A stretch of 64,000 nt of DNA from Isurus oxyrinchus (Eukaryota): the NCBI GenBank assembly GCA_026770705.1, contig JANJGN010000034.1, positions 11,098,001 through 11,162,000 on the forward strand, given 5' to 3'. The stretch's first letter is position 1; the number at the start of each line of letters is the position of its first letter. Below, piece after piece: positions 1 through 64,000 of this stretch. Both the position numbers and the translations under genes were made by a program. The notes under the pieces are model-generated. The model saw nothing but the letters and a program-made list of their open reading frames with translations. It was not told the origin of the DNA and ran no database searches.

Positions 1-90
1 ATTGCTGTAACCCATCTGGTTCACCAGTGTCCTTTAGGGAAGGAAATCTGCCGCCGTTGTCAGGCATGACCTACATGTAGCTCACCGTTA
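1..90 (+). mobile_element. tRNA-derived SINE, central fragment (runs off the window start)
   Basis: aacccatctggttcac...cctttagggaaggaaatctgcc core, also seen in SINE copies at 17.1, 33.0, 39.7 and 57.3 kb. Confidence 0.7.
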
Positions 91-345
91 GCGGCCAATG
101 ATATTAAAAACCCCGCTCGCCCAGTCCGGGTGTGTGTTGCACCAACATATTAACGACCCACTCTTTATCAAATTGCACTGTAGTTAATAGCAATACAGCA
201 TCTGCCTTAGCGCAATTTGTATGAGTGTATTTATTTTTATTGAGTTGGATGTTGGGTCTAGTCAGTCGGGTCGGGCGGTAAGTCATGGGTAAGGGTGCAA
301 GCCGGGGTTCAGTTGAGTGAGGCTGGGTGCCTGCCTGTTCTCCAG

Positions 346-2830
346 CTCTGTGGACCTCTGCACTGGGACTGTGAGAGTTTCTGTGCTGGAACTGTGTAAG
401 TTTCTGTGCTGGGACTGTGTGAGTTTCTGTGCTGGGACTGTGTGAGTTTCTGTGCTGGGACTGTGTGAGTTTCTGTGCTGGGACTGTGTGAGCCTCTGTG
501 CTGGGACTGTGTGAGCCTCTGTGCTGGGACTGTGTGAGTTTCTGCGCTGGGACTGTGTGAGTTTCTGCGCTGGGACTGTGTGAGTTTCTGCGCTGGGACT
601 GTGTGAGTTTCTGCGCTGGGACTGTGTGAGTTTCTGCGCTGGGACTGTGTGAGTTTCTGTTTTGGGACTGTGTGAGTTTCTGTGCTGGGACTGTGTGAGT
701 TTCTGTGCTGGGACTGTGTGAGTTTCTGTGCTGGGACTGTGTGAGTTTCTGTGCTGGGACTGTGGGAGTTTCTGTGCTGGGACTGTGGGAGTTTCTGTGC
801 TGGGACTGTGTGAGTTTCTGTTTTGGGACTGTGTGAGTTTCTGTGCTGGGACTGTGTGAGTTTCTGTGCTGGGACTGTGTGAGTTTCTGTGCTGGGACTG
901 TGTGAGTTTCTGTGCTGGGACTGTGGGAGTTTCTGTGCTGGGACTGTGGGAGTTTCTGTGCTGGGACTGTGTGAGTTTCCGTGCTGGGACTGTGTGTGTT
1001 TCCGTGCTGGGATTGTGTGAGTTTCTGTGCTGGGACTGTGTGAGTTTCCGTGCTGGGACTGTGTGAGTTTCCGTGCTGGGACTGTGTGAGTTTCCGTGCT
1101 GGGACTGTGTGAGTTTCCATGCTGGGACTGCTGTGTGAGTTTCCGTGCTGGGACTGCTGTGTGAGTTTCCGTGCTGGGACTGCTGTGTGAGTTTCTGTGC
1201 TGGGACTGTGTGAGTTTCCGTGCTGGGACTGTGTGAGTTTCCGTGCTGGGACTGTGTGAGTTTCCGTGCTGGGACTGTGTGAGTTTCTGTGCTGGGACTG
1301 TGTGAGTTTCTGTGCTGGGACTGTGTGAGTTTCTGTGCTGGGACTGTGTGAGTTTCCGTGCTGGGACTGTGTGAGTTTCTGTGCTGGGACTGTGTGAGTT
1401 TCTGTGCTGGGACTGTGTGAGTTTCTGTGCTGGGACTGTGTGAGTTTCTGTGCTGGGACTGTGTGAGCCTCTGTGCTGGGACTGTGTGAGCCTCTGTGCT
1501 GGGACTGTGTGAGTTTCTGCGCTGGGACTGTGTGAGTTTCTGCGCTGGGACTGTGTGAGTTTCTGCGCTGGGACTGTGTGAGTTTCTGCGCTGGGACTGT
1601 GTGAGTTTCTGCGCTGGGACTGTGTGAGTTTCTGCGCTGGGACTGTGTGAGTTTCTGTGCTGGGACTGTGTGAGTTTCTGTGCTGGGACTGTGGGAGTTT
1701 CTGTGCTGGGACTGTGGGAGTTTCTGTGCTGGGACTGTGTGAGTTTCCGTGCTGGGACTGTGTGTGTTTCCGTGCTGGGATTGTGTGAGTTTCTGTGCTG
1801 GGACTGTGTGAGTTTCCGTGCTGGGACTGTGTGAGTTTCCGTGCTGGGACTGTGTGAGTTTCCGTGCTGGGACTGTGTGAGTTTCCGTGCTGGGACTGCT
1901 GTGTGAGTTTCCGTGCTGGGACTGCTGTGTGAGTTTCCGTGCTGGGACTGCTGTGGGAGTTTCTGTGCTGGGACTGCTGTGGGAGTTTCTGTGCTGGGAC
2001 TGTGTGAGTTTCCGTGCTGGGACTGTGTGAGCTTCCGTGCGGAGACTCTGTGAGTTTCCGTGCTGGGACTGCTGTGTGAGTTTCCGTGCTGGGACTGTGT
2101 GAGTTTCCGTGCTGGGACTGTGTGAGTTTCTGTGCCGGGACTGTGTGAGCTTCTGTGCCGGGGCTGTGCGCGTTTCTGTGCCGGGGCCGTGCGCGTTTCT
2201 GTGCCGGGGCCGTGCGCGTTTCTGTGCCGGGGCCGTGCGCGTTTCTGTGCCGGGGCCGCACGCGTCTCTGTGCCGGGGCCGTGCGAGTTTCTGAGCTGAG
2301 ATCGTGTTTGTTTCTGTGCTGGAACTGTCTGAGTCTCTGTGCTGTGACTTTGTATGCTGAGGCTCTGAGTTTCTGTCCAGGAATGGCGTGACTCTCTGTT
2401 CTGGGACTTTGTGTTCCTCTGTGGTGCGGCTGTGTGACTTTCTGTGCTGGGACTTTGTGAGTTCCTCTGCTGGGACTGTGTGAGGTTTTTGTGCTCGAAA
2501 CCTGTGCATCTCTGTGCAAGGGTTGTTTGAGTTTCAGCCCTGGGACTCTGTGAGCCTCTGTGCTTGGACTGTGTGAGCTACTGTCCTGGGACTATGTGAG
2601 TTTCTGTGCTGGGTGCCTTTGCATTTCTGCGCCGGTACTATATGTGTTTTTGTACTAGGACAGCACGAATTTATGTCCTGGGGGCCCTCTGCTGGGACTG
2701 TGAGTTTCTGTGTTGGGACTATGTTAGTTTCTGTGTTGGATCGTTGTGTGGCTGTGAGATGGTATGGTGTGCGTCTCTGTGGAGGTACAGCTTGCTTCTC
2801 TGTGTCTGTGCCCTGTACTTTGGGACTGTG
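346..2830 (+). repeat. 23-bp satellite array (ctgtgtgagtttctgtgctggga)n with a homogeneous core
   Basis: Direct tandem units; variant blocks gagcctctg, ctgcgctgg, ttccgtg, and a CpG-rich variant at about 2150-2290. Confidence 0.97.
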
Positions 2831-4042
2831 AAGCTGTATCTGGTCGGTCTTTGTTTGCATGAGGGTCCAAACCTGATCTGACCCTCCAGCTGGTTCACGC
2901 TCTGTTTCTTGCTACATCTGGCCCTGGTTAGGTCATGTGTCTCTTGGATTTGTGCACGTGCTGTGAGAGACAAATTGCCAAAGCTGTGGGATGTTAATCA
3001 TTGGGAAAATGGTGGAGCTGGATGGCGTCTGAGAAGGAGAATGCAGTCTGCTGCTAGAGCCTCCTTGAAAGGGAATTCCACCATCCTCCAATCGTGCAGC
3101 GACCACACGAGACTCAAGCTTCTTTTAACTAATCTGCTGCCAGAGCCTCCTTGTCTCTCTTTGTTCTTGGAACATCATCTGTTTCTCTCATGCCTCTCAA
3201 TTTTAATTCTTGTTACCTCATATTTTCCTTTCCCCAATTCTTTTATCTGTTCATTTTTGTGTCCGCCTTTTGCTGCCTCTCTGCCTCTTTGTCTAAGCCC
3301 CTTTGCCTTTATTACCCTTGAGTCTATCGTTTCCCTTATCTCTATCCCTTCGCGACTGTGTATGACAGTGACCCCAAGTTCAGGTGTTTTATTTCTCCAG
3401 CCTCCAAGCCTCAATTCTTTGCAACATTTTTCAATATTTACACTTGATCAGTCTGTATCCAGATGCAGGCAGCTCCTGATGTAGCTCCTGAAATTCTGAG
3501 GCCCTCCAACCAGCGCTTGTAGTAGCTTCCAACCACCAACAGAGGGTGGGGTTGCATCACTTTGAACACAAGGTAAACAGGTTTCAGGATTTGATCGGAT
3601 TTGACCTTTTTTAATCCATTCATCCAGAGGCAAGGGATCATCCATGCAGAAGCCAGCTAAATTAAAATTGGCACCAGGCAGAACATTCAGTGCTCTGGGC
3701 GGGGATGGGCTCCCATTTGAAAGTAGCCACCTGGACAGACTTTTAAATTTCCCTACAGAGCGATCTGAAAGCTGTTGCCACCATGAAGCTGGGGATCAAG
3801 GTTAAACGGTTCTCTTGCACTACAGAGCACAGGAAAGTAACCTAAGGAAGTTTCTGAATACATTTCTCTGTTTCTCATGGTAAGAACTGACCCATGCTGT
3901 CAATGACATTATGACCTTAGGCTAGTGTCCCATTAAACATGGATTCAAATCCAACCATGGCGGTTCAATATTGTGAAGAACCGTTTTCACAAATCTGGAA
4001 ATAAATAAAAATCACTGATTTCCGTAAAAGTGGCCACGAAGC

Positions 4043-5034
4043 TGATGTAGTGGTTATTTCACACGTGCCTTTAAAAATGTGACTCCAATTCCAAATCAAA
4101 TGCTTAACTACGCTGACTGGTTCCCAAACCGATCCCATCATATCAAACTCAGGGCAGGGAAGACTGAGGCGTTAAGTGTGGAACTTGCATTTTAATCCTC
4201 TGAAGTCAACAATGCATCTGAAAGTTACATTGATCTTTAGAGAGCCACCCCTACCCCATTTCAGCAGTATGTTGGGAGTGGAAAGAGATTTGGGAGTGTA
4301 GGTGAAATCTAACCACAGTGAGATTTTAAAATGTAAGCAAATAATTTCTGATAGATCACCACTTTCAAAACACTTTCTACACTGTGAACTTTCTGTTCTA
4401 AACCATTAAACAAATTGTGTTTAGTTATTGATGAGCTCTATTTGTGTGAATGGGGTGAGTACACCAGCAGCACATTTGCGTTTAATTACAACGTATTCAC
4501 TGGATTCCTGAATCTGGAGGTGATTTGCAGGTTTATGAAAGTTTGAGAAACTAAGTGCCACTTCCAGAGGCTTCCTACTTGGAGCGGGTTTGGATGTAGC
4601 CTCTCGGACATAAAGATTAATGTCCGGGCCATGGCTCTCTAACGGAAAGCTGTGTATTAGACATAGAGCGAGTGGAATGAATGGGATTGTCACATCATAT
4701 ATAGATAGTGGTGATCTATCAGAAATTAATTGCTTACATTTTAAAATCTCACTGTGGTGAGATTTCACCTACAGTCCCAAATCTCTTTCCACTCCCAACA
4801 TACTGCTGAAATTGGGTGGGGATGGCTCTCTGAAGATCAATGTAACTTTCAGACGGATTGTTGACTTCAGAGGATTAAAAGGCAACTTCAGCACTTAACG
4901 TCTCCGTCTTCCCTGTCCTGAGTTTGATATGATGGGATCAGTTTGGGAGCCAGTCAGCGTAGTTAAGCATCACGGTTTTGATTTGGGATTGGAGTCACAT
5001 TTTGAAAGACTCATGTGTAATAACCACTACATCA
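4043..5034. repeat. Inverted repeat: arms 4043-4363 and 4707-5034, 343-bp spacer
   Basis: tgatgtagtggttatt...gatagatcaccact versus agtggtgatctatc...aataaccactacatca; about 90% identity by eye. Confidence 0.93.
4421..4638 (-). pseudogene. Siglec-like terminal cytoplasmic exon with an ITSM-like motif
   Basis: Acceptor tttccgttag; frame reads ...VALSFSNFHKPANHLQIQESSEYVVIKRK (motif 4475-4501), resembling Siglec C-termini of the TEYxxIK type; the next codon TGT may be a lost TGA. Confidence 0.55.
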
Positions 5035-5363
5035 TAATCTCTTTCCTTCTATCTCTGATACCAATCTACTGTTCATACTCAGTTGGAAAAGGTACCTTAA
5101 ATTCTACAGTTTAGTTCCAATAGAAATCTGCTAGACAGGAAAGGTGCATGACAAATTCACTGGGACAATGTCCAGCGCATCACCTCCAGTCAGTGTATTG
5201 GGGCGGCCTGTTCATTATTAAAATGCTCAGTCAAACAAGGTTTCACAACACTCGTTAAATGGTTGAATTGCACTTTCGGAGTTGTTCACATTGGTTACAA
5301 ACAGATTAATAATCAGGTCGATATATCCTTTCGAAATTGGTCAGTTTCCTTCCACTCACTAAC

Positions 5364-5451
5364 CTGGATGGCCCAGGGATGTGGCACCACAGCTTAAGTC
5401 AACACATCGCTGTTGGTCGTGGGGACACAAGCGATGTCACTTTTCATCTTC
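5364..5451 (-). pseudogene. Siglec-like first cytoplasmic exon, ITIM tyrosine position is a stop
   Basis: taataatcag acceptor, gttagt donor, phase 2 to 0, which fits the TM exon; reads (R)KMKSDIACVPTTNSDVLT*AVVPHPWAIQ. Confidence 0.65.
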
Positions 5452-5540
5452 CTGATTATTAAATAAAAGTAAGATTAATCTCCCAGCTGTTTAGAATGAA
5501 GCTTCATAAACCTACTAGTGCCAGTGTGTTCAGTTATAGC

Positions 5541-5642
5541 AACAATAACAGAAAATTCTGGAAAAACTCAGCAGGCCTAACAGCATCTGTGGAGAGAAAG
5601 GCAGGGCTAACGTTTTGAGTCCACATGACTCTTCTTCAGAAC
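5541..5642 (-). mobile_element. Short Penelope-derived element (hammerhead-like core plus 3' tail) with a 16-bp TSD
   Basis: Reverse complement gttctgaagaagagtcatgtggactcaaaacgtta...ctgctgagtttttccag resembles the Penelope tail at 45.6 kb; TSD tgtgttcagttatagc (5525-5540) / tgtgttcaattatagc (5643-5658). Confidence 0.8.
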
Positions 5643-6254
5643 TGTGTTCAATTATAGCTGCCTGATGTACCATCAGGAACTTTGCCCTCTGTCGATTCCT
5701 GATTAACACTGACCCAGTTTGGTTCCTGTTTACTTATTGCTCGTAAACTTGCACCTTACTATGTGAAGGTTTCCCTCTATCTCAGAAAGTTTATCAATGA
5801 CTTGGACCCGCCAGCACTGGCAGAATTTATCAGTCAGCAGAGAGTTTCATCCCCTGTGTAGAGAGCTTGTAACACCTGGCCAAATATCAGGCACAGTCAT
5901 TCGACACATTAAGTTAACATTATTTAAAATATAAATGAATTAATTTTTAAATAAAACGTGTGCACACCTAACACATGTAAGGGAGTGTTACTGTTTGTTA
6001 ACACTAAGTTAGAGAGGTGATTATGAGTTTCATGCAGAGCCTTAATATGTAAAGTAGCAAACAAATGTTTCCTGCGGCCAGTTCACACATTGTTAATAGG
6101 CAGGAGTTCCCGATATTGGTTTAACACGTTGCGTGCAAGGCTGACGGGAGATATTAATGTTATATCAAAAAATGAACTTCTGAAATAGCAGGTAGAACTT
6201 CCTGTTGAAAGAAACGAAAATGACGAGCAAAAGAAAGTAGCGATCAGGGGGCCA

Positions 6255-6472
6255 GTCACAGGGTTAGACCATCATGATTGTACTTCCCTGGCAAACGTTT
6301 CCTCCAATTACAGTCTCCCCTTTCTTCCTCACACTCCCTCCCGCAGGCTCCAGGGGGAGGTAGGAAGGGTTCTGGGAATAAGACTAACATTATGATTTGA
6401 AGTCCTTCGCAGACCCCGTCAGGTTGCCTAAACCAATCCCGGAGACAACCGGGAGCAGGTGTTACCTGTGAC
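6255..6472. mobile_element. Possible degenerate MITE
   Basis: Short terminal inverted match gtcacagg...cctgtgac; no clear TSD. Confidence 0.25.
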
Positions 6473-7599
6473 AACACTGATGTTCACTGTGATCTACCTC
6501 TGCCCCAGCAAGAAACTAATGCCATTTCCTATTGAAGGCAGGACTAGAGTCGATAACCCATCACACCAGAAGGAAGTGTATTCCAGTATTGTACTCAAAC
6601 ATCAATGGCTGACGTTGCACAGATTAAAAGCGATTTGGTGGAAATTGGGCTTAAGCAATCAGTTTAATTCTTCGCGTTCGGTTTGGAAACCTGGACTGTG
6701 TTTTGTTTTCAATTCTAAATGACTTTTGTCATATGTAATTTGCTCACTGTTTCTTCTTTAGGCGCTGGAGGACTGGGGACGACAAACTATTTCAATCCCA
6801 CATGCATGTGAGAATATATTCAGATGTACCTGATGTCCTCTCTGGAGTTGCTACCATGCACGAAGCTGAGGGGAGAACCAAGTCTTTCTTTGCAAATACA
6901 AACTTTCGTGAAGTCACTTTGAATGTAACCTCTTCTGAGTTATCGAGTTCATTCAATTCGCTTGGGCCCAGTTGCATTTTTGCAGATTTTAGCAGCCCGT
7001 TATTTTTGCAAATTCAGAAATTCTGGCAATGTACTTCCAGGAAGCAGATTGAAACTAAATACCTGTAGTAGGAAGGCACCAGAAAAAATAACGCCTTGGC
7101 CCTATCATGTTCTTCCAGAATACATGTATTAATTACCATGCGACTATCCGCCCTCTACAATTAGTCGGATAATTACATTTTTATGAAGCCATCCATACAT
7201 TCTCCCCGATTTACCGCCGTCACTGCTCCTTGCCCTAAAACAATCCCAGAATTTCTGACCCTCCCTATCTTATTTTCAGCTTCCAGTTCTCCTCTTCGCT
7301 TCATCTTCCACTGCTGGTCACAACTTCAGACATTCAGTCCCCACACTCACTGTTATTAACCCCTCTAACCCGCCGCCTCCCCACATCCTTCTTCTCCATG
7401 AAGGCCCTCCATAAACAAACGTCTTTGCCGAAGATCAGCACCGCTCCTATCTCCTACCCTGTCTCCTAGCCCTATCTGCAGCTTTGAATTCATGTCCGAG
7501 TTATGCTTCATTTTACCTCTGTGAAGCTCAGAGAAGAACAAGGCGCTTCAGCAATGCAACTTGTTGCATGATTATTAAACTCGGAGGTAACAATAATGG

Positions 7600-8030
7600 A
7601 GCTGCAATCATATAATGCACTTACTTAAGCATGTCTCCAAATCATTTCTCAGCCAATTAATCAGATTTGAAATTGACCTAAGCTGTTTCTAACAGACGAG
7701 TGGAAGCCATTTAATGCAGGGGAGATCCCATAAACAGCATGGGGGTGACAACTGGTCACTTATTCTGTTGTCGTGGGTTAACTGGGGTAGATATTTGGAA
7801 TGGCAGTGATAGAACTTCACTCCACTTGCACCGAGATTTCCATGTGAGTTTTCCCGCCGGTTTGTGCAGATAGATATTGTTCCACATGACATGCCTCTAA
7901 CCAAAGGCAGTGTCTCTCACAATGTCCCATTGTACTGCAGTGTTCCGGAAGACCCCGTTGACATACTTTATTCTGAATTCTGAACCTACAATTGTGAGAT
8001 ATAGAAGGGAAAGTCTCCAAACCACGTTCT
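7600..8030 (-). mobile_element. Degenerate DeuSINE-like element
   Basis: Weak resemblance to the reverse complement of the Deu central domain as recalled (cccataaacagca..., gtactgcagtg, gaacctacaa). Confidence 0.45.
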
Positions 8031-8306
8031 AAAACACAATCATTCAGTTATCGTTGCTGGCAGAGGCGGTAAATGATCAATAGCCCAGTCCGGGATTGAC
8101 CAGGGGGCGTGAGCCTCTGTCATTCCTGTTTTTTCATTGCACAACGGCCTGGCTTCCATTAGCAGCCCCTTCAAAACTCTTAGCTCATTTTCAGGGTGAG
8201 GAATTTCAGGGCAAACCCTGTAAGCAGTAATTCCGCCGATGCAGAAATCCTGATGCCCCGCACCCTTTCGAATCTGTGTTGAATTATTTACGCAGCACAC
8301 ACATAC

Positions 8307-8391
8307 CTGTGTACCTTCACCGCGATCGGGATCAGAGTGATAACTGCAGCGACTGTTCCAACTGGGCTGACAATTATCCAGGGGAAGATTC
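8307..8391 (-). pseudogene. Transmembrane exon of the Siglec-like gene
   Basis: attattttag acceptor, gtatgt donor, phase 1 to 2; reads (G)IFPWIIVSPVGTVAAVITLIPIAVKVH(R). Confidence 0.75.
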
Positions 8392-8878
8392 CTAAAATAA
8401 TCAAAAATATCTTCTTGTTCATTATTGGCCTCAGTTACAACTTAGTTGCAAGGCAACTTTTCTTTCTGAATGTAAATTCACGTTTCATATATATTGACGT
8501 TGAAGAATTCGAAGTCTGATTAATTCTGCCAAATCCTCAAACTCAGCACGTAATCTCATTAAAAATGCTTGTTGTGGTTCTGTTATTGTGTTGTGGCCTC
8601 TTCACCCCAGAAGGATCAGGCAACATTTGAACCCATTCGTCCTAGTAGGATTTGGAACTTGATTTCAGGCACATGTATGGCCCTGTTTTGTGTCCTGTGT
8701 GAAGCTGCAATACTTACATCAATCTTGGTTTCATTTACGGCAAGCTCATGTGAAAGTAAAACTAATGGAGTGCCCGGATACAATGTCATCTACACCTCTC
8801 AGCCTCGGTAACAGGTTGTGAATCTCTCAGTGCAGAGGAGATGCTTTAGCACAGCAGTAACATCTGACCCTAGCAAAC

Positions 8879-9793
8879 TGTCATGGCCCAATATTTCCTG
8901 AACTTCATTTTTGTTTGCACATTTTAAAACTGATCACAAAAGGCGTCAAAAAGATGAAGTCTGAGGGCCACCGTAATTTTCTGGATTTGACCCTACTTCC
9001 CTTCTCAAGAGGGACAAAAGGAACCTTCCAGAGTGATGCTGAATCAATGTCCTTTCCTTAAGATAATTCAAAACCTTAATCAAATTCTTTGGGTCGCTAA
9101 GATACAAAAACATTGAAATGACAACTTTGGGCTTGTAAACAACATACCACCCGATTTATATACCACCAAAATTGTCCAAGTCACATGATGAGAAAGCCGC
9201 ATTGTTGTCTACTTTTTTTAAAAAAGGAATGCGTTTTCTTGCAGACATGGTTCCAACTGTAGTCTTCAAACTACCTGGAAACCATCCGAGAAGATAAAGA
9301 AGTGGACAACAATACCGTGAAACCTGGGGATGGGCTCCACCTAACTCGTTCCATCTCCGAGGTCACCTGAGATCCAAGAACCTATCTCCTGGAAATATCA
9401 CCACAAGAAGCCTTACAGCTTACAAAAAATCATCTGCTTCACAAGACCTTCACTTCAACACAAGCATCAATTCATCTCAGAAACTATAGGAATTCCACGA
9501 ACGGGACAGGGAAAGTTATGAGCTGCAACCATATTGTTTTATCTTCATCGGTGTCCTTTTTTGTGTTTACAGTAGTGTGTGTAAAACAAGTTAATGGGTC
9601 GTGACGTTCTTAAATATCTGGACTAAGTGCGTGATAATAAATGGCCTCCTTTATTTTAGATCTCACAATAATCTTGATGCTGCAATTATTTATTCCGGGC
9701 AATCTCTTTGAGGGCATGTAAACACACACCCCATAGATAGGAACTTATTGTTCAGGGTCAGTAAAAGGGTACCCATAAATTCTGTCCATGACA
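8879..9793 (+). mobile_element. Probable solo LTR
   Basis: TGTCATGG...CCATGACA inverted termini and AATAAA at 9636-9641; only the 3' part is retained in the right duplication arm (about 19962-20210). Confidence 0.55.
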
Positions 9794-10856
9794 CAGCTCA
9801 TGTGAACCACTCTTAGAAAGTAGTGTTTGCATCACCATGGTAATATCAAAGTTCACATCATGGTGTTAAGTTAGATTACATCCCCAGGTATAACCTCAAT
9901 AACCTCTATATATCCATATTATACTCAAACTTGGTAGCTTCCTATTCAATGTATCATTACAATCTCTACATGCCTTTTCAATTATCCCTAATATCCTTCT
10001 TCAAATTTCAAGAATAACTCGTTTCGTGGTCTTCCCTTGGAATGTATAAATAGGTTGAGGTTGGACTAGTGTCAGGCTGTGAGGCCGAGCAGTTAAGGCT
10101 GAAAGGAGAAAATTCTAAACTCAGAGGGTTGCAAATCTTTGAAGCGCTCTATCCCGGAGAGCTGTGAATGCTTAGCCACTGAGCGTATTCAAGGCTGACA
10201 TATGTTTCAGACCAGAGGGGAATCAAAGAATGTGAGGGACTCGCGACACGGTTGAATTGAGGTCAAAGATCAGTTACGACTGGATTGGATGAGGAGTAGT
10301 CTCCAGATAGACACGCAGGAACAGAATAATTAGGAGCAGGCCATTCGGCCCTCGAACCTGCTCCACCATTCAATAAGATCATGGCTGCTCTGATTGTGGC
10401 CTCAACCCCTTATAGATTACTATAAGTTTGGTAGGGAACTGCATTTAAGCAATTTGGCAAAGGAGGACAGTTGCTCGAGCGATTGTTTTTGGATGCCGAA
10501 GAGGAAGGTCAAAGCGGCTGAATACATGACCCCTAATCGGGGTAAATGTCTCTGATGAGCAAGAGACTAAAAAGTTGAGGGGTGCAGATTTCTCGGAAGT
10601 TAACAGAGACAGGGAAGTAAGAACTCATGAAGGGATTTGAAGTCAAGAAAATTTCTCTGAATCGCGCCATTGCTGGGCCGGGCGTCCTGTGCATTTTAAT
10701 TTGAATGAAACTGTGTTGCATTCGTTTGATGGTTCATCAGGTTTTCAATTTTCCAGAATTTATCAAACCAGTAACGCAGTTGTTTGGCCTGTTTGTTCCC
10801 TTCCTGACATTGACCACGGGTAAATTTCTTATCTTTTTTATTAATTTCTGTTTCAG

Positions 10857-10967
10857 ACGATTTATAGCCCCTGGAAAGTGAACAGGAGAGCGCAAAATAG
10901 ACTTGATTTTGGTGGTTTATTCGAAAACTGGCGAGCAGTGATAATGTGTTCAGCTTGTGATTTACAG
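10857..10967 (+). pseudogene. Probable decayed leader exon of the Siglec-like gene
   Basis: ttctgtttcag acceptor, cag|gtattt donor; ...FENWRAVIMCSACDLQ is signal-peptide-like, but a suitably placed ATG is missing and the phase is off. Confidence 0.35.
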
Positions 10968-11456
10968 GTATTTTATCGTCTTTTGTTGCCTTTCCATACA
11001 ATACTTAAATATTGGACCTCTCACATTACATTTGACGAGCATTATAATGCACTTTTATGGAACACTAATTCGTGTTTATTGAGCATTTCGATTGATAGAC
11101 AATAACTATTTAATTTTCATTTCAATTAAACGTGTTTGAATGCATATTTCATAAATGTTGTTATTGAAGATTCATTTAGGGAGCAACCTGTACGCTTTTA
11201 GCTGAGGATTGAATATATTTCTGGGTAGCTCATTAGCATTAATCAAATTGATGTTCCAATAATCATTTTAAAAGTTGTGATTGGTATTTGCTTAGCATTT
11301 CATTTGATCTGAAAACGCATTAAATGATATATAAATTGCGATTCTAATGGGCAAGTGTTTGTCAATCAATACAATTTTTAATTGGTATTAAAGCTGATGC
11401 AATGGACTTTGAATGAATAGTTAAAGGTTATCTAATGTTTGTTTTATCTCTCTCAG

Positions 11457-11822
11457 TCATTCGTAGCGTGATGCCTGAAGATGTGTCGGCCACGGTGGGT
11501 TCAACTGCAGTGCTCCCGTGCAGGATTGATATTACTGAGTACAGCATCCAATTAGAGGGAAACTGTTTAAGGGGAAACTCTGTTCCTGGTAACCTCGATG
11601 GTTTCACTATCTGTGATTCGAAAAACCCAGACAGGCAGCGTAATAACTTCCGTGGGAGAGCTGAACTCAGTGGAAACCTTCAAACAGGGCGATGCTCCCT
11701 CCTGAAGAAGGACATTAACATGAGTGATGAAGGGACATGTCAATTCATCGCGAAAATCACCTCCAAGTGGCCTTATTCTAAGTTTCGCACTGAGAATTCT
11801 GAAGTCCGGTTTCCTGTTTTAA
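11457..11822 (+). pseudogene. Siglec/MAG-like V-set Ig exon
   Basis: Phase 1-1 exon with canonical splice sites; VGSTAVLPC...FRGRAELSGNLQTGRCSLL..D..SDEGT shows the Siglec B-E cysteine pattern; frame is open but the conserved W, Y and Arg positions are substituted. Confidence 0.85.
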
Positions 11823-12502
11823 GTAAGTGGTTATTTTGTTCCTTTGTATACTGTCACTCCAGTGAATGAACCAAGGTAAATATTACCATTTGTTACCAAA
11901 TGTGGGCAAATGTTACCATTTCTTCGGCTGAGTGTTCAGGTTAATTGAAACACACGTTGGAGAGTTACTGATAATGAACGCGATAGTTACTCCGCTAAAG
12001 GCAGTGCCAAATGGAAATTACCCCAGTAAAACTGACCGCCCGTGAAGTTGTTCATCCTCCGTTTGAGGAATGTTCCGAATCACATGTAGCCGTCCAGTTC
12101 ACTTATCAAAGTTGGGGACTCCACATGTTAGGTGTTTGTGATTCCAGCGGGTTCCAGTGATGCTCTGAGTTTAGTCAGTATTAAGTGTATTATTACAATG
12201 AGGACAGCGAATCAGCATCGACAGCGGCTCTCTTCAATGACGTCAGATGTCATCGCTGTTTGGACTTCAGAATTGGCCTGAAAGAGCGAAGAGTGCTAAC
12301 GTTGACGTACCAACAAGTAGCCGAAATGGGAAGAGGAGAAAATGCCCGAGGAAAATAGATTCTTCTTGTCCTTTCAGACTACGTGACAAATAAATTCGGA
12401 GGTTCCCAAATCAGACAGGAGCACTGAAGCCAACATAATGACTTCACTAGGAGCCGAATGACATGACTCGTCATTCATGTTTTGCATTTATGCCTGTTTT
12501 AG

Positions 12503-12753
12503 GTGATTGGTAAAACCAACAGTCAATTCCTCTGTCGTGGAAGGCAACTCCTCATTGTTATACTGCACCGTCAGGGGAACATCGGCCAACAGTTTAAGAT
12601 GAGAGAAAAATGGTGAAGAAATTAACAGCTCTTCCACTGGTGAATTAAAGCAGATGTTTCTCAGCATGACTTCTGAAGATGACGGTTAATATTGGTGTGT
12701 GGCTGAATATAACCTGGGCAGCATAAACAGTTCCACACAGATTTCTGTGCAGC
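12503..12753 (+). pseudogene. C2/I-set Ig exon with premature stops
   Basis: KPTVNSSVVEGNSSLLYCTVRGTSANSLR*EKNG...EDDG*YWCVAEYNLGSINSSTQISVQ, gtaagt donor. Confidence 0.85.
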
Positions 12754-13149
12754 GTAAGTGTGCATAATCTTCTCAATTTGAGACTTGCCTTTCATCTCAC
12801 GAACTATGGGTTAAATTGCAACTTTCTCTTATATGCTTGCTAGAAGGCTGCAACTTGAATGAGGCTGGGACAGAGGTAGTGGCAGGGCCTTTTGTGCAGG
12901 CAGGGCTGGGTATAGCCTCGATGGCTCCAAACATAGAAATAATCCTGGCTTTGGCTCAGGCTGGCAGGAATGAAATATGGCTCACTGTGACATTAATTCA
13001 GCAGATGGTATCTATATGAGTTTGGCCCACAAGAAAACTTAATGCAAACAATATTCTGCATCCAATTCTTCACAAGTAATGCTGGTTTTCTGACGGAATT
13101 ATTTTTTCATTCCAGAGAATTAGCATTTCACATTTTGATGATGAGCATA

Positions 13150-14020
13150 TATTCTCCAAATATATCGGATTAGTGATGGCAACCCTCATAGTGATCTGTC
13201 GTATAGTTATAAATCACTCATGGTGGAGAACGATGAGATTCAGCCAATTGGGTCCATGCCATCTCTCTGTCAAGCAATCCAAACGGACCCATCCATTTGC
13301 TCCTTGCTGGCAACACAGCGAATTTATTTCTTCCAAGAGTCCAGTCAGTTTCATTCTGAAATCATTCATTGTCTTCACTTCGTCCATCTCGTATATATTG
13401 AGTTCCAGGTCGTTTACAAGTGCGTTCTTCCTCATAATTCCGACGCCTCTCCTGACCAAAACCTTAAATCATGTCCGTAAGTCCTTATCCCATCATCAGC
13501 TCATGGGAAAATATTTTCTTTGCTTCCTGTTATAATCTCGTACACAATATGAAATATTCGACAGATTTGACTAATGTAGAAAGACCCTAGTTTCTGTGAA
13601 CTAACATTGCAACGAAAATCCCCAATCGTTGGAACCATTCTGGCAAATCGCATCTGCAGCCCCTCCAGGACCCTCGCATCCGTCATAAAGTGTGGTGACC
13701 AAAGCTGGACACAATCTTCTAACTGTGACCTAACTGGAGCTGTATAGGGTTCCAGCATAACTTCCCTGTATTTACTGTCTCAAGATCTCACAAACTTTAT
13801 CTCCTTTGAGTCCTGCCACTTTCAAGGATCTAGACACAAGCATCCCCAAGTCCCCCTTGCTCCGTACCCACTTTGGAACTGTGCCATTTATTCAATGCAG
13901 CCTCTCGCTTTTTTTTTTCTACCTAAATACATCACCCAACAGTTCCTTGCATTCATTTCAATTTGACGCTTGTCTGCCCACTGTTGTTAGTTATCCATGT
14001 CCAATTGTCTCTTGTTACTG
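13150..14020 (-). mobile_element. CR1 LINE 3' RT fragment
   Basis: Translates to YTAPVRSQLEDCVQLWSPHF, the CR1 C-terminal motif. Confidence 0.75.
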
Positions 14021-14435
14021 GACATCTGAAGAATCGCGGCAGCCCTCAACAAGGGGAAAGGTATTAAAGTGAAGAACTAGGGAATATGTTGAAATAAACT
14101 AACCCTTTCCCCCAAATACTGACAGATGACACACATTATGGGAATATTATAAATTATTAACATTTTTATTAGCTCTGTATGAGGAATCTCCCAGAACGTC
14201 TCTCAAGACAAATATGTTTTTGATGAACATTCATTAGACTAAATATGAAATTGTCCCTAAGGACTAACCCGACCTAAGTAAATATAAAAACATGCCATTA
14301 AAATCGCAATAGGTACAATTGGTACTATTTCCTAGTTTGAAAAAAAGATAAGATGCCAAATCTATTGCATTTACTTCAAAAAACAAATTAATTATTTTTG
14401 GAAACTGCAATAGTTAAATATAATAATTGTTTTAG

Positions 14436-14723
14436 ATCAACCCAGAATAATAGGGGGCCCAGTCTGCATCATCTCTGAAAATTGGACTAACTGCCCCTGC
14501 AGGATAATATAGAATCCACCTGCAAACATTACATGGGGCCTCCATGGGAGCATCCTCCTTGGGATCAGATCAGATGTGGAAATCATCTCCTGGGCGGTGA
14601 ATAAGTCCCTGGTGCAGAGCTCGCTGAGACTGGGCCTACCAACGGGAACTGGAAATCTGATTTCATGTAAAGCAGCAAATAACCACGGAGATTCTATCAG
14701 CAAATGCTAGCTCCACACTGACG
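14436..14723 (+). pseudogene. MAG/Siglec membrane-proximal Ig exon, copy A (2 stops)
   Basis: 288-bp phase 1-1 exon: QPRIIGGPVC...TNCPCRII*NPPANITW...SSLRL...ISCKAANNHG; cysteine spacing as in MAG domain 5. Confidence 0.85.
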
Positions 14724-14910
14724 GTAGATGTTTAACCCTTTTGATTACTATAATGGAGTCAAAGCTCGGTCACTGGCTCAAAGATAATAGTGTCAGCAAA
14801 TGCTAGCTCTGCACTGAGGGTATATGTTTTATCTGCTGAATATTATACTGGAATCACAGCTCAGTCACTAACTCAATTATAATAGTGTCAGCAAATGCCA
14901 GCTCCATTTA
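14695..14910 (+). repeat. About 95-bp tandem repeat (about 2.2 copies) spanning the exon end and splice donor
   Basis: tcagcaaatgc(t/c)agctc recurs at about 14697, 14793 and 14888. Confidence 0.8.
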
Positions 14911-16276
14911 ACAGCTCCATATTGAATCTACCTCCAGTTAATACACGGTGCACTTTCTATTAATGACCAATAGCCAATGAACACAGTCATTAGTACTTTC
15001 TGAAACTCTCTGCATAAATGAAAGGCAAAGTTGGAGGAACAGAAGAAATAAACAATGACATTAAAAATGTTTGTTTTCTGAATAAGATAAACACTTTAAA
15101 AAGTCAGATTCCCTTTCACAATCTGATAGCATTTGCAGTCTACCCCGTCTTGTCTAGATTTATACCTCGTCAGTCCCATCTGGATAGATTATCCTCGCAT
15201 TTATCGACGCGAAATTGAATTATCTGCCTAGATTATAGCTTGGAGTCTATATGACCTCTCCCTACCCCTTCAGCCAAATATGTCACCACACACTTCCCGG
15301 TAATCAATGCCATCTGAAACATGTCTGCCAATGATGGTAACTTATGCCCAGCTGAATAAGATTAGAATCATTGCCGCTGTCCACCACTTTCTCTAGTTTC
15401 TTACCTATCTAGTTCTAAATGTGAGAACAGTTTGAAATTTTATTCTGTATTGGAACATAGAAGTCAGTTATAAATATCAAAAAAATAATTGTGCTCCTAG
15501 GAAGAAGATTGGGGAGCACCAATGTCAACAATCCGGCTATCTTAAAAACAACCATTCACCAAGATTGGATGTTTTCTTTCTTTAAGCTACTTTTTTTTAA
15601 ACCAAGCTGACACACCTCCCTACTCCATGAGCCTTAATTTAGGTAACCAGACTTTTATGTGGTAATTTGTCAAACTCTTTCGTAGACGCCATATAGGCAA
15701 CACCTATTGCTTCCCCCTCATCAACCTCCGAGCTGGGTGTCCTCAATTAACTCAAGCCTCTCCAAGATATGTATCAATGTTGATTTAACAATTTAATATT
15801 TAGAGCCTGCAACGTTTGAATTGTCGCCTTGTTAGCCTAACAGCTGAAGAAATAAGTCAGTCTATCACAAAGGAAGATATTAAAAGGAGCAAAATTAGGG
15901 AAGTTATTTGACTTTTTTCACCAAACACTGGCAGTTAAAGCACATTTTTGGGAACATTAAACGTTTAAATATCAGCTGCTTTTCCTCTTCTCAGAGCAAT
16001 CTCCCAATCCATCTCTCACGAGAAGCCTGGTTGGGATGGTCATTCCTGAGGTTAACTATAATTTTTCTTCTTAGTGGTAATCTGATTTGTTTGAAAACAT
16101 AGCATGCTGTTGAGCTGGTGCTATGTCGATTGTTTTCATTATTTTATCTTTTTTAAATGTGTTTCTTTTGCAGTCTCTGCCACAACTATTGTGGTTCTTT
16201 CAACATACAAATTAGTGCTTTTATTACGAAACTGCAACTGTTAACTATAATTGGTTATTTTTCCCCCTCTTTTTAG

Positions 16277-16557
16277 TTAAACCCAGAGTAATAGTGGGGC
16301 CGATGTGCACTACCTTTGGACTAATTGTACCTCCAGAATTAGAGCTAATCCACCTGCAAACATTACATGGGGCCTCAATGGGGGAATCCTCCCTGGGATC
16401 ATGTCAGATGTGGAAATAATCACCTGGGCGGTGAATATGCCCCAGATGCAGAACTCGCTGAGACTGGTCTTACCAACGGTAACTGGAAACTTGACTTCAT
16501 GTAAAGCTGCAAATAAGCACTGTGATTCTGTCAGCAAATACCATCTCCACGCTCAGG
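16277..16557 (+). pseudogene. MAG/Siglec membrane-proximal Ig exon, copy B (7-bp frameshift deletion)
   Basis: Paralog of 14436-14723, 281 bp; flanking introns are also homologous (about 14400-15130 versus 16230-16840). Confidence 0.85.
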
Positions 16558-17094
16558 GTACATGTTTAACCTGCTCAATACTATAATAGAGTAACGGCTC
16601 AGTCACTAACTGAAGTGTATTAGTATCAACAATGGCCAGCTGCATTTATCTGCTCAATGCTGAATCTATCTTGAATTGCACTTTCCATCCAAGACCAATC
16701 AGCAAATAAACAGTGTGATCAGAATCATCCATTTTGAAATTCAGTCTCCTGAAACTTGCCAATTATCTTGAAAATGACATTTTATTTCCGAATTAAAATA
16801 AACAATTAAGAAACTCCAGTTTTCTTTTCAGAATCTAATACTAAACCGTACTCCACCCTACCACAGGCCCCACTATTAACCCCTCCCCCAGATGCCCATC
16901 TATATCGTCCAGGCCAATAAGCGTTTATAAAGTTCTTTTGATTTAATCCAAGCTCAATTAATGCAGTCAACCTGATCGAGCCATACAGGCAGAGAATGCA
17001 GACTGGAAAATCCAGTAGTCAGATTGCAGCAAACAAACCTATGAATCATGTGGGTTTTGCAGAGTCAACAATTCATTTTGGGGCAGATTAAGGC

Positions 17095-17600
17095 GCAGAT
17101 AGTGATATCACTGGTCCGGTAATCAGGAGACGTAGCCTTATGCACAGGGGACATGGGTTGAAATCCCACCATAGCAACTGGTGGAATTTAAATTGAATTA
17201 ATAAAGCCTGGAATTGAGAACTTGTCTCAGTAATGGTGACCATGGAACTATCATCGATTTTTGTAAAGAACCATCTGACTCACCGATGCCCTTTAGCGAA
17301 AGAAATCTGCCGTCCTTACCTGGTCTGACCTAGACGTGATTAATTCTTAAATGCGTCCATGAGCTGTGGATGCATTAATGGCCCTTGCGCACAAGGCATT
17401 TTTAAGAGCCAGCCACAGGTAAGGATGACAGGTTTCCATTCGAAAAGATTAATAGTGAATCCCATGTTTTTACAACAATACTTTTATGGTCATCATCAGC
17501 CTTGATATTCAGAAATAGCTTACTCAGTTCAAGGGAAATTTAAGATACTCAACAAATGCTGGGCTTCTCAGCAACAGTCATGTTCCATGACAGAATAAAT
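17095..17600 (+). mobile_element. tRNA-derived SINE with a nested antisense SINE fragment (about 17390-17510)
   Basis: Head with gggttgaaatcccacc box B-like motif, SINE core, inverted core fragment, then the 3' tail. Confidence 0.65.
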
Positions 17601-18314
17601 AGAGAAAACAGAACACTGATCCTAACGATGCTTGAATAGAGACGTGGATTAGTATATTTCTACATTAAATACTTAAGGCTCTTTGAGGTGTTTCGGTGGC
17701 AACTAAACTGAGGGAGGGTACTTGTCTGTGACAAGTGAGGAATTTTACGAGGTTAGACATAGAGAGCAAGCAGATTGAAACCTATTGAGATGTTCATCTG
17801 AACTGATAGATGCCGTGACTTAGTCTGGGAAGGTTCAGAATTTGCATCTCAGGAGTAGCGCAGAAAAAGCCGACTGTTGTGGTTGACCTGACTGCTTGTT
17901 GGCGCGGGGTGAAATTGCAGCTGAGTTACTTGTTTGATAAATTCTGGAAAATTGAAAGCTCGATGAACCATCAGACGAATGCAATACAGTTTCATTCACA
18001 ATAAAATGCACGGGACGCCGGCCAAGCAATGGCGCAATTTGGAGGAAAGTTCCTGATTTCAAATCCATTCATGAGCACTCACTTCCCTGACTCTCTTAAC
18101 TTCTGTAGACCCAGAAACTTCCGAGAAATATGCACCTCCCAACCTTTGCTCTCTGGCCGCATCCGGGACATTTATCCCTGATTAGAGGCCATGCCTTCAG
18201 CCGCGTTGACCTTCACCCTCGGCATTCCCAACCTAGAACAATCGCTGGAACAACTCTCCTCCCTTTATCATCCTGCTTAAAACCAGCTCCCTACCAAACT
18301 TTTGATCATCTACA

Positions 18315-19430
18315 ATTTCCCTCAATCTCTAGATTCTGGAAATTTCTCAGCGGATTGGAAAATCTCAATTGTACCACATCTATTCAATAAAAAAAGGGAG
18401 ACAGAATGGAGGAAACCATCGGCCAGTTCGCTTAATATCTGCCATATGGAAAATGCAAAAGTTCATTATGAAGGAAGCAGCATCAGGACATTTAGGAAAT
18501 CATAATGCCGTTAAGGAGAGTCACCATGTTTTCAAGAGAGCAAAAAGAGTCTACAAAGGGAAATAGACAGGCTATGTGAGTGGGGGAAAATGCGAAATTG
18601 CTGATGGAGTATAACGTGGAGAAATGTGAACTTGTCCACTTTGACAGGAAAAGGAAAAAAATGCATGTTATTTTAATGGAGAAAGATAGCAGAACTTTAC
18701 GGTACAGAGGGATCTGGGTGTCCTGATACATGGGGTCACAAAAAGCTAGCATGTAGGTATAGCAAGAGATTGGGAAGGCACATGGAACGCTGGCCTTACT
18801 TGCAAGGGGGAATCGGGCATAAAAGGAGAGAGTTGTTGCTACAGCTGTACAAGGCCGTAGTGAGGCCACATCTGGAGTATTGTGTAGAGTTTTGGTCTCC
18901 TTACCTAATAAAGGATATAATTGCAATTGAGGCAGTTCAGAAAAGGGTTCACTCGTCTGATTCTTTGAGCGAAGAGTTATCTCATGAGGAAAGGTTGAGT
19001 ACTTTGGGCCAATGTCCCCTTTGTAGTTGAAAATAAGGAATACTGATGTCATTGAATCATATAAGATCCTGAGGTAACGTGACAGAGACGAAGCTGAGAA
19101 GATGTTTCCACTTGTTGGTCTTTCTGGACCTGGGTCACAGTTTAAAAGCTAGGGGCTTCAGAGTTTAAGACTGAGATCAGGTTTGTTTTTCTCCCCCAGG
19201 GTCGTAATTCTGTGAGATTCACTTCCCCAAAGAGGAGTCAAGGCGGGGTCTTTGATTATATTCAGGGCTGAGTTAGACATATTTTTGATCGACAAGGGAG
19301 TCGACGATTATGGGAAGAGACATGAAAGAGGGGTTGAGATCACAGTCAGAGCAGCCATGATCTTATTGAATGGTGGAACAGGCTCATGGGCCCGAATGGC
19401 CTTCTTCTTGCTCCTCTTTCTTGTGTTCTT
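18315..19430 (+). mobile_element. CR1 LINE fragment inserted in the right arm
   Basis: LLQLYKAVVRPHLEYCVEFWSPYL motif plus CR1-type 3' tail; absent at the matching left-arm position. Confidence 0.85.
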
Positions 19431-20210
19431 GTGTCTCGGCCTCGAGGCTACTCCTCATCCAATTAAGTCATAGCTGACCTTTGACCTCAATTCCACTGTG
19501 TCACGGGTTCCTCACACCCCTTGATTCCCCTCTGTGCCGAAACATATCTCAACCTTGAATGCACTCAGTGGCTAAGCATTCACAGCTCCCCAGGACAGAG
19601 AGCTACAAAGGATTGTAACCCACTGAGTTTAGACATTTTTCCTTTTAGTCCTAATAGTTCGGCCTCATAGCTTGAGACTATTCCAGCCCGAAATTATTTG
19701 TGGATTCCAGGGGAAGACTACGAAATGGAATATTCTTGAAATTTGAAGCAGAATATTAGGGATAATTGAAAAGGCTTGTTAGAGACTGAAATGATACATT
19801 GAATAAGAATCCACCCATTTTGAGCATATTATGGATATATAGAGATTATCGAGGTTATACCTGAGGATGTAGTCTGGGTCGGATCATTAACCACATGCTG
19901 TGAACTTTGATATCATCATGGTGATGCAAACACTGCTCTCTCTCTATGTTTCACTTTAGTTGTGCCACGGGTAGAACTTATGGGTTCGTTTTTACTGCTT
20001 TTGATCAATAATTTCTCATCTAAGGGGCGCGTGTTTCTTTTCATAGTCTCAAAGAGATTTCCCCAATTTAATAATTGCAGTATTCAGGTTATTGTGAGGT
20101 TTAAAATAAGAAAGGTCATTTGTTATGATGCACTTAGCCCGGGTGTTTAAAAACATGACGAGTCGCTCACCAGTCTCACAAAGACCATCACACACACAAA
20201 ATAGACGCAT

Positions 20211-20597
20211 CACAGAGTGTGGAAGAGGCCCTTCGGCCCTTCGAGTCTGCACCGACACTTGAGAAACACCTGAGCTAATTACCTAAATAATAAAAAAATA
20301 CCTAATCCCATTTACCAGCACTTGGCCCATAGCCTTGAATGTTATGATGTGCCAAGTACACATCCAGGTACTTTTTTTAAAGAGTGTGAGGCAACCCGCC
20401 TCCATCACCCTCCCAGGCAGCGCATTCCAGACCGTCACCACCCTCTGGGTAAAAAAGTTTTTCCTCACATCCCCCCTAAACCTCCTGCCCCTCATCTTGA
20501 ATTTATGTCCCCTCGTGACTGACTCTTCAACTAAGGGGAGCAACTGCTTTCTATCCACCCTGTCCATGCCCCTCATAATCTTGTACATCTCGATCAA
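20211..20597 (-). mobile_element. CR1 LINE 3' end at the deletion junction
   Basis: MIEMYKIMRGMDRVD...RKNFFTQRVVTVWNALP. Confidence 0.85.
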
Positions 20598-21869
20598 TGC
20601 AGCCTAGTACAATGAAAGATCTGCTTGGTGCCAATTTTCACTTAGCTGACTGCTGCAGTTGGTGATACCTTGCCCCTGGATGAATGAGTTAAGAAGTATC
20701 GAAGCTTACCTCCTCCTGAAACCTGTTTATCAGATACTTAATGTAGAAAGTGATGCAACCCCACCCTCTGCTTGGCAGTTGGAAGCTACTACAGGCGTTG
20801 GTTTGAGGGTCTCATTATTTGAGTCGTTAGATCAGGAGCTGCCTGCTTCTGGATACAGTTTGCTAAAGTGCAATTAGTGAAAACTGTTGCAACGAATTGA
20901 AATTTGGAGGCTGCATAAATAAAACACCTTTCAAGTTCACATGAACGTGGGGTCACAGTCATACTCAGTTGCGATGGGATAGCGAGAATGAAACTTATTG
21001 ATTCAAGGATAATAAATACAAAATGGCTCAGAGAAAGAGGCAGAAAGGCAGCAAAAGATGGACAGAAAAACGAGCAGATAAAAAATTAGAAAGAGGAAAA
21101 TAGGAGGTGAGCAAAAAGTAAAATTGGGAAGCATGAAAGAAGCAGATGAGATTCCAAGAACAAAGTGAGACAAGGAGTGAAGGGGAGGTGAAAGGCTTAA
21201 AAACCAAATACAAACGACAAAGAGGTAGCTTTGAAAAATCACAAGTCATAGCCTGGACCAGACAGGAGTTAAAGCCCATTTGTACGTGTCTTGAATCTGA
21301 TTGGATAATACAACCATGTATATGTTTGACTGGTATAATCATGTATACATATTTTGAAATGACTGGATAAACATCGTCACATGTATACGAAGTCAATAGG
21401 GCACAGATAGAAGAGTATCAATGTGTCAGGCACTGATTTGATGTATTCAAAAGTATTGAACTGTATTGTTATCAGAAAATAGTACAAAAATAGAGGAATA
21501 TAATTAATCAGGGAGCTGGGTCGCCATATTATGGAATGGTTGCGGTTCCCTTGCATATGCTTGGAGAAAACCAGTCAAAAGAAACTTGAGTCTTGTGTGG
21601 TCACTACGCAATCGGAGGATGCTTGAACTCCCTTTCAAGGAGGCTCTGGCAGCAGACGTCATTCTCCCTGTCAGACTTCATTTAACTCCTCCATTTTCCC
21701 AATGATTAACATCCCACAGCTTTGGGAATTTGTCCCTCACAGCACGTGCACAAATCCAAGACACACAGCTCAACCAGGGCCAGATATATCAAGGAACAGG
21801 GGGTGGACCAGCTGGAGATTCACGTCAGCTTTAGACCCTCACACATACACAGGGCGACCAGATACTGCT

Positions 21870-23160
21870 TCACAGTCCCAAAGCACCGGGTACAGAAGCA
21901 CAGCATCCCAGAATCGAGTTCCAGCACAAAGATGCGCAACGTCCCATCTCAGAGACACACATAGTACCAGCACAGAAACGCACACAGTCCCAGCACAGGG
22001 ATTCAAAAATCCCAGGGCACAAATACATGCAGTCCCAGCACAGAAATACACAGTCGCAGCAAGAGACACAGACTACCCCAGCACAGAGACACACACAATC
22101 CCAGCACAGAAGCTCACACTGCGCCAGCACAGAGACTCATACAGCCCAAGCACATAAACTCACACTGTCCCAGCACAGGAACTCTCATTGCCCCAGCATA
22201 GACTCATACAGCCCCAGCACAGAAACTCACAGTGTCTCAGCACAGAAATCCGCACAGTCCCAGCATAGAGACTCACACAGTCTCAGCACAGAAACTCACT
22301 CAGCCCCAGCACAGAAACTCATATAGCCCCAGCACAGATATTCACACAGTCCCAGTACAGAAACTCACACAGAGCCAGCACAGAAACTCACAGTCCCAGC
22401 ACAGAAACTTACATAGTCCCAGCAGAGAGACTCACACAGTCCCAGCACAGAAACTCACACAGTCCCAGCAGAGAGGCTCAACGCGTCCCAGCACACAGTC
22501 CAATCACAGAAACTCACAGTCCCATCACTGAAACTCACAGAGCCCCAGCAGAGAAACTCACACAGTCCCAGCACAGAAACTCACACAGTCCCAGCACAGA
22601 AACTCACAGTCCCAGCACAGAAACTCACACAGTCCCAGCACAGAAACGCACACAGTCCCAGCACAGAAACTCACACAATCTCACCACAGAAACTCACACA
22701 GTCCCAGCACAGAAACTCCCACAGTCCCAGCACAGAAACGCACACACTCCCAGCACAGAAACTCACACAGTCCCAGCACAGAAACCCACACAGTCCCAGC
22801 ACAGAAACTCACACAGTCCCAGCACAGAGGCTCACACAGTCCCAGCACAGAAACGCACACAGTCCCAGCACAGAAACTCACACAGCCCCAGCACAGAAGC
22901 TCTCACAGTCCCAGCACAGAAACTTAAGCAGTCTCAGAACAGAAACTCACACAATCCCCGCACAGAAACTCACAGTCCCAGCACAGAAACTCACACAGTC
23001 CCAACACAAATGCTCACGAAGTGCCAGAACAGAGAATCACACAGTCTCAGAACAGAAACTCACATTGTCCCAGGACAGAGATTCACACCGTCCACTGTCC
23101 CAGGACAGAGATTCACACCGTCCACTGTCCCAGGACAGAGATTCACACAGTCCCAGCCCT
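21870..23160 (-). repeat. 23-bp satellite array in inverted orientation
   Basis: (cacagtcccagcacagaaactca)n; ends with three copies of a 30-bp variant at about 23065-23150. Confidence 0.95.
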
Positions 23161-23620
23161 GAACCAAAGATACCCCCTCACCCATGGTTACCGCCCAACC
23201 CGACCGACTAGGGCCAACATCGGACTCGATACAAATAAATATACTAATACAAATTGCGGTATAGGCAGATGCTATATTGATATTCAGTACAGTAAAATTT
23301 GAAAAAGGATGGGTTGTTTATGTTTGCAGGGCATTCACCCGGACTCCATGAGCGGGGTCATCAATATCCTTGGCCGGTAACGGTGAGCTACATGAAGTTC
23401 AGGCACGGTAATGACGGCAGATTTGCTTCCCCAAAGGGTACTAGTGAACCAGATGGGTTACAGCAATGGTTTCATGGCCGCCATTAGATTTCCGTGGTGG
23501 GTGGGCACTGGAGAACCCGGACAATGTGGTTAAACAGAAAACATTCATTATTTAAATTGGTCGGGACTTATGTCATTCTTATGGTTTGGGCGTTTATCCT
23601 CGTGTCCCTCCATAAGAAAA

Positions 23621-23684
23621 AGGGGTGTGGGGGGTTGGGGGGGTGGGGGGGGGGGGGGGGGGGTGGTGGAGGGGGGTGGGGGGT
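23621..23684 (+). repeat. Poly-G / G-rich tract
   Basis: Long G runs with G-quadruplex potential. Confidence 0.8.
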
Positions 23685-23964
23685 TGTCGGCGATCGGTGT
23701 GTGGGTCTGTGTTCAATTTATTTCCTTGGGTTCTAAACCCAATTTGCCCTCAATGCCTAACTGAACTAATTATAATGAAAGTCACATCTGCTCATTCTGT
23801 AGGCATGACTGAGTGGACGGAAATAAGGAACTTTATTGTGTTGATCAATGGGTTAAAATCTTCCACAATGGATGAGCAACAGAGTTTGTAGAGAATGTCG
23901 TCATTAAGGGAAATTATATATATATATATATAAATATAATAAAGCATTTAATTATAATATAATT

Positions 23965-24058
23965 GTAGAAGTGTCATACGGACTCGAAACGTTAACTCTG
24001 TCTTTCTCTCCACGGATGCTGTCAGACCTGCTGAGTATTTCCAGCATTTTCTGTTTTT
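23965..24058 (+). mobile_element. Short Penelope-derived element with an 8-bp TSD
   Basis: gtagaagtgtcatacggactcgaaacgttaactc...gacctgctgagtatttccagcattttctg; atataatt on both sides (23957-23964 and 24059-24066). Confidence 0.7.
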
Positions 24059-24302
24059 ATATAATTATTTATGTTGCGAAGTTTCAATTTGTTTTTATTT
24101 ATAATTTGCATCTAATTCGTTCTGCCCCTTCGAACAGGCAGCATTTTTTTTACTTCCTTGTTTGCTGAGACTGGACAAACCCTTATGGCTTCCATTACAG
24201 GGTTGCAATGAAAGTAACATTGTGAGATCCATTGTGGAAAGGAGTGCAAAGTCCCATCAGTTATGATGTCGCCTAATTGTGCCACTGGGGGCTCCCCTGG
24301 TC

Positions 24303-24310
24303 TATATATT
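24303..24310 (+). promoter_or_regulatory. TATA-like box of the GPCR gene
   Basis: tatatatt about 60 bp upstream of the ATG at 24368. Confidence 0.4.
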
Positions 24311-24367
24311 GAACCAGCCACAAACCAGGAATTGACGCTGTTGAGAGGATATCGCTTCTGGGAGAAA

Positions 24368-24437
24368 ATGCACGAACCAGTTACTGGTCAGGTGTATGCT
24401 ATTTACTATCCAATTCTTGCCGCCATCGGTATTCCAG
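24368..24437 (+). CDS. GPR139/GPR142-like class A GPCR, exon 1
   Basis: MHEPVTGQVYAIYYPILAAIGIP with a phase-1 gtaagt donor; joins exon 2 to give the TM1 G-x-P-V-N motif. Confidence 0.85.
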
Positions 24438-26189
24438 GTAAGTTGTGATCCTCCCAGTTCCGCAAACCTGTGATAATATGTGCTTGCTTATATTCGATCG
24501 GCTTGGATAGTTGGGCTTGCTGAAAATAACGTAGTCAGTGCTAAACGCTTAATTGTTTAACTATGGTGATTTTGCATTATTTACCCAACACGACCTTTCT
24601 TAGATATTATAATTACTTCCGCTCCAATGTACAACATATTTCCAAATAACACGATTTGCTATTTCTTAGCCAGGTTGTGACATAGCAAACAGCATTTAAC
24701 TTTATAGAATGCCACGTCTCGCTTTACACTTCTAATGGGACACGATCACTATTCAAACTCCCGACGTAAGGGGTAGCCAATATTGTACTTTGGACTGTGT
24801 CGCCACGTGGGAGTAAAATTCATCTCTAAATAAATATACCCGTGTGGTGCTAGTCATAATCCATCGGTATAAATAAGGTAAAATTAACAGAGCGCTTTCA
24901 ATTGATGCATATCTGAAACACAATTTATGAGAGATTAAGTTGCATTTGTCCATGACTACTTCAAAATATTTGGAAATAAGACAATGGAGCTATTTATTTG
25001 ACTGGAGCTGCCATATCCTTACTTTGTTTTTCTCTTTTCACTTTTCGTATCATTCTCTACCTCTGACTCTTGATATTTCTTACTCCCTCTCTCCCTTCCA
25101 CACTTGCTTACATTTGATGCCACTGCAGACTAATTGCATAGCAACGCGAATTGAAAAAAAAACGTGCTGACTTTCTAAGAATATTTCAGCCCAAACGCGT
25201 GTTACCCACTCAGATGACGGATAAGGATCGACTTTGTCCCGCGGTCACGTTTTGTGACCGACATCAGCGAAAAAGCGGGCTTCACCTGATCATTATTTCC
25301 CAGACACAAGCCAGCTGACATATGAGGATTAGTCATTTCATCCAAACAGTATTTAATTGTGTAAAGTCACTGGGCGATTTGCGCAATTGCAAACGCTAAT
25401 TATGTACCCTTGCCGCCTGCATGCACCCGATTCACAGATGCAGTCAATGATATTAAACAATTATTTTCAATGTTCTCTTCTACACTGGTCCGCAATTGCT
25501 TCTCTGTTATCCATGCGCCACAGTGATAGGCAGTTTAAAAAACGTAGTGATCATCGAGGTCTTATGTTTTACTTATCAGCTAAGTCATGTTTTAACTCTT
25601 CCAAACACTTCTGCACGTCAAAGCAAGATCAGCTTTTGACCTTACGATCTCTGTTGACATCTCAGAGTGAGACTGCGCTGCCCACATCACAAACTCTGAG
25701 ATCAAAGGGCGGACTCGGCGAGAAGGAATCTATAATATTCCATAAATACCCAATTGAGAGTAACACACAATCCCGCACGTTCTCACTTGCCCCCATGGAA
25801 AACACTCATGGGCATCAGCTCATTTACAATGTGACAGGCGTGTAAAATGTATTGCAAAGTGTGAAATTTAAGGTATTAATTGCAGAGGGGAACTCGGGCG
25901 GATGCAAGTCACTTGGATTGATGTCACTTGGATTAATTAAAATAGCTTTAGCATGAGAACGGACAACTGGTCTCTCTGTTGAAATAATCTGAGTGGAAAT
26001 GCCCCAAGGCACAGTGGTCAACCAGCGACGCTTTCATCCTTCCATACACCCTCTGCCTTATCTGCAGATAACATCATTCGATCCAGCCTGCCTCACATAA
26101 TCCAACCACGAGTTGTCAGCGGATCCCTGTGAATTTATTTCGGTTTTACTGCGCCATTAATCACATCAGTTACCTTATTAATCCCAAAC

Positions 26190-26730
26190 TTAGAATCACA
26201 GAATCACGGAATTTTAACGGCGCAAAAGGAAGCCATTCGGTCCATCGTGTCTGTACCGGCTCTCCAAATGAGCATTATAACCGGGGTACCGTTTCGCTCC
26301 TTTTCCACCTACCCTGGCATATCGTTTATATTCAAATAATCGTGTAATGCCCTATTCAATGCCTCGATTGCACGTGCCTTCACCACAATTCCAAGCCGTG
26401 CATTCCAGACCCCAACCACTTGCAATGCGAGAAAGTTATGTTTTTCTCACGTCATATTCGCTTTTTTTGCAATTCACTTAAAATCTTTTCCATCTCGTTC
26501 TTGATCCTTTTAAAAGGAGGACCAGTTTGTCCCTATCTAGTCTGTCCAGTCCCCTCATGATTTTGAACGTCTCTATCAAACGTCCTCTTAGCCTCCTTCT
26601 CTCCAAGTAGAACAGTCCCAACCTCTCCTATCTATCTTCGTAAATGAAGTTCCTCATCCGTGGTACCATTTTTGCAAACCTCTTCCGCAATATCTCCAAA
26701 GTGTTCACATCCTTCCTATATGTGGCACCC
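26190..26730 (-). mobile_element. CR1 LINE 3' fragment
   Basis: agaatcacagaatc-type tail, and gaacagtcccaacctctcc / aacctcttc RT-end sequence. Confidence 0.75.
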
Positions 26731-28345
26731 AGAACTTTCCTAAATGAATTGTACTTCATTTGCGTAATGCATTTCAGCTCACTACTTTTGCTTATAGGAT
26801 ATGTCAGTTACTTATTTACCTTACTTTATGGCACTGCAATCGTCTAAGCAATGGAACCTTTAACGTACAATACTTTTCAGACTATTGTGCAGTTCTTACG
26901 GAATTAGTAGGCACACCATGGGAGCACCAGAAAAAGGAGTTATTCTCTCTCCCCTTCTACAGCCCCCACCACCACCCCCCGACCCCCATCTGAAAAAATA
27001 CATCAGAGAAGCTTTCCTGAGTAGTCAGGGGCTAAGGCAAGACGGACATAAAAGTCACGAAGATTGTGCTCTCACGAGAGTCCAATAGAGGGAGCTAAAC
27101 GGCACTGGTATTCCTGAACTGATAGCTTCCTGGCGCCTTGTTTCCCCGCTTACCTATATAAGTGTTTGATTAGTACTAACAACTGACTCTCAGCATGCAG
27201 TAGATTAAAATGTGACTTTGGGCTGAAGTGATTGGCAAGAGCGAGGTGACCTCCCCGCCCCAAATCATTGAGCAACTGTCCTGCGATCATTGGCCAGATC
27301 TATCTGAATGGGTGATTGGCATAGGGTACGCAACCAGCCCTCGAAATCAAGTGTACTAACGGGTGCCAAGATGCTGGGGCAATCTGCGACAGGTGGCTGC
27401 CATCTTCAATGTGGAAGGACCAGAGAAGATGGGGAATGAACAGGGGAAGATCTTGTTAACATTTTGGCTTAAGAGCAGAAACCTGCTGCTACAAGCAGCA
27501 GAGATCAACATTCAGTCTGTGCCATCTATCCATTTGTCCTCTGAGATCAGCAAACATCTCTCAACTCTCACAGATCATATGTTCCTCCCATTTATTTAAC
27601 TTTTGCATCATCTCTAAACTGTTGCTTCTTACCAAACTTTAAAAAAAAACGCATAATATCAGTCGTGGCTCTCGACCTCCCATGTTGCATACTCGTTGAC
27701 CTTCAAAACTCAATATTTGCAATTGGCATTCCTAAACCAACCTGAAAATTTAAAAAGAAAAGGAAAGCCTTCTGGCCGAAGTATTGTTGCATCCAATGAC
27801 TCTTATGACTTCCAACTATTATGTTTCATTAACGCGATTCATGCTTGAATTGCAAAGAAAATCAGGTTGATATAGTGCCAATCATCACGTTAGATTGAGC
27901 CAAAACATTCTACTGCCAATTTGGTAATGGAATCACCTTTTGTAATGTGTGTACAAATTGCATTAACCCGCCCACAGGAAACGCCTACCAATAAAAATGA
28001 TTCCAGGTCAGCGGTTTATAGATGTTGCTTTAGGAAGAAATAGCAGCCAAAACATCAGAGGGCGCAGCACTCAATTGTGCTGCATGGAAGTGCCATCTGA
28101 GATGACGTGCTTTTATCTTTGAAATGAGAAAGGAAAGGACAAATATAGGCGAGTGTGTTACTCATTGAGCATCAGCTAACATTGTTTTAATTTTAAATTT
28201 ATGGGTACAAGGGAATTCTGGCTGTTGTTTTCCATGCAGAGCACATTAACGAAGGTCAGATGTGAACACACAATGGTAACAAACTGAAACTTCCCCTTAA
28301 AATCTGGCAATGTTTAATTGTTCTGCTCGTTTCTCTTCCTAACAG

Positions 28346-29268
28346 TTAACATCCTGGCGATTGTGATCCTGAACCGGAGAAACTGTGGTCTCTCCAAATG
28401 TATCACTCACTACCTGGTGTCTATGGCAGCGGCCGATCTAATGGTTGTCATCACCTGCGTTATATTTAATCGGATCATTGATATTTACTTTCCCGGCAAT
28501 TATATGTTACTCACTCCAGCGTGTCGGGCCAGAACTGTCCTAGTCTATGCAACCAGAGACGTCTCTGTCTGGTTAACCGTCGCATTTACCTTTGATCGTT
28601 TCATATCCATTTGCTGTCAGCAGTTGAAAACTACATATTGCACCAAGAAAGTGGCAGCTGCAATTGTAGGCACGGTGTTTACCCTGAGCTGTTTAAAAAA
28701 CATTCCCTGGTATTTCGTATATGACTCTCTCTATATATTTAATAAATTGCCATGGTATTGCCTGATCATACCAAATTTTTATATATCGCCCTTTTGGTTA
28801 GCCTATTCTTATTTCGACTGCATTGCGACTCCTTTCCTGCCATTTTTTATCATTTTGCTGCTCAATGCCCTGACCGTGAGATATATATTAGTGGCCAGCA
28901 GGGTGCGCAGGGCGTTGCGGGGCAGCGCCGGCTCTGACAATAATCCTGATCCTGAGATGGTCAACCGGAGAAAATCCTTCATCTTACTCTTCAGTATATC
29001 TGGAAACTTTCTGATCCTGTGGCTGACGTACACGATCCATTACTTGTATTATCGAATTACTGATACCTATTCTTACACGGGTTACAATGACCCAGTTTAC
29101 ATCCTTCAGGAAACCGCTTATATGCTCCTGCTTTTGAGCTGCTGCACGAACACATTTATTTATACAGTGACCCAGACTCAGTTTAGAGCAGAGCTAACGA
29201 AAATGGTCATGTACCCAGTGAATCAAATTGTTTCCTTTTTGACCCATTTGAACAGCTGGATTGGCTGA
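28346..29268 (+). CDS. GPR139/GPR142-like class A GPCR, exon 2 (spliced protein 330 aa)
   Basis: cttcctaacag acceptor; intact 7TM body with YLVSMAAADL, SVWLTVAFTFDRFISIC, LLLNALT and CCTNTFIY. Confidence 0.92.
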
Positions 29269-31809
29269 TTACCACAAGGCATCTTGCCAGACAGAAGGGT
29301 AGGTCTTGCACAACTAATAATATCCTTGCCTGCTTCCAGCTGTTCCACGTGTGAAAATTTAGGTTGCCATTTGTCAATTAGCCAATGTAAACAGAATGGA
29401 CTATAGACAGCAATCTCAGAAAATATTCAGTTTTCAATGTTGGATTTTCAGACACTTCCGACCAAGGATGAAACAGTTCCAGATATGCTCTTTCATAGCA
29501 CGTTGGTAATGTTAATAATAATTCGATCGTCACCAAAAAGCCCAGCACAAAACACGGGTACGGGAGGTGAATTTTTTTCCCCTGCTGACACTATATTCAC
29601 TCTGTCTAGTCAAACCTCATGAGGCTCGTCGGATACCAACACAGGTGTCAACACATCTGCGGGTTAAAGCAATTCCAAGTGAAATGCCTGATAAATGTGT
29701 ACTCGTATTTAAATTTGCACTCGCCTCTCCTGTTTCCCTCAAACCGGCATATCCGATTTAAATTAACTAACGCGAGGCTTGGTAAGTTTCATGGTGAAAT
29801 TGCCCTCTGGATTAACAGATGTTGTCCCTGATGCAACTGTCGGAAACCAAGATGGAGCACTGCCTATTTGTCGATACACAATCAAGTCATAAACAATGCT
29901 CCGTAAATGATTAACGGGCGCTATGGACAAATCAGCTAGGTAGTCAAACCAGTGATTCACCTCCTGACTCCCCAAAGCCTGCCCATCATCAGTGAGGAAC
30001 ACTTCAGGGGGGCGACGAAATACTCCCCCTACCACCCACTCTGAACCAGTTCCTGTTGCCGTTAATAGACCTGGTGACATGGGGCAGGCACAGCCTAGGC
30101 TGTTGGGGAGCATCACTCACCTGTACAGGTACAATATTCCGCACGCCCCTCTCCCCGTCACTCACTGCGAGAACCACTTATTCAGTCTGACAGCTCCGAT
30201 GCACACCCTGGGCTACTGGACTTTGGGGAAACCTCACTCACCTGTACAGGTACATTATCTGTCAGCTCCACGCAAACTCATTCTTTGACACAGCTGCTGC
30301 TGTCAACATTGACTTTCAAAAGGGAATTGAGTAAATATTTAAGGTGAAAATTAATTACAGAAGATGATCAAGGAGAGTCGGAGAAAAAAGAGTAATATCA
30401 TTTCAGAAGCTGATTTGAGAATGGGAATGAAAAACCTAATGTCATTTCAGAAGCAGCTGATTGTTGCAAAGTTTTTTCTTATGTCTCAGAAAGAATGAAT
30501 GAAATAAAAAGGTCAGATCCTCTCTTCATCAAACCTGTTTCTCAATCTAGTGATTGAAGTCCCCTTTCTGGCGAAGAGACGCTACTACTGAAATGGATGG
30601 GAATTATTTTTATTCATTCCTTCACCGGAGGTGAGCATTGCTGGGTAGCCCATCACTGGTGGCCCTACAGAAGGTGGTGGTGAGCTGCCTCCTTGACCCG
30701 CTGCAGTCCATGTGGTGTTCTGGGATTTTGACCCTGCGACTGTGAATGAATGGCGATATATTCCCAGGTCAGGATGGTGACTGACTTGGAAGGGATCTTC
30801 CAGGTAGTGGTGTTTCCATGCGTTAGAGTTTCATCAGTGATTCAATAAGGGAGAAAAATCACGCAACATCTATTAGAAATGATAGGATCATCAACACAGG
30901 CACACGTTCAGCGTGGAGAATGAGAGGTGTGCAGTGTTTTTGCAGAGCACCAATAAAAAACCTGGAAATACTTCGCTAAAGTTTAAAGCCATTTCAAAAA
31001 GTTCAGAAAATGTTTCCGAAGTTATGACAAAGTGCATTGGACCATCCGTCAAAAGCTGAGGAAAGTAAAGCAAATATTTTGATAAAGGTGGGTAAAGCAA
31101 TTAACAGTTTAGTAAAAAGCTCTCCTACAGTAAAGAAGATGGCAGGCAATAGATGGTTGAGAAGAGTAGATGTTATAACTTTACTGCTGACTCCCTCAAT
31201 GCACACCATCAATGAGATGGAGGTGAAGCGGCTATATATTAATAGCAAGTTTTAAGTAGGACACTAGCGACAGTCAGCATGTTGGTCTGGGAAGGGTGTG
31301 AAAAAAAACTAAGTGCTAGCAGCCTCTTCCAGTACACATTATCTCTCATTTCACCACATTATACTGCACCCCTCAAATTTTTGCCCACTCACCTATCCTG
31401 TCTGCAGACTCTTTGCATCCTACTCACAATTGCTTTCTTACCTATCTTTATATCATCAGCAAATTTAGCTGCAATACCGTCGGTCTCCTCATCCAAGAAA
31501 TTAAGATAGTCCTAAAATAGTCGAGTCCCCAGCACTGATCCTTGTGGAACTGCACAAGTTACAGTTTATCGAATTACAAATGAGCACAGGAGCAGACAGT
31601 ATCCTGGGCTTTTTAAACAGAGGCTTAGAATAGAAAAGCAAGGAACATGTTGAAGCCTCACAAAACTGTATTAATCCTATTTTTTTTCTTTCCAAAGTTT
31701 GCTTTCATTTGCAAATGCTCATGTGTTTAAGCCACCCTTTGCGTTGTTCCACGTAGCAATCGACAACTAACAGTGTATAATTTAAGTATGTTTTTTCCCT
31801 TTCCGACAG

Positions 31810-32711
31810 TTAACGTAGTAACAATTATGATAATGCCACGAGGGAAGCATGGTCTCTCCAAATGCATCACCCACTACCTGGTGGCCATGGCAGTGGCAGA
31901 TCTCTTGGACATTCTTATCTATGTGATGTTGAGCCACATAATTGATATGTATTTTTCAGCCAGCTTCCTGTCCATTACGCTGCTGTGTCGGCTCAAAGCT
32001 GCCCTCATTTACTCTGCCGAAGACAGCTCAGTCTAGTTAACTTTGGCTTTCACCTTTGATCGGTATGTGGCTATTTGTTGCAGGAATCTGAAAATGAAAT
32101 ATTGCGTGAAGGCTATGGCAGCAATGGTTGTAGGAATGGTGTTTGCACTGAGCTGTTTATGAAACATCCCCTGGTGCTTCGCATTTAAACCTTTGTATTT
32201 TATTGACAATGTGCCCTGGTATTGTATCTTTGAATCTATCGTTTATTCCGCCCCGCTGTGCAGAGCATTTTCATTTCTTAACCATATTTTAACCCCTTTC
32301 ATTCCATTGATTTGGATTTCGTTGTTTAACGCACTGACAGTGAAGCACATTATAGTGGCCAATAGAACCCGCAAGGCTCTGCATGGCAAGAGACACAGTA
32401 AAAGGGAGAATGACCTGGAAATGGAGAATTGAAGAAGATCCATTACTTTACTTCTCACAATATCTAGTAGTTTTATACTCTTCTGGTTGACCTTTGCCGC
32501 ATATTACTTATACCATCGAATTACAAAAACTTATAACTCTACATGTACCGACGATCCCATATATATTCTCCAGGAAGCTGGGTATGCACTGCTTCTTTTC
32601 AGCTTTTGCACCAAAACATGTATCTACGCAGTGACCCAGGCCAGGTACAGAGAAGAACTGAAAAAAATAGTGACACAACCATTGGCGTTAATTTGTCAGT
32701 TCCTGAATTAA
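31810..32711 (+). pseudogene. GPR139-like exon 2 copy, full length with 3 in-frame stops
   Basis: ttttccgacag acceptor; single frame with TAG 32034-36, TGA 32160-62 and TGA 32430-32; AFTFDRYVAIC motif. Confidence 0.92.
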
Positions 32712-32964
32712 TGCAGAATGAATAGATACTTGCTAATATTCACATTAAGTCCTACTCAAATGCTCTCTTTAATATTGAATATAAAGGGATCTCGTGCAAG
32801 AATAAGAAGCACAGCACCTCTATATTTTAAGCAAATGGTCCTGCAAAATCTTCAGTCAATGAGAGAGGGGCAAGATCAGTGTGTCAAAGGGATAGAATCT
32901 CTTCATTGGCAGTAGCGCGGAAGAGATGACCAAATGTTATACACTTCCTCAGATGTTCAAGTGG

Positions 32965-33300
32965 GAAGGCAGTGGCAGAGTGGTATTATAACTGGATTGT
33001 TAATCCAGAGACCCAGTGGAATGATCTGCGGCCCCATGGCTCCAACATGGATGAAGGTGGAATTGGAATTTGATTAAAAAAAATCTTGGAATGAAAGACT
33101 AATTGTGACCATGAAACCATTGTCAATTGTCGTTAAACTGGTTCACTAATGTCCTTCAGGGAAAGAAATCTGCCGTCCTTACCCAGTGACTCCAGAAACA
33201 AAGCAATGTGGTTGACTCTTAAATGCCCTCTGAACGAGGATAATTGGGGATGGAAATAAATGCTGGCCTAGTCAGTGATGCTCACGTCATATGAACAGAT
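32965..33300 (+). mobile_element. tRNA-derived SINE
   Basis: ggcagtggcagagtggtatt head, core, and aaatgctggccta tail. Confidence 0.75.
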
Positions 33301-35709
33301 TTGTTTAAAAGTCCAAACAATTTTATAGAACTCCAAATTATCGTAGCAGTGAATGTGATACTGCTCAAATTATGGTGTCCACATTGTAAGGTTCAGCATG
33401 GAAGGGCTCACATGGTGACGATATCTGCTCTTTGAGTGAGGATGCACTTAATTCCACACATCTGCACCCACAGATTCTTCCTTATGAAGACTGCATCCAA
33501 TTTCTTCCCTCAAAATAAGTAAGCATAGAATTTGGTTCTACCACATATAACTCGCCGAGCAAAATAAATCTCTTCATCTCCTTCTTCGGGCAATGACCAT
33601 AAGCGTGCCTTCCTGCAGTTCCCAATAATCTCTGATGCTGGCCCTACTTTCTCTCTCCATGAACATTATTATTTCGTCTGCTTCCATGTAATGTTCCCTC
33701 AAACTTCTCTGCTCCAATGGGAATAAGCCGAATTTCCTAGCCTTTGTGCAGAATCGAAATCTCTCCTCAGTAGCTTCATTCCAGTCAATCTGCTCCGCAC
33801 CCTCTCTCTCTCTCAGAGCAGCGTTATTCATGCAATGTGCTGCATTGAATTGGAATCAGTGCTCCAGGCGAGTTGTAACCAGTGAATGATAAAGATTGAG
33901 CATCACGTCCTTGCTTTTGATCTGTATGAGCGCATTCTGCGATTGTGCAAAATAGCATATTCCCAAAGTGTTGATGCATTGAGTCCAATTCCATGTCGTT
34001 CTGCTGCCACCTCGATTGAGGAGGTTTGGGTACCCTTCCTTCCTCTAATTATTGCATCAATCAGTCCCATATGCAACTTCGCCCGTCTGTACAGATAACA
34101 ATAGTCCATGGGCATGCCACACAAGTCATCAAATGCAAGGCACTGTTGCACTACGAGGCAATCCTTGCAAATGGTCGGTGGTGGCGGTAAGGTTTAGTAG
34201 TGATGCTTGGAAGTCTTGGGTTAGAACGTCCCTTTGCATTGTGACCCGGGTCTAAAATCTAGAAAACCCAAACTTCTCAATGTCCAAAAAGGCAAACACA
34301 TCACTATCTCCAAGAGAAAATTTATCAATTCACAATTCTGTATATCCTGATTTACACTAGATTGCTCCTCAATGAATGACTGACCAATTGGCGGATGTTC
34401 CCAACAAGCGGACGTCCCTCTAGTGTGCACTAATGCAGCCAGTTTCCCCTCATCACTTGGCTCTGATTTCCAAGAAATGCATCATGGTCTCTCATAATAG
34501 ATTAGTGCCCTGAATTTGGACCATTAGTAAAATGCCGCTTTCCTCTTCTCACCTCGCCTGTTTGGGCTGTTTGCTAACCCCCTCTGGGCTAACCGCTGTG
34601 TTGTGGTGGTCCCTCGTTTCGAGCAAATAATGGCTGAAGCAGATCAACCAAAAACAACGAAGTGCTCAGAATACGGGTTTGGGGAGGGCTTGCTGAATTC
34701 CACCTTGTCACAATGCTGTGACGGTTGATGAAATCGTTCTGATATCTGCCAAAAACCAGTAAGTGTTTCAGGTAAAATAATTATAAAAAAATGAAACTTA
34801 TAAAAACTGTCTTGATCCAGCAGGGTGACTTGACAGGTGATACCGCAATTTATCGAAATATTGATTTGTAAATATACAAACTGACCTGAAGACCTGATCT
34901 GACATTTAATAGTAACACGGAACAATAGAAAACACGAGGTCCTGGATGGGAAAACTTTCACAATGTTTTTGGGCTAACGCCACCTGTTTCAGCATTAAAC
35001 TGTGCAGATACGAATGAAGTGTGGTTGGAAATTTAAGGTTTTATTTTAAGAGAAAACACGAAACACTGAAAGGTTGTAGTTGTCCAAAATCTCTTTCATT
35101 GCTGCATTTGGACATGGACTGCTTCAGTATCTGAGGAGTCACGAATGGTGCTGAACATTGTGCAATCATCAGCCAAAATCCCCACTTCTGACCTTATGAT
35201 GGAAGGAAGGTCATTGTTGGAGCAGCTGAAGGTGGTTGGGCCGAGGACACTACCCTAGGGAACTCCTGCAGTGATGTCCTGGAGCCGAGATGACTGATCT
35301 CCAACAAACATAACCATCTTCCTTTGTACTAGGTATGACTCCAACCAGTGGAGAGTTTTCCCCCTGATTCCCATTGAAACCAGATAGTAATAATTCAAAT
35401 TGAACTGGTCTAAATAATATGAATTACTATGGATTTGACAAGAGTAATTTTGAATACCCGAGAAGCTCATAACATCAAATAAGGAATGACATTCAGGAAG
35501 CTATCATCATGAAATGTTTCCACAAGCTTTTATAACTGTGTTTTGCATATTCGAATAAAATATTTTGCAGTTACAACTAAAGACATTGCCTTGTAATAAA
35601 TTAGATTCCTGTATTAATTCAACACGGTCATGTCCATTTTATTCTCCTCTTGATTATGGAGTCAACTCAAGTCAATGTTAATGACAAGCCATTTTCACAC
35701 CAGAATCTG

Positions 35710-36490
35710 TTCTCAATTGCTTTTTGATACCTCACCCAATAAAGGAAAGCATTCCGTATGCTTTCTTTACGACGTTATCCAACTGTCCTGTCACCTCTCA
35801 GGACCTGTGGGCATGCACTGCAAGGTGTCCCACTTTCTCTGTCCATGACAATGTGCTCTCATTTATTATATATCGCTTTGTTTGCCCTCCGCAAATACGT
35901 TACCTCACAGTTCTCTGGATTGAATTCCATCCAGCACTTTTCCACCTACTGGACCAATCCATTGATATCAGTCTGGGTTGAGGTCGCCACATTACAGGAA
36001 GGACGTAATCGGCCTAGAGAGAGTACAGAGGAGATTTACAAGAATGCTGCCAGAGATTGAAAATTACAGCTCCGAGGAAAGACTGAATAGGCTGATGTTG
36101 ATTTCCTTAGAACTGAAGAGGCTGAGTGGTGAACTGATTGAGGTGTGCAAGGCAATGTGGAGTCGGGACAGATTAGAAAAGAGATGCCCTGTTTCCCTGA
36201 GGACCACGGAGTGGTCAATTAGTAGGAAGCACAGGTTTGACGTGACTGGTAGAAGGATTAGAGGGGACATGAGGAAAAACTCCTTCACCCAGAGGTTGTT
36301 GGAATTTGCTGCCTGCTTTGGTGGTGTAGGAAGAAGCCCTCAGCACGCTTAAAATTTTCGTGGATCTGCATCCCAAGTTCTGCAATCTGCAAGGCTGCTG
36401 AGCAGGCGCTGAAATGTGGGATGGAATCTTTTCCGTCCGGTGCAGACACGATGGGATGAATAACCTCTTTCTGTGTCGTAACTGTTCTAT
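35710..36490. mobile_element. Back-to-back CR1 fragments (- strand to about 35975, + strand 35978-36490)
   Basis: SPHYRKDVIGLERVQRRFTRMLP on the + strand; antisense RT sequence immediately before it. Confidence 0.7.
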
Positions 36491-37139
36491 AGTCCCATCA
36501 TGCTAGAAGCCCCTCCCTTTGCGCAATTAAATACATAGCTGGATGAAACAATGGACATTGAAGTGAAATTCTCAAGCGGTAACAATAAGTTGGGGGAAAG
36601 GAACGGACAGTTCATTCTCTCCAGATTTCAGTTGTTCAGTCTGATCATATCTCGTCTGTAGCTCAAACCCTTTCAGCTCCAATTGTGTCCAATCCTGTGG
36701 TACCTTTTGCTGAGGCAATCAAACGTCCAAATTGAGGTCCTGTGTTCTGTTGGAAGAAAATTACAACTGGTGACTACTTGAATGCAAAATGCAACTGCGT
36801 TACTATGAAATGACTTCATGTTGTCAACCTTCAACAACTGAACTTAGATCCCATTCTCATGCTCTGCATCATGCCGGGACGAATTGCTCGCAGGCATTGA
36901 GTATGGACTGCATTTTCCAAAACTAGAGTGGATTTTGGTTAGAACAACATTAATATTACAATTTTGTTCAAGTACTTTTAAATATGTCACTTGCAGTGAC
37001 GTAATTATTTAATGCAGTGTGAGGGAGAATCTTAATATAGGGATTATTCCTTTGCCTCGATATGAAGCTGCTGCACCTCTGTGCAATTCATCAGCTCAGG
37101 GTAAATCAGTTAATTTCTATGTGTGAAAATGAACAAGAC

Positions 37140-38690
37140 CTGTGGGCAGGAGGTCAGGCCACCGAATCCATGATGTTCAGGCCACATGTTGTTCTCATCC
37201 AATGACCTTGCACACTTACATTCCAGCACACAGCAGGGAATAAAGGAGCAAGCATATCCAATAGAACATGCCAGAGGTTGGGAATCCTAAGGAAACTAAC
37301 TGACCTCCTGACTCCCCAAAGGCATCTACAAGGCATACGTCCGGAGTGTGATGGAGTACCCTGTATCTGCCAGGATGAGAGTGGCTCCAACAACATTCAA
37401 GAAGCTCCATTACATCCAGGAAGAAGGAACTGCATACACTACCATAAACAATAACTCCCTCCACAACCTACACATAGTAGTAGCAGTGTGTACCATCTGG
37501 AAGATGGACTGCAGCAACACACCAAAGCTCCTTAGACAGCATCTTCCCAATACGCAACTTCTACTGCCTGGAAGGAAAAGGGCAGGAGATGCATGGGAAG
37601 ACTACCAACTGCAAGCTCTCCTCCAAACCACACACCATCCAACTTGGGACTACATCAGTCGTACCGTCACAGTCACTGGGTCGTTCTCAGTTTGGCAGGC
37701 TGTGAATAGCAAGCTGCCACGAGAATCAATGCTTAGGCCACAGCTATTCACAATATATACCAATGATTTTGATGCGGCGACCACATGTAATATTTCCAAG
37801 TTTGCAAATGATATAAAACTTGGTGGGAACGTAGCTTGTGAGGGGGATGCAAAAAGGCTTCAATGGGCTTTAGACAGGCTTCATGAGTGGGCAAGAGAAT
37901 GAGAGATGGTAGAAAAAGTGGGGTAAAAGGTGAAATCTTCCACTTTGGTAGGGAAAAGGACAGAGCATTTGTTAAATGTTTTGAGATTGGGAAGTGTTGA
38001 TGCCAAAAGGGACCTGGGTGTCTTTGTTCATAAGCCAGTGAAAGCAAACATGAAGCTGCAGCAAGCAATTACGAAAGAAAGTGGAATTTTGGCCTTCATC
38101 GCATCGGGATTTGAGTGCAGGAGCAAACGTGCCTTGCAGCAATTTGATACAGCCTTGAAGAGCCCACACCTGGAGTATTATGTGAAACCTTGGTCTCTCA
38201 CCTAAGGAAGGATACATTTACCATAGAGGGAATGGAACGAAGCTTCATCAGTCTGATTCCTGGGATAGTGGGATACCCTTATGAGAAGAGATTGAGGAGA
38301 ACGGGCCTGTATTCTCCAGAGTTTGGCCGACTGAGAAGTGATGTCATTGATACTTACAAAGTTCTAACAGGGCTCAAGAGCTTAGATGAAGGAAGGATGG
38401 GCGGTATATAAACAGGGCTCAGAAAGTGGGGTAAAGCATTTAGAGTGAGATGGGGAGTACTATCTACAATTAGAGGACAGTACATCCTTGTAACTCTCTA
38501 CTCTGGAGGGCTGTTGGGGTCCAACCATTGAATATGATCAAGGCAGAGACTGATAGGTTGCTAGATATTAAATATATCAGGGCAAATGGTGATAGGGAAG
38601 GGAAATGTTATTGAGGTAGGTGATAAGCCATCATCTATTCTAATGGCAGAGTGGTCTTGAGGGCCCAAACGGCCTACTCCTGCTCATATG
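37140..38690 (+). mobile_element. LINE fragment (to about 37680) fused to a CR1 RT/3' fragment
   Basis: SMLRPQLFTIYTNDFD..ISKFANDIKL and SPHLEYYVKPWS; the first part matches the LINE at 48.5-49.5 kb. Confidence 0.75.
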
Positions 38691-39252
38691 TTTCAAAACC
38701 TTACACATTTATGCTTCGACTATCCATCATGCAGAATACACGTTCCTTAACTTGTCCTGATGACAAGGTCTCCCTCTCTTTTTCTGGCTCGATGCCAGTT
38801 TCCTTTCTATTTTCCATGCCATATTATTTCTTCTGCTACAATGTAATAAGTGCATCAACATCTTGCGCTATGCTTTATTTCAAACAATTATTGATCTCAA
38901 TCAGTAATTCTTATCTTCTATAAGTAATTTTCTAACATGAGACTGATTTAGTTTGAAGCTAGTGGAGAGGCAGCAACATTGATTTTTTGTTCAGTCCATT
39001 AGATTGAAAGCTCTTGAATTTTATACATTTGGTTAGATTAATTTCTGTTCACTCCGGTACCACATTATGAAACTGTCCCATTTTATCTGCATATCAGGTA
39101 TCACACACAACTGTTTGTTTAGATGGTACCAACTTATTTGTGCTCTTGCCTGGCAATTTATTTTCTATTTTAATTCACAGAAAATCCCTATAAACGGATT
39201 CTCTCTGTGTGAGTCTGACTAGCTACTTATTGATCTTTTATTCTCATATCAG

Positions 39253-39602
39253 GTAACATAATGACGAATGCGATTCCGTCCAGAGGGAAGAGTGGTCTCT
39301 CCAAATATATCACTTCTTACCTGGTAGCAATGGATGTAGTGGATCTAATGGTCATTCTCACTAGCGTGTTGTTGAATTAAATAATCGAGGTCTATTTCCC
39401 TGGCCGCTTTTTGTCAATTACCTCACATGTGCTCTGAAAACCTCACTGGTTTATGCCACCAGGGCCAGTTCTGTTTGTTTAACCGTCGCTTTCACCTTTG
39501 ATCGTTATGCAGCCATTTGCTGGCAGAAGCTAAAGTGCAAATATTGCAGGCAAGCAATAGGAGTTGCCACTGTAGGAATGGTATGTGCATTGAGTTCTTT
39601 AC
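39253..39602 (+). pseudogene. GPR139-like exon 2 copy, truncated in TM4, with a stop and a frameshift
   Basis: tctcatatcag acceptor; GLSKYITSYLVAM..DLMVI, then shifted LVYATRASSVCLTVAFTFDRYAAIC. Confidence 0.88.
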
Positions 39603-39704
39603 TTGCAATTGATTCTGAGCAGCAGTAAATTCTCTCTGTCTCCCTTGCACACACACACAAAACAGTTTTCACAGTTGATGTGGAGACAGAGGTATAGGGC
39701 AATA

Positions 39705-40105
39705 CTTGTGGGCATATGGCGGCATAGCGGTAATGTCACTAGAGTAACAGTCCAGAGACCCGGGTTAATTCTGTGTTGGTATGGGTAAAACACCCATGGC
39801 AGCAACTGATTGAACTTAAATTCAATTTCTAAACCTGGAACATTTAAAAGCTAGGCCATGCAACAGTGACCATGAAAATACAATTGTTGTAAAATATCAT
39901 ATGGTTCACTAGCGCCCTTTAGGGAAGGAAATCTCCTCTCTGTAACTGATGTACATGTGACTCCAGACCCACATCAATGTGGTTGAATCTTAACTGCCCT
40001 TTGGAATAGTGGAACAAGCCACTCAGCTGAAAGGCAATTGGGGGTGGACAGCAAATACTGGCCTCGCCAATGGCACCCATGTCTCATCAAAGAATTAATA
40101 AAAGC
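39705..40105 (+). mobile_element. tRNA-derived SINE, near full length
   Basis: tggcggcatagcggtaatgtcact head, catgtgactccagacccac core, and tail. Confidence 0.8.
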
Positions 40106-42364
40106 TCAAGGACATCTCTTTCAATCGCTCAAACTGAAATGAAAGGGGGATTGGCTGTTTGCGTTATACAGCTATGATAGTTGGGCGTAAAATGGGTGGT
40201 TATTGTGACACTGCCTTATTCGTGGAATATCCAGGAAGACTTCCTATCCCCAAGGTCTGCCTTCAAGCTGAGGTTTTCCTCCATTCTATCATATGACATT
40301 AATACCGGGAAAAGTAGGATAGATTAGGAGCACACATGACTGCACAATCCGGGCCATCCATAAGACACCTTAGGATGTTGGTAGAAGTAGAATTTAAAGT
40401 AATGTGGAAATCTGCTGCACATATACAATTACATTTCTAAATACAATTTTCCATCAACATAAATTATCTTTTCAACCACAAACATATATATCAGCATCAT
40501 TACCTTCAGGGTGAAATTGGAGGGTGTTGCTCCAACAGTACAGATGCTGCTAAATAAATTGCACATTTTTCTGAATTAAGTAATATACTGTTCATATCCC
40601 CATTATGAATTTACCGAGGAAATTGGTTTGTACCTAAAGAGGCATTCACTTCCAATTCGTTTATTTCTCATTCAGAACGAGACATTAATATGTTCCATCT
40701 AAACCTTCATCTGTAGTTGGCATCTTTAATCCACCCTACCATTTCCTCTTGTTTGGTGGGTCAGTTGCAGGTACTAACACTTTATTTGGCTGTAGTTTAC
40801 TGTTCTATACTTCTACACCCACCATCCACTTAGTCACTAGTTTGATACAAGAATATTGTTTCTCCATAGTTGTTATCAAATTGCAAATTGCCTACCTTGA
40901 GGTGACAATGTACAATTCCTTTCTATGCTGTTTGAATAAAGACTTTAGAACATTTGTTTGAAATGCCTTAAAGCTGCCCTTGAAATAGCAGATATCGGAT
41001 TCGTTGGTCTCCTGTTTGTCCATTATCCAGTTGACATGTCGCCGCTATGTTAATGTGAAGCTAAAATCAGAAAAGAATCCCAATGCTGAACTGATTAAAT
41101 GTTTCTACTGCCCAAAACACTGACTTCGGGGATAGCTGTGGATGATCTTTACTTAACTTTGGGTGGCCCATTATTATGGACATTGCTTGGTACAGACAGT
41201 TATGAACAGGGCACATGGAACATGTGATGGAAGCCCACAGAGACAATGATTTCACCGTGTGACTGTGGGGAGCAGTGGGAGTCAGGTTCCATGCCTGACA
41301 GGGCAACTGGACAACCGACTGAATAATTCCCTGTCATCTGCCTTCTCCCTTCAGGGTTAAGATTAACTGAGATTACCTCAAAATGTTCATGTTCTCAGCG
41401 TCAGGGAATCAATTAATAGCCAAAGTCATCTTCTTCTGGCTCGCCTTGTACTCTATCCTGCAGGAACCCACAACCAGGGTAATATATCTGGGCATATTGT
41501 ACACTCGCATCTCCATTGGAGTCATGTCCCGTCTGCAAAAATAGTCCAAGAGCTGCTTAAGTACCACAGCAAAAGGTTACTTTCACCTTTCTAAAATCAA
41601 TAACTTGTTATACTGCAACATCTTTAATATCAGGACCAATTCCCCACTTCCAATTGAAGCTGTACATCAGAAAGCCCTTGGTCAATGTGCCCTTCTCAAA
41701 CATAAAAACTACAGATGTCTGAAAATGTTCTATAGGGCAATATATGTAATTGCATTCAGCTTGTCTCAGAAAGCGACAATGCCTTATGGATAGACATAAA
41801 AACACTAACCATATACCCAGGGCCATGCAAACTACGGAAAATACTGCCAGGACTGGTAAAAGAATAAACAGACAAAGTAATGATAAAAATTTATAAAAAT
41901 TCCCTGCATCTCCTTTCAATGATCAAAATTAGCCGAGGAGACAATACTGACACTCATTTTTACCTGCTCCTGTACCATCAGTGGGTGAGTAATGAGTTTC
42001 GATGTTTAGTCCATTGTTGAAATTGTTCAAAGCACCATATTTCTCGTTCATGCTTGTGTTCTTTGCTTTGCTAAACTCCCGCCCCTTTCCCCTGCCCAGT
42101 GTCTTTTCTCTTCCAACATTCTTTCGATCTACTCTTCGACTGCTGTGTAGGGTTGGGTAGTGGGTGGAGGGCCAGGTTATTCCCTATGGGAAATGTCACA
42201 CACTGAATGAAGTTATGATTGGGATTAAGTAATTTGTATACTTAATTTATGAACTTTGCAGGTTGGCGTGAAATGTGCCTTATTTGCATTTACTTAGCTC
42301 TGCATGCATGCTTTCATGAATGGAGTTGAGGTGTAACAAAGGAGTAAGGCATGCAGTTGAACTA

Positions 42365-45300
42365 AAACAAAAACAGAATTATCTGGAAAAACTCAGCAGG
42401 TCTGGCAGCAGCGGCGGAGAAGAAAAGAGTTGAAGTTTCGAGTCCTCATGACCCTTCGACAGAACTTGTGTGAATCCAAGAAAGGGGTAAAATATAAGTT
42501 GGTTTAAGGTGTGTGCATGTGTGTGTGTGTGTGTGTGTGGGTGGGGGGGGGGGGTGTGGTTTGGGTGGGGGGAGAGAAGTGGAAGGGGTTGGTGTGGTTG
42601 TAGGGACAAACAAGCAGTGATAGAAGCAGATCATCAAAAGATGTCACAGACAACAGAACAAAAGAACACATAGGTGTTGAAGTTGGTGATATATATCTAA
42701 ACGAATGTGCTAATTAAGAATGGATGGTAGGGCACTCAAGGTATAGCTCTAGTGGGGGTGGGGGGAGCATAAAAGATTTTAAAATATTTAAAAATAATGG
42801 AAATAGGTAGGAAACGAAAAATCTATATAATTTATTGGAAAAAACAAAAGGAAGGGGGAAGAATCAGAAAGGGGGTGGGGATGGAGGAGGGAGGTCAAGA
42901 CCTAAAGTTGTTGAATTCAGTATTCAGTCCGGAAGGCTGTAAAGTGCCTAATCGGAAGATGAGGTGTTGTTCCTCCAGTTTGCTTTGGGCTTCACTGGAA
43001 CAATGCAGCAAGCCAAGGACAGACATGTGGGCAAGAGAGCAGGGTGGAGTGTTAACATGGCAAGCAACAGGGAGGTTTGGGTCATTCTTGTGGACAGACC
43101 ACAGGTGTTCTGCAAAGCGGTCACCCAGTTTACGTTTGGTCTCTCCAATGTAGAGACCTTCCGCCGTCTTTGTCTCTGGGCTCACTTCTTTGGGCAGGAG
43201 TCCTCTCCCAATTCAATGGATCCTTTCACCCACCTCCAATATTCTCCCTCCACCTGGACCCTTCCCTCTGGATTCTTACCTTGTCTTGATCTTTTCATTG
43301 AGAACTGTTGGCGCGACATTAGTCGTCTCAATTTCTCTGCTCCTCTCACCCATTCTAATCTCTGTCTCTCTGAACTTACTGCATTCCATTCTCTCAGGTC
43401 CAACCCTGACATTGTCACCAAACCCGGTGACAAGGGTGATGCTGTTGTTGTCTGGCGCACTGACCTCTACCTCGCGGAGGCTGAGCAGCAACTCGCAGAC
43501 ACTTCCTCCTACCTCTCCCTGGACCATGACCCCACCACTGAACATCAAGCCATTGTTTCCAGGACTGTCACTGACCTCATCTCCTCTGGGGATCTTCCTC
43601 CCACAGCTTCCAACCTGATAGTCGCCCAACCTCGGACGGCCCGCTTCTATCTCCTACCCAAAATCCACAAACAGAACTGTCCCAGTAGACCGATCGTCCC
43701 AGCTTGCTCCTGCCCCACAGAACTCATTTCTCGTTATCTTGACTCCCTTCTCTCTCCCCTTGTCCAGTCCCTTCTCACCTACATCCGTGATTCCTCTGAC
43801 ACCTTACGTCACATCAACAATTTCCAGTTCCCTGGCCCCAACAGCTTCCTCTTCACCATGGACGTCCAATCCCTCTGCACCTCCATCCCCCACCAGGATG
43901 GTCTGAGGGCCTTTAGCTTCTTCCTCGAACAGAGGCCCGAACAATCCCCATCCACCACCACTCTCCTCCGTCTGGCTGAACTTGTTCTCACACTGAACAA
44001 TTTCTCCTTCAACTCCTCTCACTTGCTCCAAATAAAAGGTATGGCTATGGTACCCGCATGGGCCCCAGCTATGCCTGTCTCTTTATGGGTTATGTGGAAC
44101 ATTCCTTGTTCCAGTTCTACTCCGGCCCCCTTCCATGACTCTTTCTCCAGTACATTGAAGATTACTTCAGTGCTGCTTCATGCTCTTGTCAGGACTTTGA
44201 AAAATTTATTAATTTTCCTTCCAATCTCCACCCCTCCATCATTTTCACATCGTCCATCTCTGACACTTCCCTTCCCTTCCTTGACCTCTCTGTCTCAATC
44301 TCTGGTGATAGACTGTCCACCAATATTCATTACAAACCTACTGACTCCCACAGCTAACTCAACCACAGCTCCTCACACCCCGCTTCCTGTAAGGACTCCA
44401 TCCCATTCTCTCAGTTCCTTCACCTCCGTTGCATCTGTTCCGATGACGCTACCTTCAAAAACAGTTCCTCTGACACGTCCTCCTTCTTCCTTATCTGAGA
44501 TCTTCCACCCACGGTCATTGACAGGGCCCTCAACCGTGTCCGGCTCATCTCCAGCGCATCCGCCCTCACGACTTCTCCTCCCTCCCAGAAACAGGATAGG
44601 GTCTCCCTTGTCCTCACTTATCACCCCACCAGCCTTCCCATTCAAAGGATCATCCTCCGCCATTTCCACCAACACCAGCATGATGCCACCAGCAAACACA
44701 TCTTCCCTTCACCCCCCTATTGGCATTCCATAGGGATCGTTCCCTCTGGGACACCCTGGTCCACTCCTCCATCACCCTCTACTCCTCAACCCCATCCAAT
44801 GGCACCATCCTATGCCCACACAAAAGATGTAACACCTGCCCCTTCACTTCCTCTCTCCTCAGCGTCCAAGGGCCCAAACATTCCTTTCAAGTGAAGCAGC
44901 ATTTCACTTGCATTTCCCCCAACTTAGTCTACTGAATTCATTGCTCCCAATGTGGTGTCCTCTACGTTGGAGAGACCAAATGTAAACTGGGCGACCGCTT
45001 TGCAGAACACCTGTGGTCTGTCCGCAAAAATGACCCAAACCTCCCTGTCCCCTGCCATTTTAACACTCCACCCTGCTCTCTTGCCCACATGTCTGCCCTT
45101 GGCTTGCTGCATTGTTCCAGTGAAGCCCAACGCAAACTGGAGGAACAACACCTCATCTTCTGACTAGGCACTTTACAGCCTTCCGGACTGAATATTGAAT
45201 TCAACAACTTTAGGTCTTGACCTCCCTCCTCCATCCCCACCCCCTTTCTGTTTCTTCCCCCTTCCTTTTGTTTTTTCCAATAAATTATATAGATTTTTCT

Positions 45301-45747
45301 TTTCCCACCTATTTCCATTATTTTTAAATATTTTTAAATCTTTTATGCTCCCCCCACCCCCACTTGAGCTATATCTTGAATGCCCTACCATCCATTCTTA
45401 ATTAGCACATTCGTTTAGATAATATCACCAACTTTAACACCTCTGTGTTCTTCTGTTCTGTTGTCTGCGACATCTTTTGATTATCTGCTTCTATCTATCA
45501 CTGCTTGTTTGTCCTTACAACCACACTAACCCCCTCCACTTCTCTCCCCCCAGCCTCCCCCCACACACACCTTAAACCAGCTTATATTTCACCCCTTTCT
45601 TGGATTCACTCAAGTTCTGTCGAATGGTCATGAGTACTCGAAACGTTAACTCTTTTCTTCTCCGCTGATGCTGCCAGACCTGCTGAGTTTTTCCAGGTAA
45701 TTCTGTTTTTGCTTTGGATTTCCAGCATCCGCAGTTTTTTTGTTTTT
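42365..45747 (+). mobile_element. Penelope-like element (RT plus GIY-YIG), 5'-truncated, with an inverted copy of its 3' end and a 14-bp TSD
   Basis: FYLLPKIHK, RPIV, FTMDVQSL, LTLNNFSFN, GMAM, YIED and VY..LYVGET..RFAEH; 42365-43155 is the reverse complement of 44960-45715; TSD atgcagttgaacta (42351-64) / atgcagttgtacta (45748-61); frameshift near 44050. Confidence 0.93.
45613..45652 (+). ncRNA. Minimal type I hammerhead ribozyme-like motif (variant core); inverted copy at about 42427-42466
   Basis: agtt-CTGTCGA-stem II-GAAA-CGT-T-aact with a palindromic stem III, as described for Penelope hammerheads; core differs from CUGANGA. Confidence 0.55.
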
Positions 45748-46149
45748 ATGCAGTTGTACTAGTTTGGAAATAATACAGACTCAAGACAAAGCTCACTTCT
45801 CGATAGGCGCAGTTCACTAAACCCTACTAAATTAATTAAAACTCCTCAAAACGTGTCTCTGCAAGTCCAAGACAAACTGCAATGTGCCACGGTTTCACAA
45901 AGTTCTGAAACACTGAAATTTTCAATGAAAAAAAATCATGGAACTATAAACCATTATGCTCACGGATTTTGATTGCATTCGTAACATCTTTACGAAACAT
46001 GACATCTTCCATTAACTGAAGTAAAAAGTGAATTGATTTGTCAATCAATGTAATTAAGAACTTTATTTTGAGTATTTTGGAAACCAGCAAGCAGCCACTA
46101 AAATGTTGACAAAAAGCGACAGGATAAAATGGTTGTAAACTACCCAAGA

Positions 46150-47790
46150 ATATAAAAAAAAAGATTGTAAGAGTATTTACATATATATGAGGTTACCAGA
46201 TAACATAAACCTTGGTCCGATAGAGGCAGAGACGGGAGAAATCATCATGGAGAATTTGGAACTGGCACACCTTGAACATATACTTCGTGTCCATCAGTGG
46301 AAGACACAAAATGCATACGAGAAACAAAGACTAACCAAGGAGATGTTAGGAGTGAGAGCTTTATGGTAATTAATATCAGAAAAGATAAAGTCTTGGAGAT
46401 AGTTAAGGGACCTCAAATCTGAAAATTGCACAGATGATGGACTATATCCCTGGGTCGAAAAGAGGAGGTTGCAGAGATGGTGAATGCTCTGGTTATCCTT
46501 TTTCGCAAATTCCCTAGATTCTGGAACGGTTTCAGTGAACTGGATGTCTGGAAGTGAAACAACGGTATTCAAAAAAGGAATAAGAGAGTAAAAAGGAGTA
46601 ACGGACCAGTTAGCCTGACATCAGTCAACGGTAAAATGCTGCAATCTATATTCAGGAATTTCACCGAGTGCACTTAGCAAATCATGTCACGATCAGGCAT
46701 TAAGAATATAGTTTCATGAAAGGAAATAGTGTCCGACAAACTTATTTGATCTTTTGAGCATGTAAATAGCAAGATAGGTACAGATGAAGCAGGAGATCTG
46801 GTGCACTTGGATTTCCAAAAAACATTTGATGAGGTGCCACAGAAAAGGTTAATAGGCAACATAAGGGCTCATGGAGTCCTGGGTAATATATTCGAATGGA
46901 TAGCGGATTAGTTAAAGGATAGGAAGCAGAAAGTTGGGCAAATGAGGCATTTTCAAATTGCAGGTAGTGAATATGGAGCACCGCAAGGATCCGTGCCGGG
47001 GGTTCATCATTAACAATCTTTATTAGTGATTTAGATAAACAGACCGAGAGTAGAGCATCAAAGATTGCTCCTGATTGAATGTGGGTGGGAATCCAAGCTG
47101 TGCGGAGGGATTAAAGAGGCAGCTAAGAGAGATAAACAGCTTAAGGGAGGCTGTTACAAGGCGGCAGCTGGAATATAACATGAGGAAATAGGGATTGAAA
47201 AACAGATTATTTTTAAAAGGCTTGTAGCTTCTAAATATTGATGTGCAGATGCACATTAGTGCACTGGGGGGACTAGGAACACAGGAAGTCAGTTTACAGA
47301 CACATCAACCAATTTGAAAGGCAAGTCACAGGCTGTCTTTCATTGCACGGAGACTGAATTATAAGAGAGTATTGCTGCAGTTGCACAGGGATTTGGCTAG
47401 TCCACACTTGGAATTCTGTGTGAGTTTTGATCTTCATGTTGGAGAAAGATTTGATATTTGATTTGGAGGCGGTGCTGCAAAGTTTCACTAGATTGCTTCT
47501 TAGGATGAGACGATTGTTGTTCGATGAAGTGTTGAGTAAGTTGGGTCTATTCTCACTGATGTTTGGAAGAATGCGAGATGACCTCATTAAAACATAATAC
47601 ACTGGAGGGGCATGACGGAGCAGAAAGTGGAAAGATTGGGGAATCAAGGACATGGGAGAACAGCCTCACCACGAGGGGCCAATCAATACGGACAGAAATT
47701 AACAGAAGTTTCTTCACTAGAACGTTTGAATCTTTTGAATTCTCTACCACAGGGGCTTGCGCCTTAAAGGTATTTAAGGCTGAGATAGGC
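46150..47790 (+). mobile_element. Degenerate CR1 LINE ORF2 fragment
   Basis: GPIEAETGEIIMEN, gaccagttagcctgacatc, ttggatttccaaaaaacatttgat, ccacacttggaattctgtg. Confidence 0.75.
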
Positions 47791-48489
47791 AGAACAATGT
47801 GTTCTCTTGCCGCACATTGCTTGTAAGTTTAAATGCTTTGAAAGACAGATATATTTGATGGCAATTGAAATAAATATTGTAAGCTGCATGTTTCAATATA
47901 AACAAGGCCATCAGTGAAAAGGGAAAGAAGTTCCAATGGTGAAACTCGGGACAATTAACTACTTTAACACTATCAGGTATCATGTCTAGAAGCTACTTAC
48001 GTCCATTCTGTTTGGTACATTGAGGATTCCCTCTTCTGTTGGAAAAAAAATCCCAAAAATAAGTAATTAACCTTAATGGTTCAGTGTAACGATAAATGAA
48101 ATTATTGTCGATATGAGTGAAACTTTAGTATTAATAATATGAAGTAATTAATGAATTCAAGCCGGTCAAAAATATTAATTGTAGACCTTCCAAAGTCCCT
48201 GCAATTTGCAACGGGAGTGTTAAGTAAGTAGGAACAAGCTTTCTGAGTAATTGATAACATTATGAGCCAGAGAGAGAGAGAGAAACATAAAGAGAAGACA
48301 GAATGAGAGTTGGTGAGCGAGTAAGGGATAACCATGCGTTTTCATAATTATAGGCACACTTGCATGCTCAGCATTGTTTTAAACTAGGTGTTCATCGCAT
48401 TTGTGCTAATAGGAGCAGAGGGGTTGATCAGCTCTTTGGCAAGTGACTACACCTCATCAAAGTGACAATGTTACGGGTACATTCTCTGT

Positions 48490-49545
48490 CATGGAGTCAT
48501 TCCTAGCATAAAGGAAGATGGTTGTGGCTGTCCGACGTCAGTTGTCTCAACTTCAGGACATCACTGCAGGAGTTCCTCAGTATAGTGACCTTGGCCCAAC
48601 TAATTTTAGCTGCTTCATCAGTGACCTCCCTTTCATTAGGTCAGAAGTGGTGATGTTCGCTGATGATTTCACAATCCCCACCACCATTTGTGACTTCTGA
48701 GATAGTGAAGTAGGCTATGTGCAAATGCAGCAAGTCCTGGACAAGATCCAGGCTTCGGCTGACAAATGGCAAGTAACATTTCCTCTACACAAGTGCCAGG
48801 AAATGACCACCTCCAACAAGAAAAAATCCAACCATCGTCCCTGGATGTTTAATGGCATTACTATCGCTGAATCCCCCACTATCAACATCCATGGGGTTAG
48901 CATTGACTAGCAACTGAATTGTACTAGCCATACTGTGGCTACAAGAGCAGGTCAGCAGCTAGGAATCGTGCGACGAGTAACTCACATTCTTACTCCCCAA
49001 AGCCTGTCTACTATCTATAAGGCACAAATCAGGAGCGCGATGAAATATTCCACACTTGCCAGGATGAGTGTAGCTTCCACAACACTCAAGAAGATTGACA
49101 CGACCCAGGAAAAAAACAGCCCGCTTGACTGGCACCCCATCCACAAACATTCATTGCCTCCAACACCGATGCACAGTAGCAGCAGTGTGTACCATCTGCA
49201 AGATGCACTGCAAGAATTCACAATGGCTCCTTTGACAGCACCTTCCAAACGCACAGCCGCTACCATTTAGACGGACAAGGGCAGCAGACACATGTGAACA
49301 CCACCACCCGCAAGTTCTGCTCCAAGTCACTCACCACCTTGACTTGGAAAAACATTGCTGTTCCTTCACAGTCGCTGGGTCAAAATCCTGGAACTCCATC
49401 CCTAATAGCACTGCCGGTGTACCTACACCACATGGACTGCCGAACTTCAAGAAGGCAGCTCACCTCCACCTTCTGAAGGGCAACTAGGGATGGGGAATAA
49501 ACGCTGGCCCAGCCAGCGAAGCCCACATCCCGTGAATGAAAAATA
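48490..49545 (+). mobile_element. LINE (CR1/L2 group) RT and 3' end sharing its tail with the local SINE
   Basis: DITAGVPQ.SDLGP..F..FISDL..MFADD; tail gggcaactagggatgggg..gctggcccagccagcg..cccacatccc. Confidence 0.8.
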
Positions 49546-49887
49546 TATATATATACAAATTGGCAGTTGGAATATTTTCTCCTCAAGAACAGGTATACAG
49601 AGAGAGCGAGAGAGAGAGAAAATAAATCGCAGAAATAATGACAAATTACTCATTCAGTTGCTGAATTACAAGGTTGAAAATCACCAGAGAGAGGACAGAG
49701 AAAAATAAAAGTTAAATGTTATATCGCATCTCTGTTCATCATCCCTCTTCTGACTTTTATCCAATGCCATATGGTTGTCAATCTGGGAGCCATGTTAAGA
49801 ACCCTCTCACAAGTTGAATTCATGGACACCTTGAAGGACCTTAAATTGATCTGGCCTGTCACCTTCTCTTGCCTCTCTTCTATCCGT

Positions 49888-49893
49888 TTTATT
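49888..49893 (-). promoter_or_regulatory. Candidate polyadenylation signal of the Ig receptor gene
   Basis: AATAAA on the - strand about 630 nt after the predicted stop. Confidence 0.3.
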
Positions 49894-50525
49894 CACTTAC
49901 ACATAGTTAACCTGAACCAATTTCGAGAGGCATAACTCTGCACAGCCTTTCGGCACAACTTGCTGAAAGTGTACAGCAGCACTGCAGGAACGGCTAATGT
50001 TAGAAACAGAACTGTCACAGTGGCACAACGAATATTTCGCTCAGGTTCTTTGAGCAAGGTAAGCTAATCTTATACCTACAACCTCTGTCATTATTCTATG
50101 AACACACCATACTTTATGTTGAAATTTTAGCACAGGAATAGGCCACTCAGCTTAACTGCTGTGCAGTGCTAAGTATGTTGCCCAGGAACTGCCTGCTGCC
50201 TATTCCATCTAGCGCTATCAGCATAGTCTCCTGTTCCTATCCTGTCTCCCTCGTCTACTAATCTAGCTTTCCCTATGCTATTCGCCTCAACTACCCCGTG
50301 TGATAGCCGGTTCCCCATTCTAATTGCTTAAAGAGGTCTCTCCTGGATTCCACATTGGATTTCTCAGTGACTATACTGTGTTGATGAACATTTCGTCTTG
50401 GATCTGTCTAAAAAACGGAAATGTTGGCTTCACATTCATCACATCACGCCATCTCACACTCATGGCAGAGTATTCTGGCGATAGTTGATGAATGGAGGCA
50501 CATGTAATTGATTTCAAACAATGTA

Positions 50526-50550
50526 TCACCTTTGGTAAAGGAGGGCTTCC
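50526..50550 (-). CDS. CD2/CEACAM/HEPACAM-like receptor, predicted last coding exon
   Basis: tttccttgtcag acceptor; phase 2 gives (R)EALLYQR*. Confidence 0.45.
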
Positions 50551-50948
50551 CTGACAAGGAAATTGTCCTTTCGACAATTGATCACCAAAAGGTGATTTCC
50601 CATGTTATTGGCAATTTCTCCATTTTGGTGTGGTTGCAATTGAAATAGCTTTCCATGTGCAATTGTTTACCAGAATCAAACACTTAAGACAGAACGTTTC
50701 CTGATTAAACTGCAAATAATTTAGGATTTCAGTTCACTTTAACGGGACAGCTGCAAGGTGAATGATGATATTTTCCACCTCCTCCCCAATGAAGTAAAGG
50801 GGGTGAGTGCAACCAGGTTCACTCATCAGGGAACTGGCAGGATGGGATGCAACGCTAAGGCAACTGGGTATGATAATGGGCGGGATACAAAGCCGGCCTC
50901 CTAACCGATCCTGTCAGCTTCCTGACAGAGACTAAGTCGTTCACAAAC

Positions 50949-50976
50949 CTGCAATCCAATTGAACCCTATTTAAAT
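50949..50976 (-). CDS. CD2/CEACAM/HEPACAM-like receptor, predicted 28-nt cytoplasmic microexon
   Basis: gttttcttcctgcaag acceptor, gtttgt donor, phase 1 to 2; (D)LNRVQLDC. Confidence 0.45.
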
Positions 50977-51090
50977 CTTGCAGGAAGAAAACATATTTAT
51001 TATGATTGCAGAATCCGTTTTAAACCCTCGGTAAACTGATATTAGATGACAGAGGGGCTCTCATCAAATTTTTATGATGAATTAATTTAC

Positions 51091-51213
51091 CTGTAAAGGA
51101 AGTCACGTATTTCCTGATGACAATAACGATTACTGCAAATCCTACCACACCAGTAACCGCAGCGACTATTGTAACGAGGTGATTTGAGGTCTGACATTCT
51201 AAGCTGTCTTCAC
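51091..51213 (-). CDS. CD2/CEACAM/HEPACAM-like receptor, TM exon
   Basis: Phase 1-1; GEDSLECQTSNHLVTIVAAVTGVVGFAVIVIVIRKYVTSFT. Confidence 0.85.
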
Positions 51214-52387
51214 CTAAATATTAAAGAAGTGATTTGGTTTTCCAGCATCGCATCAATTCAAAATCATCAACTTGACTTGTCGATCAATATTAGTACATGC
51301 ATGATGATTACTTTAAACAATTAAATGTTTTGACTAGAAATACAGATAGTTTAAATGAGTTGCCAGAGACCCATTTCTGGCGACCTCTGATGGACCATTG
51401 CCACAGTCTTGAGAATGGAAGTCTGATTGGCATGGGCAGGGGAGGGGTGAGTCATTGGTAAGTGTCCCGACCCTGTTCAACTGGCCTCACTCAGAACAGC
51501 GAGAGTGTTAAGAAGGAGACGGTTGAGAGTAGCACTGTTTCGATTGAAGAGGTATATTTTTCCCTCTCCCAAGGTGGCCTGACGCATGTTCCAATGGTGT
51601 CATTGACAGCAAGTCAATTGAAATGCAAATAAGCGGCCTGTGGAATGGGCTACTCGTTTAGGAATATAGCTGCAAAGGAACAGAATTAGGTCATTCGGCC
51701 CTTTGAGCCTGCACCACCATTCGATATGATCTGGCTGTGGTATCAACCCCTTTTTCTGTCTGCAACCTCGCCCCATAATCCTTGACTCATTTGCCTATTA
51801 AAACCCTTTCTAAATCATCCTTGAATATATTTAACGACCACTGCTTCCTGGGGGCAAAATTCCACAGATTAACGGCCCCCTGAGATTAAGAAAAAACCCT
51901 CATGTGTTACGACCACAGCTGATGTTAATGCTGAGTAAAACAGATCTCAAATTCAAACCTTTCTTGGCTGATCGTTTTTTCTTTGCTGTAGAAACGAGGG
52001 GGAAAACGTATTGAACACAAAAGCAAGAATTAAAGAATTAAACATGTTCATTAAAAGAAGCAAAAAACACTCAAAGACACAAGATAAATGAGACACAGTA
52101 AGAAAAATCTTACAAAATGACCCCCAAAATGCTTTATCAAAGGTACACAATAAAACTATATTTTGGGCAACAAGCCTTCTAGATTCTTAACCATAAAATC
52201 CAGGAACTAGACCCCAAAATGAGAAATTTAAACAGAAGTGCAAACCACGATTCGCAGAATGAATCCATGTGGATGCGTTTTTTTGTTTCCAAGAGGAAGA
52301 TTTAAAACAAACAGTTTCTCAGGACATAAGACATAACCACAATGCCATCCCTAAGCTCGACATGTCAAATATTGGTGCAGTACTCAC

Positions 52388-52657
52388 CCACCAGCGTCCG
52401 TGTACTCTCTTTCACGCCAATGCCATTTTGGACGGTGCAGGTATATGTCCCACAGTCCCGCTCAGTAAAGTTGCTAATCATGAGGCTCCTGTTGCCCTTT
52501 GATAGGGCATACTTGAAGCTTTCCATCAACCGCTGATTCCCCTTTCGCCACGAAAACTGGGGCAAGCTGCCTTCCTCAACTTGACAAGTCAGCCTCAAGC
52601 TGTGGTGGGCACTGGAATTCCCTTGGTGCACGGCGATGGCGGGATGGGAAACTGGGA
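52388..52657 (-). CDS. CD2/CEACAM/HEPACAM-like receptor, C2-set Ig exon
   Basis: Phase 1-1, 270 bp; VPVSHPAI...LRLTCQVEEGSLPQFSWRK...NRSLMISN..DCGTYTCTVQN. Confidence 0.92.
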
Positions 52658-52949
52658 CTGCAAAGCAAACCGTGTTTTGTTTACAATGACCCAGCTTCAT
52701 CCTTGCCCCCTCTAGAAGGTTTACCCGAGGTGGCCTATCAACCTGCCCTCTCCTTTCCCTCGTGCCTGCATGTAGAACTAAACTATGCAGCAATTCTTCA
52801 CTCACGGTCTTGCAAACCTATTGTTTGCATTCATCAGTCTATGCTTACGAACAGGTAATGCAGTTAAGCTCAACAGTATCTGCAATATTACGGATAGATT
52901 GCTCTGACTGCCTCTCCCTGGTCAATCTCATATTTGTTCCTGCAGTTCA

Positions 52950-53220
52950 TTACTTATTCCTTCACGGGGTATGGGCATCGGTGGCTAGGCTGGCATTTAT
53001 TGCCTATCCCTAATTGCCCCATGAGAAGATAGTGGTGAACGACCTTCCTGAATGGCTGCAGTCCATGTGGTGCAGGTAGACCCGCAGTGCTGTTAGGGAG
53101 GGAGTTCCAGGATTTTCACCTAACGACAATGAAGGAATGGTGATATAATTCCAAGTCAGGATGGTGAGTGGTTTGGAGGAGAACTTCCAGGTGGTGGTTT
53201 CCCCCTGTATCTGCTGCCTT
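52950..53220 (-). mobile_element. LINE 3' end fragment
   Basis: Reverse complement of the 49.3-49.5 kb LINE tail. Confidence 0.75.
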
Positions 53221-54114
53221 TTAGGTTCAATCCATATACACGGTGGAAGCATAAAGCCATTGCCGTTCTTCAGCTGGACCGGCCAGGGAGGTGTTAATTG
53301 CAGAGGGAGAAGGGGGTTTGGGGCGGAGAATAGGCAAATTTGGAGCGGGATCTGTTTCAGCTGAATTCATTATCCCACCCTAACCAACAACTACTACACG
53401 CTTACCACACCTCCCACTAACCCCAACCCTCACTACCTGCCTATCACCAGCTCCCCCAACACCCCCAACTTCCCACCAACAGCTTACTAACACCTCGCCC
53501 CAGGCCACACCTCCCACCCCCACTACCTGCCTATCAGCACCTCCTCCCATCCCCACACCTACCCCTCACTGCCCGCCGGACTATGTACAGAATCTATTTG
53601 GATGGACATTGGATACAGCCCCGCATGGGAGAAGTGCCCAGGGGTCACTGTGCATTCAGGGGTACGGGAAGAATTGAAGTTGCCACAGACGCACTCAGAT
53701 AAGGGCCTGGTGGCAATGCCAGGGGAGGCTCAGTGCCCGCCTCTGGGTCAGATCAAGCTTCTGCAGACTCGTGTGCAAACTTTAGATTGGTCCTGGAGGA
53801 ATACTGCACTGTGGCAGATGTTGCAATTTCAGATGAGGGGCTCAGCTGAGACCTCGCCTGCCTTCTGAGATGGGAAACCCCCTACTGGCCTTGGATAGGA
53901 TTCGGCTCACAGGTTTTTGGATGAACTGAAGTTGAAAGTTTGCCCAAGATGGGAGGCTCCCAGAAAGGCAGTAGGACAGTCGAGTGAACTTTCCTAACAT
54001 GAACATTTATGGCTATGCATGAATCTGTAATTAGATTCGGCACAAGGTAAATATGGTTATGGATTACCGGGCGTGTCGCTCTCCGCCTCACCAACAGGGA
54101 ATAACATCACTTAC

Positions 54115-54426
54115 CGGAGAGGTCTAAATAGATGGATTGTTTTTTGGTCTGACCATCAGCAGCTACTGCTGTTACCAGATAGACCCCGCGGTCTTCCATC
54201 TGCAGGTCTGAAAGCTGGAGGGAACAATCCGGGAAACATGTTACTCTGTTTTGATCTCTGCCGAAGATTTTGCAACCACCACCCTTCTGGCAGCTCAGAA
54301 ATTTTTGTTTGCCCTTGTCCCAAGTGATTCTCCGTATTGGCCCTTCTTTGTGAATGGATAATAGAACAGATTTACCCAGGACTCCGGTCACATGCGTTTC
54401 TCTTACTCTGATGTCGAATTGATCCG
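54115..54426 (-). CDS. CD2/CEACAM/HEPACAM-like receptor, N-terminal V-set exon
   Basis: Phase 1-1, 312 bp; VTGVLGKSVLL..ITW..NRV..SLQLSDLQMEDRGVYLV, lacking the canonical B-F cysteines as in CD2/CEA-family N domains. Confidence 0.92.
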
Positions 54427-54724
54427 CTACACAGAAAGAGAGAGTATGAGAAAATTCAGTGTTTTTTTTGTGGTGGGAGAGCGTCAGGAAAATCACCATC
54501 TTCAATCATTGGTCTCGATTTTCCATTCACAGTAATGCTGAGGTGATCTGCGCACAGGGGTCATTGAAGGATGATTCGGGCAGTGACTGTACCTGTGCAC
54601 TCAACACCGAAATTAGCACTCTGCTGTCCGAGTTGCCCTGACCCCCCCAGGCAATCGGCAGAAGCTCACCATTGAAACACATAAAATGGAATGAAGTTGC
54701 TATGCTCACAGGATACACCCTTTC

Positions 54725-55065
54725 ACTCTATCCCTCCCTCTTTCTCTCTTTGTCTCTCTCTCTCCCTCCATCTTCCTTTCTGTCTCTCGCTCTCTTTCTC
54801 TCTCTTTCCCTCACCACCTTTCTTGCTCTCTCTCTTTCACTCTCTCTCCCTTTTCGCTCACTCTTTCTTCCTTTCTATCTCCCCTCTTCCTCTCTCTCTT
54901 TCTCTCCCCCTTTCTCATTCTCTCTCTCTTCATTTCACTCTCCCTTTCTCTGTCTCTCTTCCCCCATTTCTCCTTTCTCTGCCTGTCCCTCTCCCTCTCT
55001 ATCTCTACTCCGTGCTCTACCCGCTTTCCTGTCTCTCTCTCTCCCTTGCTCTATCTTTCCATTCT
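54725..55065. repeat. CT-rich polypyrimidine low-complexity tract
   Basis: Degenerate (CT)n. Confidence 0.9.
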
Positions 55066-55769
55066 ACTGGGTTAAAACTGCTTTTTGAATTTGATGGCCA
55101 GAAATTTCAGCAGGCTTGTAAAGGGGAACAGGGATAGAGGGGAATACATATTTGAGTAGCGAATTCCAGAGCAAGCGCTCTGCTACAAATACCAGCTTTT
55201 TCCACTTTCAGATCATTGCCCGACCTTCACCCTCACTCAGCTCATCAACATCTGATACTCTCATTCACACCTTTCTGATCTCTGGACTGGATGATTCCAA
55301 CGTCCTCATCTCCCACATTCTACCCTCCATAAGCATGACTTCATCTGAACCCTACCGCACCACAGCCTGTTCACCTATCACCCCCCGTTCTCGCTGCCCT
55401 ACCGCGGTCCCTGGTTAAGCAATGGCTCCATATTGAATTGTCGGTCCATATTTTCCAATCCCTGCATGGCCACATCTCTCTCTCTCTCTCTCTCTGTGCT
55501 CTTCCAGATCCACAACCCTCCGAGATAATTGTGCCCCGCTGTTTCAGCTGCTCCATCGTTCATGGCCAGGCCTTCAGATATCTCGGTCTTAAGGTCTGAA
55601 AGTCGGTCGCTAAATCTCTTCATGATGCATTTCTCCTTTTAGAAAGCCCTGAAAACCTGCCTCCTGGCAACTCAATGAATGCCTCCCGCTGTGGGTCGAG
55701 CCCTATTATATCATTTAACGCTCCCATGAAATGCCTTGGGGCGTTTTATTGCACTAAATGTGTGTTTTG

Positions 55770-56110
55770 TTCTCAATTTATTCTGTCATGGGATGTGGGA
55801 GTCTCTGGCAGGGCCAGCATTTGATGCCCATCCCTATTTGCCTTTCAACTGAGTGGCTTGCCAGGCCATTTCAGAGGGCATATAAGAGTCAATCACATTC
55901 CTGTGGGCCTGGAGTTCCACGTAGGCCAAACCAGACACGGATGGCAGATTTCCTTCCCTAAATGGCATTAACGAACCGGATAGAGTTTTTAAAATGACAA
56001 TTTATGGTCGCTTCATGGTCAACATATTGAGGTGAGTTTTTCAATGTCAGGTTATGAGTTTAATTTAATCCCCAGCAGCTGCTGAAATGGAAATTGAATC
56101 CTTATCCCTT
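55770..56110 (-). mobile_element. tRNA-derived SINE
   Basis: Reverse complement of SINE tail and core (ggcagatttccttccctaaa). Confidence 0.7.
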
Positions 56111-56214
56111 CTTAAACTGTAATGCAAAGAATTGGACAAGATTCCTTAGCTGCGGCCTAGGTGCTGATGTGCGAAGGGTCGGCATGACATTTACTTTTGC
56201 TTCGGTACACACAA

Positions 56215-56640
56215 ACATATGAGTTAGGTGCAGGAGTAGGCCACTCGACCCCTTCGTGCCTGTTCAGTTATTCAGTGAGGTCATGCCAGATCTGATTGTG
56301 GCCTCAATTCCACATTCCCGCCTAGCCCCGAAAACCTTTGACTCCCTTGTTAGTAAAGAATTCACCTAATTCGGCTTTAATAATATTCATTGACTGTGCA
56401 TCCAGCGCTCCCTGGTGAAGAGATCTCGAAAGTCTCATGACCCTCAGAGACAGAAAAATCTCCTAATTTCTATCTTAAAATGGCGACCTCGCATTTTTAA
56501 ACTGCTTCCACTAGTTCTAGTCTCTCCCACAAGAGGAATCATCATTTCAGGAACGACACTGTCAAGCTCCCTCAGTATCTTATATGTTTCAATAAGATCA
56601 CCTTCGCTCTAATCCCCAAAGGATACAGACCATTGCTATC
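56215..56640 (-). mobile_element. CR1 LINE 3' end
   Basis: aggagtaggccactcg...aataagatcacct antisense CR1 tail. Confidence 0.7.
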
Positions 56641-57299
56641 CAATCTTTCTTCGGAAGGTACTCTATGGTACTCGAAGTACCAATTATAAAGCCCGGGATT
56701 GTATCGTGTGTAAACACCCTTATCACCTTTTCCGGCCACATTCTCAGATGTACAAGTGTGACAGACACAGCTCCTTTGCTGAGTTGGGCTAAATAAAGTG
56801 AAGCGCTAAATATTGCAGTAATGAAATTGTGAACGTCCTTACTATGCGTTCTGCTTTTCATTGTCTAAATGAAGGAGCAGCATGTTGAACCGTAGAATTC
56901 GCAGTTGTCTTATGCTAATATGCGGTATCTTTGTGAGCTTGCTAAGATGTTCCACTGCATAACTCTGTGGTTTAAGGGCACAACTTCCTGTGGACAGCTC
57001 AAGGCGCCTGAAAAGGCCCCTTGATTCTGCCCCATTACATTGTTGACGTCTTTTGCGGTGGGATATGTCACATCTGCCACCGCCTTAGGGTCAAATACAC
57101 ACGCGAGAAGGCGGTTCAGGCACCATTCTGGAAAAAAAAAATCGCCAATCGCTCGCTCTCATCTTTCTCTCGCACAACCACTCACTATACCGTTAAAATC
57201 TCGATTAATATTTAAATTATATGATTCCGTGATATGTATAAAAGATTTAGCGAAAGCCCAAATGAAACTAATACCACGGGGATACGAATTGGGAGTAGA

Positions 57300-57680
57300 A
57301 GTTAGACAGGCGATGACCTACTGGTAATGTCACAAGAAATGTAATCTAGAAAAACCGGGTTAATGCTCTGGGGGCACGTGTTCGAATCCCACCACAGCAG
57401 CCGCTGGAATTTCAGATTAGTTCATAATCTGCAGTAATGGTGACCATGGAAGCGTCATCGATGGTCTTTAAAACCCATCATGTTCACGGAGACCCTTTAG
57501 GGAAAGAAATCGGGCGCCCTTACTTGGCCTAGCCAACCTATGTGACTCCAGACCCACAGCAATGTGGTTGACTCTGAATCGCCCTCTGAAATAGCCTAGC
57601 AGGCCACTCAGTTGTTGAAGAGCAGTTAGGGATGGCTAACAAATGCCTGTTCATGTCACAAAAGAACACATTTAAAAAAT
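57300..57680 (+). mobile_element. tRNA-derived SINE (followed by an antisense CR1 3' fragment to about 58110)
   Basis: gttcgaatcccacc box B; tgtgactccagacccacagcaatgtgg core. Confidence 0.8.
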
Positions 57681-58369
57681 AAGCCATTCGGCCCCGGCGG
57701 GCTTGCCTCAACAATTGGTAAGATCATTTCTGGTCTGATTGCGTCTCAATTCTACTTTCCTGTCTATCCCCCGTGCCCCGTAACTCCCTTGTAAATCAAG
57801 GATCAGTTTTTAAAATATTCAATAACTCAGCCTCCAAGACTCTCTGGGGAAACTAATTCCACATACAAATTAAATTCTCGTTATCTCCGTCATACATGGG
57901 GGATCCGTAACGAATTTCTGTCCGCTCTCTCTAGTCTCTCCCTCAAGGATAAACATCCTCCCCGCACCTACCTTGTCAAATACCCTCGGGTTCTGTATAT
58001 GTTTCTGCAAGGTCACCTCTCACTCTTCTGAACTGCAATGGATACAGGTCCAGCCTTTTCTCTTGAGAAAACCCCTCATCCCCAGATTCAGCTGAGTGAA
58101 CCGTCTCTGAAATATATCACCGGCCAGAAATGCTACCCCCGTTCTTTCGAGTTGCATTGATTCCGCTGCGAAATGGCGAGTTTCAACTTGGGCATGTTCC
58201 CCTCGGTAAAATGCCAAGCAGCTTCATACCAGAGTAAATAATCAAACAATTGTGGTCGCGACTGTATAATTCGTTTAGGCTTCGTGTGGCAATTCAAAAT
58301 GGTTTGTTGGACATTGACTATGAGCACCAACTTCTCCCTGTGAAAGGTAGATGACACGATATATCTTAC

Positions 58370-58433
58370 CACTAAGAACTACTTGGCACAGCAGCATCTT
58401 GCAAAGCAGGGTGGCTTTCCCCGACATTAACAT
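58370..58433 (-). CDS. CD2/CEACAM/HEPACAM-like receptor, signal-peptide exon (full model 273 aa)
   Basis: MLMSGKATLLCKMLLCQVVLS with a phase-1 gtaaga donor, in frame with the V exon. Confidence 0.7.
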
Positions 58434-58729
58434 CGCTTCCGTCTTGATCCAGTGAAAATGCAGTCAATGTGGACTGCTCGCAGCCTCTGCAGTTGGGTGA
58501 GCGCAGCGGTGCCTGTCCTTGTGAGAATTGCAGCCACCAGCTGCATGCATCAAGCAGGTTGCCATAGAAACTTGCAACCACGAACCAGTAAGCACCAGAA
58601 GGGACGTTTCCGTTGTCATCGCATCTAGGTCAGTTTCATTTCTATGAACGTCTAACGCATAAACTGACACACAAATCTAAAGCCTTAAAATATATTGAAT
58701 TGTCCAATTAGCACAAAATTATCACATGA

Positions 58730-61700
58730 TTTTCTGTGTGGCTGTGCCGGGGCAGTGTGAGTTTCTGTACTGGGTGTGTGAGACTCTGTACTGGGGCTGC
58801 GTGTATTTCTGTACTGGGGCTGTGTGACTTTCTGTGCTGGGACTATGTGAGTTTCTGCCTGATGATTGAGAGCACTTTAGAATTCAGCGAAGGAGGGCCA
58901 AGGGATTGATTAAGAAGGGGAAAATAGAGTACAATAGTAAGCTTGCGTTGAACATAAAAACTGACTGCAAAAGTTTCTATAGGCGTGTGAAAAGAAAAAA
59001 GATTGATGAAAACAAATGTATGTCCCTTTCAGTCAGAAATAGCGGAATTTATAATGGGGAACAAAGAAATGGCTGACCAACGATATACATACTTTGGTTC
59101 TGTCCTCACAAAGGACGACACAAATAACCTACCGGAAATGTTGGGGGACACTAGGTACAGTGAGAGGGAGGAACTGAAAGATATCAGTATTGGTAGGGAA
59201 ATGGTGATGGAAAAATTGATGGGGTTTAATCTGATAAATCCCCAGGGTCTGATAATCTACATCCCAGGGTACTTACGTAAGTGGCTCTAGAAATAGTGGG
59301 TGCCTTGGTGGTCATCTTCCGTGATCTATAGTCTCTGGAACAATCCTACAGATTGGAGGGTAGCTAATGTAACCTCACTATTGAAAAAGGGAGGTAGAGA
59401 GAAAACAGGGAATGGTAGACCAGTTAGCCTGACGTCGGTAATGGGGAAAATTCTACAGTCCATTATACAATATTTAACAACTGAGCTCGTGGAAAACAGT
59501 GACAGAATCGGATAGAGTCAGCATAAGTCTATTAAAGGGAAATCATCCTTGACAAATCCACTGGAATTTTTCGAGAATGTAACCGTAGAGTTGATGAGGG
59601 GAAGCCAGTGGATGTGGTTTATTTGGACTTTCAGAAGGCTTTCGACAAAATCCCACATTAGAGATTGCCGTGCAAAATTAAAGCAGATGGGATTGGGGGT
59701 AGTGTATTGAGATGGATAGGAAACTGGTTGGCAGACAGGAAACAAAGAGTGGGAATAAACAGATCTTTTTCCGAATGGCAGGCATTTGACTAGTGAGGTG
59801 CCTCAGGGGTCAGTGCTGGGACCCCATCTATTCACAATATAAATTAATGATTTAGATGAGGGAACTAAATGTAATATCTCTAAATTTGCAGATGACATTA
59901 AGCTGGATGGGAGGGTGAGCTGTGAGGACAATGCTGAGATGCTTCAGTGTGATTTGGACGAGCTGAGTGAGTGGGCAAATGAATGGCAGATGCAGTGGAA
60001 TGTGGATAAATTTGAGGTTATCCACTTTGTTAGCAATAACAGGAAGGCAGATTATTATCTGAATGGTTATAAATTGAGAGAGGGGAATGTGCAGCAAGAC
60101 CTGCGTGTCCTCGTACACCAGTCACTGAAGCTGAACATCCAGATGCAGCAGGCGGTAACGACGGCAAATGGTATGTTGGCCTTCATAGTAAGAGGGTTCG
60201 AGTACAGGAGCAGGGATATCTTGCAGCAATTATCCAGGGCCTTGGTGAGACCGCACGTGGAATATTGTGTGCAGTTTTGATCTCCTTATCTGCGGAAGGA
60301 TGTTCTTGCAGAGTGCAGCAAAGGTTTACCAGACTGATTCTTTGGTTGGCAGGATTGACATATGAGGAAGGATTGCGTCGGTTAGGATTATATTTGTTGG
60401 AGTTCAACACCATACGAGTTTCTGTTCTGGGGCTGTGTGAGTTTCTGTGGTGGGACTGTGTGAGTGTCTGTTCTGTGACTGCCTGTGTTTCTGTGTTGGA
60501 ACTGTATGAGTTTCACTGCAGTGACTGCATAGTTTCTGTAATGGAAATGTGAGCGTTACTGAGCTGGGGTTGTGTGAGTTTCTGTGCTGGGACTTTTTAG
60601 ATTCCTCTGCTGGGAAACTGTGAGTTTCTGTGATGGGACTGTTTGAGTTTCTCTGCTGGGGCTGTGAGAGTTTCTGTGCTGGGACTGTGCGACTTATTGT
60701 GATTTTCTGTGCTGGAACTGCCTGAGTTTCTGCTTTGAGACTGTGAGTTTCTGTGCTGGGACTCTGTCAGGTTCTGTTCTAGCACTACGTGATTTTCTGT
60801 TTGGGGCTGTGTGAGTTTCTGTGCTGGGACTGTGTTAGTATCTGTTCTGGGACTGTGTTAATGTCTGTTCTGGGACTGCGTGTGTTTCTGTGCTGGATCT
60901 GTGTGAGTTTCTGTGCAGGAACTGTATGAGTTTCAGTGCAGTCACTGCATAGTTTCTGTAATGGAAATGTGAGAGTTACTGAGCTGGGGCTGTGTGAGTT
61001 TCTGTACTGGGACTTTATGGATTACTCTGCTGGGAAACTGTGAGTTTCTGTGGTGGGACTGTGTGAGTTTCTCTGCTGGGGCTGTGAGACTTTCTGTACT
61101 GGGACTGTGCGACCTATTGCGTTATAACTTTCTGTGCTAGGACTGTGTGAGTTTCTGTGCTGGAATTGTGTGAGCTTCTGCTCTGGGGGTCTATCAAGTT
61201 CCGTTCTAGCACTATGCAAGTTTCTTTTCTGGGGCTGTATGAATTACTGTTCTGGGATTGCATGAGTTTTTATCTGAGACTGTGAGTTTCTGTGCTGGGA
61301 CTGTTTGAGCTTCTGAGCTGGGACTATGTGGATTTCTGTGCTGGGAATCTGTTAGTTACAGTGCTGGGATTGTGTGAGTTTCTATGCTGGGGCTCTGTCA
61401 GGATCTGTTGCAGCACTATGCGACTTTCTGTTCTGGGGCTGTGTGACTTTCTGTGTTGGGACTGTGTGAGTGTCTGTTCTGGGACTGTGTGTGTTGCTGT
61501 GCTGTAACTGTGTGAGTTTCTGTGCAGGGACTGTATGAGTTTCAGTGGAGTAACTGCATAATTTCTGAATTGGAAATGTGAGAGTTATTGAGCTGGGACA
61601 TGTGTGAGTCTGCGCTGGGACTGTGCGGATTTCTGCACTGGGAAAGTGTATTTCTGTGCTGGGACTGTGTAAGTTATTGCGTTGTGACTTTGTCAATTGC

Positions 61701-64000
61701 TGTGCTGGGAATGTGTGAGTCTCTGTGTTGGGAATATATGAGTTTCTGTATTAAGGATGCATGGTTCTCTTTGCTTGGAATGGGTGAGTTTAACCTCTTG
61801 GACTGTGGGACTTTCTGTGAGGAGGCTGTGTGCGTTTCTGTGCTGGGACTGTTTGGTTTTCTGAGCTGGGATTTTGTGGATTTCTGTGCTGGGAATCTGT
61901 GAGTTTCTGTGGCGGGACTGTGTGAGTTTCTGTGCTGGGACCCTGTCCCCTTCTGTTCGAGCACTATGCGAGTTGCTGTTCTGGAGCTGTGTAAGTTACT
62001 GCGCTGGGACTGTTTAAGTATCGGTGCAGTGACTGCATAGTTTATGTACTGGCAATTTGAGAGTTACTGTGCTGGGGCTGAGTGAGTTTCTGCGCTGGGA
62101 CTTTGCGGATTCCTGTGCTGCGAATCTGTGAGGTTCTGTGCTGGGACTGTGTGCGTTTATGTACTGGGGCCGGATGAGTTCTGTGCTGGCAATTTGTGAG
62201 TTTCTGTGCTTGACTGCGTGAGTTTCTGTGCTGGGATTTTGTGTATTTCTGTGCTGGGAATCTCTAACTTTCTGTAGTGGGACTGTGTGAGTTTCTGTGC
62301 TGGGACTGGGTGAGTTTCACTGCTGGGACTGTGTGAGTTTCTGTGCTGGGACTGTGTGAGTTTCTGTGCTTGGACGGGGTGGGTCTATGTGCTGGGACTC
62401 TTTGAGTTTCTGAGCTGTGACTTTCTGGATATCTGTGCTGGGAATCTGTGAGTTTCTGCCCTGAGGCAGTGTGACTTTCCGTTCTGGGGCTATGTGAGTT
62501 TCTCTGCTGGGACTCTGTCAGTTTCTGTTCTAGGACAATGCTATTTTCTGTTCAGGGACTGTGTGATTTTCTGTGATGGGACTGCATCGTTTCTGTTCTG
62601 ACAATGTATGAGTTACTGTGCAGGATCTATGTGAGTTACTGTCCTGGGACTGCGTGAGTTTCTGAGCTGTGACTTTCCGGATCTCTGTGCTGGGAATCTC
62701 TGAGTTTCTGTAGTGGGACTTTGTGAGTTTCTGTGCTGGGACTGCATATATTATTGTCTGAGATTGTGTGAGTTTCTGTGCTGGAACTCGTTGTGTTTCT
62801 GAGCTGGGACTTTCTGGATTTCTGTGCTGGGAATCTGCCCTGAGACGGTGTGACTTTCTGTTCTGGGTCTGTGTGAGTTTCTGTGCTGGGTCTGTGTGAG
62901 TTTCTGTGATGGGACTGTGTGAGGTTATGTGCTAGGATTCTGTCAGGTTCTGTTCTAACACAATGCGAGTTTCTGTTCTGGGGCTTTGTGAATTTCTGTG
63001 CTGGGACTATGTCAGTTTCTGTGCTGGAACTGTGTGAGTTTCTCTGCTGTAACTGCTTAGTTTATGTACTGGAAATTTGAGAGCTACTGTGCTGGGGCTG
63101 TGTGAGATTCTGTGCTGGGACATTTTGGATTCCTGTGCTGGGAATCTGTGAAGTTCTGTGCTGGGACAATGTCAGGTTCTGTTCTAGTGTTATGCGAATT
63201 TCTCTTCTCGGGCTGTGTGAATTTCCATGCTGGGATTATTTGAGTTTCTGTGCTGGGACTGTTTGAGATGCTGAGATGGGACTTTGTGGATTTCTGTACT
63301 GGGAATCTGTGAGTTTCTGTGCGGTGACTGTGTTAGTTTCTGTGCTGGGACTCTGTCAGTTTCTGTACTGGAAATGTGTGAGTTACTGTGATGTGACTAT
63401 ATGAGTTCCTGTGCTGGGACTGCATAGTTTCTGTACTGGCAATTTGAGAGTTTCTGTGCTGGGACTGTGTGAGTTTCTGTGCTGGGACTATGTCAGGTTG
63501 TGTTTTACCACTATGCGAGTTTCTCTTCTGAGGCTGTTTGAATTTCTGTGCAGGGACTGTGTGAGTTTCAGCGCTGGGACAGCTGGAGTTTCTGAGCTGG
63601 GACTTTGTGGATTTCTGTGCTGGGAATCTGTGAGTTTCTGGTCTGGGGCTATGTGAATTTCTGTGGTGGAACTATATGAGTTTCTATGCTGGAACTGCGT
63701 GAGTTTCTGTGCTGGAATTGTGTGAGAATCTGTGCTGGGACTGTTTGAGTTCCTGTGCTGGGATTCTGTCAGAGTCTGTTCTAGAACTATGCGAGTTTCT
63801 TTTCTGGGGCTGTGTGCAATTTTGTGCTGGGACTATGTCGGTTTCTGTGCTGAGGCTGTTGGAGTTTCTCTGCTGTGTCTGCATATTTTCTGTACTGGCA
63901 ATTTGACAGCTTCTGTGCTGGGACTGTTTGAGCTTTAGTGCTGGGACAGCTTGAGTTTCTGAGCTGGGACTTTGTGGATATCTGTGCTGGGAATCTGTGA
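58730..64000 (+). repeat. 23-bp satellite array, degenerate, with higher-order repeats; interrupted by CR1
   Basis: gtgtgagtttctgtgctgggact units at 58730-58860 and 60412-64000. Confidence 0.95.
58861..60410 (+). mobile_element. CR1 LINE ORF2 internal fragment inside the satellite
   Basis: DWRVANVT.L.KKG.RE..GN.RPVSLTS, VYLDFQKAFD, KFADD and VRPHVEYCVQF; both ends truncated. Confidence 0.9.

Follow-up and report, generated by a model that had tools for sequence, protein, structure and literature searches.

How the ectodomain exons and the tail exons of one receptor gene came to lie on opposite strands is the question raised by positions 1–23467 of the stretch of Isurus oxyrinchus DNA analysed here (contig JANJGN010000034.1; 64,000 nucleotides, hereafter the window). 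A 7.1-kb spacer is flanked by two arms that are inverted relative to each other, and a sequence-only reading took this layout for the fossil of a switch, in which the orientation of the spacer decided which tail, if any, was joined to the ectodomain, or else for a gene killed by inversion.

Remnants of one Siglec/MAG-like gene

On the + strand of the spacer lie four Siglec/MAG-like exons, one for a V-set domain and three for C2-set domains. The Siglec-type V-set exon (11457–11822) has an open frame and was detected in comparisons with PDB, Pfam and, by tblastn, shark proteins. Its best PDB match was sialoadhesin (E 2.4e-6), followed by Siglec-8, -5, -10 and -7, while the match to the Pfam V-set family (E 2.6e-4) lay under the gathering score. 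The best of its 107 library matches was P0001, a MAG-like protein of Heterodontus (54%, E 1e-27 to 3e-32), and its top library matches, from sharks, are annotated by NCBI as MAG-like or Siglec. The Siglec assignment used here is one of homology. A Siglec-type N-terminal V-set domain is present, with two lesions, the conserved Trp and the Tyr of GTYQF having both been replaced by Cys. At the position of the sialic-acid-binding Arg in strand F the exon specifies Ile (GTCQFIAKI, compared to GTYNFRFEI in sialoadhesin). Intact homologues differ at this residue, which is Ile in the closest, P0001 (GTYQFIVEI), and Arg in P0018, and judging from these residues it is doubtful whether even the ancestral gene encoded a working lectin.

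C2-set domains follow the V-set domain, each on a phase-1 exon. They share 57–70% identity with the C2 domains of shark Siglecs, and all three are broken. The first (12503–12753, + strand; tblastn, 66% to P0001 and 63% to P0012) is 251 nt long, which is not a multiple of three, and has in-frame stops at 12600–12602 and 12687–12689. Exon 2a (14436–14723, + strand; 288 nt; tblastn to P0012, 65–70%, E 4e-36) is interrupted at 14510–14512 and 14708–14710. Its tandem duplicate, exon 2b (16277–16557, + strand), retains 75% DNA identity to 2a, has become frameshifted by being 7 nt shorter (281 nt), and has Ser in place of the first Ig cysteine. The exon set described from the sequence alone thus stands for V, C2 and the two membrane-proximal C2 exons, but not for the leader that was listed with them. 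The sole leader candidate, an ORF on the + strand (10729–10819; MVHQ...LFVPFLTLTT) with a phase-1 donor, straddles the end of the left arm and is unconfirmed; it scored 27 against reference leaders, no better than shuffled sequence (27–37).

The anchor and tail are encoded on the − strand of the left arm, as had been proposed, and were recovered by tblastn with P0087 and P0018. The transmembrane (TM) exon, GIFPWIIVSPVGTVAAVITLIPIAVKVH, at 8307–8391 (−), matches P0087 (70%), P0012 (66%) and P0018 (58%); it reads in an open frame between the phase-1 acceptor TTTTAG and the donor CAG/GTATGT. The membrane-proximal cytoplasmic exon, cyt1 (5364–5451, −; P0087, 60%, E 1e-5; P0018, 48%, E 1e-3), carries an ITIM that is SVTYAVV in the reference and here reads VLT-stop-AVV, the Tyr codon at 5394–5396 having become a stop. 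The 3' boundary of cyt1 is uncertain. The last cytoplasmic exon, cyt2 (4475–4651, −), contains an ITIM and a distal Tyr motif, and matches P0087 (E 2e-10) and P0018 (E 4e-9) at 40–42% identity. It has the acceptor ACACAG, and its ITIM, the middle (second) one of the tail, is gone (VLYAAV in the reference, PLEVAL here, with Tyr changed to Glu), while the distal motif SEYVVIKRK is retained; the site of the reference stop is read through and the ORF continues to 4424. The TM, cyt1 and cyt2 exons abut one another along the C-terminus of P0087. They are homologous to the TM, ITIM and distal tyrosine motif of the P0087 and P0018 tails, and SEYVVI is the only one of the tyrosine motifs to remain. Read from this homology, the ancestral tail would have been of the inhibitory (CD33-related) Siglec type, which the present sequence no longer is.

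Both P0087, an intact horn-shark protein, and P0018 match the V exon on the + strand as well as the TM, cyt1 and cyt2 exons on the − strand. Since each of these proteins matches both halves, the exons for the ectodomain and those for the tail are of one Siglec-like family, and the question whether they lead to a common intact paralog is answered by P0087, with its matches to V and the three tail exons. Phase 1 is shared by the donor of C2b and the acceptor of TM. As foreseen, a flip of the spacer would bring back the series leader side, V, C2, C2, C2, TM and tail with matching intron phases. Not one of the three C2 exons or the two cytoplasmic exons is intact, each being damaged by stops, by a frameshift or by the loss of a tyrosine. 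The locus is a decayed pseudogene of a shark Siglec/MAG-like receptor gene, and it is dead; the earlier view that the broken exons and diverged arms make present-day switching implausible was sound.

Structure and divergence of the inverted arms

Left-arm blocks 1–3700 and 9556–10782 are inverted and colinear to 23467–20602 and 20204–17918, with 77–81% identity outside a minisatellite. The outer block c (1–340, −) is an inverted match to block c' (23120–23467, +), and lies within a longer self-BLAST alignment, 1–1621 to 23467–21917 (81%), made up of block c and the minisatellite. Block b (2781–3700, −) corresponds to b' (20602–21900, +) in two inverted stretches, approximately 2781–3143 with 21900–21560, and 3147–3700 with 21177–20602 (78%), which are separated in the right arm by an insert at 21177–21560. 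The inner block a (9556–10782, −), the former C2b-to-TM intron, is likewise paired in two parts with a' (17918–20204, +), which runs on from the intron after C2b: 9556–10410 with 20204–19329 (78%), and 10410–10782 with 18315–17918 (77%). E-values for these homologies are between 1e-80 and 0, which rules out a chance match. The sequence-only placing of the inner homology, 9548–10782 and 17918–20210, was right to within 10 bp.

The description of 1–10782 and 17918–23467 as inverted copies holds for these colinear blocks, but not for the arms as a whole. A 5.86-kb segment of the left arm (3701–9555, −) that contains the TM and cytoplasmic exons has no right-arm counterpart, and a search of 3700–9556, or 54% of the arm, at word size 7 gave zero inverted matches in the right arm. 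The right arm in turn has private insertions at 18315–19329 and 21177–21560. It had been called tail-less, and this is confirmed, as no TM or tail exon was found there by tblastn with the C-termini of all types in 112 shark Siglec-like references. Exactly at the site of the missing 5.86 kb is a 398-bp fragment of a dispersed, LINE-like repeat (20204–20602, −), which has no match in the left arm; its ORF (20286–20603, −) has relatives at 36128, 56453, 19048 and 26331. Because the homology is cut by the window edge at position 1, the full repeat probably extends beyond it. To the right of the right arm is a GPR139-like ORF (28318–29268, +), an observation that fits a larger mirrored duplication.

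Repeats make up part of both arms. A 23-bp minisatellite with the unit CTGGGACTGTGTGAGTTTCTGTG (TRF) occupies 363–2780 of the left arm in about 100 copies and, inverted, 21917–23093 of the right arm, and so contributes roughly 2.4 kb and 1.2 kb to the arm match. The same minisatellite is also present at 60416–64000, and it accounts for most of the repeat-finder matches. At about 10270–10410, within block a, lies the tail of a retroelement of very high copy number, equivalent to 19329–19470 in the right arm, where a' carries an additional 1-kb retroelement body (18315–19329). Contig depth reaches 1e5–1e6 at 10200–10599, and is ordinary in the bins 9600–10199 and 10600–10799. With minisatellite and retroelement tail present on both sides, the arms might be viewed as independent insertions of the same repeats, mirrored by accident, in which case no duplication took place. 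We give this hardly any credence, as four to five blocks share their order and orientation across 5.5 kb of both arms, and apart from the inverted partner there is no copy of c, of b or of most of block a within the 64-kb window, while depth is ordinary on both sides of the high-copy tail. Several colinear, inverted blocks that are not themselves dispersed repeats are what defines an inverted segmental duplication.

The Jukes–Cantor distance between the arms is 0.22–0.27, or roughly 0.26 substitutions per site overall, compared with about 0.03 between the source species and a sister species. Exact identity between the arms runs for no more than 32–35 bp in blocks a and b; the maximum within the minisatellite is 57 bp. 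The sister species, at about 3% divergence, shows the same junction of arm and spacer in three samples, which come from three studies. One contig of 838 bp spans 10377–11215 with 22 differences, and in it the leader side of the spacer adjoins left-type block a, just as in the window. A private 1-bp deletion at 11573 puts the V exon of the sister species out of frame, and this exon has diverged between the species about as much as the flank (9/289 and 22/838). At the left junction, the only one covered, the present orientation is the only assembled state in the three sister-species samples, although contigs hide rare variants. The contigs break in a high-copy repeat at 10349–10406, and no single record bridges 9400–11215. 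No RNA run was found to contain this stretch, a result that does not speak against transcription.

These data also bear on the assembly itself, in which the spacer could have been misoriented between the two repeats. Inverted repeats and minisatellites are classic sites of assembly error, and the Logan contigs of the source species have a gap at 10600–11000. Such an artefact is nevertheless very improbable, given that an assembler could not confuse arms that are 77–81% alike, and that in three samples of the sister species independent contigs run across position 10782 in this configuration.

Origin of the present arrangement

An ancient inverted segmental duplication with its breakpoint in the C2-to-TM intron, followed by deletion of a tail and neutral decay, is the likely source of this layout. 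The gene would have stood originally on the + strand, in the order (leader), V, C2, C2a, C2b, block a, TM, cyt1, cyt2, b, minisatellite, c. A segment extending downstream from inside the C2b-to-TM intron would then have been copied, inverted, beside the 5' end of the gene, and probably reached past the window into neighbouring GPR139-like genes. The left arm would be the resulting copy of the 3' half, without promoter or ectodomain. The right arm, as the original 3' half, would later have lost 5.9 kb, TM and tail exons included, where the LINE-like fragment now sits, and all parts would since have drifted neutrally. We infer both the order of these events and which of the arms is the original. 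In the present sequence C2b is followed by a', b', minisatellite and c', and the left arm reads a, TM, cyt1, cyt2, b, minisatellite, c, so that the orders are colinear, and a single loss of 5.9 kb from the right arm is enough to account for the absent tail, with no need of an inversion.

A gene killed by inversion is an unlikely alternative. Here an intact gene on the − strand, with part of its 3' half copied upstream in inverted orientation, would have undergone homologous recombination between a and a', then still similar, that flipped the 7.1-kb spacer and severed the ectodomain exons from the TM and tail exons of the left arm. One arm does start within the C2b-to-TM intron while the other is inverted past the 5' end, the phases of C2b donor and TM acceptor agree, and tail exons persist only in the arm from which the ectodomain exons face away. 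Young inverted duplications of such size are known to toggle their spacers. However, this history involves one extra event, as a duplication and a neutral loss of the tail from the spare arm have to be joined by the inversion; the exons and blocks are colinear as they now stand, and the left-arm exons have decayed as much as those of the spacer. The identical junction in the sister species places any inversion before the species split. A spacer inversion between young arms would yield the same picture as is seen today.

Duplication followed by deletion also accounts for the locus better than the proposed switch, in which the cassette, now a fossil, would have kept flipping between a tail-bearing and a tail-less or alternative arm. 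The geometry fits, and paired Siglecs with common ectodomains and differing tails exist, but those are separate genes and not a single cassette. We know of no site-specific inversion system acting on such germline receptor genes in vertebrates. The arms have not been held alike, in that the near-identical inverted repeats of an invertible switch are replaced here by arms of 77–81% identity, with exact matches of at most 35 bp outside the minisatellite. Nor does each arm hold a functional module, as the right arm has no alternative TM, anchor or tail exon, the left-arm exons are broken, and so are all the C2 exons. With a present orientation that is already colinear with a normal gene, and a junction that is unchanged, in one orientation, in the three sister-species samples, the claim of a switch fossil is unsupported and very improbable. 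Scarcely less remote is a related course, in which the arms were once young and alike, the 7.1-kb cassette was toggled by homologous recombination with both orientation alleles coexisting, and a decayed remnant was then fixed. If toggling had occurred, one locus would have given, depending on orientation, either a membrane-bound inhibitory Siglec or a tail-less (secreted or decoy) form, a balanced 'paired receptor' from one invertible gene.

Comparison with known systems

The switches of bacteria and phages (Hin/Gin invertases, shufflons and fimS) resemble the shark locus in having a segment between inverted repeats, the orientation of which sets the coding end that is joined. They differ in their short, exact recombinase sites, dedicated recombinase and two functional states, all of which the shark locus lacks. 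In the intron-22 inversions of the human factor VIII gene, an intronic repeat recombines with an inverted, extragenic copy and disrupts the gene, by the mechanism that death by inversion would require here. The likeness lies in having one repeat in an intron and the other inverted outside the gene, such that recombination would split the 5' and 3' exons. The factor VIII repeats are, however, nearly identical and their inversion is seen occurring, whereas the shark repeats are old and diverged, and for this locus simple deletion takes fewer steps.

Clusters of CD33-related Siglecs evolve by birth and death, with pseudogenes and loss of exons. They share with the shark locus a rapid evolution of Ig receptors in which stretches are duplicated or deleted, the essential Arg is lost and pseudogenes form; the shark relic is set apart by its occurrence in a cartilaginous fish and by having its halves on opposite strands. 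Human SIGLEC11 and SIGLEC16 are paired receptor genes arranged head-to-head, 9 kb apart (PMC5701461). As at the shark locus, Siglec-family genes lie inverted within a few kb of each other as the result of an inverted duplication; a pseudogene allele is frequent in one of the partners, and the ectodomains are common while the tails differ (PMC5701461). In that pair it is the 5' ectodomain region that is duplicated and gene-converted (about 3 kb, nearly identical), and each gene is complete (PMC5701461), whereas the shark locus has duplicated the 3' half and downstream flank, with single-copy ectodomain exons, arms of 77–81% identity and nothing left intact.

Ectodomain and tail exons of a Siglec-like gene

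The spacer between the two inverted arms carries an ORF (11417-11866, +) that aligns with the V-set domain of sialoadhesin (E 2.4e-6), with Siglec-8, -5, -10 and -7 ranking next, and that also gives a weak Pfam V-set match. A word-index protein search with this V exon, using a length window that leaves out full-length Siglecs, returned no match, and an exhaustive representative search was therefore performed. This retrieved 107 matches, the best being the shark reference protein P0001 (422 aa, 53% identity, E 1e-27). The best matches are annotated as 'myelin-associated glycoprotein-like' or 'sialic acid-binding Ig-like lectin', and come from Heterodontus francisci, Scyliorhinus torazame, Mustelus asterias, Heptranchias perlo and Chiloscyllium plagiosum. 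No dedicated paper was found in an open literature search on Siglecs in sharks.

Exons were mapped by tblastn of shark reference proteins on the window together with splice sites, each exon being searched singly. The V exon (11457-11822, +) has an open frame, but its conserved Trp and the Tyr of the GTYQF motif are both replaced by Cys. It is followed on the same strand by C2-1 (12503-12753; 251 nt, not a multiple of 3, with stops at 12600 and 12687), C2a (14436-14723; 288 nt, stops at 14510 and 14708) and C2b (16277-16557; 281 nt), a duplicate of C2a with 75% DNA identity, in which a loss of 7 nt shifts the frame and the first Ig Cys has become Ser. The sequence-only reading had also placed a leader exon here, but no candidate could be confirmed, as similarity to the reference leaders was no better than that of shuffled sequence.

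The membrane and cytoplasmic exons lie on the minus strand of the left arm. The transmembrane exon TM (8307-8391) is open and has a phase-1 acceptor, which is compatible, as had been proposed, with the phase-1 donor of C2b. In cyt1 (5364-5451) the ITIM Tyr codon is a stop (VLT*AVV; SVTYAVV in the reference), while in cyt2 (4475-4651) the second ITIM, VLYAAV, has become PLEVAL, the distal SEYVVIKRK is kept and the normal stop is read through. With two of the three tyrosines mutated, scanning the left arm for simple ITIM/ITSM patterns gave a misleading picture, and homology alone revealed the exons; Pfam had no match to the retroelement, TM or tail pieces. The C-terminus of the intact horn-shark protein P0087 spans TM, cyt1 and cyt2 consecutively (70%, 60% and 42% identity). 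P0087 and a second reference, P0018, match both the V exon and the tails, and a third, P0012, matches V, C2 and TM exons, so tail and ectodomain do not come from different families.

P0012 (XP_072326203.1, Scyliorhinus torazame) is named hemicentin-1-like, and its model resembles a fusion of two or three adjacent Siglec-like units with a retroelement-like stretch mid-way. Its terminal ...VQRYV reads through the donor of the TM exon into the following intron (...VHRYV in the window at the same donor), and the model is probably a misprediction. The cyt2 exon sits in the 338-nt loop of a smaller inverted repeat (4043-4366 / 4704-5034; 331 nt, 90% identity) that flanks it tightly. This repeat is younger than the large arms, has no further copy within the window, and may have arisen from one element inserted twice in opposite orientations or from a small inverted duplication in situ.

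The inverted arms and the tail-less right arm

The built-in repeat finder gave only minisatellite pairs, and arm homology was instead taken from self-BLAST with the array set aside and from a sensitive arm-against-arm search. The arms are real but patchy, with matches at E 1e-80 to 0. Colinear inverted blocks at 77-81% identity pair left 1-1621 with right 23467-21917 (block c plus array, 81%), 3147-3700 with 21177-20602 (block b, 78%), 9556-10410 with 20204-19329 (block a, 78%) and 10410-10782 with 18315-17918 (block a, 77%), and a further colinear inverted match joins about 2781-3143 to about 21900-21560. Apart from the arm pair, blocks a, b and c are single-copy within the 64-kb window. The simple picture of two inverted copies holds for these blocks but not throughout: left-arm positions 3700-9556 (5.86 kb) have no partner, there being only 398 bp (20204-20602) at that place in the right arm, which also carries additional pieces (18315-19329 and 21177-21560). 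The inverted match extends to window position 1, so that the repeat probably reaches beyond the window on the left.

The absence of tail exons from the right arm was borne out. No TM or tail exon, nor an alternative anchor, was detected in 16560-23467 using whole references, the C-terminal 110 residues of 112 shark references, or DNA comparison. The 398 bp standing in their place are part of a dispersed repeat whose relatives lie at 19048, 26331, 36128 and 56453, and which we take to be a LINE fragment from its conserved ORF2-end motifs, Pfam giving no match. Block a contains a retroelement tail (10200-10599) with a summed contig depth of 1e5-1e6 in both the source species and its sister species, organism B, placing it among the most abundant repeats of both genomes. 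Since the right arm has a longer copy at the same homologous site (18315-19470), the left copy has probably lost its body by deletion.

A 23-bp minisatellite occupies 363-2780 and, inverted, 21917-23093 (TRF). Its unit includes GTGAGT, a splice-donor-like hexamer. RAG-type recombination signals were considered as a cause of inversion and set aside: a heptamer-like CACAGTC occurs in the unit, but inspection by eye showed no nonamer at 12- or 23-bp spacing. A third, more degenerate array (60416-64000) has the left-arm orientation and is cut off by the right edge of the window; it may be a sign of the 3' flank of another minus-strand Siglec gene lying outside the window.

Jukes-Cantor distances between the arms are 0.22-0.27, and exact matches reach at most 32-35 bp within blocks a and b, and 57 bp within the minisatellite, far short of what homologous recombination between repeats usually needs.

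Orientation in two species and the proposed history

The stretch is present in four source-species runs and in many from organism B, and among the runs containing it none is recorded as RNA. Contigs of one source run and three organism B runs (three samples, three studies) were aligned to 9400-15399. In all three organism B samples an 838-bp contig spans 10377-11215 unbroken with 22 differences, joining a left-type block a (97% alike; 77% for the right-arm copy) to the leader side of the spacer, as in the window. An assembly error is highly improbable, as arms this unlike cannot be mistaken for one another and these contigs show the junction independently. No joint of the other orientation occurs in the aligned contigs, which bear on the left junction only and would hide rare alleles. 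The source run contigs leave 10600-11000 uncovered, and the few joints listed fall in the very high-copy element at 10200-10599, where contigs break.

The flanks differ by ~2.6-3.3% between organism B and the window and the V exon by 9/289, and the organism B exon has its own 1-bp deletion at 11573; the V exon is therefore not under constraint. The locus is a clean case of neutral decay, the disabling lesions differing between two sister species.

The sequence-only reading had offered two interpretations, an orientation-dependent tail switch or a gene killed by inversion. The maintenance of a switch would be a new vertebrate route to paired receptors, but the evidence speaks against it and we regard it as very improbable: the right arm has no second tail, the arms have not been homogenised, each class of exon is disrupted, and a single orientation is found in two species. 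The observation is partly confirmed and its interpretation partly supported.

As it now stands, the locus already has the orientation of a normal gene, in the order C2b, a', gap, b', minisatellite, c' (primes denoting the right-arm partners), and the left arm mirrors it as a, TM, cyt1, cyt2, b, minisatellite, c. Position 17918 is not a rearrangement junction; it simply marks where, along the intron downstream of C2b, homology with the other arm sets in. Only one junction is novel, that at 10782, where sequence from the middle of the intron abuts the 5' side of the gene head-on. The most economical history takes three steps: duplication, deletion and decay. A segment beginning in the C2b-to-TM intron would have undergone inverted duplication, the original arm would then have lost 5.9 kb with the TM and tail exons, perhaps in connection with the LINE-like insertion, and all parts would have decayed neutrally. 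Death by inversion is an unlikely alternative history; recombination between young arms would have left no trace, but an inversion is needed on top of the same duplication and deletion. Under the three-step history, inverted segmental duplication has left an ordinary, if neatly arranged, pseudogene relic. The layout, with homology running up to position 1, suggests a duplication that extends beyond the window and whose inner breakpoint merely happened to land in a Siglec intron.

Neighbouring genes and comparison with Siglec clusters

To the right of the right arm is an intact 316-aa rhodopsin-type GPCR ORF (28318-29268, +; Pfam 7tm_1, E 4e-19), whose best solved relative is GPR139 (PDB 7vug, E 2.5e-10), with decayed, diverged partial copies downstream near 31794-32671 and 39231-39601. 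Further on, an open V-set exon of another gene (52365-52805, -; Pfam E 2.6e-8; best PDB match CD48, E 1.4e-4) pairs with an open I-set/C2 exon (54107-54505, -; Pfam E 8e-15), and the pair looks like an apparently intact two-domain receptor of the CD2/SLAM family type. Copies of a ~95-bp dispersed element, 78-85% alike, occur at 5544-5638, at 23964-24058 (~500 bp past the visible end of the right arm), and at 42366-42471 and 45613-45711, the ends of an inverted pair (42364-43155 / 45715-44960) around a 589-aa ORF.

The locus is a dead by-product of Siglec cluster turnover and, as one more pseudogene in a fast-turning shark cluster, of little weight alone. It shows that inverted segmental duplications with intragenic breakpoints help to shape such clusters. 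The locus probably belongs to a larger palindrome that would include GPR139-like receptor genes, and comparison of shark genomes could reveal recurrent inversion there. Among described systems the closest is the human pair SIGLEC11/SIGLEC16, arranged head-to-head, 9 kb apart, with the ectodomain region under gene conversion (PMC5701461). At the shark locus it is instead the 3' half that is mirrored, and none of it is functional.
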